This document shows positions 1 through 64,000 of a DNA stretch of 64,000 bases, piece by piece (positions within the stretch are counted from its first letter, which is position 1; each line of letters starts with the position of its first letter). This DNA comes from Escherichia phage phiWec188, in sequence record LC739537.1; one strand, given 5' to 3'. A program made the translations under genes and the position numbers. The notes beneath the pieces were generated by a model. The model was not told where the DNA came from and did not search any database. It saw nothing but the letters and a program-made list of their open reading frames with translations.

Positions 1-95
1 AAAATAAAAATTGTTTTGCATAAATCCTTCGAACCCCAAAATGGGGAGTAATCGGCATCTCCTCACTTTTAGTGTAGCACGAAGGTTATGTTAAG

Positions 96-287
96 TCAAC
101 TGGGAATAATCTTATCACGTTTGGTTTCGTAACCTGTCCACTCAAGATCTCCCCAACCCTCATCACCATCCATCAAGTTATCTTCTTCATCGTAAGATGA
201 AATGTTGTAAATTGACTTCGGATTACAAGACATACAATCTTTGATTGGGATGTGGTGCCACTTGCACGGATTCTCGCTGGTACTCAT
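96..287 (-). CDS. hypothetical protein (63 aa)
   Basis: ORF with GAGGAGAT Shine-Dalgarno immediately upstream of ATG on minus strand; divergent from the + strand block. Confidence 0.5.
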   Translation of the reverse strand: MSTSENPCKWHHIPIKDCMSCNPKSIYNISSYDEEDNLMDGDEGWGDLEWTGYETKRDKIIPS

Positions 288-599
288 GTTAATCTCCTCT
301 GTTATCGTGTTCTTGGGATGAACTCTAACATATGTAAGATCTAAAAGTCAACTAATTCTTTTAACTACTAACTAATAATAATTATTTTATTTTTTGTTAG
401 TTAGTTTGTTGATCAGTATAGAGCAGATCTGTTACTATCTAACTGTCTTTAAGATCTTTAAAACCTAAGTCTTTTAGATCGAGCATATACTTAACCAATA
501 AAAACAAGACCTTAACTCGCTGCGCTCGTTAATAGGTTTTTAGGGTATCACATTTCGATAATCAAAGTCAAGACAATTTTTCAAATTATTTTCATTGTG

Positions 600-640
600 C
601 AAAGCTTGTGTTCTTTGGTGTATGTGCTATAGTGAATAAA
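600..640 (+). promoter_or_regulatory. candidate sigma70-like promoter (TTGTGT-N16-TATAGT) upstream of first + strand gene; coordinates approximate
   Basis: -35/-10-like hexamers with 16-nt spacer about 30 nt upstream of RBS of the 664 gene. Confidence 0.25.
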
Positions 641-663
641 CTTAAACAAGAAAGGAGATATAA

Positions 664-876
664 ATGAGTATTGCTAAGACAGCCAATCAACGTATGAAAG
701 AAGGTATCAACCTAACACCACGACCTAAACCTGGAGGTCACTATGTAACACATGCAAAAACTTACTGGGTTGATCAGATAGTCGGTAGTCGTGAAGTAGA
801 TAGTCCAAAAGAGTTCGACCGCCTGTGTTATGGGTATAGCGATATGGAAGACTTCATAGATCGCATTGTGGATTGA
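664..876 (+). CDS. hypothetical protein (70 aa)
   Basis: AAGGAGAT RBS 5 nt upstream of ATG. Confidence 0.55.
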   Translation: MSIAKTANQRMKEGINLTPRPKPGGHYVTHAKTYWVDQIVGSREVDSPKEFDRLCYGYSDMEDFIDRIVD

Positions 877-948
877 TTAAGGTGTGAGGTAAGGTGATTT
901 ATCATCTTCATTAAAATATTGCGTTAGAGACGCGTTTAGGAGGGTAGA

Positions 949-1275
949 ATGAGGTTTACAAGACAAGAGGTGGTTGTGCTGGACGAGGCAATGACAATGA
1001 TTGTCTTTTACTATGAAGATATCTTCTGTGCAGCATATCATTTAAACGACATTCAAATTGAATGGCAGCAGATAGCGTTCCTGTTTGACAAGAGTAATCA
1101 TCTGGATGGATTTGAGTATTTGGAATGGGATGGTGCAAGACAAATCAAAATTGTTGGATTAAATCATGATCAGCTTGTTGACATTGATTGCAAGCTGTGT
1201 CATTATCAGTTCTCCAACAAAGTTAAACTCGAAAGACAATTGGAGGTAGTTAAAGATGATAGCACTAATCAGTGA
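949..1275 (+). CDS. hypothetical protein (108 aa)
   Basis: GGAGGG RBS upstream of ATG. Confidence 0.55.
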   Translation: MRFTRQEVVVLDEAMTMIVFYYEDIFCAAYHLNDIQIEWQQIAFLFDKSNHLDGFEYLEWDGARQIKIVGLNHDQLVDIDCKLCHYQFSNKVKLERQLEVVKDDSTNQ

Positions 1276-1368
1276 GCACCCATACCTGGCAACATTTGTT
1301 CTGATTTTTGCCCTTGCTGTAATTCACGATGTTCTGATAAGCTATTTTGACAACAAAGGAGGTAAGAA

Positions 1369-1563
1369 ATGAAAGACGTTATTCAAATGATTTTCCGTGT
1401 CACCCTGGATGATAATCATGTTGTTAAAGGCACCCAGAACTACACAGAAGCGAAAGAACATTTCCTGGAATGGATTGAGACGTTGAAGACACAAAACGTG
1501 TCCTACAGTCGCGTTACGCTCTCTGGCGACCATATGCCTATCATGGAGTATACAAAGAAATGA
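1369..1563 (+). CDS. hypothetical protein (64 aa)
   Basis: AAGGAGG RBS; stop overlaps next start (ATGA). Confidence 0.5.
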   Translation: MKDVIQMIFRVTLDDNHVVKGTQNYTEAKEHFLEWIETLKTQNVSYSRVTLSGDHMPIMEYTKK

Positions 1564-1799
1564 GTAAATATCCGATCACAGGTGTAACCTACTCGTGTGT
1601 AGGTAAAGGCGGTTTGTATTCGGTTGTGGAATTTCCAAAACCTGCTGGGGTATCTAAAGTCTTCGATCCTATCGTGATCTATGAAGACTTACGTACAGGA
1701 CAGCACTACTGGAGATTCCAGGGTGATTTTTTAGATCGTATGGAGGTAGTTAATGGCGACAACACCGAAGAAGTCATCAAAAACAAAAACCGCTACTAA
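1560..1799 (+). CDS. hypothetical protein (79 aa)
   Basis: start overlaps previous stop; co-directional packing. Confidence 0.45.
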   Translation: MSKYPITGVTYSCVGKGGLYSVVEFPKPAGVSKVFDPIVIYEDLRTGQHYWRFQGDFLDRMEVVNGDNTEEVIKNKNRY

Positions 1800-2109
1800 G
1801 AAACCAAAGAAGAACGAAGTTCTGAAGGTTGCTAAATCAGTCCCTAAGAAAGATAAATTTGATACGGAGGCATTCGTCTTTGACACAGCTATCGAGAAAA
1901 TTGAAGAAGCGTTGCAGCGTCTTGAGGAGCAGGAGGCAGACCCAATGGCTGAACCACTCACCCAAGACCAACTCTACTGGTTTGGATGGTGGACTCTCAA
2001 TCTCCCAGAAGCAAAAAAGCGAGGAATGACTTCAGTTCCTACTTGTGCAAAAGAGGCTGCTGTGTTAGGCTTATACGAGAAATCCAAGAAAGGGGGTAAA
2101 AAGAAATGA
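1753..2109 (+). CDS. hypothetical protein, lysine-rich N-terminus (118 aa)
   Basis: GGAGG RBS upstream of ATG; KK-rich basic N-terminal tail. Confidence 0.5.
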   Translation: MATTPKKSSKTKTATKKPKKNEVLKVAKSVPKKDKFDTEAFVFDTAIEKIEEALQRLEEQEADPMAEPLTQDQLYWFGWWTLNLPEAKKRGMTSVPTCAKEAAVLGLYEKSKKGGKKK

Positions 2110-2387
2110 CCAAGACTTTCCTGAAGTGTGTAAAAGCAAAAGAGAACGAATGGTACTCTGGACTCTTTACTGTAGGCAAGAAGTACGAGATCCTCAACGG
2201 GACAGGTAAGAAGTTTTCTCTTGTTGTAAACGACGAAGGTGCGGAGCAAATGGTATTTGCTGAAAGCTCTGTCTACGGTATCTTTGAAGTGGTGCAAGAA
2301 GGTTCTCCATTAGTCCTGGAATATCTTGGCACGAATCAACCATACACTGCCCTGGATGTTATCAACAACAAGAAGGATGCAAAATGA
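2106..2387 (+). CDS. hypothetical protein (93 aa)
   Basis: AAAGGGGG RBS; ATGA overlap with previous gene. Confidence 0.5.
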   Translation: MTKTFLKCVKAKENEWYSGLFTVGKKYEILNGTGKKFSLVVNDEGAEQMVFAESSVYGIFEVVQEGSPLVLEYLGTNQPYTALDVINNKKDAK

Positions 2388-2566
2388 TTTTGCTTTATTC
2401 CGGCAAGGCAAAATACATGCAAGGTGTTAAGCGTGTAGAGGTTACTAAGACGGTTACAATTGGAAAGTCTTTCGTGGTATACTGCTTCCTTGTTAACGGA
2501 ACAGAGTATGCTGTTGCAAAGACTTTGGTTGATAATGGTAAAACTTGGAAAGTGGAGGCACTATGA
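2384..2566 (+). CDS. hypothetical protein (60 aa)
   Basis: AAGGA RBS; ATGA overlap. Confidence 0.45.
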   Translation: MILLYSGKAKYMQGVKRVEVTKTVTIGKSFVVYCFLVNGTEYAVAKTLVDNGKTWKVEAL

Positions 2567-2760
2567 TCAGTGTGGCTGGATGGGTTGTACTGGCAACCCT
2601 CAACGGGAATGTCACCGTGGAGACTAAAACAGTCTTCAAAGCACCAGAAGATTGTTATAACTCTCTGGTGGCATGGCCTCGTGATGAGGATGATAAGGCA
2701 GAGTATCAGTGTTTTTACATTGAGGCTCAACCTGTTGAATTTGAGGTTAAAGTGAAATGA
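2563..2760 (+). CDS. hypothetical protein (65 aa)
   Basis: internal ATG of ORF 2545..2760 preceded by GGAGG; overlaps previous stop. Confidence 0.45.
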   Translation: MISVAGWVVLATLNGNVTVETKTVFKAPEDCYNSLVAWPRDEDDKAEYQCFYIEAQPVEFEVKVK

Positions 2761-3242
2761 AAATAAAAATTACTAAAGCAGAGGTAGATAACCCACAATT
2801 CTTTTCTTTGAATAAGAGTTACGATATTAAAAACGGAGACGAGTTTGATGTTGTAGATATGGTAACAGACTCTGATGGTGTAGACATTGGATATATGATT
2901 ATTCCGCCTTGTGGTGGTAGTCCTATTATCGTATTGCGTGACGAAGCTATAGAGGTATGTTCCGATGAACCTCCATATGACAGCCCATACATGACAGAGT
3001 GGGTTGTTGCTGTGGATGTTGGAGGTATGGTTTCTGTACTGAAAGCTCCTAATCTCCACCCTGGCTTCACAGAGAACGGTAAGACAGCTTTGGATTACGG
3101 GTTGCCGGAAGATGTTGACAATACACCGCCAGGCATGTATCGTTGGATCTGCTCTTTCCACGAAGAGAAGGATTGGGAATCAGGTCTTGTGGATGATTGG
3201 CATTTCAAAGTGGAGAGTTCTTTTTTAATCATGCCAGCTTAG
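2757..3242 (+). CDS. hypothetical protein (161 aa)
   Basis: ATGA overlap with previous gene; long ORF. Confidence 0.5.
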   Translation: MKIKITKAEVDNPQFFSLNKSYDIKNGDEFDVVDMVTDSDGVDIGYMIIPPCGGSPIIVLRDEAIEVCSDEPPYDSPYMTEWVVAVDVGGMVSVLKAPNLHPGFTENGKTALDYGLPEDVDNTPPGMYRWICSFHEEKDWESGLVDDWHFKVESSFLIMPA

Positions 3243-3252
3243 AGGAGGTTAT

Positions 3253-3597
3253 ATGAAAGTTTGGATAGATGATATGCGTAACCCAGCCGACTACGGACAG
3301 GAAGATGCCATTTGGTTTAAAACGTCACAAGAAGCTATGGAGTTTCTCAATGACCCTGCTAAACTGTATCGAAGAGTAACCGAGTGGTCCTTTGACAATG
3401 ACTTAGGTATGCAGTCAGACCAAGATGGGTATGACGTTTTCCTGCACTTGGAAGAACTCCTGGCGTTTGGTAAACCTTGCTTTGGTTCGCCTATCATCTT
3501 CGTGCATACTTCTAATCCCGCCGCTGGGGATAAATTCATGCTTGCAAAAGAATCCATGCTGCGTTATGGTATTCAAATGAAGCGTGTTCACTATTAA
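3253..3597 (+). CDS. hypothetical protein (114 aa)
   Basis: AGAGGAGG RBS upstream of ATG. Confidence 0.55.
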   Translation: MKVWIDDMRNPADYGQEDAIWFKTSQEAMEFLNDPAKLYRRVTEWSFDNDLGMQSDQDGYDVFLHLEELLAFGKPCFGSPIIFVHTSNPAAGDKFMLAKESMLRYGIQMKRVHY

Positions 3598-3606
3598 GGA
3601 GGTGTT

Positions 3607-3741
3607 ATGCTTTATGTTATTTGGGTAGATGAAGGGGATGGGTTTTATGTATACAAACACACTAACCATTGGCCCGATGTAGAAAAAGCACTTGCAACTT
3701 TTGAAGATTGCTTTTACGATATACATACAGACGAAGAGTAA
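3607..3741 (+). CDS. small ORF (44 aa), below ORF-track cutoff
   Basis: AAGGAGG RBS 4 nt after previous stop, ATG 9 nt later; fills an otherwise unexplained gap. Confidence 0.4.
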   Translation: MLYVIWVDEGDGFYVYKHTNHWPDVEKALATFEDCFYDIHTDEE

Positions 3742-3752
3742 GGAGAAACCTA

Positions 3753-4109
3753 ATGAGCAGTCTTGATCATAACATTTGTTACCAACCTCTCACTTGGATT
3801 GGTGAGGGTCATTATGCGCAACGTGTTATCGTCTGTGCTGCGAATAAGTATATTCTGAATAATGGTGAAGAGTTAATTATCCCTTGCGTTCGACATGCAA
3901 ATCCTGTACTATATGCACAGTTAAGCGTGTTGAAAGAAGCAGGTGCGATCAGCAAAACTTTGTGCACGCCAGATAATCAAGGTTTTATCGATCAGTATTA
4001 CAATTGGTGGAGTCGTGAGGATGCTTACATCATCGCGGAAAATGCTGACCAGATTGACCATGAGCGTAATGGTCACGACCATGAACTATTTAGCGAGGGA
4101 TTATACTAA
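3753..4109 (+). CDS. hypothetical protein (118 aa)
   Basis: internal ATG (MSSLDH...) of ORF 3708..4109 preceded by AAGGAGA. Confidence 0.5.
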   Translation: MSSLDHNICYQPLTWIGEGHYAQRVIVCAANKYILNNGEELIIPCVRHANPVLYAQLSVLKEAGAISKTLCTPDNQGFIDQYYNWWSREDAYIIAENADQIDHERNGHDHELFSEGLY

Positions 4110-4654
4110 TGTTTATTACAAGCGATTTGCATTTTATGCATAAACGTATTCGAGAGTTTGCTCCTGAATATCGTCCGTGGGAAGATATGGACCACATGAC
4201 AGAAGCCCTGATTGAAGCATGGAACAAATGTGCTACTACTCCTGGTGTTAAGATGTGGCATTTGGGCGACTTCTGTTTCGGGACTGAAGAAGATACCCGT
4301 AAGATTGCTTCCCGTCTCCAAGGAGATATCACTTATCTTGTTGGGAACCATGATTACAGCAAACACCGAGAAGTGCTTGCAGAGTATGGCGAAGTGAAGT
4401 ATTATGACGAAGTGAAATATCAGAAGCTGTTCTTCGTCTTAAGTCATTACCCTATTGCCTCCTGGAATAAACAGGGTCGCGGTAGTATTATGGTCCACGG
4501 GCATTCTCACGGATCTTTCCCTGATGAAGCCTACGGCAAGATGCTTGACGTTGGTTGGGATGCACATGGTAAGATTCTGCATTTTGATGAAGTTATTAAA
4601 ATGATGGAAAAGCGTGAAGTGATCACGGTAGACCATCACAAAATTATTCGATAG
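4109..4654 (+). CDS. calcineurin-like metallophosphoesterase / putative Ser-Thr protein phosphatase
   Basis: motifs D-x-H (SDLHF), GD (HLGDF), GNHD (LVGNHDY), GHxH (HGHSHG) typical of the metallophosphatase fold. Confidence 0.7.
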   Translation: MFITSDLHFMHKRIREFAPEYRPWEDMDHMTEALIEAWNKCATTPGVKMWHLGDFCFGTEEDTRKIASRLQGDITYLVGNHDYSKHREVLAEYGEVKYYDEVKYQKLFFVLSHYPIASWNKQGRGSIMVHGHSHGSFPDEAYGKMLDVGWDAHGKILHFDEVIKMMEKREVITVDHHKIIR

Positions 4655-4662
4655 GAGAGAAC

Positions 4663-4989
4663 ATGCAAATTTATACAGACGATCGTAAATATGAGACAAT
4701 TCTTGATGAAGACACTGGACGAATTACCGTTCTACGTCACGGTGAAGAATGGCGCGATGAGACTGGAGATAACTACATCTTATCTCTGATTCATGTTATT
4801 GAACAAATGCGCGATGATTACACTGAACTTCATTATGAAAATGAGCTAAACAAAGTAAAATTTGAAAACGCTCTTGAAGAGGAACGGGCTGAAATTAACA
4901 GTCTCAAAGAACTGGTTGCCCTACGTGATGAAGAAATCGACGGGCTGCAAGAAGAGATCTACGAACTTAACAGCGAACTGAACGGTTAA
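4663..4989 (+). CDS. hypothetical protein with C-terminal coiled coil (108 aa)
   Basis: GGAGAG RBS; heptad-like E/L-rich C-terminus. Confidence 0.5.
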   Translation: MQIYTDDRKYETILDEDTGRITVLRHGEEWRDETGDNYILSLIHVIEQMRDDYTELHYENELNKVKFENALEEERAEINSLKELVALRDEEIDGLQEEIYELNSELNG

Positions 4990-4998
4990 GGAGGAAAC

Positions 4999-5160
4999 AT
5001 GGTAACAACTTATGTGTTGTTTGCATTTTATATGCTTGGTAACGGTGTGAATGGTGACTACTCACACGATTTCGGATCTCAAGGTGCTTGCGAAATGGCT
5101 TTAGCAGAAGGAATCCGTCAGAATATATTTAAACGTGGATTCTGTACACCTAAAGGCTAA
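4999..5160 (+). CDS. small ORF (53 aa), hydrophobic N-terminus
   Basis: AAGGAGGAA RBS then ATG; fills the gap between 4989 and 5170. Confidence 0.4.
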   Translation: MVTTYVLFAFYMLGNGVNGDYSHDFGSQGACEMALAEGIRQNIFKRGFCTPKG

Positions 5161-5169
5161 GGAGCAATT

Positions 5170-5361
5170 ATGAAGAAAGATATCGTTGTTGTTGGTTGGC
5201 TGACTTGTCCTTGTGGCAGTCATGACATTACAGTAAACACGGAGGGTGATAAAGATTATTTGTTCTATGGTGATAAAATCACTTGCAATACCTGCGGACG
5301 TGTTGGTATTATAGAAACCGATGATTGTTGTGCTTTTGAATCTTGGGATGAAGAGGAATGA
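5170..5361 (+). CDS. small Cys-rich zinc-ribbon-like protein (63 aa)
   Basis: CPCGSH...CNTCGR pairs of Cys; AAGGAG RBS. Confidence 0.5.
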   Translation: MKKDIVVVGWLTCPCGSHDITVNTEGDKDYLFYGDKITCNTCGRVGIIETDDCCAFESWDEEE

Positions 5362-5585
5362 GTACTGCATTTTATGTACGTAACGAGGATGAAGATTTCC
5401 TTGCTTCTTTCGACGACGATTGCGATCTTGAAGAAATGTATGAAGACATGTTGGATTACGCCAAAGGTCAACGCTTTACGAGTGTTGATCATATGTTGGC
5501 AACTTCAACCATAATCTTGGATCAAGATTTGGATGAGATCTGCAATCGATTAAAAATTGCATTATTTACTTGGGACGAAACATAA
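5358..5585 (+). CDS. hypothetical acidic protein (75 aa)
   Basis: GAGGA RBS, ATGA overlap. Confidence 0.45.
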   Translation: MSTAFYVRNEDEDFLASFDDDCDLEEMYEDMLDYAKGQRFTSVDHMLATSTIILDQDLDEICNRLKIALFTWDET

Positions 5586-5809
5586 TGGCAACAACATTCT
5601 ATTTTGAAGGTAGTGAGAAAAAGACTTCCATTACCTTTCAAAGAAACACACCAGCAGAAGATTTCTTATGGATGATAATCGATCACCTGAAAAGCGAAGG
5701 TATTCACCATATAGACGAGTATTTCGCAGAGTCAACAGACTGGCAAAACGTTGTTATGGAAGATGTTATTTTCGAACTGCACCATATTATTACGGAGGAA
5801 GGAATTTGA
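5585..5809 (+). CDS. hypothetical protein (74 aa)
   Basis: ATG overlapping previous stop; alternative TTG start at 5570. Confidence 0.4.
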   Translation: MATTFYFEGSEKKTSITFQRNTPAEDFLWMIIDHLKSEGIHHIDEYFAESTDWQNVVMEDVIFELHHIITEEGI

Positions 5810-6921
5810 AACAGACAAATCAGACACTTTACGGTAAAGACTCAAATGGCAAACTGAAGCAATGGACTGTTTTCACAGACGGTGCAACAGTTACTGTAGC
5901 TCACGGTAAAGTTGGTGGAAAGATTACACAAAAATCATACGAAGCGGAAGCTAAAAATACTGGACGTGCAAATGCAACCACTCCAGAAGAACAAGCAGAA
6001 GCTGAAGCTTTTGCCAAGTGGACAAAACAACTGAAAAATGGTTATTATAAAACTATGGAAGAGGCGGAGAACCACGTCCCATCCACACCTATGAAATGCC
6101 AGGACTATAAAGATTTTGCGCATAAGGTGGTCTTCCCTGGATATGCACAATACAAACTGAATGGCTTACGTTCAATGATCAACATGAAGGGCGAATGTTT
6201 GTCTAAAGCTGGAGAAGTTTACAAACTCCCTCCGCACTGGCAAGGTATTCCAAACTTCATCAGCGAAGTTGTTGGTCATCCTCTGGATGGGGAAGTGTTC
6301 GCTGGTCTTGGTGTTCTTAGTTTGCAACAGATTAATAGTGCATGGAAAAAGCACAATGAGAACACGCCGCTCCTGAACTACTATGTTTACGATGTTCCTG
6401 TGGCAGATATGCCATTTGAGAAGCGTGTTGAAGTATTGGCGGCTCTTAAGGCTGTAGCTGAAGAGAGTGGTCTGGATGAACTGATCTGTGTCGTACATAC
6501 AGAGTATATTGAAAATCAAGAACAGTTGGATGCATTTTATGTTAAAGCTTTACTTGAAAAAGCTGAAGGTATCGTGTATCGTAATGCTCATGGTGTCTAT
6601 GAGTTTGATAAACGTTCCTATGACGTGATCAAACGAAAACCACGCCAGACTTTGGAAGTTAAAGTTATTTCTATGCGTTCTGATAAAAATAACGATGGGG
6701 TGTTGACAGGTGAGATGGAGAATGGTAAACTTGTTGAGTTCTTGATGCGAAAAGATGCTCACGAAACTATCAACTACCGTAAAGCAGAGAATGCCGAAAC
6801 TTTGATTGATCAGTTTGTTGAGATTGAGTATGAAGAATTTTCTGACGAAGGTATCCCAACTAAACCAGTCGGTGTACGTCTTCGTAAAATGATCCCAGGG
6901 ACTTGGGAGCCAGCAGAATAA
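5806..6921 (+). CDS. ATP-dependent DNA ligase-like nucleotidyltransferase (371 aa), probable TTG start
   Basis: covalent nucleotidyltransferase motifs: I KLNGLR (noncanonical N for D), III LDGEVF, IV EGIVYR, V VIKRK, C-terminal OB-like region; GGAGGAAGG RBS before in-frame TTG; N-terminal 46 codons of the ORF-track call overlap the upstream gene. Confidence 0.6.
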   Translation: MKQTNQTLYGKDSNGKLKQWTVFTDGATVTVAHGKVGGKITQKSYEAEAKNTGRANATTPEEQAEAEAFAKWTKQLKNGYYKTMEEAENHVPSTPMKCQDYKDFAHKVVFPGYAQYKLNGLRSMINMKGECLSKAGEVYKLPPHWQGIPNFISEVVGHPLDGEVFAGLGVLSLQQINSAWKKHNENTPLLNYYVYDVPVADMPFEKRVEVLAALKAVAEESGLDELICVVHTEYIENQEQLDAFYVKALLEKAEGIVYRNAHGVYEFDKRSYDVIKRKPRQTLEVKVISMRSDKNNDGVLTGEMENGKLVEFLMRKDAHETINYRKAENAETLIDQFVEIEYEEFSDEGIPTKPVGVRLRKMIPGTWEPAE

Positions 6922-6931
6922 AGGAGGTTGT

Positions 6932-7120
6932 ATGTTGATTTTAACAGTGTATATCTTGTTGTCAGTATTGGCTGTATGCTGTATGTTTCTTAGCTGTTGC
7001 AAAGATAAGACACTTTTAGTCTCTGTAGCAAAAACTATAGATGCGATAATGGCGGGTGTTGGGTACGCAGCAGTGATCTACATTTTCTGTTTTTACTTTG
7101 TGGCTGAATGGGTTAATTAA
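6932..7120 (+). CDS. small membrane protein (62 aa)
   Basis: AAAGGAGG RBS; two hydrophobic helices. Confidence 0.5.
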   Translation: MLILTVYILLSVLAVCCMFLSCCKDKTLLVSVAKTIDAIMAGVGYAAVIYIFCFYFVAEWVN

Positions 7121-7129
7121 GGGGGATTT

Positions 7130-7318
7130 ATGGGTGTTGAAGTTTTTCTGATTCTTTTGTTGCTTTCTATTGTGGCTTGTGGTATTATTATGGCTTCTAC
7201 ATTCCCATTAAACACTTGGTGGCGAAAATTAAGTCTGATGCTTATATACTGTGCAGCAGGTGCACAAATGGGTTCGGTTGTTGTCTACTTGACTGAACTC
7301 GCAAAAAACTATTTTTAA
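7130..7318 (+). CDS. small membrane protein (62 aa)
   Basis: AAGGGGGA RBS; hydrophobic. Confidence 0.5.
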   Translation: MGVEVFLILLLLSIVACGIIMASTFPLNTWWRKLSLMLIYCAAGAQMGSVVVYLTELAKNYF

Positions 7319-7331
7319 TAAGGAGAACAAG

Positions 7332-8060
7332 ATGATCGAGAACTTTTTTAAAGAGATTAAGGTAGATGTGGACTTCTATAAGAAAGCAGCTAAACATGTA
7401 ATCGATTGGAATGCAAAAGCGCGTGGCGGAGAACAGCCGGAATTTGACCAGGCAATGTTTGTTTCCCAAATCGGGTTTGTTCGTGAAGAACTGAAAGAGT
7501 ATGAAGAAGCCGCTAAAACTAATGATCACGTTGAACTCTTGGATGCAGCCGCCGATGTATTCGTTGTTTCCAGTTACCTGGTGTACATGTTCTTTGGTGA
7601 AGAAGCAACTCTGAAGTTCCTTGAGAATCAGGTTGGTACTGTCTTCACAGAAACAATCTACACCGATTTCGACAATATGGAAGCTACCTTCACTGATCCT
7701 GTTCAGATGGCAGTATTGAGTGCTGGTATTATGAACCTTGCGCGTGATACGCTGGTGCGTTCTGTTTATGCCGACAAAAAGATTATGAAAGAAGTTCTTG
7801 ACAGTAATGACTCTAAGTACCCTACTAAGAAGCAACTGCTGGCTGTATGGAATACTTCCGATATTGATCTTGCAATTTCACAAGAATGTGCAGCGATTGA
7901 AGAGCGTAATGCCAATCGTCCTGAAGGTGCTTACACTGGCGTACATGCTACGTACAATGAAAAACAGAAAGTTTATGTGTTCTTTGATGATAAAGGTAAG
8001 ATCATGAAGCCTTCTACCTTTGTTAAACCTGATATTGCAAAAATCATTACTAAGAAATAA
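7332..8060 (+). CDS. hypothetical protein; possible MazG-like all-alpha NTP pyrophosphohydrolase (242 aa)
   Basis: AAGGAGAA RBS; E-x-x-E-E...D acidic helix pattern (EELKEYEEAAKTNDHVELLDAAADV) reminiscent of MazG/HisE fold; weak. Confidence 0.3.
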   Translation: MIENFFKEIKVDVDFYKKAAKHVIDWNAKARGGEQPEFDQAMFVSQIGFVREELKEYEEAAKTNDHVELLDAAADVFVVSSYLVYMFFGEEATLKFLENQVGTVFTETIYTDFDNMEATFTDPVQMAVLSAGIMNLARDTLVRSVYADKKIMKEVLDSNDSKYPTKKQLLAVWNTSDIDLAISQECAAIEERNANRPEGAYTGVHATYNEKQKVYVFFDDKGKIMKPSTFVKPDIAKIITKK

Positions 8061-8065
8061 TCTGT

Positions 8066-8090
8066 AAGCCGCCCTTCGGGGCGGTTATTG
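8066..8090 (+). terminator. rho-independent terminator (GCCGCCC-TTCG-GGGCGG + T-rich)
   Basis: GC stem with tetraloop followed by TTATT just after stop codon; coordinates approximate. Confidence 0.5.
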
Positions 8091-8117
8091 TGAGAGTTAA
8101 ATAATAGGAGGAAATAT

Positions 8118-8996
8118 ATGTTCGTTAAATCTTTTAAATCTGCACTTCCGATGGTTGCTGGTGATAATGCTTCTGTAGCGTCTCTGAACGAGTTCAACGA
8201 ATTTCCGATTGACTTTGTACCTGCTGAAGGATCTCAAGCCCATACTATTGGTCTGGTTCGTTTTGAAGATGATGGGAAATACGTAAAAGAGTTCTCCGAT
8301 CTGGAACTCCTCCAGGTTGGTCAATCTGTTAAGAAAGTTGACAAGAAGAAAGTTAAACGTCTTCTTAATGAGCGCCTGGAAGAAATTCGAGTAGATATGG
8401 AAAGCCAAGGTCAAGAATTCTTTGTCGCTAAAGAAGACATGAAAGTCCTGAAAGCTGATATTGAATTTGGTCTGCTCCCAGAAACCGAACCGGAAGATTT
8501 CTTCAATTATGTGGTTCTGGATAAAACAACCAACCTGTTCTATGTGATCAACGGTAGTAAGAAAGTAGCGGAAGCTATTACTTGCTTCTTCCGTAATGTT
8601 TTGGGGACTTTCCCCTCTGTAGGTTTTAGTGTGCACGAAGAAGCAATTGTCAAAGGTTTTGGTACATTGTTGAAAGAACACGAAGCTGATCGCCTTACTC
8701 TTGGCAATTACATTAAACTGGAAGATAGTGAAGGTGTTGTTGTCTGGACGAAAGAATCTCTTTACGATTCCAAAGCAATCGAACTTAAAGAAGATGGTAA
8801 AGATGTTGTCGCTATTGGCTTGGAGTACGATGGTGTGCTGGAGTTTGTCGTAGATAAAGAGTTGAAGTTGAGCAAGCTTCGTTTCCCTAAATACTTCAAC
8901 GATGACGAAGGCTCTATTGAAGCATCTACTCTACTTTGCTTCAACGAGATTCGTGGTTTGATGGCAGATCTGACGAAAGCAACTATTCTTAAATAA
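8118..8996 (+). CDS. RdgC-like recombination-associated protein (292 aa)
   Basis: size and C-terminal segment GKDVVAIGLEYDGVLEFVVDKELKLSKLRF resembles E. coli RdgC [30 protein letters not shown]; from memory, unverified. Confidence 0.45.
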   Translation: MFVKSFKSALPMVAGDNASVASLNEFNEFPIDFVPAEGSQAHTIGLVRFEDDGKYVKEFSDLELLQVGQSVKKVDKKKVKRLLNERLEEIRVDMESQGQEFFVAKEDMKVLKADIEFGLLPETEPEDFFNYVVLDKTTNLFYVINGSKKVAEAITCFFRNVLGTFPSVGFSVHEEAIVKGFGTLLKEHEADRLTLGNYIKLEDSEGVVVWTKESLYDSKAIELKEDGKDVVAIGLEYDGVLEFVVDKELKLSKLRFPKYFNDDEGSIEASTLLCFNEIRGLMADLTKATILK

Positions 8997-8999
8997 GTG

Positions 9000-9030
9000 C
9001 TTGACTTGCAGACTTCATTGTGATACTATG
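9000..9030 (+). promoter_or_regulatory. sigma70-type promoter TTGACT-N17-TACTAT
   Basis: near-consensus -35 and -10 with 17-nt spacer; coordinates approximate. Confidence 0.45.
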
Positions 9031-9058
9031 CCTACCTACTCAACGAGGTAGGCTTTTA
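9030..9058 (+). promoter_or_regulatory. leader hairpin GCCTACCT...AGGTAGGC followed by TTTT (terminator-like, placed downstream of promoter)
   Basis: 8-bp inverted repeat + U-tract between promoter and RBS of 9068 gene. Confidence 0.4.
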
Positions 9059-9067
9059 GGAGGTGTT

Positions 9068-9277
9068 ATGAAAAAGACAATTGTGGCGTTACTGTTGGCA
9101 ACAAGTTTCTCGGCAGCGGCTGGACAAACTACTCTCATTCTTTCGGATGAGGAAGTTAGCGGCAATACTAAATATTGTTTCTATTCCAACTCCATCTACG
9201 ACAAAGTTATCCAGATCTCTGCGAGTCGGCAATGTCCTTACACAAAAACATTCAGTACGGATGATGACGATGAATAA
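9068..9277 (+). CDS. small secreted protein with signal peptide (69 aa)
   Basis: MKKTIVALLLATSFSAAAGQ signal-peptide-like N-terminus; AGGAGG RBS; internal start of ORF 9020..9277. Confidence 0.55.
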   Translation: MKKTIVALLLATSFSAAAGQTTLILSDEEVSGNTKYCFYSNSIYDKVIQISASRQCPYTKTFSTDDDDE

Positions 9278-9321
9278 TAGGGGGAATTATCAGCGGGTAC
9301 ATTTTAATAAAACCGGAAGAT

Positions 9322-10413
9322 TTGCACAAGTATGTTGACCTAAACACTGTTGTGGTTATCGATTATGACCAAGTGGCTTTCCAAGCAGCTTCTGCTGTAG
9401 AGAAGCGTCGTATATTGGCTAAACATGCAGCCTCCGGTTCCGAAAAAGAATTTGACAATAAGACAGAGTTTTGGGGTAAGAGTAAAACTGAAATTGGTGG
9501 TTGGCTTGGAGCATTGAATGCTAAACGAGAAGAGCAGGGTAAACGTCCTTTCACCAAAGAAGAGTTTGAAATTGTCGATGTGCAGTACGTACCAGACACT
9601 TTGTCACATGCTTTTCAAGCAGCTAAAACAAAAGTTCAAGCGATCTTAAAGCATTTAAGTTTAGAAAAATATTGCGGGGTTATTGGTGTAGGGAAAACCT
9701 TCCGACATGATTTTAAGATGCCTACCGAGTATAAATCTGAACGATCTGACATTAAGCCTTTACAACTATCCGATACCAAAGACTACTTGGTAGAGCAACA
9801 CAATGGGGATGTTGTTACGGTTATCGAAGCCGATGATGAATTAGAGAAGTACGGTTTCCAAGGTTACAAAGATTACAAACGCACAGGAAAATTCTCTTAC
9901 ATCCTGGCGTCAATAGATAAAGACAGCCTATCCACTCCAAGCATCCTCTTTAACTTCTACAAAGAAGACGGTGTATTCAAGAATCCAGATATCATCTTGA
10001 TAGACGAGTCCATCGGAGACTTGTGGATTGTTGAAAAGGGCAAGAAAAAAGAGGTGAAGGGTTGGGGATCTTTCTGGTTGGCCTATCAGATGCTGATGGG
10101 AGATAAAACGGATAGCATCCGTCCTTACCAGGATTTTGGTATTAAGTTTGGAGACGTTTCTTGCTTCAACTTGATATCTGAATGCAAGACCCAAGCTGAA
10201 CTTTTCCAGAAAGTGAAAGATACATTTTATACCTGGTTCCCTGAAGGTGTTAAATTTACATCTTGGGATCGGGAAGCAGTAGAATTAACAACCGATCAAT
10301 GGATCGAGACAATATTCCAACTTGTTTACATGAAGCGTTGGGATAACGATAACACAACTTTTGAGAGTATGCTTCAAGCGTACATTTCACAACAGGAGAC
10401 AATTAATGAGTAA
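9322..10413 (+). CDS. 5'-3' exonuclease / flap endonuclease, T4 RNase H-like (363 aa)
   Basis: N-terminal VVIDYDQVAFQAASA, GKTFRHDF and ILASIDKDSL segments parallel T4 RNase H (LIDFSQIAL, SGYWRRDF, ILIISSDGDF); probable TTG start. Confidence 0.6.
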   Translation: MHKYVDLNTVVVIDYDQVAFQAASAVEKRRILAKHAASGSEKEFDNKTEFWGKSKTEIGGWLGALNAKREEQGKRPFTKEEFEIVDVQYVPDTLSHAFQAAKTKVQAILKHLSLEKYCGVIGVGKTFRHDFKMPTEYKSERSDIKPLQLSDTKDYLVEQHNGDVVTVIEADDELEKYGFQGYKDYKRTGKFSYILASIDKDSLSTPSILFNFYKEDGVFKNPDIILIDESIGDLWIVEKGKKKEVKGWGSFWLAYQMLMGDKTDSIRPYQDFGIKFGDVSCFNLISECKTQAELFQKVKDTFYTWFPEGVKFTSWDREAVELTTDQWIETIFQLVYMKRWDNDNTTFESMLQAYISQQETINE

Positions 10414-11371
10414 ATTAACAACAGAGCAGAAAGTAGAAATCATTAGCCTTAAAACACAAGGTCTTTCTTCTCGCCAGATCGCTGCATTAGTTCTCGGTAG
10501 CGCGACAAAGAAAAGTACAGTGAACGATTTCTTGGTTCGTGAAAACTCTGCCAACGCTGGAACTCCTAAAGTTAAACCAGAAGGTCCAGTAGTTAAAATT
10601 ATTGACGTTGAAACAGCACCAGAAATTGCGTATACTTTCCGTCGATTCAAAGCTTTTATCTCTCCTGATCAGGTGATTCGCCGTGGTTACTTGTTGTCCT
10701 ACTCTTCCGCAGATCTGCGTACTGCTGAAGTTGAAGGTAAGAACTTGGCAAGCTACCCTCTGTTCGATATTGATCACACAGACGATTGGGAACTGTGCCA
10801 AGACATTTGGAAGCTTCTGGATGAAGCTGATATCGTTGTAGCTCACAACGGTGTTAAATTTGACCGTGCTTATATTAACCAGCGTTTCGCATACCACGGA
10901 ATGGTTCCTCCATCGAACTATGTTGTGGTCGATACTCTGAAAGCAGCTAAGAAACAATTCTTCTTACCATCTAATTCTCTGAAAGAGATGGGTGCTTACT
11001 TTGAAACAGAGAGCGAAAAACTTGATAACGAAGGGTTCCCGTTGTGGAAGGCTTGTTGTGAAGGTGATCGTGATGCGTTTGAACGTATGCAAACTTACAA
11101 CGATGGTGATGTAGTTTCTCTGCGAGATCTGTACATTAAGATTCTGGCGTGGATTCCGCAACATCCTAACGTATCTGCTTACTACGAAGATACTAAAGTT
11201 CGTTGCTCTCGTTGTGGCAGTGCACATGTGAATGTACTGGCAGATAAGAAGTACCACACAGCAGTAAGTTCTTTTGATATTATTCGTTGTGAAGATTGTG
11301 GTGGACTTTCTCGTGGACGTGTTAACAGCCGTTCCAAAGATAAGATGAAAAATACCATTGTCGGGATTTAA
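10406..11371 (+). CDS. DnaQ-like (DEDD) 3'-5' exonuclease with N-terminal HTH and C-terminal Cys4 element (321 aa)
   Basis: Exo I IIDVETAPE, Exo II VVAHNGVKFD, Exo III YNDGD motifs; CSRCG...CEDCGG zinc-ribbon; AGGAGA RBS, ATGA-type overlap. Confidence 0.55.
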   Translation: MSKLTTEQKVEIISLKTQGLSSRQIAALVLGSATKKSTVNDFLVRENSANAGTPKVKPEGPVVKIIDVETAPEIAYTFRRFKAFISPDQVIRRGYLLSYSSADLRTAEVEGKNLASYPLFDIDHTDDWELCQDIWKLLDEADIVVAHNGVKFDRAYINQRFAYHGMVPPSNYVVVDTLKAAKKQFFLPSNSLKEMGAYFETESEKLDNEGFPLWKACCEGDRDAFERMQTYNDGDVVSLRDLYIKILAWIPQHPNVSAYYEDTKVRCSRCGSAHVNVLADKKYHTAVSSFDIIRCEDCGGLSRGRVNSRSKDKMKNTIVGI

Positions 11372-11373
11372 TA

Positions 11374-11400
11374 AGAAAGGGGCTTCGGCCCCTTTTTTCA
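11374..11400 (+). terminator. rho-independent terminator (GGGGC-TTCG-GCCCC + TTTTTT)
   Basis: perfect 5-bp GC stem, tetraloop, 6-T run right after stop; coordinates approximate. Confidence 0.65.
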
Positions 11401-11407
11401 TTTAAGT

Positions 11408-11438
11408 GTTGACACAGAGAACTAATTGCGATACAATC
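11408..11438 (+). promoter_or_regulatory. sigma70-type promoter TTGACA-N17-TACAAT
   Basis: consensus -35, 17-nt spacer, good -10, about 45 nt upstream of ATG 11481. Confidence 0.5.
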
Positions 11439-11480
11439 TTTATCAACAAGGCATACCGCCTTAAACAAGAGGAGACTATC

Positions 11481-11939
11481 ATGAGTAAGAATATTATTGT
11501 TTTTCGTAACGCTGCTGATTTCCGTAATTATGCCGCAGAATCTGGTCGTAACAATGCAGCCCGTGCTTTGTATCGTCAGTTCTTACGTTTAAATAATCTG
11601 GACCGTAACGAGCTAATCCAGGATTCCTCTGGTTTGACAGTAGGGAAAGATAACCGTCAACAGGTACTTATCGGAGGTTGCCTGTACGGTGTGTCTGTGA
11701 ACGATAAAGGTGATTGCCGTCAGTACGACAGTGACTATGTTGGTCTGATTAATATCTCCCCGACTACGGGCAGAGTTCTACTGGCATTCACTAACGATTT
11801 GTCTTTACACAAGAAACCAAACTTGATCCGCACAAAAGGAAACAATGCATCTTATAACGCTGCTCTTAGCGAAGATGCTTCTGTAGAGCTTGAAAACTTT
11901 AAAATCTGGGATAATACCACTCCAGAACAAAATTACTAA
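11481..11939 (+). CDS. hypothetical protein (152 aa)
   Basis: internal ATG of ORF 11406..11939 preceded by AAGAGGAGA; ORF-track N-terminus would overlap the promoter. Confidence 0.55.
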   Translation: MSKNIIVFRNAADFRNYAAESGRNNAARALYRQFLRLNNLDRNELIQDSSGLTVGKDNRQQVLIGGCLYGVSVNDKGDCRQYDSDYVGLINISPTTGRVLLAFTNDLSLHKKPNLIRTKGNNASYNAALSEDASVELENFKIWDNTTPEQNY

Positions 11940-11948
11940 GGGGGTTGA

Positions 11949-12176
11949 ATGAGCATTACATTAACGGGTAATGAAATTTTTGAATTATTTGAAATGTTAG
12001 GGATGAGTTATTCTATTGACAAAGACCCTGATCTTCTAAATGTGGAGATCACCGTTTTAGAGAATGGTGAACTTCTTGATGATAACGGTAATGTTATGTA
12101 CCGTGGTCGCGTTGCTTATTACACAGACTACCCTGAAGAAGGTGGAGTCGGAATCCAGGAGGAAAATTATGTCTAA
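11949..12176 (+). CDS. hypothetical protein (75 aa)
   Basis: AAGGGGG RBS. Confidence 0.5.
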   Translation: MSITLTGNEIFELFEMLGMSYSIDKDPDLLNVEITVLENGELLDDNGNVMYRGRVAYYTDYPEEGGVGIQEENYV

Positions 12177-12567
12177 TGCATTTAATGATCAAGTTGACGG
12201 ACACCATTACACAGATATGGTAATGCAACCTATAGAGTTGGCTTATCTTGTAGGTGGCACACCTTGTTTCTGCAAGCTTGCTAAATACTCTACTCGTGTC
12301 AAGGGTGATCGCATGATCAACTTGGACAAAGCTATTCATTGCATCGCGCTGGAAGCTACCATGATGGAGAACCATAGTTTCATGGTACAGGAAAACTACC
12401 CAGCAGCCACAAGTAAGGCCAAAACTGATCAAGCCATGTTGCTGATTGACTTCTTCACAAAAGATCCCTTAATCCGCGAAGCTTTGAAGTGTATGTATTG
12501 TTCTTACTACCAAGATGCAATGATCGCTATCCGAAAACTTAAGGAACAAATTAGTAATGGCGAATAA
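12169..12567 (+). CDS. hypothetical protein, DUF3310-like (132 aa)
   Basis: AGGAGGAAAA RBS at internal ATG; GHHY...IELAYL...KYSTRVKG...DLDKA pattern as I recall for DUF3310 phage proteins. Confidence 0.35.
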   Translation: MSNAFNDQVDGHHYTDMVMQPIELAYLVGGTPCFCKLAKYSTRVKGDRMINLDKAIHCIALEATMMENHSFMVQENYPAATSKAKTDQAMLLIDFFTKDPLIREALKCMYCSYYQDAMIAIRKLKEQISNGE

Positions 12568-12748
12568 CACAAAACAGTACGGGGAAGGTGAGGTTTATAA
12601 AATTTATAACCGTAAAGGGGATAAGCTTTTAGTAACTATCACCATTCCAGAAAATATGTGCAAGGCAGGTTTGGATCGCCTGTTGTTCTTTAAACACAAT
12701 ATTCCACCTGGTGAATACACAATCAAGAAGGTGCCAATTGTCAAGTAA
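12557..12748 (+). CDS. hypothetical protein (63 aa)
   Basis: co-directional ORF with overlap to previous stop; weak RBS. Confidence 0.4.
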   Translation: MANNTKQYGEGEVYKIYNRKGDKLLVTITIPENMCKAGLDRLLFFKHNIPPGEYTIKKVPIVK

Positions 12749-12761
12749 AGAACCTAAAGTA

Positions 12762-13316
12762 ATGTGGGGCGAAGGAACGCCCTGGAAAACCCAATCGGAG
12801 TTCTATACATATTTACGGGGATGTTTACGTCAAGCATGGATGCGACACCCAAACAAAATCAAAGTTCTTCAAGCTAAACGTTACAAAGTTGACCGCCTTG
12901 ACAAAGACGGAAATGTGATGTTAGATAAGAAGACGGGTAAACCAAAACAAGTTTGGAACTGCAAATGTGAACTTTGTGGACATACAGGAGGAATGAAAGA
13001 CTTCCAGGTTGACCACATTCATGCAGCTAAAGCCTTGCAATGTTTTCAGGATATTCCTGACTTTGTTTTGCGTTTGATTTATGTCAAAGAAGAAGATTTG
13101 CGTATGGTTTGTAAGCTTTGCAACTCTATCTTAGCCTATGCAGATAAGCAGGGCATCTCCTTCGAGGCAGCAGCCGTTGAGAAGGAAGCTATTGCGATCT
13201 GTCAAGCGAAGAAAGATAAGAAGTGGTTGGAGTCCAAAGGTGTGACACCTGAATCCACAGCAGCAAAACGACGCAAACAAATAGTCCAAATCTTATTGAC
13301 CGAAAGAGGTCTTTGA
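12762..13316 (+). CDS. putative HNH-type endonuclease (184 aa)
   Basis: CELCGHTGG...FQVDHIH...CKLCN pattern resembles HNH motif (Cys pairs flanking DH); start uncertain. Confidence 0.35.
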   Translation: MWGEGTPWKTQSEFYTYLRGCLRQAWMRHPNKIKVLQAKRYKVDRLDKDGNVMLDKKTGKPKQVWNCKCELCGHTGGMKDFQVDHIHAAKALQCFQDIPDFVLRLIYVKEEDLRMVCKLCNSILAYADKQGISFEAAAVEKEAIAICQAKKDKKWLESKGVTPESTAAKRRKQIVQILLTERGL

Positions 13317-13347
13317 GGTACTATGAAATAACTGGAGAGGAGGGATT

Positions 13348-13965
13348 ATGAAGATAGTTTGTGATTGGGATCTGGTGGTTGCTCCACTGGATGTTGCTTG
13401 GCTGGAATGGTTGGTTAAAGTTAGCGGAGATTGTGTAGGCTTCTGCGGAGCTGTCAAAAATGTTGACTACGATCTTACTAAATACTTCCCAGGTTTCCGT
13501 GAGAAGTTTAACATCGATCCTTACGGCTTTCTGGATAATTCCCATCTCTACGATACAATGGGATGTATCAAACCTATGGCTAACTTCTTAGAAGGTGTTG
13601 TGAAAGAGGGAGATAATGCACTTATTGCAAGTGTGACTAAAGGTGGACACCTTAGCTCAAAACACAAACATGTTTTAAGAACTTTGCCAACCATCGATTT
13701 TGGTAAAGGTTCTGGTAATGGTTTCTTTGCCACAAAAGAAAAATACCTGTTGCCTTGTGATATTGCCATAGATGACAGGGCAGAAAACCTGTTGTATTTT
13801 CCAGACCATGTTGTTAAGATTTACTACAATACGATGTATAAAGATTTGTATTTGGAAGAATTAAAAAAGAAACCAAATGTAGTTGTCACAGGTTTGTACA
13901 ATCAAGCAGAAACCTGTTGGCAAGTTTATTCAATGTTAAAAGAACGAGGAGAAATTAATGTCTAA
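13348..13965 (+). CDS. HAD-superfamily 5'(3')-deoxyribonucleotidase-like protein (205 aa)
   Basis: N-terminal VCDWDLVV (HAD motif I DxDxV) and C-terminal AIDDR (motif IV); GGAGAGGAGGG RBS. Confidence 0.4.
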   Translation: MKIVCDWDLVVAPLDVAWLEWLVKVSGDCVGFCGAVKNVDYDLTKYFPGFREKFNIDPYGFLDNSHLYDTMGCIKPMANFLEGVVKEGDNALIASVTKGGHLSSKHKHVLRTLPTIDFGKGSGNGFFATKEKYLLPCDIAIDDRAENLLYFPDHVVKIYYNTMYKDLYLEELKKKPNVVVTGLYNQAETCWQVYSMLKERGEINV

Positions 13966-14953
13966 TATCAGTGCACAAGTCATCGCCCAGTCTATGAACG
14001 CAGAAGGGCAAGTGATTACAACTTTCGAACTGGAATACCCACGTATCATCCATTCTGAGTTGATGACGCACCGCTTATTCTCCCGCAACGCGGCTTCAAG
14101 CCGTGCTATTCCGGTGAAGACCCTGATTGAAATGGTTCGCAAAGAACCTGCTGCACCTGTTCGTTTTGGTCAACACCAACCTGGGATGCAGGATCAAGGC
14201 GTAGAATATGATGCTCTTATTGGGGCAGGTTACTCAGGTCGTGAGTGGTGGAATTTAGCTGCGCTTAGTGCAGCAAACTTTGCAGAACAAATGGCGGAAG
14301 CTGGTTACGCGAAGCAGGTTTGTAATCGCCTTCTTGAACCATTCCAGAGAATGAAGACGGTTCTGACAGCAACCGAGTATGAAAACTTCTGGTGGCTACG
14401 TGATGACGCTGATGCTGATCCGACTATTGAAGCTTTAGCTAAAGTTATGTTTGAAGCTTATGAAGCCTCTACTCCAGAACTGCTGGCTCCAGGACAATGG
14501 CATACGCCTTACGTAGATCACGTCTACGAGAACATCGGTCTGGAAGGTGATGATGTTTTGGTATTCGCTGGGTATAGCACTACAGATGAAAATGGTGATA
14601 CTGTCATGCTGTCGCTGGAAGAAGCACTTGCAATCTCTTCTTCTTGTTGCGCACAAGTGAGCTATCGTCGTCTGAATGCAACTAAAGATAAAGCTTTGGA
14701 TATCTACGGACGTTTGCTTACTGGTCGTAAAGTCCACGCTTCTCCGTTTGAACATCAAGCTACACCTATGCAAGCAACCTTGGAACTTCTTGGTGAGAAT
14801 TCGTCTGAAGATATTCTTATTAACGTTCCGTGGTATGCAGCTTCTTGGGAAGTAGGTATTACTCACAGCGATCGTAACGAAAAACTGTGGTCTGGAAATT
14901 TCAAAGGATTTATCCAGCACCGTCAGCTTTTAAATAATCATACTAAATGGTGA
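13958..14953 (+). CDS. thyX: FAD-dependent thymidylate synthase ThyX-like (331 aa)
   Basis: ThyX-type signature segment HSELMTHRLFSRNAASSRAIP (RHR...S..R-like) near N-terminus; size appropriate; located in nucleotide-metabolism cluster. Confidence 0.7.
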   Translation: MSNISAQVIAQSMNAEGQVITTFELEYPRIIHSELMTHRLFSRNAASSRAIPVKTLIEMVRKEPAAPVRFGQHQPGMQDQGVEYDALIGAGYSGREWWNLAALSAANFAEQMAEAGYAKQVCNRLLEPFQRMKTVLTATEYENFWWLRDDADADPTIEALAKVMFEAYEASTPELLAPGQWHTPYVDHVYENIGLEGDDVLVFAGYSTTDENGDTVMLSLEEALAISSSCCAQVSYRRLNATKDKALDIYGRLLTGRKVHASPFEHQATPMQATLELLGENSSEDILINVPWYAASWEVGITHSDRNEKLWSGNFKGFIQHRQLLNNHTKW

Positions 14954-14967
14954 TTCGAGTAAATTCT

Positions 14968-15000
14968 TATTGACTTTAGTATGAGATTTAGTGTAGTATA
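14968..15000 (+). promoter_or_regulatory. sigma70-type promoter TTGACT-N18-TAGTAT
   Basis: -35/-10 hexamers; coordinates approximate. Confidence 0.4.
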
Positions 15001-15009
15001 GCAAAACGT

Positions 15010-15034
15010 TGGGGGAGGTGAGATTCCCCCTTTA
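15010..15034 (+). promoter_or_regulatory. leader hairpin GGGGGA...TCCCCC followed by TTT
   Basis: 6-bp GC stem located between promoter and RBS of 15050 gene. Confidence 0.4.
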
Positions 15035-15049
15035 CAAAAGGAGAAAATT

Positions 15050-15460
15050 ATGTCATTAGTAAACACTACCACTTGGGCTACCGTGAGCATGTCTACCGTT
15101 AAGTCTACCCCAATCTGGAAGCAAGAGTCAGAAAAATACCGTGGTCATATTCCTCACGATCGTCACGCAGATGTACTTCGTGCCGCTCTGGTGTTCCTTG
15201 GTATGAACGAAGATGGCAACTTCTCTGTTGAGCGTAATGTTAACATTCGTAGTAACAACGACAACAGTTTGGTTTATATCAACACAACTCTTTATACTTT
15301 TGCTGTTAAAGAAAGCTGTCCTTTCAAACATATCTACCAAAAGAATGATATTTTTCATTATGGTGCTGAAGAATTTGGCGGTTGGGGTGTGACTCACACA
15401 AAAATGGACGATTTCGGTAATTCCTACGATCCTGCAAGAGCAGAAGACAATTCACTTTAA
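15050..15460 (+). CDS. hypothetical protein (136 aa)
   Basis: AAAGGAGAAAA RBS. Confidence 0.55.
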   Translation: MSLVNTTTWATVSMSTVKSTPIWKQESEKYRGHIPHDRHADVLRAALVFLGMNEDGNFSVERNVNIRSNNDNSLVYINTTLYTFAVKESCPFKHIYQKNDIFHYGAEEFGGWGVTHTKMDDFGNSYDPARAEDNSL

Positions 15461-15470
15461 GAGAGGGATA

Positions 15471-15716
15471 ATGACCGATAATAAATACGAAGGCTGTGAG
15501 ATTGAAGTTTACTTTGATGAGACAGTAGGCTGTAATGTTACAGTGATTTTAGATACTTCCAAACGCTTATCACCAAAACGACAAGAAGCAGATCGCAAAG
15601 CTAAAGCGAAAGGTTTCCACGATATAAATCATTTTGAAGGGTTCCTTTATGCGAACGGACTGTTTAACGAAATGAAATTTGGATACGATGTAGACGTGCT
15701 TGGGATTCATAGTTAA
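15471..15716 (+). CDS. hypothetical protein (81 aa)
   Basis: AGAGAGGGA RBS. Confidence 0.5.
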   Translation: MTDNKYEGCEIEVYFDETVGCNVTVILDTSKRLSPKRQEADRKAKAKGFHDINHFEGFLYANGLFNEMKFGYDVDVLGIHS

Positions 15717-15730
15717 GATAGGGAGGAGAA

Positions 15731-17971
15731 GTGATTCGATACGTTACTAAATCAAATGGCAAGACAGAAGAGTTTAATCCTGAAAAACTGCGTAAATGGT
15801 CTGAATTTGCAGCAGGGAAACTGAACTGGTCGGAAATTGAATTAGAAGCTGTGAAACGTTGTTACGATGGGGTGTCTACTCGTGATTTACATAAAGCTAT
15901 GATCGCCGCATGTATTGACAAAAAGACTCAAGCGTATAGCGACATGGCAGGTCGATTGCTTCTCGGTATGATTTACAAACAGGCTCACGGGGGATACCAC
16001 AGTATCCCTTCCCTGTACACCTTCTACCAGGATATGGTGAAGCGTGGACATTGGGCTAAGATGGATTATACCGAAGAAGAAATCAAAGAGATTGGTAAGA
16101 TTGTCAAACACAACAAGAATCTAACCTACGGTTATTCCGTTCTTCGTCAGATGGCAGATAAATACCTGGTTCGTGATGCTGTGAATGATGTTGTTCATGA
16201 GTCACCGCAATTCCTGTTTATTGGTGTGGCAATGCGTGTTATGGAGATCCAGCCTAAAGATCGTCGTATTGACGATATCAAAAAGCTGTACACATATGTA
16301 AGTGATCTTCAGATTAACTTACCATCTCCATATCTGACAACGTTACGTACTCCGATCAAGGGTAGCGCGTCTTGTTGTTTATTCCGTGCAGACGATACAG
16401 CAGAGTCTTTGGCTATTGCAAACTATTTGGCACACGAATACACGTTAAATAATGCAGGGATTGGTGTTAACCTCCAGACCCGTGCAACGGGACAGGGTGT
16501 TAAGAACAACCGTATCATTCATGGTGGTCTTCTCCCTTACCTGAAGTGGATGGAAGATAGTGTAGGAGCTTCTAAACAAGCGAGTCGTGGTGGTAGTGCA
16601 ACGGTTACGTTCACAATCTTGGAGCCAGATTTTGAAGATCTGATTCGACTGAAGAACCCAACCACTCCGATCGATAAGCGTGTTGATAAGCTGGATTATT
16701 CTGTTGTTGTAAACCGCTCCTTCCTTCGCCGTGCTGCTAAAGGTGAAGAGTGGATGCTTGTGAGTTGTGACGAAGCACCGGAACTTTACGAAGCACTGTA
16801 CAAAAGTGAAGAAGAGTTCGATGCTGTCTACGATAAAGTTAGTCGCCGTCGCATCAAAAAGAAAATTGTTAAGGCTCGTGACCTGTTGACTGAAATCATT
16901 GTTCAACGTGCAGAGACTGGACGTATTTATATGTTCTTCGCTGACAACGTAAACAATCACACTCCTTTCCTGGATACCGTGTATCAGTCGAACTTATGTC
17001 AGGAGATCTTTTTACCTACTAAAGCGTTCCATAAAATGACGGATCTCTTTACTGGTGAAAACACAGAAGATCAAGAATTGGCTTTATGCTTCTTGTCCTC
17101 TATCGTTGCTGGGCGAGTTACGCCGGAGCAATACGAAGATGTTGCGTACTACACTGTATTGACGATTGATAACGTTATTGAGACGATGGAATACCCATTC
17201 AAACATAACGAGATCACAGCTAAGGCTCGCCGCTCTATTGGCGTAGGTATTACAAACCTTGCACATTATCTGGCAAGCAACTTTGTAACCTATTCTGATC
17301 CTTATGCGAAGAAGCTGATGCATGAATTAGCAGAACGTCATTACTTCTGGTTGGCACAAGCCTCTCTGCGCTTGGCGAAAGAGAAAGGTAATGCCGAGTG
17401 GATGGATAAAACTAAGTGGCCTCAAGGTTGGCTCCCTATTGACACCTACGCTAAAGCAGTAGATACTATTGGGGACTTTGAACTGAAGCTGGATTGGGAA
17501 GGCTTACGTGCTGGTATCATTGAACAAGGCGGTATCCGTAACAGTGTGCTTGCAGCAGTGGCCCCGAACGAATCAAGTAGCTTGGTGAGTAACACTACCA
17601 ACTCACTCTACCCTGTACGTGACACGATCATGTACAAACAGAGTCAGAAAGGTAACGTACTGTTTATCGTACCGGATTACGAAAAACTGAAAATGTTCTA
17701 TCAGTCGGCGTGGGATACCCCGTCTAAAGATATTGCCGAGATGTACGGACTCTTCACTAAGTTTACGGATCAGGGTATCTCCTGTGATGCTTGGTTGGAT
17801 TATTCCAAAATGGAAGGTGGACGTTTATCAGTGAAAGCCGAGATGCAATTTATCTTGACATTTGCAAAGCTTGGTGGTAAATCTCTTTACTACCTGAACA
17901 GCCGAACCAAATCAGCAGAATCTATGGCCCAAGAAGATTCTGACGGTGGTTGTGAAGCTTGTAAAATGTAG
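15731..17971 (+). CDS. nrdA: ribonucleoside-diphosphate reductase class Ia alpha subunit (746 aa), GTG start
   Basis: N-terminal ATP-cone (VTKSNGKTEEFNPEKL), catalytic-site segments incl. SNLCQEI and C-terminal CxxC tail; AGGGAGGAG RBS. Confidence 0.95.
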   Translation: MIRYVTKSNGKTEEFNPEKLRKWSEFAAGKLNWSEIELEAVKRCYDGVSTRDLHKAMIAACIDKKTQAYSDMAGRLLLGMIYKQAHGGYHSIPSLYTFYQDMVKRGHWAKMDYTEEEIKEIGKIVKHNKNLTYGYSVLRQMADKYLVRDAVNDVVHESPQFLFIGVAMRVMEIQPKDRRIDDIKKLYTYVSDLQINLPSPYLTTLRTPIKGSASCCLFRADDTAESLAIANYLAHEYTLNNAGIGVNLQTRATGQGVKNNRIIHGGLLPYLKWMEDSVGASKQASRGGSATVTFTILEPDFEDLIRLKNPTTPIDKRVDKLDYSVVVNRSFLRRAAKGEEWMLVSCDEAPELYEALYKSEEEFDAVYDKVSRRRIKKKIVKARDLLTEIIVQRAETGRIYMFFADNVNNHTPFLDTVYQSNLCQEIFLPTKAFHKMTDLFTGENTEDQELALCFLSSIVAGRVTPEQYEDVAYYTVLTIDNVIETMEYPFKHNEITAKARRSIGVGITNLAHYLASNFVTYSDPYAKKLMHELAERHYFWLAQASLRLAKEKGNAEWMDKTKWPQGWLPIDTYAKAVDTIGDFELKLDWEGLRAGIIEQGGIRNSVLAAVAPNESSSLVSNTTNSLYPVRDTIMYKQSQKGNVLFIVPDYEKLKMFYQSAWDTPSKDIAEMYGLFTKFTDQGISCDAWLDYSKMEGGRLSVKAEMQFILTFAKLGGKSLYYLNSRTKSAESMAQEDSDGGCEACKM

Positions 17972-17975
17972 CAAT

Positions 17976-18000
17976 ATAGGGGCTTCGGCCCCTTTTTATT
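17976..18000 (+). terminator. rho-independent terminator (GGGGC-TTCG-GCCCC + TTTTTATT)
   Basis: identical stem-loop to terminator at 11.38 kb; follows nrdA stop. Confidence 0.6.
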
Positions 18001-18010
18001 GAGGAGGATT

Positions 18011-18349
18011 ATGAGCACACTTATAGTTTTACCTGGAGTAACCCCAATCTACCGACCTGGGTTTAAGCCTCTGTTGATTCGCCCTGAAGATTTTACCCCT
18101 ACTTGGTGTCACCATTATCTTGGTGGTCTTGAAATAGCTAACATGCAGATTTGGGAATCTTTTTATCCAGAAGCCACGGCTTACGCAATAACAAGGGCAA
18201 GAAGTGAAGAAACAGTGACTGTTATACTTGGTAGAAGCGTATGGGAAGCACTGGAAGCTTTCTACCGGAGCAATGATTTTGAGGAAGAAGATATTTTAAG
18301 CTTAAGAGGTTTTTGTGAAATAGTGGAGGATTTAAATGGCAGCAATTAA
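18011..18349 (+). CDS. hypothetical protein between nrdA and nrdB (112 aa)
   Basis: GAGGAGGA RBS at internal ATG of ORF 17999..18349. Confidence 0.5.
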   Translation: MSTLIVLPGVTPIYRPGFKPLLIRPEDFTPTWCHHYLGGLEIANMQIWESFYPEATAYAITRARSEETVTVILGRSVWEALEAFYRSNDFEEEDILSLRGFCEIVEDLNGSN

Positions 18350-19421
18350 TTTACATAACGAGACTTACAAAACAGGTAAATATCCAGTTTTCATGGGGGA
18401 ACAGTTGGGGATTTTTGATTCTATCAACGTGACTTACCCTGAAATGCACCGTCTGTATAAACTCCAGAAAGCCCAAGATTGGGATGAGAATGAAGTGGAT
18501 CTTAGTCAGACCCGTAAAGACTTTGTAGCGTGTTCAAAAAACAACTACGATGTTATGATCAAGAACTTGTCGTTCCAGTGGGAGAATGATTCCCTGGCAA
18601 AATCAATCATCACTTTGTTCTCTCCGTTTTTGAGCAACAATGAAGCTTGCGCTATGATGATGAAGCAGAGTGAAATGGAAGTGCTTCATGCTCTAACTTA
18701 CTCGGAGATCGTTCGCCAGTGTACTCCAAACCCTGTAGAAGTTATTGATCAGATTATGGAGAACGATAAGATCTTCAACCGTATGGGTATCATTGCAGAG
18801 ATCATGGGAGATTTGGAAGAAGCAGGTCACAAATATGCACTTGGTCTGATTGAAGCTGATGATAAACTACGTTTGCTGGTCATGAAAGGTCTGGTAGCCC
18901 TGATTGGTCTGGAAGGTATCCAGTTTATCTCTTCTTTCTCGGCAACGTTCGCCTTGGCAGAACAGCAACTGTTTGTAGGTGCTTGTAAACTGATTCAGAA
19001 AATCATGTTGGATGAAATCCTGCATGTTAAAATGGACTATGCTGTCATTGATGCTCTGATGCAAGATCCTGTGTGGAAGAAGATCTACGAAGATAACATC
19101 GAAGAACTTACAACTATTCTGGATACAGTTATCGCTCAAGAAGAGCAGTGGTGTGATTATCTGTTTAGTGAAGGACGTTTTATCGTTGGGCTGAATGCTG
19201 AACTATCCCGTCAATGGGTGTACTTCAATGCGGCTCCAATTTATCGTCGTCTGAAGATGAAGCACAGCTTTAAATCTCCTAAACAGAACCCACTACCTTG
19301 GATGGACATTTGGTTAAACCCAGATCAGATTCAAGCAGCGGCGCAAGAGATCCAGGTTACAGCTTATAAACTGAACTCGGCTAACAAAGATGTTTCTGAT
19401 GATATGGAGTTTGACTTTTAA
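18336..19421 (+). CDS. nrdB: ribonucleoside-diphosphate reductase class Ia beta subunit (361 aa)
   Basis: R2-type ferritin-like helices with conserved E/H iron ligands, adjacent to nrdA; GGAGGA RBS. Confidence 0.9.
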   Translation: MAAINLHNETYKTGKYPVFMGEQLGIFDSINVTYPEMHRLYKLQKAQDWDENEVDLSQTRKDFVACSKNNYDVMIKNLSFQWENDSLAKSIITLFSPFLSNNEACAMMMKQSEMEVLHALTYSEIVRQCTPNPVEVIDQIMENDKIFNRMGIIAEIMGDLEEAGHKYALGLIEADDKLRLLVMKGLVALIGLEGIQFISSFSATFALAEQQLFVGACKLIQKIMLDEILHVKMDYAVIDALMQDPVWKKIYEDNIEELTTILDTVIAQEEQWCDYLFSEGRFIVGLNAELSRQWVYFNAAPIYRRLKMKHSFKSPKQNPLPWMDIWLNPDQIQAAAQEIQVTAYKLNSANKDVSDDMEFDF

Positions 19422-19639
19422 TGAAACTTAAATGTGTAGGATTGATCGACACATTCAAAGACGTATTTGACAAAGGGGCTTCCTATGAAGCCTCGGAGTT
19501 AAAGAACGGTTTTTGTGATGTGCATGGTAAACGTCTTAAGAAAAACGGAGAACCCTGGCTTGGTGTTATGTCTTGTGGTCATATTGTGGTTAACGGTGTT
19601 GCAAAGTTTGAAATCGTAAAGGAGGAAGATAATGAGTGA
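19421..19639 (+). CDS. hypothetical protein (72 aa)
   Basis: TAATG overlap with nrdB stop. Confidence 0.5.
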   Translation: MKLKCVGLIDTFKDVFDKGASYEASELKNGFCDVHGKRLKKNGEPWLGVMSCGHIVVNGVAKFEIVKEEDNE

Positions 19640-19775
19640 GTTTCGTTTTTGCCCTATTTGTGGTGGTACAGGTAATGCCTTAATTAGTGCGGAGCAGTAC
19701 AGCCCGTGTTGGCATTGTTCTGGTAGTGGTTTGGTAGTTGAAGAAAACAAAGAGGAGGAAAAAGATGGGGATTGA
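19632..19775 (+). CDS. small zinc-ribbon ORF (47 aa)
   Basis: AAAGGAGGAAGA RBS; CPICGG...CWHCSGSG; overlaps neighbours by a few nt. Confidence 0.4.
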   Translation: MSEFRFCPICGGTGNALISAEQYSPCWHCSGSGLVVEENKEEEKDGD

Positions 19776-20091
19776 TATCGAGTGGAAGATGGTGCAAGGC
19801 GCACCATATAAGAAATGGGAAGAAGTGTTTAAAGGCGATCCGCAGATTGAAGATCAATTCGATGGGGATTTCAACTGGTTTCTTTACGAAGGTATTGGAC
19901 TGGTAAACGTATCCCCGTGGTATGATGCAGATCCTGAAGATTGTGTCTTTGGTATTGAACTTGCGTCAGGATGCAGCGCACGGGCAATAGACCTCACAAG
20001 CTTGGATAAAAAAGCAAACGAGATCTATTTTGAACTGCTTAATAAGTATAACATTGAAACTGAAACGTTAGTATCACAGAACGTCTGGTAA
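19765..20091 (+). CDS. hypothetical protein (108 aa)
   Basis: GAGGAGGAAAAAG RBS at internal ATG of ORF 19738..20091. Confidence 0.5.
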   Translation: MGIDIEWKMVQGAPYKKWEEVFKGDPQIEDQFDGDFNWFLYEGIGLVNVSPWYDADPEDCVFGIELASGCSARAIDLTSLDKKANEIYFELLNKYNIETETLVSQNVW

Positions 20092-20100
20092 GGAGATTAA

Positions 20101-20298
20101 ATGAAAGACCAAATGATTAATGGACCTCGTGTAACAGTTAGTCCTAAAACTTTTGCATCTCTTCTGGACGACACTGGTGAGGTTTATACTTACACAAGAG
20201 ATTCACTGCCTCTGCCTGAAAGTGCACAGGGTTCACGTTCGCTTTTTTATAAAGGTGTTCTTTTTACGGAAGCAAAAGAAGACAAGGAGACTAAATGA
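20101..20298 (+). CDS. hypothetical protein (65 aa)
   Basis: TAAGGAGA RBS. Confidence 0.5.
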   Translation: MKDQMINGPRVTVSPKTFASLLDDTGEVYTYTRDSLPLPESAQGSRSLFYKGVLFTEAKEDKETK

Positions 20299-21287
20299 GA
20301 TACCTGGTAACAGGTGGTCTTGGTTTCATTGGGAGCGCCGTAGTGCGCTCTCTTTGTCAAGATCCTAAAAATGAAGTTTTTGTTATTGATAAAATGGGCT
20401 ATGCTGCTGACATTGAAAATGTCGGAGATATTACTCATGCGAAACTAAGCATGACAGATCTGGTCGATGAAGCACAAGTTAAAAACTTGGTTGTTGAGTG
20501 TAACCCTGATTTCATCATTCACTTGGCAGCAGAGAGTCATGTAGACAATTCGATCAAGAATCCACGAGCTTTTATCGACTCTAACATCATCGGTACATAT
20601 AATCTGTTAGAAGCTGCAAGGCTTCTTCCTAAGAACAAGCTGAAGATGTTTGTACACGTCTCTACAGACGAAGTGTACGGCGATATGGAGGACTCTGGTG
20701 CTCCCTTTACCGAAGAGACAGCTTATGCTCCTTCAAGCCCATACAGCGCGTCTAAGGCGGCATCTGATCACCTTGTCAAAGCTTGGCACCGTACTTACGA
20801 TTTACCTGTAGTGATAACCAACTGTTCCAATAACTTTGGGCCTTACCAACACCCTGAAAAATTGATTCCAAAAGTGATCACGAACATCTTGACAGACCAA
20901 CCTATTCCCGTATACGGTAAAGGCGATCAGGTACGAGATTGGCTTTTCGTAGAAGATCATGCACGAGCTATTATTTTGGCAGCAACGGGCGGGGAAGTAG
21001 GACAAACCTACAACGTAGGTACACGCAATCCTAAAACAAACATGGAAATCATTTACATGATTTGTGATTACATGGATGCTGTTCACCCATCCTTCGGGAC
21101 ATACCCTGCTTCCGGTTTGATTAGTTTTGTTGAAGATCGTAAAGGTCATGACTTGCATTATGAAATCAATCCTGCTAAGATTGAATCTGAACTGGGTTGG
21201 AAAGCAAACTCTACATTCGAAGAAGACTTGTACTCTACGATTGAATGGTATTTAAATAATCCTCAATGGTGGAGTATGAAGATTTAA
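20295..21287 (+). CDS. rmlB: dTDP-glucose 4,6-dehydratase (330 aa)
   Basis: N-terminal Rossmann GGLGFIGS, catalytic YSASK (YxxxK), SDR extended family; first gene of 4-gene rml cluster. Confidence 0.85.
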
Positions 21288-21295
21288 GGAGGGTT

Positions 21296-22174
21296 ATGAA
21301 AGGTATTATTTTAGCGGGAGGAAGTGGAACCCGCCTACATCCTGTAACACGCAGTGTGAGCAAGCAATTGCTCCCTGTGTATGACAAACCTATGATTTAT
21401 TATCCTTTATCAGTCTTGATGTTGTCAGATATTAAGGATATCTTAATCATCACAACCCCAGGCGATCAGGAAGATTTTGAGTATCTTCTTGGAGATGGGT
21501 CTATGTTTGGAATAAAGATCACTTACGCAATGCAGTCTGAACCACGAGGTCTTGCAGATGCTTTCATCATCGGTAAAGATTTTATTGGGGAAGATTCTGT
21601 TGCTCTTATTTTAGGGGATAACTTGTTCTTCGGACAAAGTTTCGGAAAACTCCTTATCCAAGCCAGCGAAATGGTGGATGTTTGGGGTGGAGCTTGTATC
21701 TTCGGGTATCTGGTGAAAGATCCTGAACGATTCGGTGTTGTTGAGTTTGGAAGTAATCGCCAAGCTATCTCTATTGAAGAGAAACCGGAACATCCCAAAT
21801 CAGACTATGCAGTCACGGGTTTGTATTTCTATGACAACTCTGTTGTTCAACGTGCATTGGAAGTAACTCCTTCCGATCGTGGAGAACTGGAGATCACAGA
21901 TATCAATCGCAGCTACCTCGAAGACAGGAAGTTACAAGTGGAAGTTCTTGGAAGAGGATTCACTTGGTTGGATACAGGGACACACGCCAGTCTAATGGAA
22001 GCAGGTCAATTCGTGCAGACTATTGAGAACTGCCAAGGATTGAAGATTGCGTGCCTGGAAGAGATTGCTTTCAAAAAAGGGTGGATTTCTTTAGAGACTT
22101 TGGTGTATCATGGCAACTCATTGAAGAAAACAGAGTACGGGCAATATCTGTTAAAATTAGCGGAGGGTAAATGA
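21296..22174 (+). CDS. rmlA: glucose-1-phosphate thymidylyltransferase (292 aa)
   Basis: [16 protein letters not shown]...[18 protein letters not shown] signature of RmlA; TAAGGAGGG RBS. Confidence 0.9.
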
Positions 22175-22731
22175 AAATAAAAGAATTAAGTATTCCTGGT
22201 CTGGTTGTCTTTAAACCTCAAGTTTACAAAGATGATCGTGGTTCCTTCACGGAGACGTTTAACGAGAAGATTTACGAAGAGGTTATTGGCAAACAAACGT
22301 TTGTTCAGGATAACCATTCATTCTCTACTTTAGGTGTTCTTCGCGGAATGCACTTTCAAGTAAATAACCCGCAAGGTAAGCTTGTACGTTGCACACGAGG
22401 TGAAGTTTTTGACGTGGCTGTAGATCTTCGTGAAGGTAGTCCAACCTTCGGACAATGGGAAGGTGTGATTCTTAGTGGGTGTAACAATAAACAGTTGTGG
22501 ATTCCACCTGGCTTTGCACATGGTTTTGTTGTAACCTCTTATGAAGCCAACTTTGAATACAAGTGCACCAACTACTACGATCCGGCATCTGAACGTAGTT
22601 TGTTGTGGAACGATCCTACTGTGAATATTGATTGGGGTTTTGATATGATTTTCAATGATGAGAATTTTGTACCCATCATTTCGGAAAAGGATGCACAAGC
22701 TAAAACACTGAAGGAGCTTATGGGATCATGA
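22171..22731 (+). CDS. rmlC: dTDP-4-dehydrorhamnose 3,5-epimerase (186 aa)
   Basis: cupin-fold RmlC segments ([21 protein letters not shown]), ATGA overlap with rmlA. Confidence 0.85.
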
Positions 22732-23570
22732 AAACATATTTAGTATTGGGTGGTAATGGTCAATTAGGTCAGGCACTGCGTAAAGTGGTGCCGGAGAATG
22801 TGACTTTGGTGTATCCAGAAAAGCGTGTAGATATCACCAGTTTTGAAGCTGTGCGGAAAGCGATCATGGAAACCCCAAATATTAACGGTGTTATCAACTG
22901 TGCGGCATACACTGCTGTGGACAAAGCCGAGACAGATGTTGATGCAGCTATGGCTGTAAATTTACACGGGGCAGCTAATATTGCTGCCTTCTGTAAGGCT
23001 TGGGATATTGACATGGTGCATATTTCTACTGACTATGTGTTCAACAGCGATAAACCGTTGTTCCATCAGGATGAACCCAACCCTATCAATGTTTACGGGT
23101 TATCTAAAAGTTTGGGTGAAGCTGCTGTTCGTGGTATCTACCATAAAGCTTTTATTATCCGCACGGCTTCTGTGTATAGCGAGTTTGGTAACAACTTCCT
23201 GAAGACTATGGTATCTCGTTACAACGATGGTCAAAGAAACTTCTCGGTAGTTGCAGATCAAACATCTCGACCAACTTATGCCCCAGATTTGGCTAAGATG
23301 ATTTTCCAAGTGTTGGAAACAGGATATAACACCCGTACTTTGCATTACGCTGGGAACATCACTGTTTCGTGGCACCAGTTCGCAAAAATGATATTGACAC
23401 GTATGCCTGAATCTGTTATTATACACCCGACCTCTGCTGCAACCTATAATTCGGCAGCGATGCGACCAGCAAAGTCTATACTAATTACGTCTGGTTGGAA
23501 CGAACCTTCAAGCGTCGGACAAGGTATTGAAGAATCTTTAGCAGTATTACTTAATAAGGAGAGAGCATGA
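22728..23570 (+). CDS. rmlD: dTDP-4-dehydrorhamnose reductase (280 aa)
   Basis: N-terminal GGNGQLG Rossmann motif, ISTDYVF segment; follows rmlC with ATGA overlap. Confidence 0.8.
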   Translation: MKTYLVLGGNGQLGQALRKVVPENVTLVYPEKRVDITSFEAVRKAIMETPNINGVINCAAYTAVDKAETDVDAAMAVNLHGAANIAAFCKAWDIDMVHISTDYVFNSDKPLFHQDEPNPINVYGLSKSLGEAAVRGIYHKAFIIRTASVYSEFGNNFLKTMVSRYNDGQRNFSVVADQTSRPTYAPDLAKMIFQVLETGYNTRTLHYAGNITVSWHQFAKMILTRMPESVIIHPTSAATYNSAAMRPAKSILITSGWNEPSSVGQGIEESLAVLLNKERA

Positions 23571-23827
23571 ATTTTGTAATTTACGGCAAACCAAATTGCC
23601 AGTTCTGTGAAATGTCCAAACAACTCTTAACTATGCGTGAAAAAGAGTTTGAATATCTGACATTAGATCAAGATTATGATTTTGAAGTGATGACTCAAGC
23701 AGTGATCGCAGCAACAGGAATTGCACCTCGCACCTTCCCGCAGATCTTTGTGGAAGAGCTTGGAGCAGTAACCCACGTAGGCGGTTTTACCGAACTGCGT
23801 GATTTCATGGCTCAAATTGCGGAGTAA
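23567..23827 (+). CDS. glutaredoxin / NrdH-like redoxin (86 aa)
   Basis: CQFC active site, TFPQIFV and GG motifs of the glutaredoxin fold. Confidence 0.75.
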   Translation: MNFVIYGKPNCQFCEMSKQLLTMREKEFEYLTLDQDYDFEVMTQAVIAATGIAPRTFPQIFVEELGAVTHVGGFTELRDFMAQIAE

Positions 23828-23832
23828 TATAA

Positions 23833-23982
23833 ATGAAAAGTAAACAGAAACGTAAGATCTTTTCTCGTGCTTTAGCAAACGAGCTTAAGTCCAACACAAA
23901 GAAGACGAAACCGAAACGTGAGACTTCTCCTGAACATTTACTGTTTGACGAACTGGATCACGGAGTAGAGGACGACGAATAA
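23833..23982 (+). CDS. small basic/acidic ORF (49 aa)
   Basis: fills gap between glutaredoxin and lysozyme; GGAG 8 nt upstream. Confidence 0.3.
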   Translation: MKSKQKRKIFSRALANELKSNTKKTKPKRETSPEHLLFDELDHGVEDDE

Positions 23983-23990
23983 AGGAAAAC

Positions 23991-24494
23991 ATGGCTAAAA
24001 AAGTAGTAGATGAGTTTGACATGTTGGCTGTTGATGAAGGACTGAAGCTGACTGTTTACCCAGACACCTTGGGATATTGGACAGTCGGCATTGGACACCT
24101 CTTAACTAAAAAGAAAGATAAGGCGGAAGCTATTCGTATTCTGGATGCTCTTGTTGGTCGCAAGACTAACGGAGTTATCACAGAGAAAGAAGCCCGTGCT
24201 ATCTTTGCTGACGATGTTGAAAAGGCGAAAAAACAGATTAAAAACAGTTCCATTCTTGCCCCAATTTATGATAAGGTGAGTGAAACCCGTAAACTGGCAA
24301 TCATCAATATGGTGTTCCAGTTGGGGTTAACCGGAACGGAAGGCTTTAAAAATAGCTTGACTTTAATCAGTAATTCGTACTATACTCAAGCTGGTAAAAA
24401 CATGAGAGCCAGTAAATGGTACTCTCAAACGCCAAACCGTGCAGAACGAGTAATCAAGGTTCTAACATCTGGGACTCTTGATTCTTACAACTAA
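23991..24494 (+). CDS. T4-type lysozyme (GH24 endolysin) (167 aa)
   Basis: strong collinear similarity to T4 lysozyme from memory: DEGLKL...YPDT...GYWTVGIGHLLTK...INMVFQ...SKWYSQTPNRAERVI (catalytic Glu/Asp/Thr positions conserved). Confidence 0.9.
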   Translation: MAKKVVDEFDMLAVDEGLKLTVYPDTLGYWTVGIGHLLTKKKDKAEAIRILDALVGRKTNGVITEKEARAIFADDVEKAKKQIKNSSILAPIYDKVSETRKLAIINMVFQLGLTGTEGFKNSLTLISNSYYTQAGKNMRASKWYSQTPNRAERVIKVLTSGTLDSYN

Positions 24495-24495
24495 C

Positions 24496-24518
24496 AAAGG
24501 GGCGCAAGCCCCTTCTAT
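24496..24518 (+). terminator. terminator-like hairpin GGGGC-GCAA-GCCCC with weak U-tract
   Basis: stem-loop directly after lysozyme stop; coordinates approximate. Confidence 0.4.
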
Positions 24519-24531
24519 AAGGAGTGCTACT

Positions 24532-25287
24532 ATGGGAAAAACAGCTACCGCTAAATCACCGCGCCAGAAGTTAGCTTCTAATGCGAAAGTAGAAAGTCGT
24601 TATGCTGCAAAAGCAGTTGGAAATGATGACTATCGTTTAGATGGGTTTTCACCAGAAGGAGATCAGCAGCAAATCGTTCAAAGTATGATCTGGAATGATC
24701 TTACAGTCGTAAATGCTCCAGCAGGGACAGGCAAGACTTCCGTGACTTTATGGAAAGCTTTGCAGATGCTTCGAGCAGGAGATTTCCGTAAGCTTCTTTT
24801 TATTAAAAACCCGACTGAAGTTGGTGATGATCAGATTGGTTTCCTTTCGGGAGATAAAACTGATAAACTGGCGGCGCACTACGAATCAACCAAACGAATC
24901 TTCCAGCAGTTTATGACTGCAAACAAATTAGAGAATGATATTGGTTCCGGTAAGATTGAACTTAATATCCCGAACTACCTACTGGGTGCTACCCTGGACA
25001 ACACTATCGTGATCATTGATGAAGCACAGCTTATGTCTCCAGAAACATTAAAACTTCTGGTAGAGCGTGCAGGGATCAACACTCATGTTGTTGTTCTTGG
25101 AGATGTTCGTCAAACCTACGCTATCAAAAAGCGTGCAAACGGTTTGAAAGATCTTCTTGACAAAGTTGCCCCTGAAGGTGAAGATGGTGTTCGTGTCCCT
25201 CTGGTAGACTTTATCGGTTATGTGCAGTTAACCACAGATGACAACAAACGATCTCGTTTGTCTAAGTTCATCACGGAAATTTATTAA
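24532..25287 (+). CDS. phoH: PhoH-like ATPase (251 aa)
   Basis: Walker A APAGTGKTS, Walker B IVIIDEAQ, typical PhoH length; internal ATG with AAGGAG RBS. Confidence 0.85.
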   Translation: MGKTATAKSPRQKLASNAKVESRYAAKAVGNDDYRLDGFSPEGDQQQIVQSMIWNDLTVVNAPAGTGKTSVTLWKALQMLRAGDFRKLLFIKNPTEVGDDQIGFLSGDKTDKLAAHYESTKRIFQQFMTANKLENDIGSGKIELNIPNYLLGATLDNTIVIIDEAQLMSPETLKLLVERAGINTHVVVLGDVRQTYAIKKRANGLKDLLDKVAPEGEDGVRVPLVDFIGYVQLTTDDNKRSRLSKFITEIY

Positions 25288-25325
25288 TAACAAAAAGCAA
25301 GGATGCTTTATTAAAGGGAGGGTCG

Positions 25326-25823
25326 ATGGTACAGACAATTATAGATCGGACTGGTATTGATGAATGTTACCAAACTGGGCTTGTGAAGCCTAACGAGTTC
25401 CGACAGATTTGCGTGAATCATATTGAGAAAGAAATTGCACTAACTTTGGAGAACCTTACCCTCCGAGACAAGCTGTCAATGTTTGTGGCTTGGTGTAAAG
25501 GTGAAGATTGGTTATTGGCCCATTTTCAAGAACTTTCTGATAGTCAAGAAGGCTTATATGAATGTATAATAGGAATAGCTGGCTCCAATCCTGAACTTCT
25601 CCATTTGGAAGAAGAAGAGGCGAAGTTACTGTTCTTAAGCAACATGTTCAATCGTAAAGCATTGCTTGTTCGTGAGTGTAGTGATCTTTTAAATCATCCA
25701 CTGGCGATCACAAACGAAATACTGGTTGACAAAGAGACATTACGTGCGATAGACTATCTGCGCAAGTATGTCAACGGCGGGAAAGCAGTTCTTAAAACAT
25801 TAACAGAGGAGGAAGCAGAATGA
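25326..25823 (+). CDS. hypothetical protein (165 aa)
   Basis: AAAGGGAGGG RBS. Confidence 0.5.
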   Translation: MVQTIIDRTGIDECYQTGLVKPNEFRQICVNHIEKEIALTLENLTLRDKLSMFVAWCKGEDWLLAHFQELSDSQEGLYECIIGIAGSNPELLHLEEEEAKLLFLSNMFNRKALLVRECSDLLNHPLAITNEILVDKETLRAIDYLRKYVNGGKAVLKTLTEEEAE

Positions 25824-26506
25824 CTACAATTATCGCAACCAAAAACAAGATCCTTAGCGACGGTAAAGTAACTTTCGGTGGTCGTGTAGATTCAACCAAT
25901 TTCAAGAAAGTACGTAAGATTGGGGATTATCTCGTAGGTGGCGCAGGGCGTTTAACTTCGGTTTTAGCTTTCTTCCAGTGGTTCGAACAGAACCTGCAAT
26001 GTGAAGCGGCGCGTGAGGCAGTGCCTGGGTTGATGATCAGTTCTAACCCTGATCGTGAAGATGAAGAGTTTATTGCTCTCGTTGTTCACCCAGACGGACG
26101 TATTTTCCTGCATGAAGGTAATGATCCTACCCGTGCATACCCAATCGACGAAGAATACTACGCAGTAGGCAGTGGTTCCGATTTTGCGCTCGCAGCACTG
26201 GATGGTGGTGCTTCTCCAGAAGCTGCTATGGAGGTTGCCAAGAAGCGTGACGCATACTCTGGTGGCGAAACATTCGTTGAAGAATTAGACGAGATCATCG
26301 AACTGACTGACGAAGATCTCGAAAACTTCACCAAACAAGAACTGATCAACCTGCTTAAGTTTGGCGATCCTGCTGGTGAAGAAACTCCTCGTGACGTGGC
26401 AGGTGACGAGACGGCAGGAGAAGTTGTAGTAGAAAAAGACTTGACTTCAAAACCGGAAAATATTAATCTCGTAAATGTAGCGGATTTCGAGAATCCCGCT
26501 TCTTAA
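25820..26506 (+). CDS. HslV / proteasome beta-subunit-like Ntn-hydrolase with acidic C-terminal extension (228 aa)
   Basis: N-terminal MTTI (Thr directly after Met), KKVRKIG...VGGAG and AVGSGSDFALAAL segments parallel HslV (TTIV..., KKVRRL..AGFAGG, AIGSGG). Confidence 0.55.
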   Translation: MTTIIATKNKILSDGKVTFGGRVDSTNFKKVRKIGDYLVGGAGRLTSVLAFFQWFEQNLQCEAAREAVPGLMISSNPDREDEEFIALVVHPDGRIFLHEGNDPTRAYPIDEEYYAVGSGSDFALAALDGGASPEAAMEVAKKRDAYSGGETFVEELDEIIELTDEDLENFTKQELINLLKFGDPAGEETPRDVAGDETAGEVVVEKDLTSKPENINLVNVADFENPAS

Positions 26507-26511
26507 TAAAA

Positions 26512-26535
26512 CTGCCCCTTCGGGGGCATTTCTTA
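26512..26535 (+). terminator. rho-independent terminator (GCCCC-TTCG-GGGGC + ATTTCTT)
   Basis: GC stem-loop after stop; coordinates approximate. Confidence 0.5.
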
Positions 26536-26551
26536 CGCAGAGGAGATTACT

Positions 26552-26989
26552 ATGTTGAACGTTCCTGTTAAATTCGTCGATAGCTGTGTTAATGCTTACC
26601 AACAAACTTGTAAACGTGCCTCAAACTGTTTGCAGTCTTTGATTCAAACGCGGTACGTGATCCAAAAGAAAAGAAAGTGGTTTGGTAAGGATTCTTATAG
26701 TGTTAATGCGTTCGGGGAGTATCAACTCCAGTATGACGATAACATGCAACACATCTTAGAGTTTTTACTGATAAAAGATAAAATCTCCCCTGCGGATTAC
26801 CAGTTACTTAAATTCTACGATCAGAGTTTGTCTATTGAGGAAGTTATTCAAGATATCCTTTCTCGTAAGACAGATAAGAACACTGTTGGTATTACAAACT
26901 TAGAGATGCAATTGCTCAATGAGATCTTTTTGTTTGTGGAAGATGAGTCTGTAACTAAGGAGGAGCTTTTAAATGGCTTTAAGCTATGA
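26552..26989 (+). CDS. hypothetical protein (145 aa)
   Basis: GAGGAGA RBS. Confidence 0.5.
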   Translation: MLNVPVKFVDSCVNAYQQTCKRASNCLQSLIQTRYVIQKKRKWFGKDSYSVNAFGEYQLQYDDNMQHILEFLLIKDKISPADYQLLKFYDQSLSIEEVIQDILSRKTDKNTVGITNLEMQLLNEIFLFVEDESVTKEELLNGFKL

Positions 26990-27481
26990 TCGTCCAGAGT
27001 CCGATTACTATCCGACTCCGCAAAAAGCGATTAACTCGTTATTTAGCATTATTGATTTTAAAAATTTGAAAGAGGAAGGATTTACATTTGCAGAACCGTG
27101 TAGAGGACAAGCAGCGGCTATTTACCGTCACTTTCCTGAAGGTTCTCAGTATTGTGAGCTTGAAGAAGGTAAAGATTATTTTAGTCACGTATGGGAAAAT
27201 CGTCCCGACATTATAATCACGAATCCTCCATTCAAGCTGGCATTAGAGTTCTTGGAAAAGAGCTTGAAAGAAGCAGACGTGTCAGTCTACCTGCTTCGCC
27301 TGGGATTCCTTGAGTCAAAGAAACGTCGAGCGTTTCATCAAGAAAACCCCCTACGAATTTGATTGTACTCTCCGAACGTCCTTCGTTCGTAGCAGGTGGA
27401 ACAGATAAGACAGCGTATGCTTGGTACGTATACGATCCAAAACAAATTTTGGGTCTAACTCAACCATTTTATTTCGTTTAA
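26973..27481 (+). CDS. phage Dam-like N6-adenine DNA methyltransferase, interrupted by a -1 frame change at an A4C5 tract (about 27343-27351)
   Basis: frame 1 (26973..27362) carries YYPTP and IIITNPPF (motif IV-like); downstream -1 frame continues ...SERPSFVAGGTDKTAYAWYVYDP to a stop at about 27481; junction at GAAAACCCCC (heptamer A_AAC_CCC). Confidence 0.45.
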
Positions 27482-27491
27482 GGAGCACACT

Positions 27492-27728
27492 ATGGCTAAA
27501 TTTACTATGACCGTTTCTATTGATTTTGATGATGAGGACGGAGGCATTAACTTAGGTATTGCTCAGAGCCTGGAAGGTGATTTGAACCCGACACAAGCAG
27601 CTATGGCGGTATTCTTTAAAGATACCATAACAGTTACAGCAACACATTCTGCAAATCAAACTGTAGATTACGGTAGCATGGTTCAAGCCTTGGTTGATGC
27701 TCAAAACGGTGAAGATTGGGATGATTAA
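27492..27728 (+). CDS. hypothetical acidic protein (78 aa)
   Basis: TAAGGAG RBS. Confidence 0.5.
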   Translation: MAKFTMTVSIDFDDEDGGINLGIAQSLEGDLNPTQAAMAVFFKDTITVTATHSANQTVDYGSMVQALVDAQNGEDWDD

Positions 27729-27931
27729 TGGCTTATAATTATTATTGCGTTTACGCAAATGAAGCAAAGAAAGGCGACACTGGCACTAACGTCTATGCAG
27801 AATCAGAAACACATGCAAAAGAAATTGGTGCGATCCTTCTGTCACGTTGGACAGGTGGTAACTATTCTGCTGTGGATTTGTTCGCAGAAATGGATGATAC
27901 CATCCAAGAAGATACTATCACCACAACCTGA
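27728..27931 (+). CDS. hypothetical protein (67 aa)
   Basis: TAATG overlap. Confidence 0.45.
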   Translation: MAYNYYCVYANEAKKGDTGTNVYAESETHAKEIGAILLSRWTGGNYSAVDLFAEMDDTIQEDTITTT

Positions 27932-27995
27932 TATTGCTTGAAGTAGTTGGTACTCTCCTTGTTTCGGCAAGGAGGGTATTTTTAAGGAGGAAGTT

Positions 27996-28187
27996 ATGCA
28001 AGAGAATGAAGAGGTAGTTGTTAAAAAGTTCCCGACACGTACACAGGCAGTCAACTTTGCTTCTGATTTGCTTGTAGATGTGGAAGGAGTTCTCATTAGA
28101 CATGAAGGGGATTCCTGGAATGTCTCTTATAACGTAAACAGATCAATTATCTATTTAGGAGAAGAGAACTTCTCTCGTATAGATTGA
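27996..28187 (+). CDS. hypothetical protein (63 aa)
   Basis: TAAGGAGGAAG RBS. Confidence 0.5.
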   Translation: MQENEEVVVKKFPTRTQAVNFASDLLVDVEGVLIRHEGDSWNVSYNVNRSIIYLGEENFSRID

Positions 28188-28201
28188 TCGAAGGAGTAGT
28201 T

Positions 28202-28774
28202 ATGCGTTCTACTTACACAGGTAAGATTAATTCTGGTATCATTTTAGCAGTAGCAGGAATCATCAGCAAAACTTTCAAAGTGGCAAACCTACCAGAGTGT
28301 GTAGATTTTGACCACGTATTCAATCCATTAAATCCTTCTCGTTGTGTTGTTCGTAGCAACATTGAGAATCCAAACGAGAACTTGTTTTATGTAACATCGC
28401 CTTCACAAAGTATTCTAAACCAAGTGGAGGCTAAAATTATTACCGAAGGTAGTTATTTCTCATTGCTACCTTGTAAATCGGTGGCGATTGAAGATAGTAT
28501 CACCTTCGCAAATAACTTGGTCTTGACCATGTTCATGGTTTCTGATAAAGACTGTGGAGAGGATATGGTTTTAGCTGTAAGGAATGTTTATGACACATTG
28601 GGTATTGCTTATAGCTGTAAGTTGTGCGATGATTATAAATCTTGTTCAGACTTTTACATAAATGGTGTTCGGGTATGTCGTGTTGAATCCTACTGGGTGC
28701 AAGACACATACGTAACAGTAGCGAACGTGATCAATGAACCTATGTTCAGCCACGCTTTAGCGTTAATCATTTGA
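28202..28774 (+). CDS. hypothetical protein (190 aa)
   Basis: GAAGGAG RBS at internal ATG. Confidence 0.5.
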   Translation: MRSTYTGKINSGIILAVAGIISKTFKVANLPECVDFDHVFNPLNPSRCVVRSNIENPNENLFYVTSPSQSILNQVEAKIITEGSYFSLLPCKSVAIEDSITFANNLVLTMFMVSDKDCGEDMVLAVRNVYDTLGIAYSCKLCDDYKSCSDFYINGVRVCRVESYWVQDTYVTVANVINEPMFSHALALII

Positions 28775-28784
28775 GGAGGAAGGG

Positions 28785-29114
28785 ATGGAAATTACTACAG
28801 AACAGGCTCTTATCGACGAAGGGCGTAAAATCTTAGAGAAGCATTTGGGAGATATACATCAAACCCCTGGCTACTTAGGGTGGCGCATGGTTGAAGCTGT
28901 AGATTTCCTTCCTCGCACCAAACAAGACGTTGAAATGCGTTCTCTGTTTTTGCTTGTTAAGGTAGACGGAGATACGCCTTTCAAGCTGGCAGCTTCACAC
29001 ATTGAGAAGGTGGAGGAGAAAGCTTATTCAGAGTTTGCCGAACTCGTATTACAGGAGGATCTCGAAGGGAAGGTAAACATTTTTATTTTTCTGGATTTTG
29101 AGGAGGAGATATGA
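28785..29114 (+). CDS. hypothetical protein (109 aa)
   Basis: GAGGAGGAAGGG RBS. Confidence 0.5.
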   Translation: MEITTEQALIDEGRKILEKHLGDIHQTPGYLGWRMVEAVDFLPRTKQDVEMRSLFLLVKVDGDTPFKLAASHIEKVEEKAYSEFAELVLQEDLEGKVNIFIFLDFEEEI

Positions 29115-29848
29115 TTTTATATAAAGAGATTACCGTGGAGCAGGATCAAGACCTCTTCATTATCGGGGACTTGCATGGTTGCTACGATCTTTACTTGAAA
29201 GGTAAGAATTATCTTGGTATCCGAGATACAGATGTGGTTGTGTCTCTCGGAGATTTGACAGATCGTGGTAAACAAAACTTCAAATGTGTTGTAGAGTTTT
29301 GTCGCAAAGAGAATCGTTATGCTCTCTGTGGTAATCACGAAGATATGATGATTAAAGGCTTACTGGAAGGGGATCGTCGTTACTACGAATGTTGGTATCA
29401 GAATGGTGGTCATACGGTATTGGCAGAATGTGATGAAGAAGGATCTACTCTGCTCGCTACGATGGTTGAGGACAACCCTGTGATTTTGGTTGTGAACTAT
29501 CGAGGTATGAAGTTAGGGTTTATTCATGGTGGATATCCTTCCTCTTTTGAATATCTTCCCCTGACAGACATACCACACCTACGTATGAGCAAAGCAAAAG
29601 AAGCTACTTTCGCTGAAGCTTTGATGTGGGATCGTGATATGGTGGAGTGTGCCAAAGAAGGCATGAAACTTCCGGTTGTTATGGGTGTTGATTATGTGTT
29701 TCACGGGCACTCTTATGTGAAAGAACCTTTGATCAATGCTAATCGTGTTTATATGGATACTGGGTCTGTTTTCAATAACAACTTAACGTTTGCCTATTTT
29801 GATGCAGACGGTGGACTTCAGTTTTATTCAACTTTACAGGAGGATTAA
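29111..29848 (+). CDS. Ser/Thr protein phosphatase, lambda-PP-like (245 aa)
   Basis: GDLHGCYD, GDLTDRG, GNHE motifs of PPP-family phosphatases. Confidence 0.8.
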   Translation: MILYKEITVEQDQDLFIIGDLHGCYDLYLKGKNYLGIRDTDVVVSLGDLTDRGKQNFKCVVEFCRKENRYALCGNHEDMMIKGLLEGDRRYYECWYQNGGHTVLAECDEEGSTLLATMVEDNPVILVVNYRGMKLGFIHGGYPSSFEYLPLTDIPHLRMSKAKEATFAEALMWDRDMVECAKEGMKLPVVMGVDYVFHGHSYVKEPLINANRVYMDTGSVFNNNLTFAYFDADGGLQFYSTLQED

Positions 29849-30141
29849 TGTATAAAATTACAATCGTAGAATCTGTGGGCGAGATTCGTAAAGAAATTAT
29901 TCTGGAGACGGAAGATCTGGAACTGGTACGTGAAATCATAATTGGGAAGGATGTAGATAAGGTTGAGTCGGACGCTCCGAATCTGATGATCGATGATCAA
30001 TATGCAGAATTTCGTCGTATTTTTGAGGAGGAAAGGAAGAAGTGGGGCAAAGAACCACACGTTTTTCGTCCTTATAATCCATATCCTTCTGGTGATCCGT
30101 GGATCATGACTAACAGAAACCCGTTTGAAATAACCTGTTGA
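29848..30141 (+). CDS. hypothetical protein (97 aa)
   Basis: TAATG overlap. Confidence 0.45.
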   Translation: MYKITIVESVGEIRKEIILETEDLELVREIIIGKDVDKVESDAPNLMIDDQYAEFRRIFEEERKKWGKEPHVFRPYNPYPSGDPWIMTNRNPFEITC

Positions 30142-30149
30142 GGTGGCTT

Positions 30150-30728
30150 ATGAGCAACCTATTTTACACAGGTGTGGGAAGTCGAGAGATAACCCACGAA
30201 GAATGGGATTTAATGGTCGCTGTAGCAAAGTGGTTGGCTAACTGTGGTTTTACTTTACGTTCAGGTAATGCAAACGGTAGTGACTCTGCTTTCGAAACTG
30301 GTGTAGAAGAATCTAAAAACAAAACTCTCAAGGAGATTTATATCCCTTGGGAGAAGTTTGAAGGTAATGATATCCCAGGTGAGAAAATAGTGCTTGCTAA
30401 TCCTGACAGTATGAACTATGCTATCAGTCTCCAGTGGATAAAGGAAATCCATCCAGCATTTGATAAACTTAAACAAGGTGCACGTAAATTGCATCAACGT
30501 AACGTTCATCAGGTGTTGGGACAAGACCTGGAGCATCCTGTGCCTTCCTTATTCTTATTGGCATGTTCCAAAGAGGATAAGAAGGGAGATGTTATGGGTG
30601 GAACACGGACGGCGTGGCTCATCGCTAAAGCTAATAACGTTCCATGTTTTAACTTACGTGGTAAAACAAAGGAAGAACTTTATGCTTTTCTTAAACCGTT
30701 GGTCAAGGGGGCAATCAGTGGCAATTAA
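30150..30728 (+). CDS. Rossmann-fold protein, DprA/Smf- or SLOG-like (192 aa)
   Basis: YTGVGSR...SGNANGSDSAFETG glycine-rich pattern typical of DprA/SLOG nucleotide-binding domains; weak. Confidence 0.3.
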   Translation: MSNLFYTGVGSREITHEEWDLMVAVAKWLANCGFTLRSGNANGSDSAFETGVEESKNKTLKEIYIPWEKFEGNDIPGEKIVLANPDSMNYAISLQWIKEIHPAFDKLKQGARKLHQRNVHQVLGQDLEHPVPSLFLLACSKEDKKGDVMGGTRTAWLIAKANNVPCFNLRGKTKEELYAFLKPLVKGAISGN

Positions 30729-31242
30729 GTTAGATCGTGCAAACGTAGGTAATCGTTTTAACCTTAGTCGTATAAACGAGGACACAGATGTTACAGCAGA
30801 TATTGAAAAAATCATGCAGGGTATTGTCCATCACGGTTTGCGTTTTGCCAGAGATTTGGTAATCTTTCGTTATGACGGAGAAGATGATCGTTCAAAGAAT
30901 GATGGGATTATCTTCGTAGATAAAGATTTAACCCAAGCAGATATTGAACAGATCAACCGTTATTTTATTGGTGTAGGGGATCTTCAAGACACGCAGCTTG
31001 CACGTATGGCAGAAATTCTGGCGAATAAATTGTTGCAAGATATCGGAAAAGTTCTTGACAAAAATCCAAAACATGTTATAGTGACTATCCACAAAATGAG
31101 TTTTATTAAGTATCTTAACAAACCTGGTAAACTGGGTTATGGGTGGATACGCACAAGTGGACCACAAACCACTCTCGAAACCGAGATGTGCTATACAATT
31201 GAAGAAGTAAAACGTGAGGAGGGAGAGAATGGCGGAATTTAA
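30718..31242 (+). CDS. hypothetical protein (174 aa), probable GTG start
   Basis: AAGGGGG RBS 6 nt before GTG; ORF-track N-terminus overlaps upstream gene. Confidence 0.4.
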   Translation: MAIKLDRANVGNRFNLSRINEDTDVTADIEKIMQGIVHHGLRFARDLVIFRYDGEDDRSKNDGIIFVDKDLTQADIEQINRYFIGVGDLQDTQLARMAEILANKLLQDIGKVLDKNPKHVIVTIHKMSFIKYLNKPGKLGYGWIRTSGPQTTLETEMCYTIEEVKREEGENGGI

Positions 31243-31519
31243 TGAAGTGAAAAGTTACGAAAGCAACTTCGTAAGCAATTGGGAAGCATGGGATGAGATG
31301 GGTGTTGGTGAACTCTATTTCTACAATGTAACCCTTCGTCCAGAATATCAACATCTCATTCCAGAAGGCACTGTGCAGATCGGTATGTTCATGTCTTCTC
31401 AAGACGGTGTTGTGCAGTTTGAGTTTTACTCTGACACAGAACAGAACGAATTCACTTATCGTGCATTCAATATCGTATTAGCTTTAGGAGAGGAGAAATT
31501 TTATGACGACGAAGTATAA
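31229..31519 (+). CDS. hypothetical protein (96 aa)
   Basis: GAGGAGGGAGAGA RBS. Confidence 0.5.
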   Translation: MAEFNEVKSYESNFVSNWEAWDEMGVGELYFYNVTLRPEYQHLIPEGTVQIGMFMSSQDGVVQFEFYSDTEQNEFTYRAFNIVLALGEEKFYDDEV

Positions 31520-31700
31520 AACAGTAGCAGAAGCACTGAAAGCAGCACACGAAGCCATTGCAGAAGCTGAACAATTGGCTGATGAAACTGGCACAAGTTT
31601 TCACTTCTCAGTTGAATATGGGATGGGTGGTACTTATGACCCAGAAGATGAGAACGAATACACTGGGACCAACTGGCACCCATCTTCCCTCGGTTGTTAA
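31503..31700 (+). CDS. hypothetical protein (65 aa)
   Basis: AGGAGAGGAG RBS. Confidence 0.45.
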   Translation: MTTKYKTVAEALKAAHEAIAEAEQLADETGTSFHFSVEYGMGGTYDPEDENEYTGTNWHPSSLGC

Positions 31701-31714
31701 TAAGGAGAAATAAA

Positions 31715-31933
31715 ATGAGTGATCGTAATGCACAAGCATTAGCAGACAAAGCAAAAGCTATCATGTCCTTGGTAGATGAACTTACAAAAGAAGCAGAAAA
31801 GGAAGGTTTCGGTCTTAGCTTAGAAAACAATGCAATCTGTTTTGAAGATTGGCAATCTTCTGCTTGCTACGGCGAAGCTGATGATGGTTTCACCGTTGAC
31901 TCTGACGGTGTTTGGTACAGCAGTAATTGTTAA
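31715..31933 (+). CDS. hypothetical protein (72 aa)
   Basis: TAAGGAGAAA RBS at internal ATG. Confidence 0.5.
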   Translation: MSDRNAQALADKAKAIMSLVDELTKEAEKEGFGLSLENNAICFEDWQSSACYGEADDGFTVDSDGVWYSSNC

Positions 31934-31942
31934 GGAGGGATC

Positions 31943-32212
31943 ATGTCAGAAGGTATCGCCTTAATCAAGGCAAAAGTTAAAGAGATGGAAGCATCACAAC
32001 AGAAGTTCCGCAACGAGATTGAAGAACTTTGTGAGCAGTTCCAAGAACAAGCGTGGATCGGTGATTACGGGAATGGGGAAACTTATTACCCAACAGGAAC
32101 AAACGCAGAAGAACATTACCTCACCTATATCTGCGGAGATTATGATGTTGAGATTGACGAAAACGGTCTGATGACCCAAGGTCTTTGGGTGTCTTCCTCG
32201 GAAATGTGCTAA
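31943..32212 (+). CDS. hypothetical protein (89 aa)
   Basis: TAAGGAGGGA RBS. Confidence 0.5.
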   Translation: MSEGIALIKAKVKEMEASQQKFRNEIEELCEQFQEQAWIGDYGNGETYYPTGTNAEEHYLTYICGDYDVEIDENGLMTQGLWVSSSEMC

Positions 32213-32219
32213 TAAATAA

Positions 32220-32246
32220 TAACCCGCTTCGGCGGGTTTTTTATTG
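32220..32246 (+). terminator. rho-independent terminator (ACCCGC-TTCG-GCGGGT + TTTTTATT)
   Basis: perfect stem, tetraloop, T-run. Confidence 0.65.
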
Positions 32247-32253
32247 TGTGAGT

Positions 32254-32284
32254 GTTGACAAGACACGAAGAACCTGGTAGACTT
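32254..32284 (+). promoter_or_regulatory. candidate promoter TTGACA-N17-TAGACT
   Basis: consensus -35 just after terminator, weaker -10. Confidence 0.35.
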
Positions 32285-32311
32285 GTCTCATCAACTAAGA
32301 GAGGAGGATAT

Positions 32312-33256
32312 ATGAAAGTATTAATCGGTAGTCGTGCGTTGGAAATGATTTGTCGTTCTCGTGGTGTAGAACTGTATCGTGCTTGCGTAGATCTGGATTA
32401 CCTCTGCACTGAAGAAGAGTGGCAAGCAGAAGCCCAGAAATTCTCGAAAGATCGTTTCGTGGAAATTGTTGAACGTAAAGGTAACAAAGGGCATATCAAA
32501 ATGATCGCGGGTGCTCATCTGGAATACGATATTGCTCAACCAGGGGATTCTACAGAAGCATTGATCGAATATATTAAAGAGAATGCAGATCATCTGCCAC
32601 ATATTGGTTACGATGTGGTTGCACCTTTGGATGTTTTGTATCTCCTGAAAATGAGTCACCGTTTTAAGAAGGACAGTCCTCACTTCCTGAAAACAATGAA
32701 GGATATCCACTTCATGCGCAACCTTGGAGCGAAGATCCCTGAAGAGTTGGAAGATACATACAAACTGCGTCAGAAGGAGTCCTATAATTACGGGCACCCT
32801 AATCTGAACGTGAAAAGTAAAGATTTCTTCAAGGGTGATGAAGTGCCTTATGTGTATGATCACGATACCATCCATGAAGCTGTTGCCGTGTTGGGTGATC
32901 CCGCTTATAAATCATACATGAAAGACGATAGCGAAGTGATGACCAGTAAAGAGAAGTTCTTTGCACAACCTAAACATATCCGTTTGCTGGGTGTTTACGA
33001 AGAAGCTTGTGTCCTGGCATTAGAGCGTTCACAGATCCCGTTTGGGGAAGATGTAGATGGTCCAACTCCTAAACAAAGTTTTATGATGGCTTTATCCAAA
33101 GTTTGTACCTCGATCACCAGTGGATGGTTTCGTGAATATGCCTGGGAAAACTTCCAAGTTGTGGTAAAACTGTATGAGCAAATGGGCCAAGATGATTACG
33201 TGGCACGTTTTAAAGCAAATCTTCACATGGTGAAACCTTACGAAGGAGGTTATTGA
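32312..33256 (+). CDS. hypothetical protein (314 aa)
   Basis: AGAGGAGGA RBS at internal ATG of ORF 32252..33256. Confidence 0.55.
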   Translation: MKVLIGSRALEMICRSRGVELYRACVDLDYLCTEEEWQAEAQKFSKDRFVEIVERKGNKGHIKMIAGAHLEYDIAQPGDSTEALIEYIKENADHLPHIGYDVVAPLDVLYLLKMSHRFKKDSPHFLKTMKDIHFMRNLGAKIPEELEDTYKLRQKESYNYGHPNLNVKSKDFFKGDEVPYVYDHDTIHEAVAVLGDPAYKSYMKDDSEVMTSKEKFFAQPKHIRLLGVYEEACVLALERSQIPFGEDVDGPTPKQSFMMALSKVCTSITSGWFREYAWENFQVVVKLYEQMGQDDYVARFKANLHMVKPYEGGY

Positions 33257-33257
33257 T

Positions 33258-33656
33258 ATGGGTTGGTGTGATCAGTCCCAAAGTTACTTCAAAGTAACAC
33301 ATGTGGATCTCAATAAAGCAAGAGTGAAGTTGTTGAGTATTGAAAAAGAAACAGCAGCTATTGACAAACGCCTCCGAGAGAGTAAAGTGGTAATCACTTC
33401 TTGGTTCGGACTGAAACGTAAAATCCTTACGCAGCGAGAGCATGTAATTAAAAATATGCATGGTTGGGCTTGGTTCCACGACATGGCAAAACACCTGGGG
33501 TACATTTCTACTGAAGAACACGACCTCTTGGAGCTACGTTATCGCCTTCCAGATGTAGAAGATTTAGACTTGTGGATCAGTTCCGAACAAATCTTCTTAA
33601 CCGAGGGCGATTGGAAGAAAGTCAATATTTGTCTTAAATGGAGGGAGAATGAGTAA
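33258..33656 (+). CDS. hypothetical protein (132 aa)
   Basis: GAAGGAGG RBS. Confidence 0.5.
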   Translation: MGWCDQSQSYFKVTHVDLNKARVKLLSIEKETAAIDKRLRESKVVITSWFGLKRKILTQREHVIKNMHGWAWFHDMAKHLGYISTEEHDLLELRYRLPDVEDLDLWISSEQIFLTEGDWKKVNICLKWRENE

Positions 33657-34332
33657 AGTAGTTTTATCAACATTTGATGGATCTGGGATCATGGTACTTC
33701 GTTACGCAGAAGCAGGGCATAAATGCTACTGTGTAAATGCTGACGAAGGTGATCACGGGGCTTATGAAGTTCGCATGAAACATCCTAACATCACTTACGT
33801 GAACGCATGGATTGATTCCAACTTCAACCCTGAAGATTACGGTATTCCTAAGCCAGATATTATCTTTGGCTTCCCTCCATGTACCATGCTTGCTGGTTGC
33901 GGTAGTAAGCACGAACGTAGCGCAGAAGAATTGGAAGAAGCTTTGGCTAACATTCGTATCGTGGAAGCTTTAGGAAATAAATACAACGTTCCGTGGATGA
34001 TTGAGAATCCAGTGGGTAAACTGTCAACATTGTGGCGTAAACCGGATTTCTATTTCGATCCTTACGAATATGGCGGGTATCTGTTTGATGAAGAAGGCAG
34101 CTTCCACCCTAAAATGCCTACCCGCGACGGTTACACAAAGAAAACCTGTATTTGGCATGGCAATGGTTTTGTTAAGCCTGTGAAGAAGCCTGTGGAACAT
34201 ATTGGTTGCTTCTGGGGCTGGAAAAGTTTAGGCGGAGCAAGTGCGAAAACAAAACAACTCCGATCGTTAACTGCTCGCGGTTTTGCTCGTGCTGTGTTTT
34301 TATCTAACAACCTTTTAGATAAGGAGGAATGA
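33649..34332 (+). CDS. short DNA cytosine-C5 methyltransferase-like protein (227 aa)
   Basis: motif I-like FDGSG, motif IV GFPPC (PC dipeptide with catalytic Cys), motif VI-like ENPVG; shorter than canonical C5-MTases. Confidence 0.45.
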   Translation: MSKVVLSTFDGSGIMVLRYAEAGHKCYCVNADEGDHGAYEVRMKHPNITYVNAWIDSNFNPEDYGIPKPDIIFGFPPCTMLAGCGSKHERSAEELEEALANIRIVEALGNKYNVPWMIENPVGKLSTLWRKPDFYFDPYEYGGYLFDEEGSFHPKMPTRDGYTKKTCIWHGNGFVKPVKKPVEHIGCFWGWKSLGGASAKTKQLRSLTARGFARAVFLSNNLLDKEE

Positions 34333-34997
34333 TGACCCATTTAAAACCTTTTGGTGGAAAACCTATTGTGGCGTATCAAGTAGATCGTGATGATTGGGAA
34401 GGCAGTGTAGTTGTCTTTGGTAATCATTTCTTTGCTGTGCGTCGTAAAGGCGCAAGTATGTTGGATTGTGAGGAGGAGTATTGTCATGTCTCCCGCGCCA
34501 AAGAATTCGACCAGTATGCAGAAAAAGGTTTTGTGCCTGTCAAAGCTTTACTGGAGGCAGGATGGTGGATACACTCTGCTCATGATGGTGTTAGACTTGA
34601 CGAGTCTGTAGATAATCTTGAGGCAGATTTTGACGAATGGGAAGATGGCATGTATATTGAGGAGGATCTTGTATTTTCCCTTGACGAGAAAAGTGTGTGG
34701 AAGAACTGGGAAGAAATGGAACGTCACGCGCATTTTATCAACAACGCTTTGATTCGTAAAGCCTGGTTCACAGAGGCGGTGAAGGTAGCGTATCCGCAAT
34801 TCACCTTTACGGAGGTTTGGGGCGGTCCACACCACATCACCCATACAGCATTTTTCGACTTCCCTGGTTCACGTTACAAAGGTAATGTAATGTGGGACTG
34901 GGATGAGAATGAAGTACCATCTGTTCAAGACTTTCGTTGTTATGTTTGCCAAGGCGATCAAGAAGCCCTTGACAAATACCTGCAAAGTCTGGTATAG
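34329..34997 (+). CDS. hypothetical protein (222 aa)
   Basis: AAGGAGGAATG RBS, ATGA overlap. Confidence 0.5.
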   Translation: MMTHLKPFGGKPIVAYQVDRDDWEGSVVVFGNHFFAVRRKGASMLDCEEEYCHVSRAKEFDQYAEKGFVPVKALLEAGWWIHSAHDGVRLDESVDNLEADFDEWEDGMYIEEDLVFSLDEKSVWKNWEEMERHAHFINNALIRKAWFTEAVKVAYPQFTFTEVWGGPHHITHTAFFDFPGSRYKGNVMWDWDENEVPSVQDFRCYVCQGDQEALDKYLQSLV

Positions 34998-35011
34998 TGC
35001 AAGCAACTGAA

Positions 35012-35041
35012 CAAAGCCTCCTTTTCAGGGGGCTTTTCTTT
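35012..35041 (+). terminator. rho-independent terminator (AGCCTCC...GGGGGCT + TTTCTTTT)
   Basis: stem-loop + T-tract after stop. Confidence 0.5.
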
Positions 35042-35055
35042 TATGAGGAGGGAAT

Positions 35056-35550
35056 ATGTTTCAAGTAGAAATCCATGTGCACAACAGTTGTTCAAATTGC
35101 GAAACTTGTGGTTACAATAGTTCAACCATGATCACTATTAGCGGAGACTTAGGACATGCCAAGTTTGGCGAAGTCGCAAGCTGCTTCAGCGGAGAGGATG
35201 CAGATTGGCATGATATTGCTTTGTGGCTATGCGGAAGACTGAATGTAAATTGTAAAGACTTCCCTGAACTGTTGAGCCGAAATCTTGTCGATAGTCGGGA
35301 ACAAGCCTACAATATTTATGCCGCTTCTGTTTATGTTGATCATAAATGGGTAGAAGATGAAGAAGCTGAACGTTTGCTACGCCTCTACTATGAAGCAGAG
35401 GAAGCTTATGATAACTATTACAGCATGTCCAACATCCTGCGTTTGTTTGCAGAGTTTGATATTTACTTTGAAGTGAGTTATTCTGAAGATGAAGTGTATG
35501 ATTTTGATGACGATGATTACGAGGAGGATGAAGAATGCCAAGACGATTAA
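35056..35550 (+). CDS. hypothetical protein, Cys-rich N-terminus and strongly acidic C-terminus (164 aa)
   Basis: AGGAGGG RBS; CSNCETCG motif; DDDDYEEDEE tail. Confidence 0.5.
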   Translation: MFQVEIHVHNSCSNCETCGYNSSTMITISGDLGHAKFGEVASCFSGEDADWHDIALWLCGRLNVNCKDFPELLSRNLVDSREQAYNIYAASVYVDHKWVEDEEAERLLRLYYEAEEAYDNYYSMSNILRLFAEFDIYFEVSYSEDEVYDFDDDDYEEDEECQDD

Positions 35551-36338
35551 TAGTGATCAGCGGCGCTGGTCTAAGCGCCGATAGCGGTGTACAAACATTC
35601 CGTACAGAAACAGAGAGTGGAAAAGCATTATGGGACGAGTACGATTTAGAGGAGGTTTGTAATATTGGGGCATTCCAGGCAGGTTATCGTAGACGTACAT
35701 GTCCCGATTTACCTGTTATCGGAGGTGAGGATGAGGAAGGATACAACCTCTACAACAAGACCCATGATTTCTATAACAAGCGTCGTATAGAGTTGGATAA
35801 TATAGATCCAAACGCTGCACATCGTCTGATTGCTCGTTTATACTCAGAGTATGGCGCTGATCGTATTTTAAACATTACCACTAACGTAGACGATCTTTTG
35901 GAACGTGCTGGTGTTGTTCACGAAGATGTTCTGCATGTGCATGGCTACCTACCAGAAATTGTAGTGGATCGGAAGTTTATTAAAGAAATCGGTTATGCAA
36001 GTGTGGATGTGGATAAGTACGATTACGTGAAACCTAACGTTGTCTTCTTCGGGGAATCTGCTCCGCTGTACACAGAGATGTACCATATGCTCGATAATCT
36101 CACATCTCAGGATATGGTGATTGTTGTAGGTTGCTCTAATCAAGTGATCAACTTCAACTGGGAGTTGTTCCCAGCCCTCAATACAGGAACAAAGATGGTC
36201 GTAGTTAATCCTGGGGTTAATTACGAAGAAACACTTCTCTATGAAGATCGTGGAGTTTTTGTTTACCGAGAAAAAGCTGCAACAGCCTTCAGTAATGAAG
36301 GTTTCATTAAAATGATCGAAGACCACTTAAACAAATAA
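35535..36338 (+). CDS. SIR2-family (sirtuin-like) NAD-binding protein (267 aa)
   Basis: GAGLSADSGVQTFR (GAGxSxxSGIxxFR), TTNVDDLLERAG (TQNIDxLHxxAG), HG and VVFFGES motifs of Sir2 domain; canonical Cys4 Zn module not evident. Confidence 0.6.
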   Translation: MPRRLIVISGAGLSADSGVQTFRTETESGKALWDEYDLEEVCNIGAFQAGYRRRTCPDLPVIGGEDEEGYNLYNKTHDFYNKRRIELDNIDPNAAHRLIARLYSEYGADRILNITTNVDDLLERAGVVHEDVLHVHGYLPEIVVDRKFIKEIGYASVDVDKYDYVKPNVVFFGESAPLYTEMYHMLDNLTSQDMVIVVGCSNQVINFNWELFPALNTGTKMVVVNPGVNYEETLLYEDRGVFVYREKAATAFSNEGFIKMIEDHLNK

Positions 36339-36343
36339 ACCAA

Positions 36344-36369
36344 CCAAGGGGCTACGGCCCCTTTCTTAT
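36344..36369 (+). terminator. rho-independent terminator (GGGGC-TACG-GCCCC + TTTCTT)
   Basis: stem-loop after SIR2-like gene. Confidence 0.5.
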
Positions 36370-36381
36370 TAGGAGATTACT

Positions 36382-36654
36382 ATGCAACAAGAAACTTTCG
36401 ATTTTTATCTCGCCAATTATGTCTACTACTTCTCTAATGGTACACAGAAAGGGGAAGGCAATCTTTACTTGGCTACCAACACTGGAGCAGGTGTTCGTAA
36501 AGCCAATATTGATTTAGCAAGAGAAACAGTTCGTTCTGGACTGGAAGAGACGCTTGAAACTCCAGTTGTTGTGGTTATACAAACTATCAGTTACCTTGCA
36601 ACCTGTACTAAAGAGGATTTTGAGGCTCCTCAAACGCAATCTAACGAAGCATAA
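36382..36654 (+). CDS. hypothetical protein (90 aa), last + strand gene
   Basis: TAGGAGA RBS. Confidence 0.5.
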   Translation: MQQETFDFYLANYVYYFSNGTQKGEGNLYLATNTGAGVRKANIDLARETVRSGLEETLETPVVVVIQTISYLATCTKEDFEAPQTQSNEA

Positions 36655-36688
36655 AAGAAAGGCACCCACTTGGGTGCCTTTTCTATTT
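36653..36688. terminator. bidirectional terminator at convergence of + and - transcription (AAAAGAAA-GGCACCCA-CTTG-GGTGCC-TTTTCTATTT)
   Basis: perfect hairpin flanked by A-run on one side and T-run on the other. Confidence 0.65.
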
Positions 36689-36723
36689 GAGAGCGTCTCT
36701 GTGCGATTTAAGGGGGTTCTCGG

Positions 36724-36954
36724 CTATTTGTGAAGTGCTCTCTCGTACAACTCGATAATCAACTCGTCTTCGGCAGTAATACGGGCCATTTGATCTGTCT
36801 TCAGGATTGCTGGTTGGTAATGATGCATTTCACTGCTCAAGATACACTCCCACTCATCTTCCCCTACTCTCTCACCTACGTGAATCTTCACAGGATACCA
36901 GAAAGGATTGTCCACCAGGAATGCCATACAACCTTCTTCGATTTTGCTCAACAT
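36724..36954 (-). CDS. hypothetical protein (76 aa)
   Basis: AAAGGAGA RBS on minus strand. Confidence 0.5.
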   Translation of the reverse strand: MLSKIEEGCMAFLVDNPFWYPVKIHVGERVGEDEWECILSSEMHHYQPAILKTDQMARITAEDELIIELYERALHK

Positions 36955-36977
36955 AGTAATCTCCTTTGTTCAGATAT

Positions 36978-37000
36978 GAAAAAACCCGCCGAAGCGGGTT
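36978..37000 (-). terminator. minus-strand hairpin AACCCGC-TTCG-GCGGGTT + TTTTTT (terminator-like, downstream of candidate promoter at about 37020-37048)
   Basis: hairpin + U6 on minus strand between genes 37045..37329 and 36724..36954; preceded on minus strand by TTGACA-N17-GATACT. Confidence 0.45.
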
Positions 37001-37044
37001 CATGTGCTGCGGTAGGATCAGTATCCTACAACAAGAATTGTTTG

Positions 37045-37329
37045 TCAACGTTTAGAGTAGAAAAACTCCTCGTATTCTGATCGTGTGACTATTGCTGGGC
37101 GACCTTTAGTGCCGAAGAAGTTTGCGCTTGGGCCTTGTGCCATACCTTTATTGAACAAGCAGTAATCCCCACGCATATAAATCCCAGAGAATGTTTCAAC
37201 AACATCGTATTTGCCAACGCTGGAGAACTTAATTTCTCCATCTGCATCTCGAACTGCGATCACAGCTTGTTCAGGCCATTCTTCGTTGAGAGCTTTAAGA
37301 CCGTTGTAAACTTCTTGTACGAGTTCCAT
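37045..37329 (-). CDS. hypothetical protein (94 aa)
   Basis: AAGGAGG RBS. Confidence 0.5.
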   Translation of the reverse strand: MELVQEVYNGLKALNEEWPEQAVIAVRDADGEIKFSSVGKYDVVETFSGIYMRGDYCLFNKGMAQGPSANFFGTKGRPAIVTRSEYEEFFYSKR

Positions 37330-37338
37330 ATTACCTCC

Positions 37339-37512
37339 TTAAAGTACGATTTTTTCTTCGTCTGGTTTGTCATAATTTGGAGAGTAGACATGTGAAGGGT
37401 TGAAACCCTTGAAGCTACCACGTCCTTTACGAGGACAGTTGAAAGTACGAGCCTGATGATCACCGAAAGACTTACCACAATGCACACATTTGAAGTTGGT
37501 AACTTTATTCAT
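37339..37512 (-). CDS. small zinc-finger-like protein (57 aa)
   Basis: AAAGGAGAAGAAC RBS at internal ATG; CVHCGK...CPRKG. Confidence 0.45.
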   Translation of the reverse strand: MNKVTNFKCVHCGKSFGDHQARTFNCPRKGRGSFKGFNPSHVYSPNYDKPDEEKIVL

Positions 37513-37567
37513 GTTCTTCTCCTTTAGGTTAATAGGCTGCACCTATTAAGATGCAGCTTTTGATAGA

Positions 37568-37669
37568 TTATTTAGATGAGTCCAGAATATCTTTTACTTT
37601 GGCGATGATAACATCTTGATACTTATGGATGTGATATCCTACTACTAAACCTACGATAAATGCAATCAT
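37568..37669 (-). CDS. small hydrophobic ORF (33 aa)
   Basis: AGGAGAAAATA RBS; single predicted TM helix; below ORF-track cutoff. Confidence 0.3.
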   Translation of the reverse strand: MIAFIVGLVVGYHIHKYQDVIIAKVKDILDSSK

Positions 37670-37685
37670 TATTTTCTCCTATTAT

Positions 37686-38267
37686 TTAAAATGAAGCTTG
37701 CACTGGCATATCGAACCAGTAGAAAGATTGCGCCTGTTGCGGCGTAACTTTGCTATTGGTTGCTACAGCCAACACTCCAACATTGATACCTATCTGATCG
37801 TCGTCGATCTTATAATCTGAAGACCAGAGCTTAAGAGTCAACGGTGTTTTTCCAACGAGAAGATCAAGTCCTGCGTTTCCCCAGAGATTCACTTCAATCG
37901 CCTCGTCTTGAGATACATCTTGCTCTACTTCCTGTAGTTTGTCAAACACTTTCTGCACATCTTTTGGGTTAAGACGGATACTGTGCAGATAGTCAAACAT
38001 GTTCACAAAATCTTGTGCTCGTTTTGTGTTTTTAGATACAGGATGAAGACAGTGTGGCACTAACGGCGACACACGAATATATCCGCCCTCATCATACCAA
38101 CGCACAATAAACACATCTCGACTTGGTTGACGGTCTTTTGCTAAGATCGTAACTTCTTGACCCTCTTCAATGGATGGGTAGTCTGGATCATACGCTGATG
38201 CACCATAGACCAAAGCTATGTGTCCAACATCCAAAGGTGTTTTTCCGTCCCAATAAGTTGTTTCCAT
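37686..38267 (-). CDS. hypothetical protein (193 aa)
   Basis: AGGAGGGAAA RBS. Confidence 0.55.
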   Translation of the reverse strand: METTYWDGKTPLDVGHIALVYGASAYDPDYPSIEEGQEVTILAKDRQPSRDVFIVRWYDEGGYIRVSPLVPHCLHPVSKNTKRAQDFVNMFDYLHSIRLNPKDVQKVFDKLQEVEQDVSQDEAIEVNLWGNAGLDLLVGKTPLTLKLWSSDYKIDDDQIGINVGVLAVATNSKVTPQQAQSFYWFDMPVQASF

Positions 38268-38275
38268 TTTCCCTC

Positions 38276-38539
38276 CTAAATAAGATCTGTGAAGTAGTGA
38301 ATAACTTCAATATTATGGAAAAGCGTTTTACGCTCTTTTGTGTATTCTGTTGTCGTGACAGTCACCTTAGCCACCCCAAAATCTTTCATAGGGAACGTGG
38401 GTGCCTCTTTCAGAATATTCTGTACTGTTTGAATGGCTTCAAATTCTGTCTCCCAATAACTGAAGTAACCTTCGTCGTCCGTGACGAGATTCCTGCCTTC
38501 CAAGTTCACGAAACAATAAAACTCTCGCGGTGTTGTCAT
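38276..38539 (-). CDS. hypothetical protein (87 aa)
   Basis: GGAGAAGG RBS; ATGA overlap with upstream small ORF. Confidence 0.5.
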   Translation of the reverse strand: MTTPREFYCFVNLEGRNLVTDDEGYFSYWETEFEAIQTVQNILKEAPTFPMKDFGVAKVTVTTTEYTKERKTLFHNIEVIHYFTDLI

Positions 38540-38694
38540 TCCACCTTCTCCAGAGCTTTCTTGAAGAATGTGGCATGTAATAGATGACCCTCTGCATCAA
38601 ACCATGTCACTTTACAGGAGTCCCCGTAGTCCTCTGTGACGGTCATGATAACGGCTTCCCCACGTAAGGTTACAACATCACCTACTGTAATCAT
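38536..38694 (-). CDS. small ORF (52 aa)
   Basis: GGAGGA RBS; ATGA overlaps at both ends with flanking genes (translational coupling). Confidence 0.4.
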   Translation of the reverse strand: MITVGDVVTLRGEAVIMTVTEDYGDSCKVTWFDAEGHLLHATFFKKALEKVE

Positions 38695-39137
38695 AAATCC
38701 TCCGGTGTGCCAGCACGTAAAGCAGCTAAAGGTTCAGCCACAGCTTCCAGGGCAGCTTCAATCTGATCTTCAATCACATCACGAACCATTGCAATACGCT
38801 CATCGATATGCACAACGAAAGCATCGTTATAAGCACCAACTAACGTATTGTAAAATGTTTCTTGTGCGCTTAACGCGCCACTAAGAATGAAATTACGTTG
38901 ATCTTCAGGTAGTTGTTGGTGCTCTTCATATTTGGCAAACGTTTCACGGTTGATTTCCAACAGAGTCCCCATCATAAGGTCAAACTGCAACTCTTTGTCT
39001 GAGGGATTTCCCATTACAATGGTATTGTAAATGTTCAGCAAGCTGGTGCTAACACGAGCATTGTTTTCTACACCTTCCATCTGACGGAAAATAGTTAACA
39101 CATCAATAGTTTCTTCAATCTTTTCGTTTTGGTTCAT
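38691..39137 (-). CDS. hypothetical protein (148 aa)
   Basis: GAGGAGA RBS. Confidence 0.55.
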   Translation of the reverse strand: MNQNEKIEETIDVLTIFRQMEGVENNARVSTSLLNIYNTIVMGNPSDKELQFDLMMGTLLEINRETFAKYEEHQQLPEDQRNFILSGALSAQETFYNTLVGAYNDAFVVHIDERIAMVRDVIEDQIEAALEAVAEPLAALRAGTPEDL

Positions 39138-39315
39138 ATACGTTCTCCTCTATCATTGGAAGATATCCTGTAGTTTTACAGGGATTGCACTCATAAAGCT
39201 GGCCTACATCAACCATAACGTAGCCTAAACCTCCACAATATGGACACTCCATAGGGGTACAAGGCACAGGTGTTGTTGTGGTTACATCTGCAACACAGGC
39301 AATTCTCATTCCCAT
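39115..39315 (-). CDS. small zinc-ribbon protein (66 aa)
   Basis: CPYCGG...CNPCKTTG; AGGAGAATGGG RBS. Confidence 0.5.
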   Translation of the reverse strand: MGMRIACVADVTTTTPVPCTPMECPYCGGLGYVMVDVGQLYECNPCKTTGYLPMIEENVYEPKRKD

Positions 39316-39533
39316 TCTCCTATAAGCTGGGGATTCAAGGCGAATTGTGACATACGTTCAGTGGGAGAGTATAAGTACGGAGGTGTAATTTGCTCCAACA
39401 CCTTAGCTGCACGTACCTCATCTTCCACTCCAATATGAAGCCCACGCTCCATAGTTAATACACCATGATCGTTAAGAAGGAATAGAGATTCTACCCCATC
39501 CACCTTATCAATTGCAACATAAAGTTTAGTCAT
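39306..39533 (-). CDS. hypothetical protein, paralog pair B member 1 (75 aa)
   Basis: internal ATG with GGAGA RBS; C-terminus ...FALNPQLIGEWE shared with next gene. Confidence 0.5.
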   Translation of the reverse strand: MTKLYVAIDKVDGVESLFLLNDHGVLTMERGLHIGVEDEVRAAKVLEQITPPYLYSPTERMSQFALNPQLIGEWE

Positions 39534-39543
39534 ATTGTCTCCG

Positions 39544-39759
39544 TTACCATTCGGCAATCAGTTGAGGTTTGACAGCAAAAGCTTGAAAGGTAGTAATATC
39601 GTAAAGAAAAACATTATCCAATTCCTTAAGTTTAGCCGTCATGCCAGCTTTAGTTTCTCCGTCCCACGGGAAGATAGCAACACCATGTTCCCCGACCAAC
39701 CACCAGTGATAATTGCCGTCACGAAGATCTTTTGCTTTATAAAGATAATTAGTAATCAT
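39544..39759 (-). CDS. hypothetical protein, paralog pair B member 2 (71 aa)
   Basis: C-terminus ...FAVKPQLIAEW; start chosen at internal ATG (ORF-track N-terminal extension is low-complexity). Confidence 0.45.
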   Translation of the reverse strand: MITNYLYKAKDLRDGNYHWWLVGEHGVAIFPWDGETKAGMTAKLKELDNVFLYDITTFQAFAVKPQLIAEW

Positions 39760-39922
39760 TGCCACATTTCTCCCATCTTTGCATCGCCTGTAACCAGCCC
39801 TCGGCTCTTTCCCTGGTTTCGAAGTAGACAGGAATACCCGTCCCTGCAAATGTGACCCACCAAGTGAAGATCCACCAACCTGTTTTTATGCGATATCCTG
39901 TTTCATATTCGACCACTTTCAT
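39749..39922 (-). CDS. small Trp-rich membrane ORF (57 aa)
   Basis: AAAGGTGA RBS; hydrophobic TGWWIFTWWVTFAG segment; overlaps start of 39759 gene. Confidence 0.3.
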   Translation of the reverse strand: MKVVEYETGYRIKTGWWIFTWWVTFAGTGIPVYFETRERAEGWLQAMQRWEKCGNDY

Positions 39923-39950
39923 GAGTCACCTTTAAAATCGTCTCACTATA

Positions 39951-40193
39951 TCATTTACTATGTGCGTCTGTCAAGTTTTTCTTAGGGAAGAAGAGATCGC
40001 AATGATGGATGTAGAAGAGTTCCACCAAAGCTGCCTCCCTGTACGACAAACACTGCTCATACAATTGTTGTTCTTTATCTGCCGTCATGTTGTTAAGTCT
40101 TATCGCTCCGAAGAACACCAAGAGGAAAATACAGAATGCAACTATGACTGCTTGTAACCATTCTTTCACGATGTAACTCCAAAGTTTAGACAT
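39951..40193 (-). CDS. membrane protein (80 aa)
   Basis: AGGAGAAGG RBS; TM helix. Confidence 0.5.
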   Translation of the reverse strand: MSKLWSYIVKEWLQAVIVAFCIFLLVFFGAIRLNNMTADKEQQLYEQCLSYREAALVELFYIHHCDLFFPKKNLTDAHSK

Positions 40194-40252
40194 GCCTTCT
40201 CCTGTTATTTTACATTAAAGCCTGGGTAACAACCATCAGACAAATCTTAGTA

Positions 40253-40417
40253 TCATCTTATGGCTACAAGATAGAAACATAGAACACACCCAACCACACT
40301 TACTAAGAAACTAACATAAACAACAAGCTTGTTATCGTCCACAATAGCCACAGCTAATGCGGCAGATGTTACCACGAAAAGAACCATCAGCAGAATATCC
40401 CTGTTTACTACATCCAT
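40253..40417 (-). CDS. small membrane ORF (54 aa)
   Basis: GAGGAGGTG RBS; two hydrophobic segments; below ORF-track cutoff. Confidence 0.4.
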   Translation of the reverse strand: MDVVNRDILLMVLFVVTSAALAVAIVDDNKLVVYVSFLVSVVGCVLCFYLVAIR

Positions 40418-40442
40418 AGACACCTCCTCTTGTTAGTTACAG

Positions 40443-40475
40443 AGAGTATAATACCGGAACGTTACGATTACAACT
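40443..40475 (-). promoter_or_regulatory. candidate minus-strand promoter TTGTAA-N17-TATACT
   Basis: hexamers found on reverse complement about 25 nt upstream of the 40417 gene; coordinates approximate. Confidence 0.35.
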
Positions 40476-40703
40476 ACGAAGAACGGGTGATTTTGATTGA
40501 TAGGTAGGACTTATCTGAAAGGAATAATTGATAGGGAACGCTGTATTGACTTTTGCGAAAAAACATGCTACCCTAAACATATGTTTACGAGCGATAGCGA
40601 GTAGTGATTTGTATAGTATTATTGCATGTTACTCACGATAGGGAGTAAGCAATGTTAGTGAGGTAGACAGACTATGATCAACCATCTACCTACTAACTAT
40701 CTA

Positions 40704-40907
40704 TTACTCAGAGAAGGTACATTCGAATACAGTCCAGACTAATATTACAGTCCAAGATGCTAACAGTATTCTGAAGATAGTCCACCAACTAAACACATCT
40801 ACCGTAATCCAGTGTCCAGCTACCAGTGATCCTGCTAACCAACCTCCTACAACACTAATAATCCAAATAATAAAAGCTATTACGGAATACGTAGCAAATT
40901 TCATCAT
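40704..40907 (-). CDS. membrane protein (67 aa)
   Basis: AGAGGAGGTG RBS; W-rich hydrophobic helices. Confidence 0.5.
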   Translation of the reverse strand: MMKFATYSVIAFIIWIISVVGGWLAGSLVAGHWITVDVFSWWTIFRILLASWTVILVWTVFECTFSE

Positions 40908-41185
40908 ACACCTCCTCTGTAAAGTTTGTCTTCTCGTTTAACTTCAATCTTACCATCCTTGTCTACAAGAATCAACACTGAACATGAGTAATATCCTTCT
41001 GCAACAGTCTCGATCTGTTCTTCCAGATCCTTCGTCAATTCTTCTCCCATAAGATAGAAGGCAAACTTCGTGCAATGTAATAACTCTTCCTTGAAGTTAA
41101 CCATCTTGTAGATGTTCATCCCAGTCTTATGTTCATCTACTGTCCAACCGCTTGATCGAAGTCTGACTGCTGCGTTATGTCTCAT
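40904..41185 (-). CDS. hypothetical protein (93 aa)
   Basis: ATGA overlap with upstream small ORF. Confidence 0.5.
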   Translation of the reverse strand: MRHNAAVRLRSSGWTVDEHKTGMNIYKMVNFKEELLHCTKFAFYLMGEELTKDLEEQIETVAEGYYSCSVLILVDKDGKIEVKREDKLYRGGV

Positions 41186-41325
41186 CGTCCGTTACCATTC
41201 AATTGATCACGTAGCTTTTCTGCATCCCGTTTCTGTGGAAACGTGGCAACAGAGACATTGAACTCATTAACAACAGAAAAGGACTTATCCAGATTTTCAC
41301 GGATAGTAAAAGGTTTCTTGCTCAT
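41182..41325 (-). CDS. small ORF (47 aa)
   Basis: GGAGGGAG RBS; ATGA overlaps at both ends. Confidence 0.4.
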   Translation of the reverse strand: MSKKPFTIRENLDKSFSVVNEFNVSVATFPQKRDAEKLRDQLNGNGR

Positions 41326-41675
41326 AATCTCCCTCCATCTTTAAGACGACTCTTAACCCAGTGCAGACGATCTGGATCTGTGTGTTGTGAAGCATTTTCC
41401 GCATCCAGTAAATAAGACTTTCTTCCGAACGGATATGTTTCACATAGCTCTGCTTCAATAAACTGATTATACATCTCTTTCATAGTATCTTCGATTAAAT
41501 ACCAGTCACCTTCTGGAAGGTCTAAATCATACAACCAATACTCAAGATTGCCACACAAGCCTACAGAAGAGCTAAACACGTCTTCCATAACAAGGCCCGT
41601 CTCATCTCGATTTTCAGCCCAAGATAACCAAGCCTGATAAAAATCTAAAAGCAGTTTACTTGATGCAATCTTCAT
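41322..41675 (-). CDS. family-A small protein, paralog 1 of 9 (117 aa)
   Basis: shares FYxxWLxWAE...GLC...YPFG...H..(D/N)..RL.WVK.RL pattern with eight other genes; AGGAGAG RBS. Confidence 0.55.
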   Translation of the reverse strand: MKIASSKLLLDFYQAWLSWAENRDETGLVMEDVFSSSVGLCGNLEYWLYDLDLPEGDWYLIEDTMKEMYNQFIEAELCETYPFGRKSYLLDAENASQHTDPDRLHWVKSRLKDGGRL

Positions 41676-41677
41676 AC

Positions 41678-41863
41678 TCACTCTCCTACACTTTCTGGTG
41701 TGCCATCCCAAGCACCTAAGACTTCTTTCAGGTGTGCACGGGGTTCTTTAAAATACTCTTCCATTTTATCCAGAAGATCGTCTGTGTTTGGGCTGTATCC
41801 CAACATCCCACGTAAAACTCTTTCTTCTTGCAAGACCAACCATCTATGATAGCTTCGAATCAT
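41678..41863 (-). CDS. hypothetical protein (61 aa)
   Basis: GGAGGAATATT RBS at internal ATG. Confidence 0.4.
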   Translation of the reverse strand: MIRSYHRWLVLQEERVLRGMLGYSPNTDDLLDKMEEYFKEPRAHLKEVLGAWDGTPESVGE

Positions 41864-42278
41864 AATATTCCTCCAGGAGTTTCTCAATTCTCTGAACGGT
41901 CTTAGTATCCCAATAAACCTTCTTAAAGTCAAGTGTTCCGTGTGCATTTCTTTTTGTTTCGAAGTAATAACCACCTTCGCGCTCCAAGCGATCACGGATC
42001 ACTTCTATAAGATGATTTTTAGAGTTTTTTGTCAAGCAATAGTCATACTCTCCTTTTAAGAGATCTATAGAAGGTTGACGGTTATCTCCAACCTGGGAAA
42101 TCTTCCAGCTAACCAGCGATCCTTGGATACCAACATCTGTCTGCTTCACAGAGAAGCCTTTTGAACCCCAGCCTCCCAATGTGACCATTGTTAGCGGTTC
42201 TCCTGTTAGAGAGCAGCTAAGGGTGTCATTACGTGGTCCACCTAAAGTGGAAAACCATTTGAAAATCTTCTTAAACAT
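41844..42278 (-). CDS. hypothetical protein (144 aa)
   Basis: GAGAGGAGCAT RBS at internal ATG. Confidence 0.5.
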   Translation of the reverse strand: MFKKIFKWFSTLGGPRNDTLSCSLTGEPLTMVTLGGWGSKGFSVKQTDVGIQGSLVSWKISQVGDNRQPSIDLLKGEYDYCLTKNSKNHLIEVIRDRLEREGGYYFETKRNAHGTLDFKKVYWDTKTVQRIEKLLEEYYDSKLS

Positions 42279-42339
42279 TTTATGCTCCTCTCGTTCAACA
42301 TGCACAAACAATAACACCCTCCGAAGAGGGTGTCAATGA

Positions 42340-42549
42340 TTACTCGATCACAAAAAACGTAGCATTCAAACGTCTGAATGTCGCAGGGCTATATCCGTGA
42401 TCACACTCTTCAATGAACTGATCTGTAGTCTGATCGTAACTATAATACTGATCATTTTGGAAATGGAAGGACGCACAGAACAAATCATCTCCTACAGTCC
42501 ACACTGCCACAAAGTTCTTACCGAACGGATAACCTTCAACTGCTTTCAT
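42340..42549 (-). CDS. hypothetical protein (69 aa)
   Basis: AGAGGAGGGAAA RBS. Confidence 0.5.
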   Translation of the reverse strand: MKAVEGYPFGKNFVAVWTVGDDLFCASFHFQNDQYYSYDQTTDQFIEECDHGYSPATFRRLNATFFVIE

Positions 42550-42560
42550 TTTCCCTCCTC

Positions 42561-42830
42561 TTACCAAGAAACATACATAGAGTAAACAAGATCATTACAG
42601 TCTGTCGAGAACGTAGCACTGCAACCTTGAGATCTTAATTTGTCACAAATCCCGCGTACAATCGAAGCTTGTAGTTCTTTACCTTGCGGTAGACCTAAAG
42701 CTTTCACTGGGTGTTGAATCTGTATGCTGTAGTAACCCTCTTCGGCTGCTGTTGTGATTAAGGTTTTTGCTCGTTGGATATACTCAAAGTTCACAGAGTC
42801 TGCCAAAGCGTGTAAAGAATATGCGTCCAT
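42561..42830 (-). CDS. hypothetical protein (89 aa)
   Basis: GAGGAGG RBS. Confidence 0.5.
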   Translation of the reverse strand: MDAYSLHALADSVNFEYIQRAKTLITTAAEEGYYSIQIQHPVKALGLPQGKELQASIVRGICDKLRSQGCSATFSTDCNDLVYSMYVSW

Positions 42831-42839
42831 GTTACCTCC

Positions 42840-43175
42840 TCAAGAACGATCGAGTTTCATTAAAAATACAATCATAGCTGCACGCAGGGGCTTATCGTCT
42901 CCACGGGACGGTACACCTTCTGTTTTCGCAAGCCAACCGCGAGGAAAACCATCTTCCCCTGTTACAGGACTGATACAAATCCTGTGTTTTACTATGATAG
43001 CCCAAGCATCTGCTGGATCATTGCAGTAATCATACCAAGTGTAATTGCCGTTGCAGTCATTTCCCACTGATCGTCCATCTGCATTGTGCGGATAACCTAA
43101 AGGCTTGACACCGTGGACTGCTGCAAACACACGCTTGTTGATTTCAAAATCACTCATTACTCCATATTCTGTCAT
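42840..43175 (-). CDS. NinX/DUF2591-like protein (111 aa)
   Basis: pattern ...FEINKRVFAA..G...DGRSVG...W.DYCNDPADAWAII...I...P resembles phage NinX family as I recall it. Confidence 0.35.
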   Translation of the reverse strand: MTEYGVMSDFEINKRVFAAVHGVKPLGYPHNADGRSVGNDCNGNYTWYDYCNDPADAWAIIVKHRICISPVTGEDGFPRGWLAKTEGVPSRGDDKPLRAAMIVFLMKLDRS

Positions 43176-43501
43176 GTTTTCTCCTTGTTTTTGGATACTG
43201 GAAGGATGTTGATCATAACTACACCGTTATAATCATAAGTATCGTTAATTTGAGTCTCTACTTCCCGAATATCATCCAGAGTGGGAGGCCAATTTGTAAA
43301 TTGTACATCAATATTCCCCACACCCAGACTCTTACCCTCCCTCGGCCTGTAGTTGTACACAAAAACCGTATTGTAGGAGAGTTTTTGATGTTTGTTACGC
43401 TTCTTAAAAGTGCGGTCTAAGGCGTAGATGCTTCCTATGACACATACCGCTACAGCAACAACCACAATGTTAAAATAGAGTTCTTGTAGAATTGCACTCA
43501 T
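43172..43501 (-). CDS. membrane-anchored hypothetical protein (109 aa)
   Basis: AAAGGGGG RBS; N-terminal TM helix. Confidence 0.5.
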   Translation of the reverse strand: MSAILQELYFNIVVVAVAVCVIGSIYALDRTFKKRNKHQKLSYNTVFVYNYRPREGKSLGVGNIDVQFTNWPPTLDDIREVETQINDTYDYNGVVMINILPVSKNKEKT

Positions 43502-43503
43502 TG

Positions 43504-43833
43504 TTATTTACCCCCTTTCAGTTTTGATTTAACCCATGCCAACCGTTCTTTGTTCATATGTTGCGTGCCGTGCTCATAATCCTGCATATAAGCTAAGTCA
43601 CCAAATGGGTACAAGGTGTCTTGGAAATCTTTGAAAAGCATTTCTGCAAATGCTTCGGTAACTTCGTCAATTTCTTTTAATGAAAACCCTTGTTCCAGTA
43701 ACCAGTAAGACAAAGAGTCGCAAAGCCCAACAAGTGTGCTGAAGGGTTTGACATTCTCTCTTTTCGGAGCCACTTCAGCCCAGGCTAACCATGCCTTAAG
43801 AAATTGTTGGATAATCACTTCGTTCTTTGTCAT
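43504..43833 (-). CDS. family-A small protein, paralog 2 of 9 (109 aa)
   Basis: FLKAWLAWAEVAP...VGLC...YPFGD...H.N.ERLAWVKSKL. Confidence 0.55.
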   Translation of the reverse strand: MTKNEVIIQQFLKAWLAWAEVAPKRENVKPFSTLVGLCDSLSYWLLEQGFSLKEIDEVTEAFAEMLFKDFQDTLYPFGDLAYMQDYEHGTQHMNKERLAWVKSKLKGGK

Positions 43834-43841
43834 TTTAGCTC

Positions 43842-44522
43842 CTATTTAATGTTCAGTTTGTTAAGCAGACGTTGAACCGTATAAGGGTGCCATGTGGTAC
43901 TGCCACGAACAGTTTCAATTTTCTCTTCAGTAAAGATCTCTGCGATTCGAGTCAGAGATGCTCCTGCTTTCCTCATTAACGTAACTTTATCACGAAGCTT
44001 CTCGGCATACAAGGTGCTTTTATCATTTTTTCGAGATTGTCTGTAATCTTTACGAGACTCTTTATATTTTGGAGATGCAGATCCTAAGAGAATACCTTTG
44101 CTCTTAGCTACTGCCAAACCTTTTTTGATACGATCTGCCATACCACGTACTTCCTGTTCTGCAAGGACAGATAGAAGCTGAATAACCATCTTGTCTGCAT
44201 CCGGCATGATCGCAATCTTAACGTCAATCATTTCCAAGAGGATTGCTACCGAGGCGTTGTTACGACCTAAACGGTCCACTTTAGCTACCAAAAGCGTTGC
44301 TCCTGTAGCTTTACACATCTCAACAGCCTTGACAAGTTCTTTACGTTGCTTCCAGTCGCCTTTACCTGAATAAAATTCAGAAAACTCTCCGATCACTTCA
44401 GCCTCCGGCACAGATTCCAAGAAATAACGGATATCGTTTTCCTGGCTCTGCATACCATACTGGGCTTCACCTTTCTTCTGTTTAGACAAACGGCTGTAAA
44501 CAACAAACTTTTTCATGATCAA
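43842..44522 (-). CDS. serine recombinase (resolvase/invertase family) (226 aa)
   Basis: N-terminal catalytic domain VVYSRLSKQKKG (YxRxS with Ser nucleophile), DRLGRN motif, C-terminal HTH; GAGGAG RBS. Confidence 0.8.
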   Translation of the reverse strand: MIMKKFVVYSRLSKQKKGEAQYGMQSQENDIRYFLESVPEAEVIGEFSEFYSGKGDWKQRKELVKAVEMCKATGATLLVAKVDRLGRNNASVAILLEMIDVKIAIMPDADKMVIQLLSVLAEQEVRGMADRIKKGLAVAKSKGILLGSASPKYKESRKDYRQSRKNDKSTLYAEKLRDKVTLMRKAGASLTRIAEIFTEEKIETVRGSTTWHPYTVQRLLNKLNIK

Positions 44523-44526
44523 CTCC

Positions 44527-44733
44527 TCAATCGTTATCAGGATTCCATTTTACAAACTTGAAGCAGTTATTGTCAAGGAATTTATTGGCATCTTTTTCCT
44601 GTTTCCAAACGGTGCATTGTTCTTTAAGGGCTATCTGCTCATTCTGCACGTCTGATACCGCATTAGCAAAGAGGATCAGAAATCCAAAAAAGACCAACAT
44701 CAATAACAGATTAAAGAAAGTTTGAAAACTCAT
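44527..44733 (-). CDS. small membrane-anchored protein (68 aa)
   Basis: GGGAGGATG RBS at internal ATG; hydrophobic N-terminus. Confidence 0.45.
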   Translation of the reverse strand: MSFQTFFNLLLMLVFFGFLILFANAVSDVQNEQIALKEQCTVWKQEKDANKFLDNNCFKFVKWNPDND

Positions 44734-44984
44734 ACATCCTCCCATTTGATCCACAGAATCATTTCTTCAACGTAAACCTCTTTACCTTTGTTATTGATGA
44801 AAGTGTATTCTATGAACTCCGCTGTATACTTTTTGTTGTATTGCTCCGCTGCTGGGATCGGACACTTTGTCATACGTGTCTCAACCCATTGACGATGAAT
44901 CGTTGCCTTGTTTTTGGGGTCAAACGGGTGTAAATAGTGCGGTTCTCCCTCTTGACTATGCCCCATTTTATTCTTCTTCGCCAT
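44730..44984 (-). CDS. hypothetical protein (84 aa)
   Basis: GGAGGAGG RBS at internal ATG. Confidence 0.45.
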   Translation of the reverse strand: MAKKNKMGHSQEGEPHYLHPFDPKNKATIHRQWVETRMTKCPIPAAEQYNKKYTAEFIEYTFINNKGKEVYVEEMILWIKWEDV

Positions 44985-45312
44985 GCTGCACCTCCTCCAG
45001 ACGGTCATACACCCAAGCAAGACGATCGAAGTTTTTGTGTTGGGTGCCGGACTTCTTCTCAATCCAATAACAAGGAATCCAACCTGACAGATCCCACTCG
45101 CCATCGAACGGATAGTTCCATTCTAAACCTTCCGCTTCAAACTGCTCTACCATTTCATCAGAGAGGGAAAGATACAAATCTTGGTCTTCCCCGCAATACA
45201 CTTCCACTGCATGACACAAACCGCAAGCTTTGATGTTTTCGTTCGGATCTTGGCTCATAGCCTGATCCAACCACCACTCATAAAATTCCAGTAAAGCTTC
45301 ACTTGACCTCAT
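44968..45312 (-). CDS. family-A small protein, paralog 3 of 9 (114 aa)
   Basis: LLEFYEWWLDQAM...CGLC...YPFDG...H.N.DRLAWVYDRL. Confidence 0.5.
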   Translation of the reverse strand: MRSSEALLEFYEWWLDQAMSQDPNENIKACGLCHAVEVYCGEDQDLYLSLSDEMVEQFEAEGLEWNYPFDGEWDLSGWIPCYWIEKKSGTQHKNFDRLAWVYDRLEEVQHGEEE

Positions 45313-45685
45313 TTTCTTCCCCTCCCCCTTTTCCAATAAGCGGCGAAGCCGCGATCATCGACTTATAGACAACTTCGGCTGTTCGGGTTAGCCCCGTCCA
45401 GTCCTTCGCTGCCTCCAACATTTCTGGGGTAGGCTCTTTCGGGACCAAGACATACCCTTCTGGGATACACATTCCACTCGCTTTCTTTTCAGCTTCTTCC
45501 GACATAACTTGCCACACTCCGTAGCTGCAATTCTCGAACAAACAATAGAGTTCAGATCCTTCATCATCCACGACAATGAAACAGTTCTCATCTGCTACTT
45601 TGGCGTTGTAAATCCGACCTATGGTCAAATAGTCTCGGACATTAATAAACTTAGAGGCAAGAAACTTCACACGAATGTTTTTCAT
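45299..45685 (-). CDS. hypothetical protein (128 aa)
   Basis: GGAG RBS. Confidence 0.5.
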   Translation of the reverse strand: MKNIRVKFLASKFINVRDYLTIGRIYNAKVADENCFIVVDDEGSELYCLFENCSYGVWQVMSEEAEKKASGMCIPEGYVLVPKEPTPEMLEAAKDWTGLTRTAEVVYKSMIAASPLIGKGGGEENEVK

Positions 45686-45921
45686 TTCTTAAACTCCGAA
45701 AAGCAACCCAAAGAGATGACCCCGCCATTATAGACGATAGCAAACTGGCACCCTGTCTTTGTGTCTGTGATGATGTAATCTAAAGCCCCAGTCATGCCAG
45801 TTTGAACAAAGCGATCCTTGGTTACAACTTTTGAGTCCGAGAAGCCGTTAACTTCCGGCACAGTGTCTGCCATAACAGCAGGAGTCACCAGAAACAATGC
45901 GATCAGTAATGCCTTTTTCAT
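45682..45921 (-). CDS. small secreted protein with signal peptide (79 aa)
   Basis: MKKALLIALFLVTPAVMA|DT signal peptide; TGGAGGG RBS. Confidence 0.55.
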   Translation of the reverse strand: MKKALLIALFLVTPAVMADTVPEVNGFSDSKVVTKDRFVQTGMTGALDYIITDTKTGCQFAIVYNGGVISLGCFSEFKK

Positions 45922-45942
45922 AAACCCTCCAGTAACCTTTGG

Positions 45943-46257
45943 TTAGCCTTGAAATGAATTGCGACGACCAATACGGGCACAGCGATCACCTTCATAAGAG
46001 GTGAAATCCAAACTCACTCGGAAGCCAGGGTGGGTATCAGAGATCCCCACATTCTTCACCCACATCTCGAAACTGCCGATATGTAAGGTCATAATGTTTA
46101 CATACCATTCCAGCGTCACTTCTGTGCCGTCTACACCTGTGATGTAAAACTCACGAGCGAAATGGGTGTCGTGCTTCTCTTTCTGACGCTCATACTTAGC
46201 GATTGCACCTTTCTCAACAGCCGCTTTCAGGATCACTTCTAATTCTTCTATTTGCAT
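45943..46257 (-). CDS. hypothetical protein (104 aa)
   Basis: AGAGGAGAGAG RBS. Confidence 0.5.
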   Translation of the reverse strand: MQIEELEVILKAAVEKGAIAKYERQKEKHDTHFAREFYITGVDGTEVTLEWYVNIMTLHIGSFEMWVKNVGISDTHPGFRVSLDFTSYEGDRCARIGRRNSFQG

Positions 46258-46312
46258 GTTCTCTCTCCTCTTGTTGTTGATGCAATCACTATAATATGTC
46301 TGACACTCTCTG

Positions 46313-46528
46313 TCAAATGTTTTCTGCTTCCAGTACTACTCTCTGGATCTGCACATCATCAATGTTTGCAAGACAAGTCCCTAAGATAAGACCTGCTCGG
46401 AAAGGGGCTTGGAATTTGGACGAAGCTCCCACTCGGACAGAGTATTCCACACCACACATGGTGTAATCTACACGATACATATTCAAACCCATGAACATCA
46501 GTTCTTCTTCCGACTCTTCGATTTGCAT
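46313..46528 (-). CDS. hypothetical protein (71 aa)
   Basis: AAGAGGAGAT RBS. Confidence 0.5.
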   Translation of the reverse strand: MQIEESEEELMFMGLNMYRVDYTMCGVEYSVRVGASSKFQAPFRAGLILGTCLANIDDVQIQRVVLEAENI

Positions 46529-46540
46529 TTTTATCTCCTC

Positions 46541-47095
46541 TTAGTTCCAACTTATAATGATGTGTTTGATAATCCCAAAAATACTGTGCTCTGCGTTTGC
46601 CAACGTTACATCCAAACCTTTTGCACGTAACATTGTAGCTACAACATTTACCCCTCTTTTCTGTTCACTTATCTGCTCATAAGAAGAAGGGCTATTGCAC
46701 AAACCAAAACTGGAAGGTTCAAAGTATTTTTCAAACTTCCCTTGCTCCGCACAATCTTCGATCTCTAACAGAACGGAGTCTACCATCTCTGTAAAATGAG
46801 AATTTGCTTGCAGTGCTTTATTACGCAGTTTATCACGTAAACTTCCCACATACGCTTCCTGACCTTCTTCCTGCTCTTCTTCGTAAAAAGGATGAAGTTC
46901 AGCCCACTCCCAAACATCTCCCTCTAAAGCAAACGTGGTGTTGTAGTTGAAGAAGGTGCAACGTGGAAGTTCCCCGTTGAAAGAGTCCTTCAGCAAAATG
47001 TATTTCTTACCATTTGCGTGGAAGAGTTCTCCTTTGATAACCTTGCCTCTCTGGATATCGCTGTTGGTGGAACGGGTGCAGATAAACTGTTTCAT
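46541..47095 (-). CDS. hypothetical protein (184 aa)
   Basis: AGAGGAGAAAA RBS. Confidence 0.55.
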   Translation of the reverse strand: MKQFICTRSTNSDIQRGKVIKGELFHANGKKYILLKDSFNGELPRCTFFNYNTTFALEGDVWEWAELHPFYEEEQEEGQEAYVGSLRDKLRNKALQANSHFTEMVDSVLLEIEDCAEQGKFEKYFEPSSFGLCNSPSSYEQISEQKRGVNVVATMLRAKGLDVTLANAEHSIFGIIKHIIISWN

Positions 47096-47149
47096 GATTT
47101 TCTCCTCTCTGTTTCGATGAGATGATTATGCCAAAGACAGATCCTTCTG

Positions 47150-47470
47150 TCAACCAATTATTTCTTCTGCTACACGTTCTTTTACCCAGTTCACACGATC
47201 CACATTCAAATGACAACGGCTTTTTTCCGCTTCTAAGGTGTACTTTCCAAAATTACTATTGAAAGGCAACACCATAACCAAATCTTTGTGGTAGAACTGC
47301 TCATGCATTTCATCCAGTACAGGTTCGTATCGTTCGCTTTCTCCCATATCGTAAAAATCATAGAGGTTCGTGCACAAACCTGTGCAACGGGTGAACGGTT
47401 TACCTTCAGGAGCACCAGCTTCCAACCATGCCAAATACGTGCGGTAAAATGTTAATAGTTCTTCGCTCAT
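47150..47470 (-). CDS. family-A small protein, paralog 4 of 9 (106 aa)
   Basis: LLTFYRTYLAWLEAGAPEGKPF...TGLCTNL...LPFN...HLNVDRVNWVKERV; AAGGAGAG RBS. Confidence 0.55.
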   Translation of the reverse strand: MSEELLTFYRTYLAWLEAGAPEGKPFTRCTGLCTNLYDFYDMGESERYEPVLDEMHEQFYHKDLVMVLPFNSNFGKYTLEAEKSRCHLNVDRVNWVKERVAEEIIG

Positions 47471-47679
47471 TTCCACTCTCCTTCGTGATAGTAAACCTCA
47501 AAAGAATAGTAAGTGAACATGCTCATTGTAACACCTCCCATTTCTGGATCAACGGAAGTGTTGTTATATATGTCAACTACTGCCTGACCCGCTGCTTTGG
47601 CATGTGCTGCCGAATCACAGGCACAAACATCTTTCTCCCACGGAAACTTGCCATCATACTTAAGACGGACAATCCACAT
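47467..47679 (-). CDS. hypothetical protein (70 aa)
   Basis: GGAGGAATAAG RBS. Confidence 0.5.
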   Translation of the reverse strand: MWIVRLKYDGKFPWEKDVCACDSAAHAKAAGQAVVDIYNNTSVDPEMGGVTMSMFTYYSFEVYYHEGEWK

Positions 47680-47681
47680 GC

Positions 47682-47909
47682 TTATTCCTCCATCTCAAAC
47701 CATTCAGGGAACACTTTACGGAAGACACGGGTTGTTTCCAAAAGGAATTCCAATTCTTTTTCCAGATCTGCGTTCCAATCATGCACTTTAACATTGATCG
47801 CCAATGCACTTGCACGACGACTCAATTCTTGACAGATCGGGTCGCGCAACACTATTGAATCATAAAACTGACAAACAGCTTCAAGTTCATACCAATTATA
47901 AGCAGCCAT
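47682..47909 (-). CDS. hypothetical protein (75 aa)
   Basis: AGAGGAGGATG RBS. Confidence 0.5.
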   Translation of the reverse strand: MAAYNWYELEAVCQFYDSIVLRDPICQELSRRASALAINVKVHDWNADLEKELEFLLETTRVFRKVFPEWFEMEE

Positions 47910-48235
47910 TATTCATCCTCCTCTGCAATACGATCTCTCACCCAATTAATCCTGTCCACGTTCAGGTGACAGGCATCTGCGTCTGACTCTAAAACATATG
48001 CATCATAGTTCTCATTGAAAGGGAGTTCTTGACTCAACCCTTTATAGTGGAACTGCGCGTGCATTTCATCTGATAAGGTTGTTATAATAGGATTGTAATT
48101 ATCTCTGTGCACGTAATCGAACAAATTGGCACACAAACCACAATTTGGCAGAAACGGTCTACCGTAAGGGGCACCATCTTCGATCCAGGCAAGGTACTTT
48201 TTGTAAAACTTCATCAGATCTTTACTTGTTTTCAT
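47909..48235 (-). CDS. family-A small protein, paralog 5 of 9 (108 aa)
   Basis: LMKFYKKYLAWIEDGAPYGRPF...CGLCANL...LPFN...HLNVDRINWVRDRI. Confidence 0.55.
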   Translation of the reverse strand: MKTSKDLMKFYKKYLAWIEDGAPYGRPFLPNCGLCANLFDYVHRDNYNPIITTLSDEMHAQFHYKGLSQELPFNENYDAYVLESDADACHLNVDRINWVRDRIAEEDE

Positions 48236-48473
48236 TTAGCCACCTCGTCAGTTTTTCTTGCTCTTTGTTTGCGCGTTCTAAGCTTCTAAACTTTGAACAA
48301 AGGGAAAGAGTATCCATACCCATGCACAAGCTTTCATCTAAACTGTGCTCCCCGACCAACCAAAGAGAATATGTTTGAACATCTAACCCGTAGTTTCTGT
48401 CTTTCCATAATCTGACCCCAACAACATCAAAAGGCGCTTCCGCGACTAAAGAAAGAAACCGATCTTTATTCAT
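48222..48473 (-). CDS. hypothetical protein (83 aa)
   Basis: GAGGTGGTG RBS. Confidence 0.5.
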   Translation of the reverse strand: MNKDRFLSLVAEAPFDVVGVRLWKDRNYGLDVQTYSLWLVGEHSLDESLCMGMDTLSLCSKFRSLERANKEQEKLTRWLNENK

Positions 48474-48474
48474 G

Positions 48475-48819
48475 TTACACCACCTCTACCACATGAATGG
48501 ACACATCGTCACGGTAGTATTTATCATCCCCGTAAATCTGACCCAAACGTACACATGCGTCGTAGATAGAAAGGGCTGGGATCTGATAAGTTTTAATACT
48601 GCCGTTATCTTTTGTATATCGGATTTCGAAGAGACGCATCACATCTTCAGCTACCACCTCAAAAGTGGCGCACCCCATTCTCAACTCAATAACACAATCT
48701 GTTCCGTCATCACTATTGATCCAGTAGTAATCTACATCCTCGTCCGTATTTGTCACAGGGTATTGCTTACCAACAGTGAAATATGGAACGGAAGATGATA
48801 CGCACAAAAGTTTAGTCAT
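48475..48819 (-). CDS. hypothetical protein (114 aa)
   Basis: AAGGAGAGAAAA RBS at internal ATG. Confidence 0.5.
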   Translation of the reverse strand: MTKLLCVSSSVPYFTVGKQYPVTNTDEDVDYYWINSDDGTDCVIELRMGCATFEVVAEDVMRLFEIRYTKDNGSIKTYQIPALSIYDACVRLGQIYGDDKYYRDDVSIHVVEVV

Positions 48820-48879
48820 TTTTCTCTCCTTATTGTCTTGATGTGGTAAGCATACCATACAGAAATCAGGTGTCAAGCT

Positions 48880-49080
48880 TTATCGACACAGATAGTTGTA
48901 ACGATCTGCTTTATCCTCTGCTTCAGCAAAGTCAGCAATCAAGGAAGTTTTGAGTTCTTCCAACTCTTTCACCCAAGAGTCGTAATCACTCTGTGTTTCC
49001 CCAATGGTTTGGAGAAAACAATCGTCGTAGCCGATAGACATGGCTAACTCGATAATACGTTCCAGTTTTTCTTCCATCAT
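48880..49080 (-). CDS. hypothetical protein (66 aa)
   Basis: GAAGGAGAGAAA RBS. Confidence 0.5.
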   Translation of the reverse strand: MMEEKLERIIELAMSIGYDDCFLQTIGETQSDYDSWVKELEELKTSLIADFAEAEDKADRYNYLCR

Positions 49081-49601
49081 TTCTCTCCTTCTACAGATTC
49101 TTGCTTAATATGATAATAGGCACCCCGTGCCAGATACACTTCGTGTTCTACATCGCTGATCGGGAACCCATCAGGACTGGAAAGTCCTTGCTCAATAGTG
49201 AGAATAAGGCTTCGCAAACTAAGAGCCAGCAATTCTATACGTGCTTCAAGCACACGGTTGTGTTTACGAGAAATATCGTAGTTGCGCTGCGCTTCCTTCC
49301 ATTGTTCAACGGCATGTTCCAGACTACGGAGAAGGGTAGCTTTCTCCTGTTCAGCCTTAGATACTTCCCAGTTCACAGAAGTGTCAGCAGGAACAAGAAT
49401 GAAAGGTTCTTCTTTCTCTCCCACAATAGACCAACGCCCCAGCTTACTATCTTTCAATGTATCCCACGCATAGTCCCCATCGTCACAAGTAAATCGGAAT
49501 ACCTCTCCTTCCTTGTCCTCCCATTCAGCCTCGTAAGTTTTACCAGTGGTAACAAAGGAATGCTTAGAGAGACTACAGTAAACAGCGAATACCTTGCTCA
49601 T
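49077..49601 (-). CDS. hypothetical protein with central coiled coil (174 aa)
   Basis: GAGGAGG RBS. Confidence 0.55.
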   Translation of the reverse strand: MSKVFAVYCSLSKHSFVTTGKTYEAEWEDKEGEVFRFTCDDGDYAWDTLKDSKLGRWSIVGEKEEPFILVPADTSVNWEVSKAEQEKATLLRSLEHAVEQWKEAQRNYDISRKHNRVLEARIELLALSLRSLILTIEQGLSSPDGFPISDVEHEVYLARGAYYHIKQESVEGEK

Positions 49602-49843
49602 TCTACCTCCTCATTGGAGATTACAGACAAAGAGAGCGTAGCTAAACCTACAGAGATTGCTCGCCCCTCGTCAATAGCTTCGTTAATCATATAACTTACC
49701 AAACTGGTAGTGGCAAAATCACCATCTTCGGTAAGGCGAAACACTTCTTGATCCGGTTCGGTAATGAAAGGCAGAAGGTATTCTTTCTTTGTATCCAGGA
49801 AACGTACTACATGGAATAAACGGGTTTTATTTCCGTAAGACAT
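49598..49843 (-). CDS. hypothetical protein (81 aa)
   Basis: AAAGGAGAGAAAG RBS at internal ATG. Confidence 0.45.
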   Translation of the reverse strand: MSYGNKTRLFHVVRFLDTKKEYLLPFITEPDQEVFRLTEDGDFATTSLVSYMINEAIDEGRAISVGLATLSLSVISNEEVE

Positions 49844-50108
49844 TCTTTCTCTCCTTTGCTTTGGGATACTCCCAACCCTCTGGGAGATCTTCGTTAAGCA
49901 TCCACTCAAAAGGCCAGCGACAATAGCTATGCCACTTTCCATCCAAGTAGAGGCAATCTTCATCTACTGGTCCACAAGGATTGATAACTACAACACACCC
50001 TTTTGCTCGCCAATACTGAACTATTTCAGGGTAAAAACAAGAAACGTCAGTCCACTCCCAAACACGTTCATCATTCAGACGATATGCTGCTGGTAATGTT
50101 TCTTTCAT
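49827..50108 (-). CDS. hypothetical Cys/Trp-rich protein (93 aa)
   Basis: start placed just downstream of stop of 50113 gene; weak RBS. Confidence 0.4.
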   Translation of the reverse strand: MKETLPAAYRLNDERVWEWTDVSCFYPEIVQYWRAKGCVVVINPCGPVDEDCLYLDGKWHSYCRWPFEWMLNEDLPEGWEYPKAKERKNVLRK

Positions 50109-50112
50109 AGTA

Positions 50113-50559
50113 TTAAACCTGAACCAAGGAATCACGCCAATCTTTACTGCTACCCACGCCAAGGAAGTAATAGTCTGAGGTACTAACAGAAGTACGCCAA
50201 GCATGAATCCAATCAGGAACCTCCGGCTTATGGCTGTAGCCATAGCGATCACCACTTGAGTCTGTTGCGATGTAATTGACAAACTCTGGCACATCTAAAG
50301 TTTCACCTTGATACTCTACACGCTTGAAGCCATCTTCCACTTGTTCCTCCCCTTCCACCAGAAGGGCAAGAAGCTGAATATGTGGACAAGTGAAGTCTTG
50401 CCCTGGATAACGGGAGCGAATATCTGTTAACAGTGCGATCACTGCCTTCGACAGGGTTTCATAATCTTCATACTTCACATATGTCCCTTCTGTCGGATCA
50501 TCCGAACACATAAGCCAAGCGTCGTTGGGATTTACACCATAATGTTTCACTTTACTCAT
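50113..50559 (-). CDS. hypothetical protein (148 aa)
   Basis: GTAGGAGGTTTAA RBS. Confidence 0.55.
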   Translation of the reverse strand: MSKVKHYGVNPNDAWLMCSDDPTEGTYVKYEDYETLSKAVIALLTDIRSRYPGQDFTCPHIQLLALLVEGEEQVEDGFKRVEYQGETLDVPEFVNYIATDSSGDRYGYSHKPEVPDWIHAWRTSVSTSDYYFLGVGSSKDWRDSLVQV

Positions 50560-50640
50560 TTAAACCTCCTACTCGTACATTAAGAAACCTAAAATAATAA
50601 TCAGGACAACGAAAATAATAGTCTCTATCATACCACATTC

Positions 50641-50853
50641 TCACTTATTCATAGAAGCAGGAAGAATCGAGTGACACTTCCTGCACACTTTCACTTTAAC
50701 AAGATTATCACTACATTCTGCGTAAATCAAGGCTTCTTTCAACTTATTCCCACATGAACAATACCCTGTTAGGTCCAGAGGAACATCAAAAAGCCCATAA
50801 TCACTCTCATATTGCTTTTCACACAACGAAATAACTCTTGTAAAGTAAGACAT
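50641..50853 (-). CDS. small Cys-rich protein (70 aa)
   Basis: GAAGGATAGG RBS; CSCG...CRKCH. Confidence 0.5.
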   Translation of the reverse strand: MSYFTRVISLCEKQYESDYGLFDVPLDLTGYCSCGNKLKEALIYAECSDNLVKVKVCRKCHSILPASMNK

Positions 50854-50856
50854 TTC

Positions 50857-51012
50857 CTATCCTTCTGCTTGATTAATTAATTCTTTACACCTTAAGGCAA
50901 ACTCTCGTGTAGACTGGAAGTGGACGTAAGCTGTTGACCACTTTTGGAGTTCTTCTCTACCAAGGGCTATCAACTCTTTATCTGTAAGTTTCATAGCTTC
51001 TTGTACTGTCAT
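50857..51012 (-). CDS. small ORF (51 aa)
   Basis: GAGGAATAACGCG RBS; below ORF-track cutoff. Confidence 0.35.
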   Translation of the reverse strand: MTVQEAMKLTDKELIALGREELQKWSTAYVHFQSTREFALRCKELINQAEG

Positions 51013-51016
51013 CGCG

Positions 51017-51238
51017 TTATTCCTCGATCACTTCCACATCCCAAGAGAAGAATACATAGTCGCAACCTTCCCAAACATCATCTTCCAGGATCTCACAACC
51101 TTCCACTTTAGCCATCTCCTCTTGGGAAACGAAGAATGTTTGCAAATCATCGCTGAAAAGGTGTGCTTCAACAACAAAAGGAAGTTGAACATTTTCAAAA
51201 CCTACGTAACCTGTAACATCGATAACTTTAATCTTCAT
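51017..51238 (-). CDS. hypothetical acidic protein (73 aa)
   Basis: AAAGGAGAACC RBS. Confidence 0.5.
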   Translation of the reverse strand: MKIKVIDVTGYVGFENVQLPFVVEAHLFSDDLQTFFVSQEEMAKVEGCEILEDDVWEGCDYVFFSWDVEVIEE

Positions 51239-51429
51239 GAGGGTTCTCCTTTATAAAGTAAACCTCTTAGTTCACATTCCGCAACCAATAGACGGTTAGC
51301 TTGATTGTCCATAGACACGTCTATCTCCACACTCCAAGCATTAATATACACTTCGTTGATCTTTGCGTCAAGCATTTGTGCAACTAAAGCTACCGCTCCG
51401 GCGTACTCCAGTTTAATCTCTATAATCAT
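51235..51429 (-). CDS. hypothetical protein (64 aa)
   Basis: AAGGGA RBS at second ATG. Confidence 0.45.
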   Translation of the reverse strand: MIIEIKLEYAGAVALVAQMLDAKINEVYINAWSVEIDVSMDNQANRLLVAECELRGLLYKGEPS

Positions 51430-51713
51430 TTGAGATGATCCCTTACCCATTGGATACGGACAGCATTGAGATGAGAACCATCTTCCTTATACTCTCTCGC
51501 GTAATCATCCCAATCTTTATTGAACGGGAGTTCTGGGTCCAACCCCGCAGCTTCGAACTGCTTTGACATTTCATATAGCAAATCATCATCACAATAACCG
51601 AAGAAATAGAGATTAGTGCATAAACCCCATTCACGGCGGAAAGGATTGCCGTCTGGCGCTCCCGCGTCCACCCAATCTGCGTAAGCTTGATAGAACTCTC
51701 GTAATGTTTTCAT
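51426..51713 (-). CDS. family-A small protein, paralog 6 of 9 (95 aa)
   Basis: LREFYQAYADWVDAGAPDGNPF...WGLCTNL...LPFN...HLNAVRIQWVRDHL. Confidence 0.55.
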   Translation of the reverse strand: MKTLREFYQAYADWVDAGAPDGNPFRREWGLCTNLYFFGYCDDDLLYEMSKQFEAAGLDPELPFNKDWDDYAREYKEDGSHLNAVRIQWVRDHLK

Positions 51714-52066
51714 CGTTTAATGTTCTCCATCAAAAATTTGATAGCCTCTGCCTGGTCTTGACGGTGATCCAGGTACTCTTTATCCCAATTTATATTGTAA
51801 CCGCCCTGAATACAAGGGTGAATGACCCCACGAATCAGATCGTAGTTATCAATCAGACGGATAACCTTAATATCATCGATCAGAATCCTCCAACCTGGCG
51901 GCAAATCTACAGGAACGCCGAGAAACAATGGCAGATCCTTCGCAGGTTCTTGATAAAGAGCGATCAGGTCTTCCAGGGTTTCAATTAAAAGCTGTGCAGT
52001 GACCGATGGATTTGAGAGGCTCATATAAGCATCACGTAGGTTTTCGTAGTAAGCTAATGTTTTCAT
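51710..52066 (-). CDS. hypothetical protein (118 aa)
   Basis: AAAGGAGAAAACC RBS at internal ATG. Confidence 0.5.
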   Translation of the reverse strand: MKTLAYYENLRDAYMSLSNPSVTAQLLIETLEDLIALYQEPAKDLPLFLGVPVDLPPGWRILIDDIKVIRLIDNYDLIRGVIHPCIQGGYNINWDKEYLDHRQDQAEAIKFLMENIKR

Positions 52067-52374
52067 TGGTTTTCTCCTTTTTCTAAGTGGTTTCTTACCC
52101 AAGCAATACGATTAAGGTCAAGGTGCATGTTGTTTTGGTCCAAACATAAATCAAAAGCTTCTTCCCCGAAAGGATAGGCAGCAGAGAGTCCCGCATCTTC
52201 AAACTGATCGGCAAGTTGACGCTCTAAGCGAGTAAGTATCGAGATATTGTCAGCGCCAGTGTAATATCGAAGATTGCTACACAGCCCTACACCACGGGAG
52301 AAAGGTCGGTAAGGCGGAGCGCCATTATCTAACCAATCTGCGTATGCCTTGTAATACCCTTCTAATGTTTTCAT
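52063..52374 (-). CDS. family-A small protein, paralog 7 of 9 (103 aa)
   Basis: LEGYYKAYADWLDNGAPPYRPF...VGLCSNL...YPFG...HLDLNRIAWVRNHL; AAGGGGTGG RBS. Confidence 0.55.
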   Translation of the reverse strand: MKTLEGYYKAYADWLDNGAPPYRPFSRGVGLCSNLRYYTGADNISILTRLERQLADQFEDAGLSAAYPFGEEAFDLCLDQNNMHLDLNRIAWVRNHLEKGENQ

Positions 52375-52529
52375 AACCACCCCTTATCTTGATAACCTTT
52401 AGAAAACCCTTCTTCCCACTCTTGAAACTTTTCAGGATGTTTATTGGGATCGTAAGGATTGTGGCGGCAAAACATACCGAATTTATAACCCTGTGCGTAG
52501 CCTTTATCGAATGCGTTCTTACTCTCCAT
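52371..52529 (-). CDS. small ORF (52 aa)
   Basis: GAGGAGAGAACA RBS; stop overlaps next ATG (ATGA). Confidence 0.4.
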   Translation of the reverse strand: MESKNAFDKGYAQGYKFGMFCRHNPYDPNKHPEKFQEWEEGFSKGYQDKGWL

Positions 52530-52541
52530 TGTTCTCTCCTC

Positions 52542-52814
52542 TTATTCAACGTTCCAGAAAACACCACGTTTGTCTGTAATGTCTATATGATACTCCTCCC
52601 ACATCTTAGTTACAAGAGGTCTTTCCACATAACCATGAAAATAAACTTCAGAATGCACCCCGTAAGCTGTGTAATTGTCAACAGTCCCTTCTACCTTGAA
52701 GATCACCATGTCCCCACCTAAAAATCTTTCAAAGACCAAGGTGAAACAGTCGAACTTAACAACGTCTCCCTCGAAGAGGGAGATATCTTTCACCTTACAG
52801 AAATGTCCGATCAT
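52542..52814 (-). CDS. hypothetical protein (90 aa)
   Basis: AAGGAGAGAAAA RBS. Confidence 0.5.
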   Translation of the reverse strand: MIGHFCKVKDISLFEGDVVKFDCFTLVFERFLGGDMVIFKVEGTVDNYTAYGVHSEVYFHGYVERPLVTKMWEEYHIDITDKRGVFWNVE

Positions 52815-52823
52815 TTTCTCTCC

Positions 52824-53015
52824 TTAATACACATCACCTACAAACCAGATTTCTGGATCGCCATACTGATCCTTCTCGTAAGATTTGTAGACACTACAGC
52901 AATATTTCAAAACACCGTCCACAAGGATTGTTGATCTTTCTTCTGGAATCTCTGTGATCTCCCCTTTACGGGTTTCGAAGATGGTATCACCCTTTTCAAT
53001 CAGTCGGATTTTCAT
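52824..53015 (-). CDS. hypothetical protein (63 aa)
   Basis: GAAGGAGGCATG RBS. Confidence 0.5.
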   Translation of the reverse strand: MKIRLIEKGDTIFETRKGEITEIPEERSTILVDGVLKYCCSVYKSYEKDQYGDPEIWFVGDVY

Positions 53016-53016
53016 A

Positions 53017-53214
53017 TCATGCCTCCTTCAGTGCGATTAGTGCGTTCACCAGATTATCAACACCTTGATCATCCAGTGCAATAACATCAAAGTTAAACCC
53101 TGTATCAGTTGGTACTTTACGTGTTATGGTGTAATAGTCCCCTGCATGACGTTCAACATATGCGTATGGGTAACTGGTGTTCGGATCATGTTTTACGCGA
53201 ATAGATGTTTTCAT
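53017..53214 (-). CDS. hypothetical protein (65 aa)
   Basis: AGAGGAGAACAAAAC RBS. Confidence 0.5.
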   Translation of the reverse strand: MKTSIRVKHDPNTSYPYAYVERHAGDYYTITRKVPTDTGFNFDVIALDDQGVDNLVNALIALKEA

Positions 53215-53684
53215 GTTTTGTTCTCCTCTTTAGTTGCAACACGGAACTTATTAGCTTCTCTCACCTGGAACATGAAGTCTTTCTTCTTCATAATCCCGAT
53301 GGACATTTCATCCAGTTCTTCTGGGTGGATCTGGAGATTACGGCGATCAGACAGGAACCAAGTTTTCTCCCACCAGAAGCGTTGATCCTCTTCTTCGTGA
53401 TACCTGTATGCCTCTTTCTCTTCTTCGGTGAGAAGTTTGAAGCGATTCTTTCCTTCCCAACGCATTGCTGTGTTAAAAGGAATACCGTTATCCCCATTAT
53501 ACACTGCGGAAGTAGGAAGGCAATAGCCAGTTTCTGCGTCGATCATTTGGTAGTGAAATTCACATCCCAGTTCAACGTACTCTAAATCCCCATAAAAATC
53601 ACTGATCAAGAAAGCAATGTAAGTTTCACCATGTTCGGGAACAAATTCTTGCTTTGTCAACATTTCCAGTTTCAAACCTGCCAT
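53211..53684 (-). CDS. hypothetical protein (157 aa)
   Basis: AAAGGAGAAAGC RBS. Confidence 0.55.
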   Translation of the reverse strand: MAGLKLEMLTKQEFVPEHGETYIAFLISDFYGDLEYVELGCEFHYQMIDAETGYCLPTSAVYNGDNGIPFNTAMRWEGKNRFKLLTEEEKEAYRYHEEEDQRFWWEKTWFLSDRRNLQIHPEELDEMSIGIMKKKDFMFQVREANKFRVATKEENKT

Positions 53685-53696
53685 TGCTTTCTCCTT

Positions 53697-53930
53697 TTAG
53701 TCGAACCAGTTATATTCGGAAGGGTAACGCGCATAGTTTGGCTTATACCCCAGCCTTTTCATCTTAACAGACATACGAGTGAAGCCAAAGGTTTTTTTGC
53801 CCTTAGACATAAACTTCTTCCCACTCTTCATTGGCTTCTTAGGATCTTTGATCGTCTGGTTTAACGCTCGCGCAAGCCACAAAGTGTATGCGCTCGGCAC
53901 TTGATTAACTTTCATCTTGTTACCTTTCAT
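53697..53930 (-). CDS. small lysine-rich basic protein (77 aa)
   Basis: GGAGGTGAAATA RBS at internal ATG; K-rich, possible nucleic-acid binder. Confidence 0.45.
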   Translation of the reverse strand: MKGNKMKVNQVPSAYTLWLARALNQTIKDPKKPMKSGKKFMSKGKKTFGFTRMSVKMKRLGYKPNYARYPSEYNWFD

Positions 53931-54229
53931 TATTTCACCTCCGACCAATCAACAGTGATCCACTCATATGCTCCATCAGAGTCCATTTCTCTATAAACAA
54001 CAAGCCCACGCTCACGAAGAATTGCTACTGCTTCATCCATCCACTTCACTTGATTGGAGATCGCCTCTGGATGGATAGGCGAATTAGCCAAACCAAAATC
54101 AGAGGGCGTGAAATTCTTTGAGAAGTTTCCCGCCCGTGCTTCAGAAAAACAGGTTTCAATCACCTCTTCAATAGGGAATTGGAAGGAAGCCTCTTTTGCA
54201 ATACGGCGCAGTTGATCAGTCAAATTCAT
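53930..54229 (-). CDS. hypothetical protein (99 aa)
   Basis: GAGAGGAGAAATG RBS. Confidence 0.5.
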   Translation of the reverse strand: MNLTDQLRRIAKEASFQFPIEEVIETCFSEARAGNFSKNFTPSDFGLANSPIHPEAISNQVKWMDEAVAILRERGLVVYREMDSDGAYEWITVDWSEVK

Positions 54230-54294
54230 TTCATTTCTCCTCTCATTTGTGTATGCAATGATTATCTACCAACGTGATCCTTATGTCAAGCTAT

Positions 54295-54807
54295 TTATTC
54301 AAAATAAACTTTAACTTGTGCCGTGCTGTAGCGATTGTAAATCTCAACCACGGCTTTAGCGTTATCTTCTTTATAGGATTGTGCCAGATCTTCCGCATCT
54401 CGGATATTTCCGGCAACACCCACGAGAACAAGATCCACCATTACAAGATATTTTTTATCTTCTGGACTCTCTTGAGAAGGCTCTTGTACTGGCTCTTCCT
54501 TTGGTTCTGGTGGCAAACCAACCTCTGCCTCAACATAAGAGTCAAACCAAGTGATATCGTTAAAATGCTTTAACTCATGTTTGGACAGCAACATACCACA
54601 ATCAACGAAAGCACCTGCATTAGCTTCAAAGACATGTCCTTCAAATGTTTGGAACTTAACCACATCCCCTTTTTCTGTTGTCTCCAACACCAGGAAGTGT
54701 TTTGGACCCAGCAGATCTGAAATCTTACGGTTCAGATTGACAGCTTCACGGAACGCATTGTACTCTTTTGTATTTTTGAATTTATAGGAATGCCCTTGAA
54801 TAAACAT
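54295..54807 (-). CDS. hypothetical protein, paralog pair C member 1 (170 aa)
   Basis: AGAGGAGACTATT RBS; shares N-terminal MF..G..Y.F, Pro-rich linker and C-terminal ...VEIYNRYSTAQVKVYFE with next gene. Confidence 0.55.
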   Translation of the reverse strand: MFIQGHSYKFKNTKEYNAFREAVNLNRKISDLLGPKHFLVLETTEKGDVVKFQTFEGHVFEANAGAFVDCGMLLSKHELKHFNDITWFDSYVEAEVGLPPEPKEEPVQEPSQESPEDKKYLVMVDLVLVGVAGNIRDAEDLAQSYKEDNAKAVVEIYNRYSTAQVKVYFE

Positions 54808-54819
54808 AATAGTCTCCTC

Positions 54820-55338
54820 TTAGTCAAATATCACATTACTTACGAGTTTCGCTGTGCTACGCAGAGTATAAATCTCCACAAGCTTCCCTGGACTCTCTTT
54901 CTTCGCTTTCGTGGCTCTTTCTTGCGCCTCTGAAAAAGATGATACAGTATGCACTACTACGTAGTCAACAATAACTGCAAACTTTTTAGGCACAATATCT
55001 GCATCAGGGCGATCGTCGTGTGCGGAAACCTCCTTGCCTGGCTGCGGTGCCAGCGGCGGCAAGCCCACCATTAACAACGGACCTCCGTCAAAGAAATATC
55101 CGATCTCATCGTGCCCAATAAGGAAGCGATCCATTTGAGCATCACCTACTCCCTGATCCCAGAACAGCTTCTTATCTTCTACGAAGATGATAAGAGATAG
55201 GACATTCCCGTAAGCGTCTGTTTTGACTACTTCAAACCAAAACTCTCCGATCGCTTCAGCCAACTTTTTAGAAATTGATTGAAACAACTCTTGGTACGTG
55301 CCTTGTCTGAAACGATAGATATTACCTGGTTTAAACAT
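54820..55338 (-). CDS. hypothetical protein, paralog pair C member 2 (172 aa)
   Basis: AGAGGAGACAC RBS; C-terminus ...VEIYTLRSTAKLVSNVIFD. Confidence 0.55.
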   Translation of the reverse strand: MFKPGNIYRFRQGTYQELFQSISKKLAEAIGEFWFEVVKTDAYGNVLSLIIFVEDKKLFWDQGVGDAQMDRFLIGHDEIGYFFDGGPLLMVGLPPLAPQPGKEVSAHDDRPDADIVPKKFAVIVDYVVVHTVSSFSEAQERATKAKKESPGKLVEIYTLRSTAKLVSNVIFD

Positions 55339-55360
55339 TAGTGTCTCCTCTTATGTTAAA

Positions 55361-55819
55361 TTATTGTTCTACTTCACGCAACCACGCTAAAGCCTCTTCT
55401 GGAGATTTATCGAAGTCGTTGAGCAGTTCCTGCTCCAACTCCTCTTTCATTTCATTCAGCACTTGTAGTTGACGTGCCTTTTTCCACAAGGCTACACGAT
55501 AATCAACACCTTGTGGTGCTTCTTCTGCCACTTTTACATTACCTGTCGGGCAGCGAGGAAGATAGTCTTCAATATCTTCCAAGGCACGGCGATAATTGGG
55601 GTCCATGTAGTTCACACGAACACGATTACATTCTAACAAAGTGGCACGGAACACTTCATAACGTGTTTCGGATAGAATGTGTTTCACACAGACAGCACCA
55701 GTATCTTCTGAAATTACACTATACACTTCCAGTAGGCTGGAGTTTCTCTTGACATAATCTGTAACACATTGCACATATGCTCCCAATATTGTGGAAGCTC
55801 TCACTGGTTTTTCGCTCAT
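55361..55819 (-). CDS. hypothetical protein (152 aa)
   Basis: GGGGAGGTAGAAA RBS. Confidence 0.55.
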   Translation of the reverse strand: MSEKPVRASTILGAYVQCVTDYVKRNSSLLEVYSVISEDTGAVCVKHILSETRYEVFRATLLECNRVRVNYMDPNYRRALEDIEDYLPRCPTGNVKVAEEAPQGVDYRVALWKKARQLQVLNEMKEELEQELLNDFDKSPEEALAWLREVEQ

Positions 55820-56055
55820 TTTCTACCTCCCCATAATGCCACCATTTTATTAAAGATGGAAGCGCGTCGTGCACGAGATGCTAACATACGATTGGCTTCT
55901 TCGTAGCCATCGAACAAACGATCTGTCAATACCAACGCCAGTGTCTTCTCTTGCAGAGACTGGCAATTATGTTCAGGACGACAGTCGTGCCCTGCATCGA
56001 AGTACAGATTGTTCAGATAATTGTTTGCTCTCTCATTCTGCTTTGCAGTGATCAC
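55816..56055 (-). CDS. hypothetical protein (79 aa), probable GTG start
   Basis: AAGGAGGGATT RBS before GTG. Confidence 0.45.
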   Translation of the reverse strand: MITAKQNERANNYLNNLYFDAGHDCRPEHNCQSLQEKTLALVLTDRLFDGYEEANRMLASRARRASIFNKMVALWGGRK

Positions 56056-56064
56056 AATCCCTCC

Positions 56065-56295
56065 TTAGTGAACAATTTCATATTCATGAGGAAGGAAAAC
56101 ATAATCTTCCCCTTCACCTGCATCTTCTTCATCCCAGAAGAAACCTGGTATCTCAATCATCTTCGAAAAGCGCACATGGGCCAGCCCACTATACCCTATT
56201 TGTGCATTCAGCACAACGGGTAACTCTGCACCAATCAGACCTACATACCCACAAGCGGTTTCAATACGAATTTTCATACGTTTCATGTTATGCAT
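56065..56295 (-). CDS. hypothetical protein (76 aa)
   Basis: GGAGAA RBS. Confidence 0.45.
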   Translation of the reverse strand: MHNMKRMKIRIETACGYVGLIGAELPVVLNAQIGYSGLAHVRFSKMIEIPGFFWDEEDAGEGEDYVFLPHEYEIVH

Positions 56296-56497
56296 CTTTC
56301 ATATTCTCCACGAAGTGACGAGCAACAGGATTCCCGTAGAAATATTCATTGATGAAATCGATCACACACGTTTCACTGCCTGTCACAACGGACGGTGCGA
56401 AGTTTCGGAACTGCACGAGTACACGACTTGCGTTAGCAAGGGTGTGCACACGATCAGTGTTAGCTAAATACAAGGATACAGTTTTCATATTTGACAT
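56288..56497 (-). CDS. hypothetical protein (69 aa)
   Basis: TGAGGAGATTGAA RBS. Confidence 0.45.
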   Translation of the reverse strand: MSNMKTVSLYLANTDRVHTLANASRVLVQFRNFAPSVVTGSETCVIDFINEYFYGNPVARHFVENMKDA

Positions 56498-56556
56498 TTC
56501 AATCTCCTCATTGGCTATCTGTTATGCGCGGTATGCAAACCACTATACAGACATTT

Positions 56557-56919
56557 TTATTCAATGCAAGCATTATTTACATCTTCGATACGATCTTCCA
56601 CCCATTGCACACGCAGTTTGTTGAGATGACATTTTCTGTTTTCACATTCTTCCTCGTAGTCGAAGAAGTCAGTATTGAAAGGTGTGCTTTTAGACAACCC
56701 TGCATAGATAAACTGTATCATCATTTCATCACCTAAAGCTTCACGCATCTCCCAGAACATATCCACATCAGCCCCATGCTTCGGATATAATACTTCCCAT
56801 GCAAAATTGCCTAAACATACGCACAAGCCATTCGCTGTGTTCGCCAACTCACTACGGTTAGCCATCCAATTCTTATAGAACATCAGAAGAGTATCACTAC
56901 TCAAGGGAATATTTTTCAT
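56557..56919 (-). CDS. family-A small protein, paralog 8 of 9 (120 aa)
   Basis: LLMFYKNWMAN...NGLCVCL...TPFN...HLNKLRVQWVEDRI. Confidence 0.55.
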   Translation of the reverse strand: MKNIPLSSDTLLMFYKNWMANRSELANTANGLCVCLGNFAWEVLYPKHGADVDMFWEMREALGDEMMIQFIYAGLSKSTPFNTDFFDYEEECENRKCHLNKLRVQWVEDRIEDVNNACIE

Positions 56920-56920
56920 A

Positions 56921-57301
56921 TCAGGCTCCTTTACGATTATGCAAACAATCTTTCACTCGTTCTTGCACCCACTCTACACGAAGCTTGTTTTCATGCGCTC
57001 TGCTGTGGTTATACTCTCGCACATATTCTTCGTAGTTCACATTAAAGGGAACACTGACAGACAATCCTGCGCAACGGAATTGTTTCTTCATTTCTTTTAA
57101 TGTTGCATCACTTATGGCACAAAGCTGTTTTGCCTGTTCCTCACTGAAATTACGGTCCCACATCTCATCCCAGATAAAGGTATCCAAGCATACACATAAC
57201 CCATTCCTTGTGCGCTCTTTGGTATGATGATCAGCAAGCCAACTTTCATAGAAGGCTAACAACATTGGACTACTCAACGGAACATTTTTACTCTCTTGCA
57301 T
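56921..57301 (-). CDS. family-A small protein, paralog 9 of 9 (126 aa)
   Basis: LLAFYESWLAD...NGLCVCL...VPFN...HENKLRVEWVQERV; AGAGGAGATT RBS at internal ATG. Confidence 0.55.
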   Translation of the reverse strand: MQESKNVPLSSPMLLAFYESWLADHHTKERTRNGLCVCLDTFIWDEMWDRNFSEEQAKQLCAISDATLKEMKKQFRCAGLSVSVPFNVNYEEYVREYNHSRAHENKLRVEWVQERVKDCLHNRKGA

Positions 57302-58882
57302 GATAATCTCCTCTCTTGGTTTCATGACAAACATCGTAACTCTCAACGAGGAACATCTTACGATCAATCCTCGGCAATTACAATTCATTTATCATTGGTA
57401 TTCCCTATCAATTATTCCATATATACCTGTTATTTTTGACACCCCTTTGGTCAAATATTAATCGGCAAAATATCTGGGGGGAGAGATTATTTCGATACCC
57501 TCTGTTCCTGCGATTTATCGGCAAGAATATCATCGGCAAAGAGACAGAAAAGCCTTTGGTAGCAAGGATTTATGGCGAGTACGTCAGGACTGCTGAACGC
57601 GAATTTTCCGGCCCCTCCACTTCTGCGCGCCGGAATCTTCAAATATCAATGAGAATAATTATCATTATCATTCGCATTCAATAACTTAGGCGATCTTTTC
57701 CCCTGCTATAAGGTTGGGCCTAACTTAAGCACTACTTTTTAAACAATCCTTTATCAATCAACTACTTAACAACCTAAACATATGATTACTACGGTGTAAA
57801 GGTGCCGCCCATAACAGACTACCTATAAAATAAATGAGAATGATTATTATTCAGACAATTCTTACAACAAATCGACCAATAAATCAAGATTTTTCTGATT
57901 TTATTTACGTTTAAGAGAACGTGCTCAACATATCCGCCATAGGCGGCTATCTTTCCCCCGCAAACATTAAGCCTTTATCTTTCATCTTTCTGTATATCTG
58001 TACACTATGCAACCTGTCGCTATTCGCTCATGTTGCTACGTGCTAATCCTTCACCATGCTAATGATGATCACACTGAACGATAGTGATAACTCATGTAAT
58101 AATTACATTGATTATTATATTACGCTTAACTATTCTTACATACAATGCTAATAATAAGCCAGCGTAATTAGTGTAAGCGTAATACGCTTGCAATAATTGC
58201 AAGCTACATAATCACAAGAAATAACTATCACCGATAGTTATGATTGTGGGGGTGTAGTTGGCTTATTATTAGCTCGCTACGTGTCCGGCGTAGCGTGCTA
58301 ATGATGAGGCTTGGAATGATTCATTTTACAATTATTACAGTCTTCACTATTTCGGCAATAGGCACTATTTTACTAATAGTTGTTATTTTAATGATTTCAT
58401 TTGTTATCGTTAGTTAGTTGGTTGTTTTGTCGTGTTATCGTTATCTTGCTTAGTATTCATCATGGTTTGATTGTTTGTCGTTATCAATCATCTTTCTATT
58501 ATTCCTTTGATTATGATTAGTTTGCTTATTGTTTTAGGTTGTTGGTTGGTTAGTTGTTGCGAACTATTATCAACATTATAGTTATGCACTTATATTGCAT
58601 AGATACGCAAGGTTAGATGATAATGGTTATCATTGCACTGGAAAGGAGGAAAACAGCCTTTTTCGGTTGTTTGTTGTTGGTTGTTGATCGATTTTAACCG
58701 CTCTAAATAGCTCTCTAACAGCCTGTTGCCCTGGGAGGTATGGTTATTCGTTTGCTGGTTGATTAGCTCGATACCGCGATTTATTCATTTTTGTTCTGTG
58801 TCGGTTTTTCATAGGCGGAAGCTATCAACATTATTTGGACAAAAAGAAAGGGCGCTTAGTGCGCCCCTTGTTTTGTTGTCGA
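57302..58882. other. about 1.6 kb non-coding region: AT-rich, palindromes and direct repeats, followed by a GT-skewed low-complexity tract
   Basis: no ORF of 60 aa or more on the gene-bearing minus strand; palindromes near 58175-58204 (AAGCGTAATACGCTT, GCTTGCAATAATTGCAAGC) and 58221-58241 (ATAACTATCACCGATAGTTAT); repeated ATCGGCAA and GCTAATGATGA words; T/G-rich iteron-like tract about 58380-58700. Confidence 0.6.
58849..58873 (-). terminator. minus-strand terminator (GGGGCGCACTAAGCGCCC + TTTCTTT)
   Basis: GC hairpin + U-tract immediately downstream of gene 58883..59302. Confidence 0.5.
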
Positions 58883-59302
58883 TTATAAAGCTTCATAGAT
58901 TGAGTATATCCGGTTCGCCAGGTCATTACGAAAGCGGAATTTTTCATCACGTTTAATCATCAGATCCTTAAAACCGCATTCTTTCAATGCTTCGTTAACT
59001 TTACTGCGGCATACTTTCATATTGTCCTGCGCGTCACCAATAAACTTATTGCTATGATGCATTGCTTTGATCTCTTCTTCCAGGACCAGGGCAACTACAC
59101 GGATCGGATCAAGCTGATACGCGGTAACATCCATGCGGCATTGTAAACGGCTTTTAACGTCTGCCACCGGATATACTGCAACCTCTTCCCCGTCAACGTT
59201 CACGATAACCAGTTTACCATCAATTTCGAAGCCTTTAGCGGCGCTACCGTGACAAAAAGCGTTGTCGAAGGAGTAAGCTGGATTATTTGATTTAATGTTC
59301 AT
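58883..59302 (-). CDS. hypothetical protein (139 aa)
   Basis: long ORF; AAAGGA 9 nt upstream; own promoter upstream. Confidence 0.55.
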   Translation of the reverse strand: MNIKSNNPAYSFDNAFCHGSAAKGFEIDGKLVIVNVDGEEVAVYPVADVKSRLQCRMDVTAYQLDPIRVVALVLEEEIKAMHHSNKFIGDAQDNMKVCRSKVNEALKECGFKDLMIKRDEKFRFRNDLANRIYSIYEAL

Positions 59303-59344
59303 GGTGTTGTCCTTTGTTTCGTTTCGTTGTTTGCTGCCAGTGAG

Positions 59345-59380
59345 TTAAATATAATATAACGCCGATCCCCTGTCAATAGG
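59345..59380 (-). promoter_or_regulatory. promoter TTGACA-N17-TATATT flanked by inverted repeat CCCCT...AGGGG
   Basis: hexamers on reverse complement upstream of 59302 gene; coordinates approximate. Confidence 0.45.
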
Positions 59381-59409
59381 GGATAGCGCATTATTTACAT
59401 TTCTTTACG

Positions 59410-59433
59410 TTAAAGGGCGCTTAGTGCGCCCTT
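59410..59433 (-). terminator. minus-strand terminator-like hairpin (AGGGCGCACTAAGCGCCCTTT)
   Basis: same hairpin sequence as at 58.85 kb, downstream of gene 59442..59810. Confidence 0.45.
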
Positions 59434-59441
59434 GTACAATC

Positions 59442-59810
59442 TTACTTTGTGCGGTTGTAAACGTTATCGCGTTCAACCATCAAGGCAAGGCGGATCAGTT
59501 GATCAGTTGTATCGCGTAAGCTGTCAGGCCATGTTTTATTGTTCCAGCTATCTAAATTTGATTGAATATAGGTTTCAATGGCTTGATCCATATTGTCGAA
59601 CAAGTTTGCCTCCAGGCTCTCGGCTGTTTCACACTGGAAAGCATCAGCGACACTATTAATCAATAAGCAAGCCAGTAGATCAGCGTTGCGCCAATTTTTA
59701 CGGATAGTTTCATCTTTCAGATAACCAACGAGATCAACCTTTGCGCCAGTGGTGGACGTTGCGATCACTTCTTGCGCTTTTTCAACTGCTTTAATTGCTG
59801 ATTTGCTCAT
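59442..59810 (-). CDS. hypothetical protein (122 aa)
   Basis: AAGAGGAAAAGAAG RBS. Confidence 0.55.
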   Translation of the reverse strand: MSKSAIKAVEKAQEVIATSTTGAKVDLVGYLKDETIRKNWRNADLLACLLINSVADAFQCETAESLEANLFDNMDQAIETYIQSNLDSWNNKTWPDSLRDTTDQLIRLALMVERDNVYNRTK

Positions 59811-59825
59811 CTTCTTTTCCTCTTT

Positions 59826-59890
59826 GTGGGCTTGCTGTATTGCTCGCCCTACGCAATAACTATAAGTTAACAGGGTGTATAAAGCAAGCT
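59826..59890 (-). promoter_or_regulatory. promoter-leader cassette (TTGCTT-N17-TATAGT, then ...CGTAGGGCGAGC hairpin)
   Basis: member of repeated cassette family; coordinates approximate. Confidence 0.35.
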
Positions 59891-60122
59891 ATTTTTTATA
59901 AAATTTTTCTGCTGTGATATTCTTCCCTGTAGGCTTAACCGCTTGCAAGATCTTATCATGCGCCGGACGTCCAAAGGAATAAGATCCATAAACGGTAAAC
60001 CAATAATCCCCGTCAGGTTGAACGGTTACGGCGGCGTAGGGTGTACCTCTCTCATTATCACCGATAAAGTGTGAAACATTGCCGTTAACGTTCGATTTAG
60101 TGCTTTTAATTTGTCCGATCAT
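59889..60122 (-). CDS. hypothetical protein (77 aa)
   Basis: weak RBS; own promoter cassette upstream. Confidence 0.5.
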   Translation of the reverse strand: MIGQIKSTKSNVNGNVSHFIGDNERGTPYAAVTVQPDGDYWFTVYGSYSFGRPAHDKILQAVKPTGKNITAEKFYKK

Positions 60123-60139
60123 GGTGTTATTCCTATATT

Positions 60140-60202
60140 AGACGGGAAACATTCCCGCCCTACGTGATAAATAATAATATAAGCGTGATCCGGTGTCAAT
60201 AG
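60140..60202 (-). promoter_or_regulatory. promoter-leader cassette (TTGACA-N17-TATTAT, CACGTAGGGCGGGAA-TGT-TTCCCG hairpin)
   Basis: conserved GATCCGGTGTCAATAG upstream element and CCCTACGTGATAAAT leader on + strand. Confidence 0.45.
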
Positions 60203-60373
60203 GTAGAATTGTAAAGATTTGATAGTTTATCTCTTTGATGTTTTGTTGTTTGATAGGTGTTAGCTATCAATATATAGCGGGGTCGTCCGGTGATTACCTC
60301 CCCCGTTGCCAGTGCCGCCCGTTCAATAAGCATAACAAAAAACAGGACAAAAACAAGCCCTGTTTTGTAAAGA

Positions 60374-60577
60374 TTAGATGATCTGCATATCCTCCACGAT
60401 AATTTCTAATTTCCAAACAAGATGATCTAAGCTCCCTGATAAAAATGATTCCGATACATAACCGCCATCGGACACCGTAGCAAGGATCTCGCCATTTGCT
60501 TGCTCTTTGATTTGAACATCCAGGCGGTTAGCCTTTGCTTTATTCAGGACGGCGATCAGGCGGTTAGCTGTAGTCAT
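60374..60577 (-). CDS. hypothetical protein (67 aa)
   Basis: GGAAGGAAAAACACC RBS at internal ATG. Confidence 0.5.
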   Translation of the reverse strand: MTTANRLIAVLNKAKANRLDVQIKEQANGEILATVSDGGYVSESFLSGSLDHLVWKLEIIVEDMQII

Positions 60578-60597
60578 GGTGTTTTTCCTTCCAGTTG

Positions 60598-60660
60598 TGA
60601 GCGGCACCATTGCCGCCCTACGAAATACATCTTACACTATCCGGCACATCATGCAAGCTA
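60598..60660 (-). promoter_or_regulatory. promoter-leader cassette (TTGCAT-N16-TAAGAT, CGTAGGGCGGCA-ATGG-TGCCGC hairpin)
   Basis: member of repeated cassette family. Confidence 0.4.
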
Positions 60661-60662
60661 TT

Positions 60663-60854
60663 TTATACTTCGTCACCTATATAATCAGATCTGTTCTTCT
60701 CTGTCATACGCTTAAGCAATTCCTGCATATGGCTTATAGCTTGCAATGTGTCTTCTTCCAGGCTTGAATCCACATAATCAGGATCATTCTTTACCTTGCT
60801 ATGGTTGTGATAACGCAACGCTGCTAATACCTTTCTAACTTGTTCTGCATTCAT
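60663..60854 (-). CDS. hypothetical protein (63 aa)
   Basis: TAAGGAGTAATAAAA RBS. Confidence 0.5.
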   Translation of the reverse strand: MNAEQVRKVLAALRYHNHSKVKNDPDYVDSSLEEDTLQAISHMQELLKRMTEKNRSDYIGDEV

Positions 60855-60866
60855 TTTTATTACTCC

Positions 60867-61001
60867 TTAAAACCAGGTGCCAACCGTTTCCAATAGGTCA
60901 CTGACTACCAGAACAACACCGATTAGCACATATTTAACCAGGAAGGGGATTAGCGCCAGCGTTGCTACTATGATCCCCATTGTCATGATTACCTTTCTCA
61001 T
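60867..61001 (-). CDS. small membrane ORF (44 aa)
   Basis: ATG overlaps stop of upstream gene (ATGA); two hydrophobic segments. Confidence 0.35.
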   Translation of the reverse strand: MRKVIMTMGIIVATLALIPFLVKYVLIGVVLVVSDLLETVGTWF

Positions 61002-61288
61002 TGTTGGCGGTTTACGTAAGCTTTACCGTTTACGGTCATCGGTATGGCCTCAAGGTCTGGATCTTCCTTAAGGTCGCGTGCAAGCTCACCGCACCGGACA
61101 CCCTCGAATCCGTGGTATTCTGTTTCCCCGTCCTTAAAAGTTTTAGCGGCAAGGCATAGGCGATAATTAACCCCGATCCGGTTTACTGCGTTGATATCGG
61201 TTAACGTGATCGATTCAGGCAAATCGTTAGCCATTACAGGCGCGTTAATACCAACAACCAGGGCAACTACTGCGATCATCTTTTTCAT
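60998..61288 (-). CDS. secreted protein with signal peptide (96 aa)
   Basis: MKKMIAVVALVVGINAPVMA|ND signal peptide; GGAAGAGGATAG RBS. Confidence 0.55.
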   Translation of the reverse strand: MKKMIAVVALVVGINAPVMANDLPESITLTDINAVNRIGVNYRLCLAAKTFKDGETEYHGFEGVRCGELARDLKEDPDLEAIPMTVNGKAYVNRQQ

Positions 61289-61339
61289 GTTGTCTATCCT
61301 CTTCCTATTGCGTTTAATGGGGCGTTGCCGCCCCGCTGA

Positions 61340-61564
61340 TTAATTACGTTGGCTGTTTTCTACTATCGACTTTAAAATAAAGTCAGTTACGCCCTTTGTG
61401 TCATCCGGCGGGAAGTTATCAGCATAGCACCAGGCATAAGCGCCATCAACTGGAAGCGGGAAGATATGCACGCTTAGATCCCCATAATCATATTCAGTTA
61501 TTTCTACCTTGAGATCCGACAATTCAGCCAGTTTAATAGCTTGTAACATTCTAACAATACTCAT
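61340..61564 (-). CDS. hypothetical protein (74 aa)
   Basis: AGAAAGGAAAAG RBS; GGGCGGCAACGCCCC hairpin in 5' leader. Confidence 0.5.
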   Translation of the reverse strand: MSIVRMLQAIKLAELSDLKVEITEYDYGDLSVHIFPLPVDGAYAWCYADNFPPDDTKGVTDFILKSIVENSQRN

Positions 61565-61603
61565 AATCTTTTCCTTTCTGATAGTGGGGCGTTGCCGCCC
61601 TTT

Positions 61604-61849
61604 TTAGAATTGACGCGTTACGCGATCGGTGTTTTCTTCCTTTACAACCTTACCTGTTGCTACCATTTCGCTGATTTTTTCATCGTTGATAATGTTGTTA
61701 TTCTCTTTGATCCAGGTCCAACGATTACCCATCAAAGTATTCCCTTTTAACGCATAATACCAAATGTTGTTAGGCATTTTGATCCAAGCCATACCGCGCG
61801 AATTTTTCGGGTCGTGGTAGATATTGCCAATTTTAGTTGTCTGGTACAT
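61604..61849 (-). CDS. hypothetical protein (81 aa)
   Basis: AAAGGTAAAACATC RBS. Confidence 0.5.
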   Translation of the reverse strand: MYQTTKIGNIYHDPKNSRGMAWIKMPNNIWYYALKGNTLMGNRWTWIKENNNIINDEKISEMVATGKVVKEENTDRVTRQF

Positions 61850-61869
61850 GATGTTTTACCTTTTTCCAG

Positions 61870-61932
61870 GAAGCGGGAACTATTCCCGCCCTACGTGGTA
61901 AATATTATCATATTGACGATCCGTGTCAATAG
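61870..61932 (-). promoter_or_regulatory. promoter-leader cassette (TTGACA-N16-TAATAT, CACGTAGGGCGGGAA-TAG-TTCCCGC hairpin)
   Basis: conserved GATCCGTGTCAATAG and CCCTACGTGGTAAATATTATCA elements. Confidence 0.45.
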
Positions 61933-61949
61933 TTTTTTGGAGTTTTTAC

Positions 61950-62351
61950 TTACAGGCCCAAGATAGCCCGTGCATCGTTACGCTGTTTAGTCTCAGTCAT
62001 GATCATATTTAAAATGGTCGGATTAATATAACCTTTCTCCATAGCTTCGCGGACTGGTACATCATAAGCACCGAAACCAGTGCGAACGATACGCACATCA
62101 TTCAGATTAGTGTTATAGATCCCGCCTAAATCAACCGACTGGAAAACGGCATCAACACTATATTCAGTGTTGCCATCGTTGACGTTTTCGATCTCAATGT
62201 TGCGAGACACCGCCCAACGTTTACAGCCTCCAATCAGGTAGCATTGTTCCTTTGTCAGATTACCATTGGAAACCGCATATTTCAGGGCTTCAGCGCCGAA
62301 AGTTTTAGCAATGTTAACAACGTCAGTATAAGAAAGGATCGTAATGTTCAT
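61950..62351 (-). CDS. hypothetical protein (133 aa)
   Basis: GGAG RBS; own promoter cassette. Confidence 0.55.
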   Translation of the reverse strand: MNITILSYTDVVNIAKTFGAEALKYAVSNGNLTKEQCYLIGGCKRWAVSRNIEIENVNDGNTEYSVDAVFQSVDLGGIYNTNLNDVRIVRTGFGAYDVPVREAMEKGYINPTILNMIMTETKQRNDARAILGL

Positions 62352-62369
62352 GGTTATAACTCCAAATGG

Positions 62370-62435
62370 TGAGCGGCACCATTGCCGCCCTACGTGGTAA
62401 ATATTATCACACTGGTGATCTGTGTCAATACTATT
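62370..62435 (-). promoter_or_regulatory. promoter-leader cassette (TTGACA-N16-TAATAT with TG extension, CACGTAGGGCGGCA-ATGG-TGCCGC hairpin)
   Basis: near-identical to cassette at 61.9 kb. Confidence 0.45.
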
Positions 62436-62453
62436 TATTCAATATAAATAAAA

Positions 62454-62669
62454 TTATGATGTGCGCTCAATTATGATAATGGTCTGTGGGATCTCGTTTT
62501 CTGCCACTATCAGGGCTTTTTTCTGCGTGATAGTTATTTTAACACGTTGCAACGATGCGGTAAAGTCTTTCATTTCGTTATGTGCGGACTTGCTGCAATG
62601 CCAGATCTCAGGCTTACCAACTTGTAAGCCGCGTAAAAATTCCGTTTTGCCTGCTTTGTTCGTGAACAT
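62454..62669 (-). CDS. hypothetical protein (71 aa)
   Basis: AAGGTGAAACAA RBS at ATG. Confidence 0.45.
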   Translation of the reverse strand: MFTNKAGKTEFLRGLQVGKPEIWHCSKSAHNEMKDFTASLQRVKITITQKKALIVAENEIPQTIIIIERTS

Positions 62670-62679
62670 TTGTTTCACC

Positions 62680-62784
62680 TTAACCGATACCGTGAGAAGA
62701 TAGGATCATATTAGCCATAGTTGCAACCACTCCAACCGATAACGCCAGGCCAACTATTGCAACCGTGAAAATTTTCTCTAACAT
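62680..62784 (-). CDS. small membrane peptide (34 aa)
   Basis: AAAGAGGGTAGCATC RBS; single TM helix; ORF-track N-terminal extension would overlap promoter cassette. Confidence 0.3.
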   Translation of the reverse strand: MLEKIFTVAIVGLALSVGVVATMANMILSSHGIG

Positions 62785-62867
62785 GATGCTACCCTCTTTA
62801 ATGGGCGTTGCCTTATTGCCCCGCCCTACGTGATACACTTTACCAGAAAACAAAATACTGTCAAGAT

Positions 62868-63005
62868 TTATTTTACTTCCCAAACGGAAAATTCACTACC
62901 TGGCGGGATCATTCTTTTAATCTTGTTTGCTGCTGCTACCAGGTCCACGGCTTGCACTGTAATAATATAACCAATTGTCGAGGCTGTTGCATTGAAAGTT
63001 TTCAT
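62868..63005 (-). CDS. small ORF (45 aa)
   Basis: GGTGAGGGTAATATA RBS; own cassette upstream. Confidence 0.35.
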   Translation of the reverse strand: MKTFNATASTIGYIITVQAVDLVAAANKIKRMIPPGSEFSVWEVK

Positions 63006-63021
63006 TATATTACCCTCACCA

Positions 63022-63075
63022 TCGGCGGCACCATTGCCGCCCTACAAGATGAATACTACGCGCTTACTTTGCTGT
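63022..63075 (-). promoter_or_regulatory. promoter-leader cassette (TTGACA-N17-TAGTAT, TTGTAGGGCGGCA-ATGG-TGCCGCC hairpin)
   Basis: member of repeated cassette family. Confidence 0.4.
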
Positions 63076-63246
63076 TGTCAACAAGGGGCGAAAAAACTTT
63101 TTGATCTGGCTTGCTGTTAGGCGCATATCTGCTTTGAGCGTTGCCAGGCGATAAGCCTTACCCTTAATCAGTTTATGGTGTCCGGTGCCGTTGCCGATGA
63201 TAACATCAATTTCACACAATACACGGGAAGAATCAATCTTTTTCAT
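63064..63246 (-). CDS. hypothetical protein (60 aa)
   Basis: AGAAAGGTAACAAG RBS; GGGGCGACAAGCGCCCC hairpin in leader. Confidence 0.4.
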   Translation of the reverse strand: MKKIDSSRVLCEIDVIIGNGTGHHKLIKGKAYRLATLKADMRLTASQIKKFFRPLLTTAK

Positions 63247-63294
63247 CTTGTTACCTTTCTTGTTATGGGGCGCTTGTCGCCCCTGGTTTATGGT

Positions 63295-63480
63295 TTATTT
63301 GACTATGTGACGATCATTATATTCAGTGTAAAACTCGCAACCATCGTCACGACTATCAAGTTTAACAATGTAACCAGTTTGATAACGTTCAATAGATACC
63401 ATTGCATAAAACTTACCATTCAGGATATTTCTAACCAGATCGCCTTTTACCAATTCTTTCGTTTTCTTGTAAGTAGTCAT
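63295..63480 (-). CDS. hypothetical protein (61 aa)
   Basis: internal ATG; cassette upstream. Confidence 0.45.
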   Translation of the reverse strand: MTTYKKTKELVKGDLVRNILNGKFYAMVSIERYQTGYIVKLDSRDDGCEFYTEYNDRHIVK

Positions 63481-63497
63481 GATGTTTTCTCTTCTGT

Positions 63498-63560
63498 TAG
63501 GCGGGGCGCTTGTCGCCCCTATGTGATACATCTTATCAGGTTGATTCAGCTTGTCAAACT
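63498..63560 (-). promoter_or_regulatory. promoter-leader cassette (TTGACA-N16-TAAGAT, CACATAGGGGCGACAAGCGCCCC hairpin)
   Basis: member of repeated cassette family. Confidence 0.4.
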
Positions 63561-63738
63561 ATTTGTTAGCCGGATTATATGCCAGGACCGCGCCACTTGC
63601 TTTCACGCTTTCCGCTTCATAGTTGCGCAGATCGTTTTCTGTAAGATTGAGCGCGATCACTTCCTCGATCTCAATACCAGTGGCAAGGGCGATCTCTTTA
63701 ATGATGTTTGATGATCTGATAACGTTTACTGTTTTCAT
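63559..63738 (-). CDS. hypothetical protein (59 aa)
   Basis: AAGGTG RBS at internal ATG. Confidence 0.45.
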   Translation of the reverse strand: MKTVNVIRSSNIIKEIALATGIEIEEVIALNLTENDLRNYEAESVKASGAVLAYNPANK

Positions 63739-63748
63739 GGTGTGCACC

Positions 63749-63868
63749 TTATAAGATGATTGATAAGATAGTGATAACGAAAGCGATAACACCAACGGCG
63801 ATCGTAGTCTTACGCCCTTCGGATACTGCCGGATTCTCTACCGTGTATTCTACTGTGTATTTGTTCAT
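63749..63868 (-). CDS. small membrane ORF (39 aa)
   Basis: GAGGATAACACA RBS; C-terminal TM helix. Confidence 0.35.
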   Translation of the reverse strand: MNKYTVEYTVENPAVSEGRKTTIAVGVIAFVITILSIIL

Positions 63869-63884
63869 TGTGTTATCCTCTCGC

Positions 63885-63945
63885 TTGCTTTGGGAACTAT
63901 TCCCGCCGCCCTATGAATTAAATATACACTATCTCAAAATGATTG
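63885..63945 (-). promoter_or_regulatory. promoter-leader cassette (TTGCAA-N16-TATATT, CATAGGGCGGCGGGAA-TAG-TTCCC hairpin)
   Basis: member of repeated cassette family at window end. Confidence 0.35.
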
Positions 63946-64000
63946 CAAACCTTTTTCTAAATTATTTTTATGCAGTAAATAAACCATCGTTTACAACGGC

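Follow-up and report, generated by a model that had tools for sequence, protein, structure and literature searches.

The closest described counterpart of the locus analysed here is the small-ORF region of rV5-like phages (rV5, phAPEC8, ESCO13, Schickermooser). For rV5, 88 mainly small ORFs with consensus ribosome-binding sites and an ORF-free stretch were reported in 2013 (PMC3606486), and the annotation of phAPEC8 itself marks promoters and terminators in the small-ORF region. Another system to be compared is that of the T4-type phages, for which promoter-early stem-loop (PeSL) cassettes, ORFan shuffling and hyperplastic regions have been described (Arbiol et al. 2010, PMC2839356; Comeau et al. 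2014, PMC4122927).

We analysed a stretch of 64,000 nt from Escherichia phage phiWec188 (LC739537.1), hereafter the window. Its small-gene region has the same layout as in the rV5-like phages, and phAPEC8 carries orthologues of six of the ten minus-strand micro-ORFs considered below, most of them annotated as CDS. The difference lies in a fast turnover of gene content: only about 30% of the 20-kb small-gene block can be aligned to phAPEC8-type genomes, and the micro-ORFs at 40253 and 50857 are specific to the phiWec group. The ATGA and TAATG overlaps are those of translationally coupled bacterial and phage operons, with Shine-Dalgarno sequences within the upstream CDS; coupling is predicted here from sequence and has nothing distinctive. 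Our main reading, to which we give a probability of about 0.85, is that the 14 short ORFs singled out in an earlier, sequence-only reading are genuine, already catalogued small genes in the early, ORFan-rich part of the genome of a phAPEC8/rV5-like myovirus (Stephanstirmvirinae). The early timing we infer from consensus promoter matches and position.

Organization of the small-gene region

The region comprises two parts:

36724..57301, minus strand: block of 67 small genes in close succession, read leftward
58800..64000, minus strand: sub-region with 8 core copies of a repeated cassette, each followed by one to three small genes

Our gene map of the minus strand between 36724 and 63868 holds 84 genes, 13 of them shorter than 60 aa. 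Their 83 junctions include 17 four-nucleotide ATGA overlaps, 4 overlaps of 1 nt, 9 longer overlaps and 26 spacers of at most 20 nt. The genes of the leftward block, delimited from the gene map and the junctions, are CDS in LC739539.1, the record of the near-identical phage phiWec190. A promoter scan splits this block into short operons at sigma-70-type matches, which occupy the few gaps between its genes; their first hexamers are at 54289, 48876, 47153, 46316, 42336 and 39974. The packing of small ORFs is not due to chance, because a Shine-Dalgarno sequence precedes 12 of the 18 minus-strand gap ATG-ORFs of 30-59 aa, versus 0 of 27 lying off-frame within larger genes and 0 of 4 gap ORFs on the antisense strand.

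The short ORFs and their annotation

All 14 short ORFs were found where the sequence-only reading had placed them, tightly packed and each with an ATG start and a stop:

3607..3741, plus strand: 44-aa acidic protein (CDS BDU13695.1)
4999..5160, plus strand: 53-aa protein (CDS BDU13691.1)
19632..19775, plus strand: 47-aa DnaJ-type zinc-finger peptide, CxxCxGxG twice (phrog_8027)
23833..23982, plus strand: 49-aa protein with a basic N-terminus and an acidic C-terminus (phrog_14981, E=8e-35)
37568..37669, minus strand: 33-aa peptide (phrog_11666; CDS in PsgM04F, ESCO13, phAPEC8 and nepoznato)
38536..38694, minus strand: 52-aa DUF2158 (YodC-like) protein (Pfam PF09926; phrog_3261; CDS BDU13626.1)
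40253..40417, minus strand: 54-aa predicted two-helix membrane hairpin (CDS BDU13619.1)
41182..41325, minus strand: 47-aa soluble protein (phrog_27860, E=2e-21; CDS BDU13616.1)
50857..51012, minus strand: 51-aa soluble protein, probably helical (CDS BDU13877.1)
52371..52529, minus strand: 52-aa RMF-like (ribosome modulation factor-like) micro-protein
60867..61001, minus strand: 44-aa hydrophobic membrane peptide (phrog_16005, E=1e-26; CDS in PsgM04F, not in phiWec190)
62680..62784, minus strand: 34-aa single-helix membrane peptide (phrog_14631; CDS in PsgM04F and ESCO25)
62868..63005, minus strand: 45-aa protein, first cistron behind a cassette (phrog_29854, E=3e-36; CDS BDU13846.1)
63749..63868, minus strand: 39-aa tail-anchored membrane peptide, first cistron behind a cassette (phrog_10979, 'membrane protein'; CDS BDU13839.1)

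The gene map also holds three sub-60-aa genes that the earlier list lacks:

37339..37512, minus strand: 57-aa zinc ribbon, a CDS in LC739539.1 and conserved (pN 0.08, pS 0.83)
39749-39922, minus strand: 57-aa gene, like the preceding one
63559-63738, minus strand: 59-aa gene, likewise

These ORFs had been presented as unannotated and as liable to be missed by standard annotation, and neither statement holds. Eleven of the 14 are CDS in LC739539.1, where they were called by RAST and DFAST, the tools used for phiWec190 (PMC12695924); the other three (60867-61001, 37568-37669 and 62680-62784) are CDS in close relatives, through Pharokka or manual annotation. All three are annotated in PsgM04F and at least one of them also in ESCO13, phAPEC8, nepoznato and ESCO25, the relatives' records being OR584014, KX552041, JX561091, MN850571 or OM386656. 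The small ORFs and their layout are already known, and there is no unannotated set of small ORFs here. In the literature searched we found no ribosome profiling, proteomics or transcriptome evidence for these ORFs.

Ten of the 14 ORFs match a PHROG family (E between 3e-9 and 3e-36) and one, 38536-38694, exceeds its Pfam cutoff, scoring 26.8 bits against PF09926 (gathering score 22.3) its residues 4-45 aligning with positions 2-47 of the 50-position profile. The peptide at 19632-19775 carries the motifs CPICGGTG and CWHCSGSG and scores below cutoff with PF00684 (DnaJ_CXXCXGXG; E=3.8e-4, 21.1 bits, cutoff 32.7); it has a paralogue at 39115-39309 on the minus strand. No match in PHROG or Pfam was found for 50857-51012. 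The peptide at 37568-37669 is hydrophobic over a short N-terminal part and amphipathic at the C-terminus, and 23833-23982 stops 8 nt before the endolysin gene.

Four ORFs had been cited as examples of ATGA overlap on both sides combined with a strong Shine-Dalgarno sequence. Both overlaps exist at 38536-38694 and 41182-41325; the other two overlap on one side only. The ORF at 52371-52529 starts 12 nt past the upstream stop, and its own stop forms ATGA with the next start, whereas 60867-61001 overlaps the upstream stop (ATGA) with its start and ends 12 nt before the next one. As for the Shine-Dalgarno sequence, the statement is wrong for 60867-61001, which has none. Translation of this ORF presumably depends on reinitiation, since its start overlaps the upstream stop and no Shine-Dalgarno sequence precedes it.

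Membrane peptides and lysis

The endolysin of the phage lies in the first half of the window:

23991-24494, plus strand: endolysin (Pfam Phage_lysozyme)

The sequence-only reading had described several of the micro-proteins as single-helix membrane peptides, perhaps holin-like. Four are indeed predicted membrane peptides (60867, 40253, 62680 and 63749, with 19-residue Kyte-Doolittle maxima of 2.35-2.93); 40253, which has the highest maximum (2.93), is a two-helix hairpin. A role of these four in the timing of lysis, as holins, antiholins or otherwise, would fit their small size, their one or two predicted transmembrane helices and the fact that no holin is annotated beside the endolysin in the examined stretches of this phage group. 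We nevertheless regard it as very improbable. None of them matches a holin family in PHROGs, Pfam or NCBIfam, and their C-termini (...FYLVAIR, ...SSHGIG, ...ILSIIL and ...LLETVGTWF) form no highly charged tail. They are encoded at 40.2-63.9 kb on the minus strand, opposite to the endolysin and at least 16 kb away from it, with no lysis cassette, and they sit in an ORFan region of early type behind sigma-70-type matches with a perfect TTGACA. Furthermore, 40253 is restricted to five phiWec group records, unlike an essential lysis gene. Compared with holins of classes I-III, the peptides share the transmembrane helices and lack the charged C-terminus, the location in a lysis cassette and the family match.

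Selection on the short ORFs

The comparison with relatives that had been proposed as a check of these ORFs revealed frame-specific purifying selection and intact orthologues. The selection test took in 11 of the 14 ORFs; the plus-strand ORFs at 3607, 4999 and 19632 rest on tblastn conservation and annotation, with 30 phage records for 3607..3741 (61-100% identity) and 16 for 4999..5160 (57-100%), all annotated. Pooled pN/pS was 0.15 in the claimed frame (p=7e-27) and 0.94 and 1.78 in the shifted frames of the same ORFs. Five control gap ORFs (40437, 60196, 59299, 59867 and 50552) gave a pN/pS of 0.80 and failed the test, their starts or stops being broken in relatives (start lost or internal stops). 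Orthologues of the ten minus-strand ORFs and of 23833 keep the ATG start and are open across the whole matched length, and most stop at an unchanged position, a few at most 3 codons earlier or later.

Individual ORFs give values of pN 0.26 and pS 0.77 for 38536-38694 (orthologues at 63-98% identity), 0.08 and 0.53 for 37568-37669, 0.13 and 0.40 for 60867-61001 (intact in 5 relatives), and 0.03-0.09 and 0.44-0.49 for 23833-23982 (conserved in nepoznato and EmilieFrey). For 40253-40417, which occurs in no records other than the five of the phiWec ('Wecvirus') group, PsgM04F included, they are 0.11 and 0.49; for 50857-51012, whose single orthologue is on an IMG/VR contig (90% identity), 0.04 and 0.19. 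Compared with its closest relatives 41182-41325 has 10 synonymous and no non-synonymous changes. The counts for 62868-63005 are 7 and 2. Orthologues of 62680-62784 are 94-97% identical in 5 relatives, and those of 63749-63868 are all intact at 59-100% identity. Because selection is frame-specific, orthologues are intact, Shine-Dalgarno sequences are found and genes are tightly coupled, the ORFs are best regarded as genuine translated genes.

It could be argued that they are translated only as ribosome relays on a polycistronic mRNA, unfolding the next start, with peptides that have no function of their own. Stop/start overlaps are many, the stops of 62680, 60867, 3607 and 4999 fall inside the Shine-Dalgarno sequence of the next gene, and 60867 has no such sequence itself. 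A relay, however, requires an open frame only, yet here the amino-acid sequence is conserved, as the pooled pN/pS shows; conservation across genera extends to the hydrophobic helices, to the Cys motifs and to GY..G/NPY/W..GF, and one product belongs to a Pfam family. This makes the relay a most unlikely account of the ORFs. As for the possibility that the ORFs are open by mere chance, in spacers that separate the real genes and code for nothing, single open frames of 33-54 codons are not rare, shuffled gaps often contain an ATG-ORF spanning at least half of the gap and the five controls are gap ORFs of just this kind, but selection in one frame and not in the shifted ones, orthologues intact at 59-98% amino-acid identity, Shine-Dalgarno sequences before sense-strand gap ORFs only and the PHROG families refute this for the 11 ORFs tested for selection and leave it next to no probability overall.

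Repeated cassettes and expression

Each cassette has the order TTGACA-N16/17-TAnnnT, cGTAGGGCGG...CCGCCC stem-loop, Shine-Dalgarno sequence and ATG. At least nine promoter matches have a TTGACA that is perfect or nearly so and precede GGGCGG...CCGCCC hairpins; the predicted 5' hairpins reach -12 to -15 kcal/mol. The ORF at 62680-62784 is the first cistron behind one cassette. A stretch of about 0.85 kb (BDU13841-13843) present in LC739539.1 is missing from the window, where 53 nt (63476-63528) align to both 129070-129122 and 129922-129974 of LC739539.1. This single event is an ORFan indel between two near-identical isolates, with both ends within cassette copies.

By the definition in PMC2839356, a PeSL cassette is an intergenic motif that recurs before ORFans and unites a sigma-70-like promoter with a G/C stem-loop and a Shine-Dalgarno sequence. 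The likeness is twofold: a strong sigma-70-like promoter, a GGGC...GCCC stem-loop and a Shine-Dalgarno/ATG are repeated before ORFans, and an ORFan indel, here one event, is bounded by cassette copies. Unlike in the described cases, the lineage is Stephanstirmvirinae and not T4-like, and the stem-loop always follows the -10 box, within the predicted 5' UTR. The cassettes may represent a PeSL-like gene-shuffling system outside T4-like phages, a reading that we rank second, below the RMF homology discussed in the next section.

The host sigma-70 RNA polymerase would transcribe the region from its many promoter matches, located in the few intergenic gaps at 36.7-57.3 kb and in the repeated promoter/stem-loop cassettes at 58.9-64 kb, each of which would drive one to three genes. 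Within the resulting short operons, ribosomes would move from gene to gene by means of strong Shine-Dalgarno sequences within the 3' end of the preceding gene, and ATGA or TAATG overlaps may contribute further through termination-reinitiation; for 60867-61001 the overlap would be the only visible route. Among the predicted micro-proteins, four are membrane peptides and one is an RMF-like protein of two helices; a DUF2158 protein, peptides with zinc fingers and a number of ORFans complete this mixed set. These products would act early on host physiology (envelope, ribosome or other targets) and not in lysis. The suggestion that some are regulatory peptides finds some support in the one RMF-like fold and the zinc-finger peptides, with functions that are putative.

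An RMF-like micro-protein

The product of 52371-52529 seems to be a phage version of RMF, a bacterial protein of ribosome hibernation (PF04957, NF011162; PDB 4V8G, 6H4N, 2JRM). RMF attaches to the 30S subunit, where conserved Arg/Lys residues of its strongly basic surface contact 16S rRNA, and causes 70S dimerisation. The phage protein has 52 aa, compared with 55 for RMF, and a predicted helix-linker-helix architecture with a linker of about 13 residues; the best PDB structural matches of its AlphaFold model are RMF by two methods. It scores 24.2 bits against the NCBIfam RMF model NF011162 (E=2.3e-5; curated cutoff 40), a model matched by 7 of 8 members of its family at E<=0.01, and hhalign aligns it to RMF with the motifs in register (probability 15%, E=0.0018). 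No Pfam match was found, including the RMF family PF04957, and our own HMM built from 104 RMFs gives it 5.6 bits. The motifs GY..G...G, (C/N)PY and W..G(W/F) are in register and residues A12, G16, G20, G23, P30, W40 and G43 of RMF are kept. In contrast, the invariant R3, K5, R6, R11 and R45 have no counterpart, and its net charge is 0, whereas RMF is strongly basic.

By tblastn the family occurs in 77 rV5/phAPEC8-like phage records, always labelled 'hypothetical protein', and among the matches found it is encoded on phage-sized contigs only. Selection on this ORF was assessed from 1 synonymous and 1 non-synonymous change between orthologues 98-99% identical, which leaves the local test almost no power; its conservation is judged from the tblastn matches. 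A tentative interpretation, more doubtful than probable, is that this family is a diverged viral homologue of RMF that has kept the fold and core motifs and lost the basic rRNA-binding residues, and that would be made early and act on the host ribosome-hibernation machinery. If this is true, the RMF-like protein could compete with or antagonise RMF/HPF, freeing the hibernating 100S ribosomes of non-growing cells for the phage; alternatively, it could park ribosomes.

Packing and coding status of the short ORFs

All 14 short ORFs named by the sequence-only reading, ten on the - strand and four on the + strand, were found where it had placed them, each with an ATG start. They are referred to below by start coordinate.

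3607-3741, +, short ORF
4999-5160, +, short ORF
19632-19775, +, putative zinc-finger peptide with two DnaJ-type CxxCxGxG motifs
23833-23982, +, 49-aa ORF ending 8 nt upstream of the endolysin gene (23991-24494, +)
37568-37669, -, short ORF
38536-38694, -, DUF2158 protein (above the Pfam cutoff)
40253-40417, -, predicted membrane peptide
41182-41325, -, short ORF
50857-51012, -, short ORF
52371-52529, -, 52-aa ORF resembling ribosome modulation factor (RMF)
60867-61001, -, predicted membrane peptide
62680-62784, -, predicted membrane peptide
62868-63005, -, short ORF
63749-63868, -, predicted membrane peptide

The gene map of the - strand, built from the CDS of the phiWec190 record LC739539.1 plus three CDS annotated only in relatives, places 84 genes in the stretch 36724-63868, 13 of them shorter than 60 aa. 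At its 83 junctions, genes overlap by ATGA in 17 cases, by one nucleotide in four and by a longer stretch in nine; a further 26 have a spacer of at most 20 nt. Four ORFs had been offered as examples of ATGA overlap on both sides, which holds for 38536-38694 and 41182-41325; of the other two, 52371-52529 overlaps in this way at the stop alone and 60867-61001 at the start alone.

Among sense-strand ATG-ORFs of 30-59 aa, a Shine-Dalgarno sequence precedes 12 of the 18 situated in gaps and 0 of the 27 nested off-frame within larger genes; it precedes 0 of 4 antisense-strand gap ORFs. This pattern of ORFs and Shine-Dalgarno sequences is not due to chance. In a gap-shuffling test of ORF existence the null was inflated, because flanks were kept and the coverage threshold, 50%, was lenient; this test gave way to the Shine-Dalgarno contrast together with a selection test.

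For the selection test we compared ten stretches from eight relatives (63-99% nucleotide identity), setting each ORF against its most diverged ungapped orthologue with Nei-Gojobori counts. The 11 testable ORFs, pooled, gave pS 0.267 and pN 0.041 in the claimed frame (pN/pS 0.15; binomial p 7e-27 for the synonymous excess), against pN/pS of 0.94 and 1.78 in frames +1 and +2 of the same alignments. All orthologues, including those with amino-acid identity as low as 59-63%, start with ATG and are open over the full match; their stops are mostly at the same position, a few being displaced by up to three codons in either direction. Conservation and synonymous constraint in relatives, the check proposed with the reading, show that the ORFs are coding genes.

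Five gap ORFs outside the list served as controls (40437-40580, 60196-60333, 59299-59391, 59867-59989 and 50552-50644). They were rejected as genes, being without a Shine-Dalgarno sequence and having lost starts or gained stops in relatives, and their pN/pS of 0.80 was not significant; strong promoter matches overlap two of them, 60196-60333 and 59299-59391. Since the controls fail where the listed ORFs pass, the genes picked from the sequence are real ones, and the comparison is a worked example of how chance ORFs in gaps can be told from true micro-genes. The two criteria, a Shine-Dalgarno sequence and frame-specific pN/pS, agree except for one ORF. A search of the remaining gaps for ORFs of 8-29 aa with a Shine-Dalgarno sequence yielded none that was convincing. 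No expression data on these phages turned up in literature searches.

Annotation status and relatives

The ORFs had been called unannotated. On the contrary, LC739539.1 lists 11 of the 14 as CDS, under the name 'hypothetical protein', and the other three are CDS in relatives: 60867-61001, 37568-37669 and 62680-62784 are all annotated in PsgM04F, and at least one of them is also a CDS in ESCO13, phAPEC8, nepoznato and ESCO25. PHROG families match 10 of the 14. By tblastn, ORF 3607 has matches in 30 phage records, ORF 4999 in 16 and ORF 40253 in five, all of them falling under annotated CDS. The ORFs looked unannotated because the first-stage ORF track starts at 60 aa; such a track misses genes in phage early regions.

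The region is most like the small-ORF region annotated in rV5/phAPEC8-like phages. rV5 was described as carrying '88 mainly small ORFs', mostly tightly packed or overlapping and each with a consensus RBS, together with an ORF-free stretch (PMC3606486). Given this description from 2013, the architecture was already known; the small genes too are on record in GenBank and in PHROG families, and the main finding is of minor importance. What the sequence-only reading observed is largely right, its terms 'unannotated' and 'holin-like' being wrong.

By megablast, LC739539.1 (phiWec190, Stephanstirmvirinae) is 100% identical to the window over 42764-56700 and 3000-24500 and 99.7% identical over 56700-64000. 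The window, which is reverse-complemented relative to that record and crosses the record's ends, differs from it by a 1-bp indel and by a ~0.85-kb deletion around 63.5 kb, so that a sister isolate may be its source. Annotation of the phiWec phages, for which a new genus 'Wecvirus' has been proposed, relied on RAST and DFAST and later also on Pharokka (PMC12695924). An IMG/VR locus search with the resolvase returned one relative only, and relatives were instead taken from GenBank phage records. Odd host labels are found on several near-identical genomes (Pseudomonas phage PsgM04F, Campylobacter phage B15, Acinetobacter phage ABPW7), PsgM04F being 94.6% identical to the coliphage window; such labels may reflect polyvalence claims or isolation context instead of true host range. 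The small-gene block of this virulent phage has, in its middle, a serine recombinase gene (43842-44516, -; Pfam Resolvase E=2e-16), whose counterparts in relatives carry the label DNA invertase or resolvase.

Promoters, cassettes and non-coding stretches

Between 36.7 and 57.3 kb the best sigma-70 matches of a promoter scan lie nearly all on the - strand. Intergenic gaps are few there, and six of these matches lie in them:

54289, 48876, 47153, 46316, 42336 and 39974, sigma-70 matches

With promoter matches in the gaps, the 'chain' of genes is best taken as a series of short operons. Within these, translation is probably coupled, through Shine-Dalgarno sequences inside the upstream gene and through stop/start overlaps; ATGA coupling is textbook. 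We infer such coupling, and early timing, for the region. The phAPEC8 record marks promoters and terminators here.

Between 58.9 and 64 kb, units of one to three genes are headed by a cassette that recurs, with eight copies of its core. The order within the cassette is TTGACA-N16/17-TAnnnT, cGTAGGGCGG...CCGCCC, Shine-Dalgarno sequence and ATG, the hairpin being predicted at -12 to -15 kcal/mol, and ORFs 63749, 62868 and 62680 (all -) are first cistrons behind cassettes. This sub-region resembles the promoter-early stem-loop (PeSL) cassettes of T4-type phages (PMC2839356). The likeness is supported by an indel of three ORFans (BDU13841-13843, ~0.85 kb) present in LC739539.1 and missing from the window, because the 53-nt junction (63476-63528) aligns to two cassette copies; the indel fits a deletion that the cassettes would have mediated. 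Promoterless G/C stem-loops (GGGGCG...CGCCCC) also stand between cistrons, at 63250-63285, 61570-61600 and 61295-61330 (-), and could be attenuators or RNA-processing/stability elements.

Two stretches appear to be non-coding:

57302-58882, 1.58 kb without a credible ORF on either strand, A/C-rich on the - strand
40418-40703, 286-nt intergenic stretch upstream of a two-helix membrane peptide gene

The first is present in every fetched relative and matches the reported 'non-coding' box of rV5 (PMC3606486). It holds three copies of a Fur-box-like 18-mer (57649, 57834 and 58617); the site at 57651-57669 agrees with GATAATGATAATCATTATC at 17/19 positions, 0.03 such matches being expected by chance, and that at 58619-58637 is identical in seven relatives. 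Rfam gave no match in the whole window at gathering thresholds, and in the ORF-free region a scan by E-value gave matches at chance level only. The second stretch is 98-100% conserved in the phiWec group and is taken as conserved non-coding DNA because frameshifts or stops interrupt its 47-codon ORF (40437-40580) in relatives.

Membrane peptides and other small products

Several products had been described as single-helix membrane peptides. This is so, by prediction, for 60867, 62680 and 63749, each with one hydrophobic span, and not for 40253, which has two; the hydrophobic character of all four is retained in orthologues. Their transmembrane helices would suit holins, but all four lack a charged C-terminal tail, match no holin family and lie downstream of sigma-70-type promoter matches, at least 16 kb from the endolysin (Phage_lysozyme) and on the opposite strand; ORF 40253 is moreover limited to five genomes. 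That they are holins is very improbable. The product of 23833-23982, with a basic N-terminus and an acidic C-terminus, keeps its position by the endolysin in nepoznato (Phapecoctavirus) and EmilieFrey (Justusliebigvirus), at pN/pS about 0.06-0.19; it is highly charged without a hydrophobic span, and hence not a holin.

Two further small products have related features:

39115-39309, -, paralogue of the putative zinc-finger peptide 19632-19775
37339-37512, -, zinc ribbon

The paralogue, too, has DnaJ-type CxxCxGxG motifs, and each of the two gene blocks contains one of the pair. It is labelled 'DNA ligase' by Pharokka in PsgM04F, which looks like a mis-annotation. The remaining products are ORFans. 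Weak matches of 40253 to 2TM effectors (SLATT_4, PADLOC 2TM; E about 0.01) and of 37568 to ZapG were judged to be composition only, and both assignments were rejected.

An RMF-like protein

The NCBIfam RMF model NF011162 covers 52371-52529 end to end (E=2.3e-5, 24 bits, below the cutoff of 40) and matches 7 of 8 family members; a 98%-identical cluster is named 'ribosome modulation factor' by its JGI source. We obtained an AlphaFold2 model from the family alignment without RMF sequences and without templates (pLDDT 85.6; helix 5-16, linker, helix 31-48). Foldseek with this model placed RMF at ranks 1, 2 and 4 of 350,542 chains (9iot_y, 6h4n_v, 2jrm), recovering all three distinct RMF sequences in the PDB, the individual structural E-values being not significant. 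Hhalign of the family against 16 RMFs gave a weak alignment (probability 15%, E=0.0018) in the register GY..G, (C/N)PY, W..G(W/F).

On the other side, the Pfam RMF model matched neither 52371-52529 nor, in precomputed domains, its family members, our own HMM from 104 RMFs did not detect it, and phmmer against PDB sequences did not find RMF. The net charge of the protein is 0, and it has none of the residues that are invariant in RMF (R3, K5, R6, R11 and R45). We read 52371-52529 as an RMF-fold protein, probably (about 0.6-0.7) a diverged homologue with a changed rRNA-binding surface. A role of its product in ribosome hibernation is a tentative proposal, rather doubtful at present.

The family is found by tblastn in 77 phage records, in Stephanstirmvirinae (about 66% identity), in three other coliphages of 137-145 kb (W70, LTH01 and A7_1) and in Klebsiella and Pectobacterium phages, every annotated member being a 'hypothetical protein'. 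Phmmer, run exhaustively against 1.84 billion representatives, gave just six relatives, whose contigs, where a long one is recorded, reach ~150 kb, like these phage genomes. In W70, LTH01 and A7_1 the match reaches an adjacent CCA tRNA nucleotidyltransferase gene. The phAPEC8 orthologue is 'uncharacterized' in BFVD, one metagenomic viral protein is auto-named RMF, and literature searches found no paper on a phage RMF.

At 52 aa and conserved across two subfamilies, the RMF-like protein is the finding that merits laboratory work. If the phage interferes with ribosome hibernation, this would bear on the infection of stationary-phase cells by large virulent coliphages.

Follow-up and report, generated by a model that had tools for sequence, protein, structure and literature searches.

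Nine diverged N4-gp3-like proteins in one Escherichia phage: a candidate repertoire of early binding modules

Introduction

Why would a single phage keep nine strongly diverged versions of one small protein? The question is raised by the window analysed here, the whole stretch of 64,000 nucleotides from Escherichia phage phiWec188, a myovirus of the Stephanstirmvirinae. In its 25-kb accessory array of small genes, nearly all of them unannotatable, a first-pass annotation made from the letters had recognized nine separate genes as one fast-evolving paralogous family, with a common motif that it could place in no family, and had considered such expansions typical of host-interaction or anti-defence functions.

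Results

Nine genes of one family

The nine minus-strand open reading frames were confirmed at the coordinates first assigned to them, and are named W1 to W9 in coordinate order (Table 1). All nine start with ATG and carry a Shine-Dalgarno-like purine-rich stretch within 25 nt upstream, clearest as GGAG or AGGAG and weak for W6. The lengths of eight of them equal those of independently annotated CDSs of OR584014, a record 94.6% identical; the sole mismatch is W8, with 363 nt here and 366 nt there. In a full-length alignment of all nine, the G-L-C, P-F, H, R and W-V elements of the motif are invariant. A hidden Markov model (HMM) of the nine, searched against the six-frame ORFs of the window, returned precisely these genes (E 1e-34 to 1e-46), the next ORF having an E value of 1.2, and an all-against-all BLASTP grouped them into one cluster, the sole paralog family of the window with more than two members. 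The family and its shared motif are thus real. By tblastn, no further fragments or pseudogenes were detected in the window, and the other ~87 kb of the phage genome contained no additional copy.

The strong divergence between copies was likewise correctly noted, as the paralogs are 21–51% identical. The pairs named as closest were W4/W5, W6/W7 and W8/W9: the first does rank top (51%), but W5/W6 (45%) matches W6/W7 (44%), and W8/W9 reaches 40%. W8 and W9 are adjacent. W9 opens the long array after a 1.45-kb gap without ORFs, and W8 follows downstream, with its ATG 1 nt past the W9 stop and the 3' end of W9 supplying the W8 Shine-Dalgarno site (AAGGAG). A third tandem copy adjoins this pair in phages PsgM04F and phiWec179 and is missing from the window phage.

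Table 1. The nine family members in the window, with E values against the nine-sequence HMM and phrog_2510.
Copy	Coordinates	Strand	Length (aa)	pI	HMM E	phrog_2510 E	Feature
W1	41322..41675	-	117	4.4	5.9e-38	1.3e-23	
W2	43504..43833	-	109		1.1e-34	1.6e-21	Most diverged copy; 22–39% identity to the others
W3	44968..45312	-	114	4.1	8.5e-38	1.4e-22	Highest acidity among copies; 27 D+E vs 7 K+R; net charge about -20
W4	47150..47470	-	106		1.4e-40	1.1e-30	
W5	47909..48235	-	108		4.3e-46		Nearest to family consensus; copy chosen for modelling
W6	51426..51713	-	95		9e-38	2.3e-27	Shortest copy
W7	52063..52374	-	103		1.9e-37		
W8	56557..56919	-	120		1.3e-36		Long helix2-helix3 insert
W9	56921..57301	-	126	6.5	9.7e-36		Sole near-neutral copy

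A catalogued family of phages

The impression that the motif belongs to no family holds for the curated functional collections. Scans of the nine proteins gave no Pfam match other than one sub-threshold chance one, nothing above cutoff in NCBIfam, and only two chance-level matches in PADLOC (E ~0.007–0.01, 13–14 bits). None of the nine matches Ead_Ea22 (PF13935), to which the family is linked only via fusion or adjacency in other genomes. Atd1, an anti-defence gene typical of Phapecoctavirus (PMC11724313, the AntiDefenseFinder paper), is distinct from the family described here.

The same impression fails for phage protein catalogues. All nine match phrog_2510 full-length (E 2.1e-18 to 1.1e-30, over ~100 of their 95–126 residues), and most also match the sister groups phrog_6418 and phrog_27059, all three being of unknown function. 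A profile search retrieved 2,207 cluster representatives (50% identity clusters, E ≤0.001), and a reciprocal profile search gave as members gp3 of phage N4 (ABK54374 / A0MZ95_BPN4), ORF5 of Ralstonia phage RSB1 and genes of lambdoid E. coli prophages; W2 matches the annotated gp3 of Escherichia phage N4 directly by tblastn (E 8e-5). A further, word-indexed search, started from a 73-sequence alignment, brought in no additional relatives with a name or an annotated domain. Membership in phrog_2510 says nothing on mechanism, as no member has an assigned function, and literature searches on phrog_2510, the N4 gp3 accession, phAPEC8/rV5 paralogs, Stephanstirmvirinae transcriptomes and N4 CRISPRi screens returned nothing on the family.

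The family is carried by 262 phage records versus 1 of 72,556 plasmids, the plasmids being searched by tblastn with a single paralog, and the one positive plasmid resembles a phage-plasmid by its gene content (Phd/Doc, dUTPase, PAPS-reductase-family and DUF968 genes). This distribution indicates a phage-restricted family. Ea22-like mosaic accessory proteins of prophages carry the domain as an exchangeable module, and when the longer fusion proteins were scanned against Pfam and NCBIfam, their fused parts proved to be unknown PHROG modules only.

Predicted fold and conserved residues

The AlphaFold2 model of W5 has five helices (pLDDT 92.3, pTM 0.85). The first domain of gp03 of Pectobacterium phage PP2, 23% identical, is predicted to have the same five helices in the same order (pLDDT ~95). 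The gp03 model was built with packing as a pseudo-dimer as the question; its second domain reached a pLDDT of ~45 (pTM 0.61), the alignment spanning the first domain only. BFVD models of family members, which are predictions only, superpose with TM scores of 0.74–0.85. The PDB holds no solved relative by sequence or by predicted fold, so that the structure prediction and fold search advised at the outset yield a confidently predicted five-helix fold with no PDB match.

Across 202 domains of 177 diverse proteins, the Cys is kept in 99%, the Pro-Phe pair and the Arg in 100%, the Trp in 95%, and the Gly and Leu in at least 95%. Family membership is recognized by the motif H/aromatic-x-N/D-x-x-R-x-x-W-V together with G-L-C and P-F, which the nine possess. 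The conserved positions are spaced i/i+3/i+4, forming one stripe per helix; the other ~70% of positions are variable, with variation and indels at their greatest in the helix2-helix3 connector. A small polar set is conserved (W5 numbering: Cys35, Glu57, Gln61, His90, Asn92, Arg95); Cys35, His90 and Arg95 are exact in all nine copies, and the remaining positions show conservative swaps only (E/Q, Q/E, N/D). A hydrolase or transferase-type enzyme of the Cys-His kind was considered and found no support, since the Cys is invariant yet His90 is kept in only 81% of domains, being otherwise Tyr, Trp or Phe.

These residues invite a first alternative, in which a polar cluster (Cys35, Arg95, His/Tyr/Trp90, Glu57, Gln61, Asn92 and Tyr11/Tyr80) would form a small-molecule site, and the proteins would act as sponges or small enzymes for a nucleotide-type metabolite or immune signal, the paralogs differing in ligand preference. 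The near-total conservation of Cys and Arg, the aromatic residue or His at position 90, and the placement of several conserved polar residues on core-bearing helix faces, with the full set in all nine copies, are consistent with such a site. So are the tandem two- or three-domain fusions seen in about 16% of the best 150 relatives, as expected of an oligomeric unit; the phage sponges Acb2, Tad1 and Tad2 are likewise ~100-aa oligomers. The conserved Cys and Arg, with the Glu, Gln, His, Asn and Tyr residues, could equally constitute a ligand-binding or catalytic pocket or a structural network, and we consider the small-molecule reading unlikely.

Genomic setting

The context of the genes is of an early-like or accessory type. 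Between 44.5 and 64 kb, the 13 best sigma70-like sites (perfect TTGACA) all lie on the gene strand, and 64 sigma70-like sites were observed versus 41.7±6.2 expected; the annotation of phAPEC8 has host-dependent promoters at the head of the equivalent array. In N4, gp3 sits among early products, with gp1/gp2 to one side and gp15/gp16 to the other (PMC4496689). RSB1, which is T7-like, carries ORF5 in its early region just upstream of a gp0.7-like kinase, and the E. coli prophage member is in the early-left block beside Ead_Ea22, DUF551 and DUF2303. An early or accessory block is thus the setting in every phage type examined: N4-like, the T7-like RSB1, one lambdoid prophage and these myoviruses. 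From the promoter-like sequences and the synteny we infer early expression of the nine genes; a literature search found no transcript data bearing on this timing. Neither a conserved partner gene nor a duplicated multi-gene cassette was found around the copies, Rfam identified no RNA genes in 36–64 kb, and the window holds no tRNAs.

Such a position could also suit cofactors or regulators of the phage's own transcription, replication or early-to-middle switch, the paralogs being specialized for distinct promoters or proteins of the phage. N4 gp3 directly adjoins gp1 and gp2, the cofactors of N4 RNAPII (PMC4496689), and both W4 and W5 show core-gene-like conservation in Phapecoctavirus and related phages. 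However, the phages of this family use a virion RNAP (N4-like), a T7-type RNAP (RSB1) or the host RNAP alone (lambdoid prophages, myoviruses) and share no common phage machinery; moreover, most copies are dispensable between close relatives, and the prophage domain is interchangeable within Ea22-like mosaics. A role internal to the phage is accordingly judged distinctly unlikely.

Acidity might suggest Ocr- or ArdA-like DNA mimics, proteins that fill the sites at which restriction-modification or related nucleases bind DNA. Eight of the nine proteins are acidic (pI 4.1–5.4), with W3 the extreme case; they are ~100 aa long and predicted to be all-helical, and in RSB1 the family is found at the class-I early position that gene 0.3 fills in T7. 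Acidity proved uninformative as a signal, however, because unrelated neighbours are about as acidic (median pI 5.2 versus 4.8 for the family), W9 lies close to neutrality and pI values across the wider family extend to 7.8 at the 90th percentile. No fold similarity was found to anti-defence proteins in the PDB, including Ocr, ArdA, other mimics, Acb2, Tad1/2, Gad1/2 and anti-CRISPRs. Plasmid leading regions commonly carry general anti-restriction genes, ardA for one, whereas this family is virtually absent from plasmids. DNA mimicry is, on this evidence, improbable.

Divergence, selection and copy number

The description of the family as fast-evolving is not supported by the dN/dS comparison. 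The close relatives PsgM04F and phiWec179 carry orthologs that are 88–100% identical (83–98% for the two shared with phAPEC8), and the pooled ortholog dN/dS is 0.15–0.22 for phiWec179, PsgM04F and phAPEC8, which indicates purifying selection on each copy. For W1, with orthologs 93–96% identical in PsgM04F and phiWec179, dN/dS is 0.13–0.16; W5 gives 0.11–0.13 at dS 0.41–0.87, W6 gives 0–0.02, and the 0.12–0.61 of W4 rests on very few substitutions. Because close-relative orthologs are this similar while paralogs are so far apart, the divergence between copies is old, and the data point to a family that is old and widely shared rather than to a fast-evolving orphan. Selection of this kind among orthologs, and W5 orthologs 80–90% identical in 63 phage records, are unlike a sequence-level arms race and run counter to the binding repertoire discussed below.

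Repeated duplication with diversification had been proposed as the origin. Diversification is evident, but homologs of unrelated phages fall among the nine in a distance tree, so that duplication within the genome is just one possible route, with acquisition by exchange an equal candidate. The repertoire differs among related phages: the window phage has nine copies, phiWec179 nine of a different set, PsgM04F ten and phAPEC8 seven. In phAPEC8, close orthologs exist for W4 (98% aa identity) and W5 only; just 5 phage records contain a close ortholog of the W2 type and 8 contain one of the W9 type; and W7 is present in PsgM04F and has no counterpart in phiWec179, where its top match (41%) is the W5 ortholog. 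Decaying duplication leftovers, which a highly variable accessory region and differing copy numbers might bring to mind, are hardly credible and already contradicted by these selection and integrity data, with all nine copies intact, start codons, ribosome-binding sites and conserved family residues kept, and no fragments or pseudogenes.

Discussion

The explanation that we favour, with a probability of roughly 0.4, is that the nine proteins form a repertoire of early-expressed binding modules on one scaffold, each with a different host or defence target. These standalone ~100-aa five-helix proteins of the N4-gp3-like family would be produced from a host-RNAP-type (early-like) array; the scaffold would be conserved while diversified surfaces bind differing partners, and nine versions would be retained because each engages another host protein. 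The likeliest targets in Proteobacteria would be defence or stress effectors that are polymorphic, or else proteins targeted for takeover, and action would take place early in infection through stoichiometric binding, not catalysis. A host-directed role is preferred to a phage-intrinsic one because the family spans unrelated transcription and replication strategies and recurs, in N4, T7-like and lambdoid phages, within blocks that are early or accessory. An anti-defence role is plausible, and from context an anti-defence or host-interaction function can reasonably be proposed. Against the repertoire count the lack of a homolog of known function among the relatives, the silence of the curated libraries, including PADLOC, and the pocket-like reading that the conserved Cys, Arg and polar residues equally allow.

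A bolder version, which we regard as doubtful, takes the N4-gp3-like domain as an undescribed fold and a general inhibitor scaffold of Proteobacteria phages; the nine would then be an arsenal, each neutralising a different immune or stress effector or binding a different immune signal via the Cys/Arg pocket. If this were true, N4 gp3, the modules of lambdoid Ea22-like proteins and the rest of over 2,000 protein clusters would gain a function. The family, whose representatives include a gene from N4, a classic model phage, has neither a Pfam entry nor a solved relative. Nine long-diverged copies, kept under purifying selection in one phage, offer a natural panel for target finding, and comparing the partners of the nine versions in one host would reveal whether they form a new class of host-takeover or anti-defence proteins.

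Comparison with known systems

The nearest likeness is to the N4-gp3-like PHROGs themselves, as the nine agree with the N4 gp3 family in size, in motif set and in their predicted five-helix fold; N4-like, T7-like, Dhillonvirus-type and lambdoid phages carry one copy, whereas the window phage has nine. With the Ead/Ea22-like early-left proteins (PF13935; phrog_60, phrog_660, phrog_3323) the connection is by fusion, since some homologs join an N4-gp3-like domain to Ea22-type N- or C-terminal segments, and by adjacency, a standalone member lying directly upstream of the Ead_Ea22 gene in an E. coli prophage. Both groups occupy non-essential early accessory regions; Ea22 segments are missing from the nine, however, and the domain stands as a unit of its own that is fused only in some cases. 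Ocr and ArdA are similarly small, acidic and helical, with the RSB1 homolog at a comparable early position, but they share no sequence or fold similarity with the family, whose acidity is not distinctive and which is near-absent from plasmids.

The poxvirus Bcl-2-like family (vaccinia A46, A52, B14, K7 and N1), each paralog of which binds a different host innate-immunity protein, may serve as a working analogy for the proposed mechanism, with one small all-helical scaffold and many diverged paralogs per viral genome, although fold, virus and host are unrelated. Should the arsenal reading be true, the nine proteins would represent the bacterial-virus counterpart of this immune-evasion multigene family.

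A nine-member family in a small-gene array

The nine minus-strand genes W1 to W9, listed in coordinate order in the table, are a copy-number expansion (seven to ten copies) of a large, catalogued and uncharacterised phage family that includes gp3 of phage N4. An ORF listing of the window returned all nine where the first-pass annotation had placed them. Every one starts with ATG and carries a purine-rich, Shine-Dalgarno-like stretch within 25 nt upstream, clearest as GGAG/AGGAG and weak for W6. Eight of the nine CDS lengths are identical to those annotated independently in OR584014 (phage PsgM04F, 94.6% identical), W8 measuring 363 nt against 366 nt there.

In an end-to-end MAFFT alignment, G-L-C, P-F, H, R and W-V were invariant, which reproduces the shared motif described earlier. 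When an HMM built from the nine sequences was run with all filters off over the 744 six-frame ORFs of the window, W1 to W9 scored E values of 1e-34 to 1e-46, and the best other ORF had E=1.2. All-against-all BLASTP of the window joined them in a single nine-member component, the other paralog sets being pairs only, and tblastn found no fragments or pseudogenes of the family. Pairwise identity ranges from 21 to 51%, and the pairs first named as closest (4/5, 6/7, 8/9) are roughly right given the measured values: W4/W5 rank first with 51%, but W5/W6 (45%) exceed W6/W7 (44%) and W8/W9 (40%).

Coordinates of the family genes and of other features of the array
Feature	Coordinates	Strand	Remarks
W1	41322..41675	minus	family gene
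W2	43504..43833	minus	family gene
Serine recombinase / DNA invertase	43842-44522	minus	226 aa; Pfam Resolvase E 1.8e-16; phrog_125
W3	44968..45312	minus	family gene
Two-member paralog family	46541-47095 / 53930-54229		BLASTP E 1.5e-10
W4	47150..47470	minus	family gene
W5	47909..48235	minus	family gene
Two-member paralog family	51017-51238 / 56065-56295		BLASTP E 4.7e-8
W6	51426..51713	minus	family gene
W7	52063..52374	minus	family gene
Two-member paralog family	54295-54807 / 54820-55338		tandem, ~170-aa proteins; BLASTP E 4.3e-12
W8	56557..56919	minus	family gene
W9	56921..57301	minus	family gene
ORF-free stretch	57400-58880	both	1.45 kb; between terminator after gene 58883-59302 and W9
Tandem 31-nt repeat	58382-58443		inside the ORF-free stretch
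Repeated unit, 5-6 copies	59340-63560	minus	sigma70-like promoter, hairpin segment, small gene

The nine genes sit within a minus-strand small-gene array of about 25 kb, in which only 5 of the 60 other proteins have a Pfam match (resolvase, DUF7202, NinX, DUF2158 and a weak match to a lyase). Three further paralog pairs lie in the array, and duplication is therefore general to the region, beyond the nine-member family. The recombinase gene stands mid-array, directly upstream of W2 in transcription order.

Early transcription of the array by the host RNA polymerase is supported, though not proved, by an excess of sigma70-like promoter matches (64 observed against 41.7±6.2) and by the "host dependent" promoters annotated in phage phAPEC8 where the syntenic array begins. 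The 13 best matches, every one with a perfect TTGACA, are on the gene strand. A literature search for transcript data found none. In each repeated unit a near-consensus sigma70-like promoter (TTGACA-N16/17-TAATAT/TATTAT) comes first, then a conserved GC-rich segment able to form a hairpin (…ACGTAGGGCGGCAATGGTGCCGC…), then a small gene; a terminator-like hairpin stands after some of the genes. The units look like a row of immediate-early genes, each with its own promoter, heading the array, and phAPEC8 has PHIRE/MEME promoters annotated at the syntenic place. W9 is the first family gene beyond the ORF-free stretch, in which neither strand holds a convincing ORF and no Rfam match was found; this stretch contains A/C-rich tracts (CAACAACCAACAACAAAC…), and an equivalent of about 1.5 kb without annotated CDS occupies the same position in phAPEC8 and phiWec179. 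The stretch may be regulatory, an origin or the template of an untranslated RNA.

Copy number in related phages

The window matches Escherichia phage phiWec190 (LC739539) at 100% identity. This myovirus of about 150 kb belongs to the Stephanstirmvirinae, and a recent paper proposing a genus "Wecvirus" for it does not mention the nine-copy family (PMC12695924). No further copies were found in the roughly 87 kb of that genome beyond the window, so phiWec190 has nine in all. Ten copies are present in PsgM04F, among them a third tandem copy adjoining W8/W9; phiWec179 has nine, with the third tandem copy present and W7 absent; phAPEC8 has seven, only two of which are close orthologs of phiWec190 copies (W4, 98% aa; W5, 83% aa).

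Two features of the records deserve mention. The deposited linear record LC739539 has both its ends at window position ~42764, mid-array; the window therefore spans the record ends, and the linearisation point of the record differs from that of the window sequence. In addition, records labelled as Pseudomonas phage PsgM04F, Acinetobacter phage vB_AbaM_ABPW7 and Campylobacter phage A110a closely resemble this part of the E. coli phage or share its family. Against a 17-kb query, PsgM04F showed 94.6% identity across 99% of the length and ABPW7 89% across 31%; A110a stands out only as a 146-kb record whose family matches are of the kind seen in rV5-like coliphages. These host labels look doubtful, or else the phages are unusually polyvalent.

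Family identity and distribution

The first-pass annotation could not place the motif in a known family. A scan of the nine proteins found no Pfam, NCBIfam or PADLOC model, yet the family is catalogued and not orphan: every copy hits phrog_2510, with E 1e-18 to 1e-30, and for most of them phrog_6418 and phrog_27059 match as well. Each of these PHROGs is labelled "unknown function". Searched with a family profile, 1.84 billion cluster representatives yielded 2,207 proteins at E ≤1e-3, of which 1,453 reached E ≤1e-10. Every homolog is named "hypothetical" or "uncharacterized" at source, and no literature addressing the family was found.

By tblastn, W5 matched 678 places in 262 phage records, with two to eight copies in Stephanstirmvirinae, one to four in rV5-like myoviruses, and single copies in N4-like podoviruses, T7-like Ralstonia phages, Burkholderia phage JG068, Rhizobium phages, Dhillonvirus-type siphoviruses, a Xanthomonas jumbo phage and others. 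Among 72,556 plasmids, tblastn with W5 matched a single one, and the Phd/Doc, dUTPase, PAPS-reductase-family and DUF968 genes it carries point to a phage-plasmid. Family members are restricted to proteobacterial phages, yet these use unrelated transcription and replication strategies.

Wherever context was examined, family genes lie in early or accessory blocks. Genuine N4 gp3 (ABK54374, A0MZ95_BPN4) is flanked by the early products gp1/gp2 and gp15/gp16 (PMC4496689). In the T7-like Ralstonia phage RSB1 the member, ORF5, belongs to the class-I early region and lies directly upstream of the gp0.7-like kinase, and an E. coli P22-like prophage carries its member in the early-left accessory block, adjoining Ead_Ea22, DUF551 and DUF2303 genes. 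The nine standalone proteins have no conserved partner gene; in some homologs, Ea22-type mosaic modules are fused to the family domain.

Tandem two- or three-domain proteins make up about 1 in 6 of the best 150 relatives, as in Pectobacterium phage PP2 gp03. Two-domain fusions are frequent, one protein of Burkholderia phage BcepSaruman has three domains, and in two homologs of ~400 aa (P0049 and P0072) two family domains flank an unrelated middle domain of ~130 aa. These tandem fusions, together with the adjacent W8/W9, hint that the family unit works as a dimer.

Conserved core and predicted fold

Over 202 domains (W5 numbering), conservation is 100% for Pro72-Phe73 and Arg95, 99% for Cys35 and at least 95% for Gly33, Leu34, Phe10, Phe62 and Trp98. 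His90 and Asn92 are each conserved at 81%, the former otherwise being Tyr, Trp or Phe and the latter Asp. Each helix bears one conserved stripe, for example Leu7, Phe10, Tyr11, Tyr14 and Trp17 on helix 1. Variation and indels affect about 70% of positions and are greatest in the helix2-helix3 connector. Cys35, His90 and Arg95 are exact in all nine copies, the other conserved positions show conservative swaps only (Tyr/Leu11, Glu/Gln57, Gln/Glu61, Tyr/Phe80, Asn/Asp92), and no copy looks degenerate.

The AlphaFold2 model of W5, made from a 33-sequence alignment, has pLDDT 92.3 and pTM 0.85, with predicted helices at residues 5-19, 34-42, 50-64, 77-85 and 93-107. For the first domain of PP2 gp03, which shares 23% identity, the prediction has its helices in the same order, at pLDDT ~95. 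The family fold is confidently predicted, with no solved neighbour.

Selection and history of the copies

By the Nei-Gojobori method, comparison with orthologs gave dN/dS of 0.0-0.6 for single genes and 0.15-0.22 when pooled. The genes are therefore real and under constraint, and these values lend no support to the earlier description of the family as fast-evolving. The strong divergence reported between copies holds, and it is old. In-genome duplication is only one route to it: a neighbour-joining tree computed without support values splits the nine into no fewer than four groups ({1,2}, {6,7}, {4,5}, {3,8,9}), among which N4 gp3 and homologs from prophages and siphoviruses are interspersed; this also allows horizontal acquisition. 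Both ancient duplication and horizontal acquisition are possible.

Between the same two phages dS is uneven, from 0 (W2) to 0.41 (W5), as expected if single loci are exchanged in mosaic fashion. Measured for phiWec190 against its closest relatives, it is 0-0.03 for W2 and W4, 0.04-0.18 for the others and 0.41 for W5. The unevenness suggests that recombination replaced the W5 locus with a more distant allele.

Possible functions

The family combines a conserved core, a variable surface, many old copies each under constraint, and a set that differs between related phages. We tentatively propose, with a probability of roughly 0.4, that one scaffold has been diversified into a candidate repertoire of binding modules acting early on different host proteins. 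The single five-helix scaffold would have diversified its surfaces, and each paralog would bind a different host protein; plausible partners would be polymorphic effectors of defence or stress, or targets of takeover.

The main rival, which we hold unlikely, takes the invariant Cys and Arg, along with conserved polar and aromatic positions, as a ligand or catalytic pocket, so that the proteins would be sponges or enzymes; the variable His, however, argues against a Cys-His dyad, and a pocket constant across paralogs against ligand diversification. A regulatory role intrinsic to the phage seems somewhat less probable still, as the family is spread over phages with different machineries and most copies are dispensable. 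An anti-restriction role by DNA mimicry is improbable: the acidity of the nine proteins is not distinctive, their fold is common to no known mimic, and the family is near-absent from plasmids. Decay of the copies was excluded.

The original observation is confirmed and its interpretation supported in part only; the nine-copy family is a good experimental lead and not a demonstrated new system. For the proposed scaffold repertoire, the working analogy is the Bcl-2-like multigene family of poxviruses.

Follow-up and report, generated by a model that had tools for sequence, protein, structure and literature searches.

A small serine recombinase gene in a dense array of early genes

Positions 43842 to 44516 of the window (the whole stretch of 64,000 nucleotides that was analysed) hold what is almost certainly an intact gene for a small serine recombinase. 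This region matches Escherichia phage phiWec190 (LC739539.1; Phapecoctavirus, Stephanstirmvirinae) at 100% identity. The phiWec190 record repeats 148 bp at both of its ends, which is an assembly overlap, and the unit genome is 150,541 bp. The window crosses the junction of these record ends, on the reverse strand.

As the first-pass annotation of this DNA had described, the gene is set among small genes: it sits in a tightly packed array of minus-strand small genes of unassigned function, and the intergenic gaps on either side of it are only 4–8 bp. The early small-gene array includes five phrog_2510 paralogs. The coding strand of the recombinase is also the minus strand, which we add as a correction to the first-pass annotation. 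The length reported there, 226 amino acids, is right for the open reading frame if it is counted from an upstream TTG (43842..44522) but not for the protein. Translation probably starts at the ATG at 44516, which follows a ribosome-binding site and gives 224 amino acids; the GenBank entry for this gene (BDU13898.1; 675 nt, labelled “hypothetical protein”) has the same start. The features of the locus are collected in Table 1.

Table 1. Positions of the recombinase gene, its parts, and its former site in the window.
Feature	Position	Strand	Basis
Serine recombinase coding sequence (224 aa plus stop)	43842..44516	minus	Open reading frame; Pfam PF00239; PHROG_125; GenBank BDU13898.1
Ribosome-binding site, GAGGAG	44523..44528	minus	6 nt before the ATG at 44516; read from the sequence
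Codon of catalytic Ser11 (TCT)	44484..44486	minus	Invariant alignment column; equivalent to Ser10 of gamma-delta resolvase
Catalytic domain and long helix E (aa 1–145)	44082..44516	minus	Pfam match at aa 7–143; helix 109–139 of the model
C-terminal four-helix DNA-binding domain (aa 146–224)	43845..44081	minus	Weak PF07508 match; helices within 149–220 of the model; Foldseek
Empty ancestral site (intergenic spacer of 64 bp)	27932..27995	plus	Collinearity with phi92; open reading frames and sequences

The catalytic domain is typical of serine recombinases and the C-terminal domain is not a classical helix-turn-helix

Both of the motifs that had been picked out by eye, YSRLSKQ and DRLGRN, are present (VVYSRLSKQ at aa 5–13 and VDRLGRN at aa 80–86). 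The Resolvase profile of Pfam (PF00239) matches amino acids 7–143 with E = 1.8e-16 and 61 bits, versus a cutoff of 23.3 bits, and PHROG_125 (“DNA invertase”) matches the protein over its full length (E = 6.9e-32). In an alignment of 37 family members that reaches down to 30% identity, R9, S11, D81, R82, R85, E120, E122, and R129 are invariant. Y7 is also present in the recombinase, and it completes the Y-x-R-x-S motif with R9 and S11. The first-pass annotation had left it to an alignment to show whether the catalytic serine is there; Ser11 is invariant in the 37-sequence family. We mapped the active site onto the numbering of gamma-delta by aligning the protein to the gamma-delta/Tn3 resolvase and from general knowledge. 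On this mapping, the invariant residues include what we take to be the serine nucleophile along with the arginines and aspartate that make up the active site (R8, S10, D67, R68, and R71 of gamma-delta).

An AlphaFold2 model built from the 37-member alignment (mean pLDDT of 89) predicts an alpha/beta catalytic domain, a long helix (109–139), and a four-helix C-terminal domain (149–220). The best Foldseek matches of the model are the catalytic domains of Sin and gamma-delta resolvase (probability of 1.0), and longer alignments reach serine integrases such as Bxb1. Thus, Pfam, PHROG_125, the intact active site, and the model all agree with the original identification of a small serine recombinase.

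The C-terminal domain had been described as a helix-turn-helix, and this part of the description needs to be revised. The domain is not the helix-turn-helix of Hin or the resolvases, and no Pfam match to an HTH_7-type three-helix domain was found in the recombinase at E ≤ 0.1. Instead, it has a match to PF07508 (“Recombinase”) that is below threshold (E = 0.012) and covers profile positions 13–50 of 102. The family member P0066 carries the PF07508 domain (precomputed hits). Taken with the model, these similarities suggest that the C-terminal domain resembles, and is related to, the opening segment of the domain called “Recombinase” in large serine recombinases.

On all of the sequence and structure criteria that we considered (the PF00239 profile, the catalytic residues, and the alpha/beta fold with helix E), the protein is a member of the serine recombinase superfamily. 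It does not fit the resolvase/invertase subfamily (Tn3, gamma-delta, Hin, and Gin), as it has another C-terminal domain and no res or inverted sites were found in our searches. Nor does it fit the large serine recombinases, which have over 400 amino acids versus 224 here (the model has nothing beyond the four helices), or the IS607-type transposases, in which a MerR-like helix-turn-helix comes before the catalytic domain: here, the order is the other way round, with a catalytic domain from residue 2 onward and a C-terminal DNA-binding domain. It does fall in the orthologous group of phi92 gp053 (PHROG_125), with full-length similarity to gp053-type proteins. Proteins with this two-domain architecture are abundant: among 1.84 billion representative proteins, a profile search gave 2,532 clusters at E ≤ 1e-30, and most of these are 215–240 amino acids long and match the recombinase end to end.

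The recombinase shares its catalytic fold, its active-site residues, its long helix E, and its overall size with gamma-delta/Tn3 resolvase and Sin. Unlike them, it has a C-terminal domain that is not a three-helix HTH_7, no adjacent multi-subsite res was found, and the gene belongs to no transposon or plasmid. Alignments in both sequence and structure with the integrases of Bxb1, phiC31, and TP901-1 also cover the catalytic domain and the opening helices of the recombinase domain, but the remainder of that domain is missing, as are the zinc ribbon and coiled coil, and no att sites or lysogeny functions are evident.

A known and near-universal gene of a virulent lineage

Homologs of the recombinase were found in 162 phage records (by tblastn), and the orthologs are apparently almost all in Stephanstirmvirinae. 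Identity is about 73% for orthologs from Phapecoctavirus (73% for ESCO13_00051 and phAPEC8), 55% for those from Justusliebigvirus (including phi92 gp053, over 98% of the query), 50% for relatives from Klebsiella phages, and 36–39% for homologs from Vibrio phages and Shewanella phage 1/40. In the Vibrio phages ICP1 and VPMCC14, the matches are fragments of the catalytic domain only. Every Phapecoctavirus and Justusliebigvirus-type record that we sampled carries the recombinase. Also, the number of Escherichia-named records with the recombinase (106) equals the number that match the tail module, and this approximate comparison suggests that the gene is near-universal in the subfamily. Judging from the tblastn match lists, the related Vequintavirinae are without it.

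Although the first-pass annotation implied that the gene was a new find, its orthologs have already been annotated as resolvases or DNA invertases, beginning with phi92 gp053. That protein, ESCO13_00051 (“resolvase”), SKA64 ORF101, and Ro121c4YLVW (“serine recombinase”) are of the same family and the same length, at 55–73% identity, and the gp053-type orthologs are likewise found in virulent myoviruses of ~150 kb. A paper from 2023 says of the SKA64 ortholog, without giving support, that it “keeps concatemers as single genomes” (PMC10282059). We found no functional study of the recombinase or its orthologs in the literature. Overall, the recombinase is a vertically retained near-core gene of phi92/phAPEC8-like virulent myoviruses.

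The similarity of the C-terminal domain to that of large serine integrases, along with a secondary match to PHROG_95 (“integrase”), raises the question of whether the protein is a small serine integrase that enables a cryptic lysogenic or plasmid-prophage state. There is a parallel in the filamentous phage phiRSM, which has a small serine integrase. We consider this explanation hardly credible. At 224 amino acids, the protein is without the zinc-ribbon and coiled-coil parts. Furthermore, when a 10-kb block of conserved phage sequence was compared by megablast to 5,426 complete E. coli genomes and their plasmids, nothing matched, and a prophage or plasmid-prophage state is disfavoured because of this. 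Similarly, no prophage matches were reported for the relative SKA64 (PMC10282059). The phage belongs to Phapecoctavirus, a lineage that is regarded as virulent, and with no related prophage in the 5,426 genomes, its initial description as apparently virulent holds.

Searches for recombination sites and invertible segments

Phages of this lineage have short direct terminal repeats. The record of phi92 annotates a left direct terminal repeat of 343 bp, which aligns to 135552–135862 of the phiWec190 record (about 57591–57901 in the window), and from this alignment we predict the terminal repeat of phiWec190, at about 57595–57925. The predicted repeat lies inside a 1.5-kb region that is free of open reading frames. 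In the direction of early transcription, it precedes the recombinase by ~13 kb.

No crossover sites had been seen by eye in the first-pass annotation, which proposed a search for repeats of the gix or res type. Our local, window-wide, and whole-genome searches for repeats and dyads found no such sites either. At 36–52 kb of the window, the repeats were only terminators, at chance level relative to shuffled controls. Across the window, dyads with 11-nt arms were again only terminators, and their counts equalled those in shuffled controls. A self-BLAST of the 150,541-bp genome found no inverted repeats besides palindromic terminators; the direct matches were the 148-bp overlap of the record ends and a single family, which we rejected as recombination sites: its members are 5'-leader hairpins that follow early promoters. 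Near the recombinase, there were no gix- or hix-like dyads and no adjacent res-like cluster. Even-centred dyads in the predicted terminal repeat, in a 1.6-kb noncoding region, and in the neighbourhood of the recombinase were not above the level in shuffled sequences. An Rfam scan of the window gave no hits.

A genome scan for short repeats (10-mers, direct or inverted) that lie in clusters ranked two noncoding regions highest, and one of these is an array of Fur-box-like 9-1-9 palindromes. We rejected these as crossover sites because they are 19 bp long and are centred on a single base, whereas the sites of serine recombinases span ~24–32 bp and are cut around a central dinucleotide. Another candidate came from a prophage that bears a protein 41% identical to the recombinase (P0071): the dyad CTGAAATA-N6-TATTTCAG had only a chance-level match in the window. 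P0071 is at the end of this prophage, beside a large serine integrase. Finally, TTCCTGTAACA, upstream of phi92 gp053, resembles a gix half-site. We set this aside, as the resemblance is post hoc and the DNA-binding domain is not Gin-like.

These results bear on whether the recombinase is an invertase of the Gin/Cin/Hin type that flips a segment of the phage genome, such as tail fibres or a promoter, and could thereby switch the host range, as the first-pass annotation had proposed. The PHROG_125 label and several GenBank annotations say “DNA invertase,” these phages bear several tail fibres and spikes (according to their annotations), and P0071 also adjoins baseplate-like and possible tail-fibre genes. 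Like Gin, Cin, and Hin, the protein is a small serine recombinase, and Gin and Cin are also encoded by phages. Even so, inversion seems very improbable to us. In each of the 140 matching records, the 22-kb baseplate and tail-fibre module is collinear and lies at a single place, always on one strand (this takes five extra module places, which were not inspected singly, to be splits at record ends), and the comparison of the genome to itself gave no inverted pairs beyond the palindromic terminators. In contrast to the systems of Mu, P1, and Salmonella, we found no flanking inverted repeats or invertible segment and no orientation polymorphism among the 140 relatives; the phage is virulent, and the protein has another DNA-binding domain, with no match to a Hin-type helix-turn-helix.

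The gene has moved, and its two domains have diverged at different rates

In Phapecoctavirus, the recombinase lies between gp013-like and gp016-like anchors, in a variable stretch of the early array. In phi92, Klebsiella phage phi1_175008, and Shewanella phage 1/40, it lies downstream of an HslV-like protease and is followed by a short open reading frame. A DprA-like gene comes directly after this short frame in Shewanella 1/40 and a few genes further on in phi92 and phi1_175008. The block that contains the recombinase also includes a Ser/Thr phosphatase (in phi92 and phi1_175008) or a DNA ligase (in Shewanella 1/40). In these three phages and in Vibrio 1.170.O, a TTGACA-N17-type promoter and a hairpin precede the recombinase. 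In other words, the recombinase of phi92, phi1_175008, and Shewanella 1/40 is in a DNA-metabolism block and has its own promoter, whereas here it is in the early small-gene array.

By tblastx, the phi92 block is collinear with 21932–35091 of the window except for the recombinase, which alone maps to 44019–44543. The spacer at the corresponding place (Table 1) ends in AGGAGGGTATT, which is the ribosome-binding context before the ATG of the phi92 recombinase; in the spacer, AGGAGGGTATT is fused to the ribosome-binding site of the next gene. This comparison of sequences indicates that the recombinase gene has moved from the DNA-metabolism block to the early small-gene array. The relocation has its borders at ribosome-binding sites, a pattern that is usual in phage mosaicism, and no element ends were seen.

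We compared the two parts of the protein to ESCO13 using the method of Nei and Gojobori (NG86). Amino acids 1–144 are 94% identical, with dN of 0.039 and dS of 1.38 (a ratio of 0.03), while amino acids 145–224 are just 37% identical, with dN of 0.71 and dS of 1.42. Nucleotide similarity to ESCO13 ends at about 44083, which is the domain boundary, and there is none from there down to about 42107. Strong purifying selection thus acts on the catalytic domain (dN/dS of ~0.03, although dS is saturated), and the C-terminal DNA-binding domain is hyper-divergent and among the fastest-changing parts of the locus. The phiWec190 type of this domain is strongly diverged from both the ESCO13 and the phi92 types. 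We did not adopt a recent recombinational swap of the C-terminal domain as the explanation: because dS is equally saturated in both halves of the gene, a swap and divergence in place are indistinguishable, and the latter fits equally well. In the Schickermooser copy, there are several frameshifts, in the N-terminal half of the gene. They may reflect decay or sequencing error, and if they reflect decay, then the gene is possibly dispensable.

Might the gene be selfish or a leftover, that is, a moron or the remnant of a mobile element (a possibility raised in the first-pass annotation) that persists and moves without serving the phage? The relocation was precise to the open reading frame, with a scar of the ribosome-binding site at the old location. 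The absence of the gene from the related Vequintavirinae (judging from match lists), the frameshifted Schickermooser copy, and the retention of the catalytic domain only in ICP1 and VPMCC14 would also fit. However, the dN/dS of the catalytic domain is 0.03 and all of its active-site residues are invariant. The gene is found across the subfamily, in essentially all sampled members of two genera, as well as in distant marine phages of Vibrio and Shewanella. Also, no flanking repeats or ends delimit an element, and the borders of the indel are at ribosome-binding sites rather than at recombinase-type sites. On balance, we think that this explanation is improbable, and the idea of a mobile-element remnant finds little room here.

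A serious rival is that the recombinase acts in conflict: it would rearrange or excise foreign DNA (the host chromosome, a prophage, a satellite, a defence island, or a co-infecting phage) for the benefit of the phage, and its DNA-binding domain would evolve quickly as it tracks its targets. The contrast between the DNA-binding domain (37% identity to ESCO13) and the catalytic domain (94%) at equal synonymous divergence, and the loss of nucleotide similarity at the domain boundary, would be expected from such tracking. The gene's place in the accessory part of the early array in Phapecoctavirus, among small genes such as the phrog_2510 paralogs, its relocation as a single open reading frame, and the lack of a detected target site on the phage genome also point this way. 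On the other side, no target is known or predicted, and we found no precedent in the literature. In its ancestral position, the gene has a promoter of its own and belongs to a DNA-metabolism block, and it has been kept from Shewanella and Vibrio phages to coliphages despite wholly different hosts. Furthermore, dS is saturated, and the contrast between the domains may be due in part to relaxed constraint on a small helical domain. We view a role in conflict as possible but lean against it.

Relatives on small plasmids and a proposed role in resolution

The closest relatives that we found outside of phages are 33–38% identical to the recombinase over 96–99% of the query and have the same two-domain architecture. 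The full-length homologs outside of phages reside on non-mobilizable plasmids of 5.8–7.3 kb. For example, in Marinovum pMaD11 (5.8 kb), the recombinase is accompanied only by RepA and a ParA-like protein, and a 32-bp even-centred dyad (81% complementary) lies ~440 bp upstream of the recombinase gene. In a 6.4-kb plasmid of Synechococcus elongatus, the 70 bp that precede the recombinase gene contain three copies of TTGTAACAC, in both orientations; judging from its sequence, this cluster is res-like. Both arrangements look like systems for resolving plasmid multimers. The recombinase genes of these small plasmids adjoin noncoding DNA with dyad or res-like motifs, whereas the phage gene has no adjacent noncoding DNA.

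By analogy, we propose as the likeliest role that the recombinase carries out deletion or resolution at a single site on the phage's own DNA, which would yield unit-length circles early in infection. We give this reading a probability of roughly 0.35–0.4. Of the three functions put forward in the first-pass annotation, the resolution of multimers is the one that our results do not disfavour. As is known for the superfamily, a dimer of the recombinase would bind a dyad-symmetric site of ~24–32 bp via its C-terminal domains, and two site-bound dimers would synapse to form a tetramer. Each of the four strands would then be cut by Ser11, leaving ends that are staggered by 2 nt and joined to the protein through phosphoserine links; half of the tetramer would rotate by 180 degrees, and the ends would be rejoined. 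The putative site would be single-copy in the genome. It would exist as direct repeats only when the genome forms replicative multimers or concatemers, or if it lies in the two short terminal repeats, so that recombination would delete or resolve the DNA and thereby produce or maintain unit-length circles.

The relatives on minimal plasmids would have the same job. So, by analogy, would Cre/lox of P1: Cre is made by the phage and, through site-specific recombination, both cyclises terminally redundant DNA and resolves dimers. The likeness to Cre/loxP is in function only, as Cre is a tyrosine recombinase, P1 is temperate, and no lox-like site was found here.

A role in resolution fits with the lack of repeated sites, the plasmid relatives, the early expression, and the ancestral context in DNA metabolism. 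We did not count the absence of repeats against it because one site per genome suffices.

Several observations do weigh against resolution. No candidate site was found on the phage genome. Concatemers are the normal substrate for packaging in tailed phages, so there is no obvious benefit from resolving them. Classical Tn3-type resolvases require supercoiled circular substrates, and it is therefore doubtful that the recombinase would act on the incoming linear DNA. The hyper-divergent DNA-binding domain and the move to an accessory array fit better with genes for conflict than with housekeeping. Finally, unless they are sequencing errors, the frameshifts in the Schickermooser copy hint that the gene is dispensable.

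We also considered a reading in which a strictly virulent lineage with terminal repeats keeps a catalytically active recombinase for a lytic role as yet undescribed in this class of enzymes, which would be either Cre-like circularisation and resolution or the retargeting of the enzyme to other DNA. The first option would have a cryptic site, possibly within the ~340-bp terminal repeat. In the second, DNA of the host, a prophage, or a satellite would be rearranged, and the fast-evolving DNA-binding domain would retarget the enzyme. As stated, this reading strikes us as rather unlikely. Inversion, integration, and a dead remnant are all disfavoured.

Implications

The recombinase is real and was already known as an annotation. 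In practice, screens for phage therapy flag “recombinase/integrase” genes as signs of lysogeny. Phapecoctavirus and Justusliebigvirus are popular candidates for therapy, and in these genera the recombinase is a conserved trait, with no prophage state found. That a near-universal and constrained recombinase has no detectable site implies an undescribed step, either in lytic DNA metabolism or in the conflict between phage and host. Moreover, the pairing of a frozen catalytic domain with a fast-diverging DNA-binding domain makes this family a natural system in which to study how serine recombinases are retargeted.

The recombinase locus and its relatives

At the empty ancestral recombinase site, where the related coliphage phi92 carries its recombinase gene, the window has a terminator-like hairpin. 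The equivalent place in phi92 is occupied by a hairpin of another sequence (CCTGT-N6-ACAGG), so the structure seems to be conserved while the sequence is not. Within the coding sequence of the 224-aa serine recombinase, a dyad coincides with the end of nucleotide similarity to another related coliphage, ESCO13. Its score is at chance level (9/12), so its placement at this border is probably a coincidence.

The N-terminal half of the ortholog from coliphage Schickermooser has several frameshifts and stops, and the annotation covers only the C-terminal 128 aa. This ortholog may be a pseudogene, or there may be local sequencing errors. The prophage that encodes P0071 (a recombinase relative with 41% identity) contains two perfect dyads, spaced 883 bp apart and about 5 kb from the P0071 gene (chance expectation 0.1). 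They could be the borders of a small invertible or excisable segment.

Features discussed in the text, with positions in the window unless another sequence is named (L009, L010, and L011 are segments of the phiWec190 record, Schickermooser, and the prophage; coordinates of metabolic genes are approximate, as they were converted from record coordinates)
Feature	Position	Strand	Remarks
NrdAB	15700-19400	plus	GenBank annotation
dTDP-rhamnose pathway	~20300-23600	plus	GenBank annotation
Sir2/CobB-like deacylase	~35500-36700	plus	GenBank annotation
Terminator-like hairpin	27951-27978		CTCCTTG-TTTCGG-CAAGGAG, then T run; inside empty ancestral recombinase site
Dyad	44083-44108		CTAAGAG-N10-CTCTTAG, 7-bp arms; recombinase coding sequence
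Five paralogs, ~108 aa	41322-41711, 43504-43833, 44968-45336, 47150-47476, 47909-48235	all minus	phrog_2510 matches
ORF-free stretch	57390-58880	minus	1.5 kb; no ORF on coding strand
Predicted terminal repeat	~57595-57925	minus	Homology to phi92 terminal repeat
Fur-box-like site (17/19)	57651-57669		Inside predicted terminal repeat
Further Fur-box-like sites	57832-57851, 58617-58634
Leader element	~60450-64000; phiWec190 record 122.5-133 kb		CACGTAGGGCGGCAATGGTGCCGCTCAC, >10 direct copies
Palindrome array	L009 28700-28900 = phiWec190 record 121.7-121.9 kb		~7 related 9-1-9 palindromes (AATGAGAATnATTCTCATT); outside window
Schickermooser ortholog	L010 5001-5656 = NC_048196.1 11300-11955
Prophage dyads	L011 28-49, 911-932		CTGAAATA-N6-TATTTCAG, 22 bp, perfect

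Small early genes and metabolic genes

The recombinase is flanked on both sides by the five paralogs, which share the motif LLxFYxxWLxW...GLC and all match phrog_2510 (5/5). A conserved leader element is found between small early genes. Each copy consists of a 7-bp stem and a 4-nt loop, with a -10-like hexamer just 5' and a ribosome-binding site 3', and these copies look like the 5' hairpins of early transcripts.

According to the GenBank annotation, this virulent phage also encodes the full dTDP-rhamnose pathway (rffG, glucose-1-phosphate thymidylyltransferase, rfbC, and rfbD), a Sir2/CobB-like deacylase, and NrdAB.

Predicted genome ends and Fur-box-like sites

In phi92, a left direct terminal repeat of 343 bp is annotated. 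The central ~330 bp of the ORF-free stretch shows homology to it, and the physical ends of the phiWec190 genome therefore probably lie within this stretch. The deposited record of phiWec190 starts away from the predicted terminal repeat and contains a 148-bp assembly overlap.

The Fur-box-like site at 57651-57669 agrees with the E. coli Fur-box consensus GATAATGATAATCATTATC at 17 of 19 positions (chance expectation 0.03), and similar boxes are also present in the terminal repeat of phi92. The palindrome array is located in a second stretch of noncoding DNA, which heads the array of early genes. The Fur-box-like sites and the palindromes may reflect iron- or Fur-linked control, titration of Fur, or the operator of a phage repressor.
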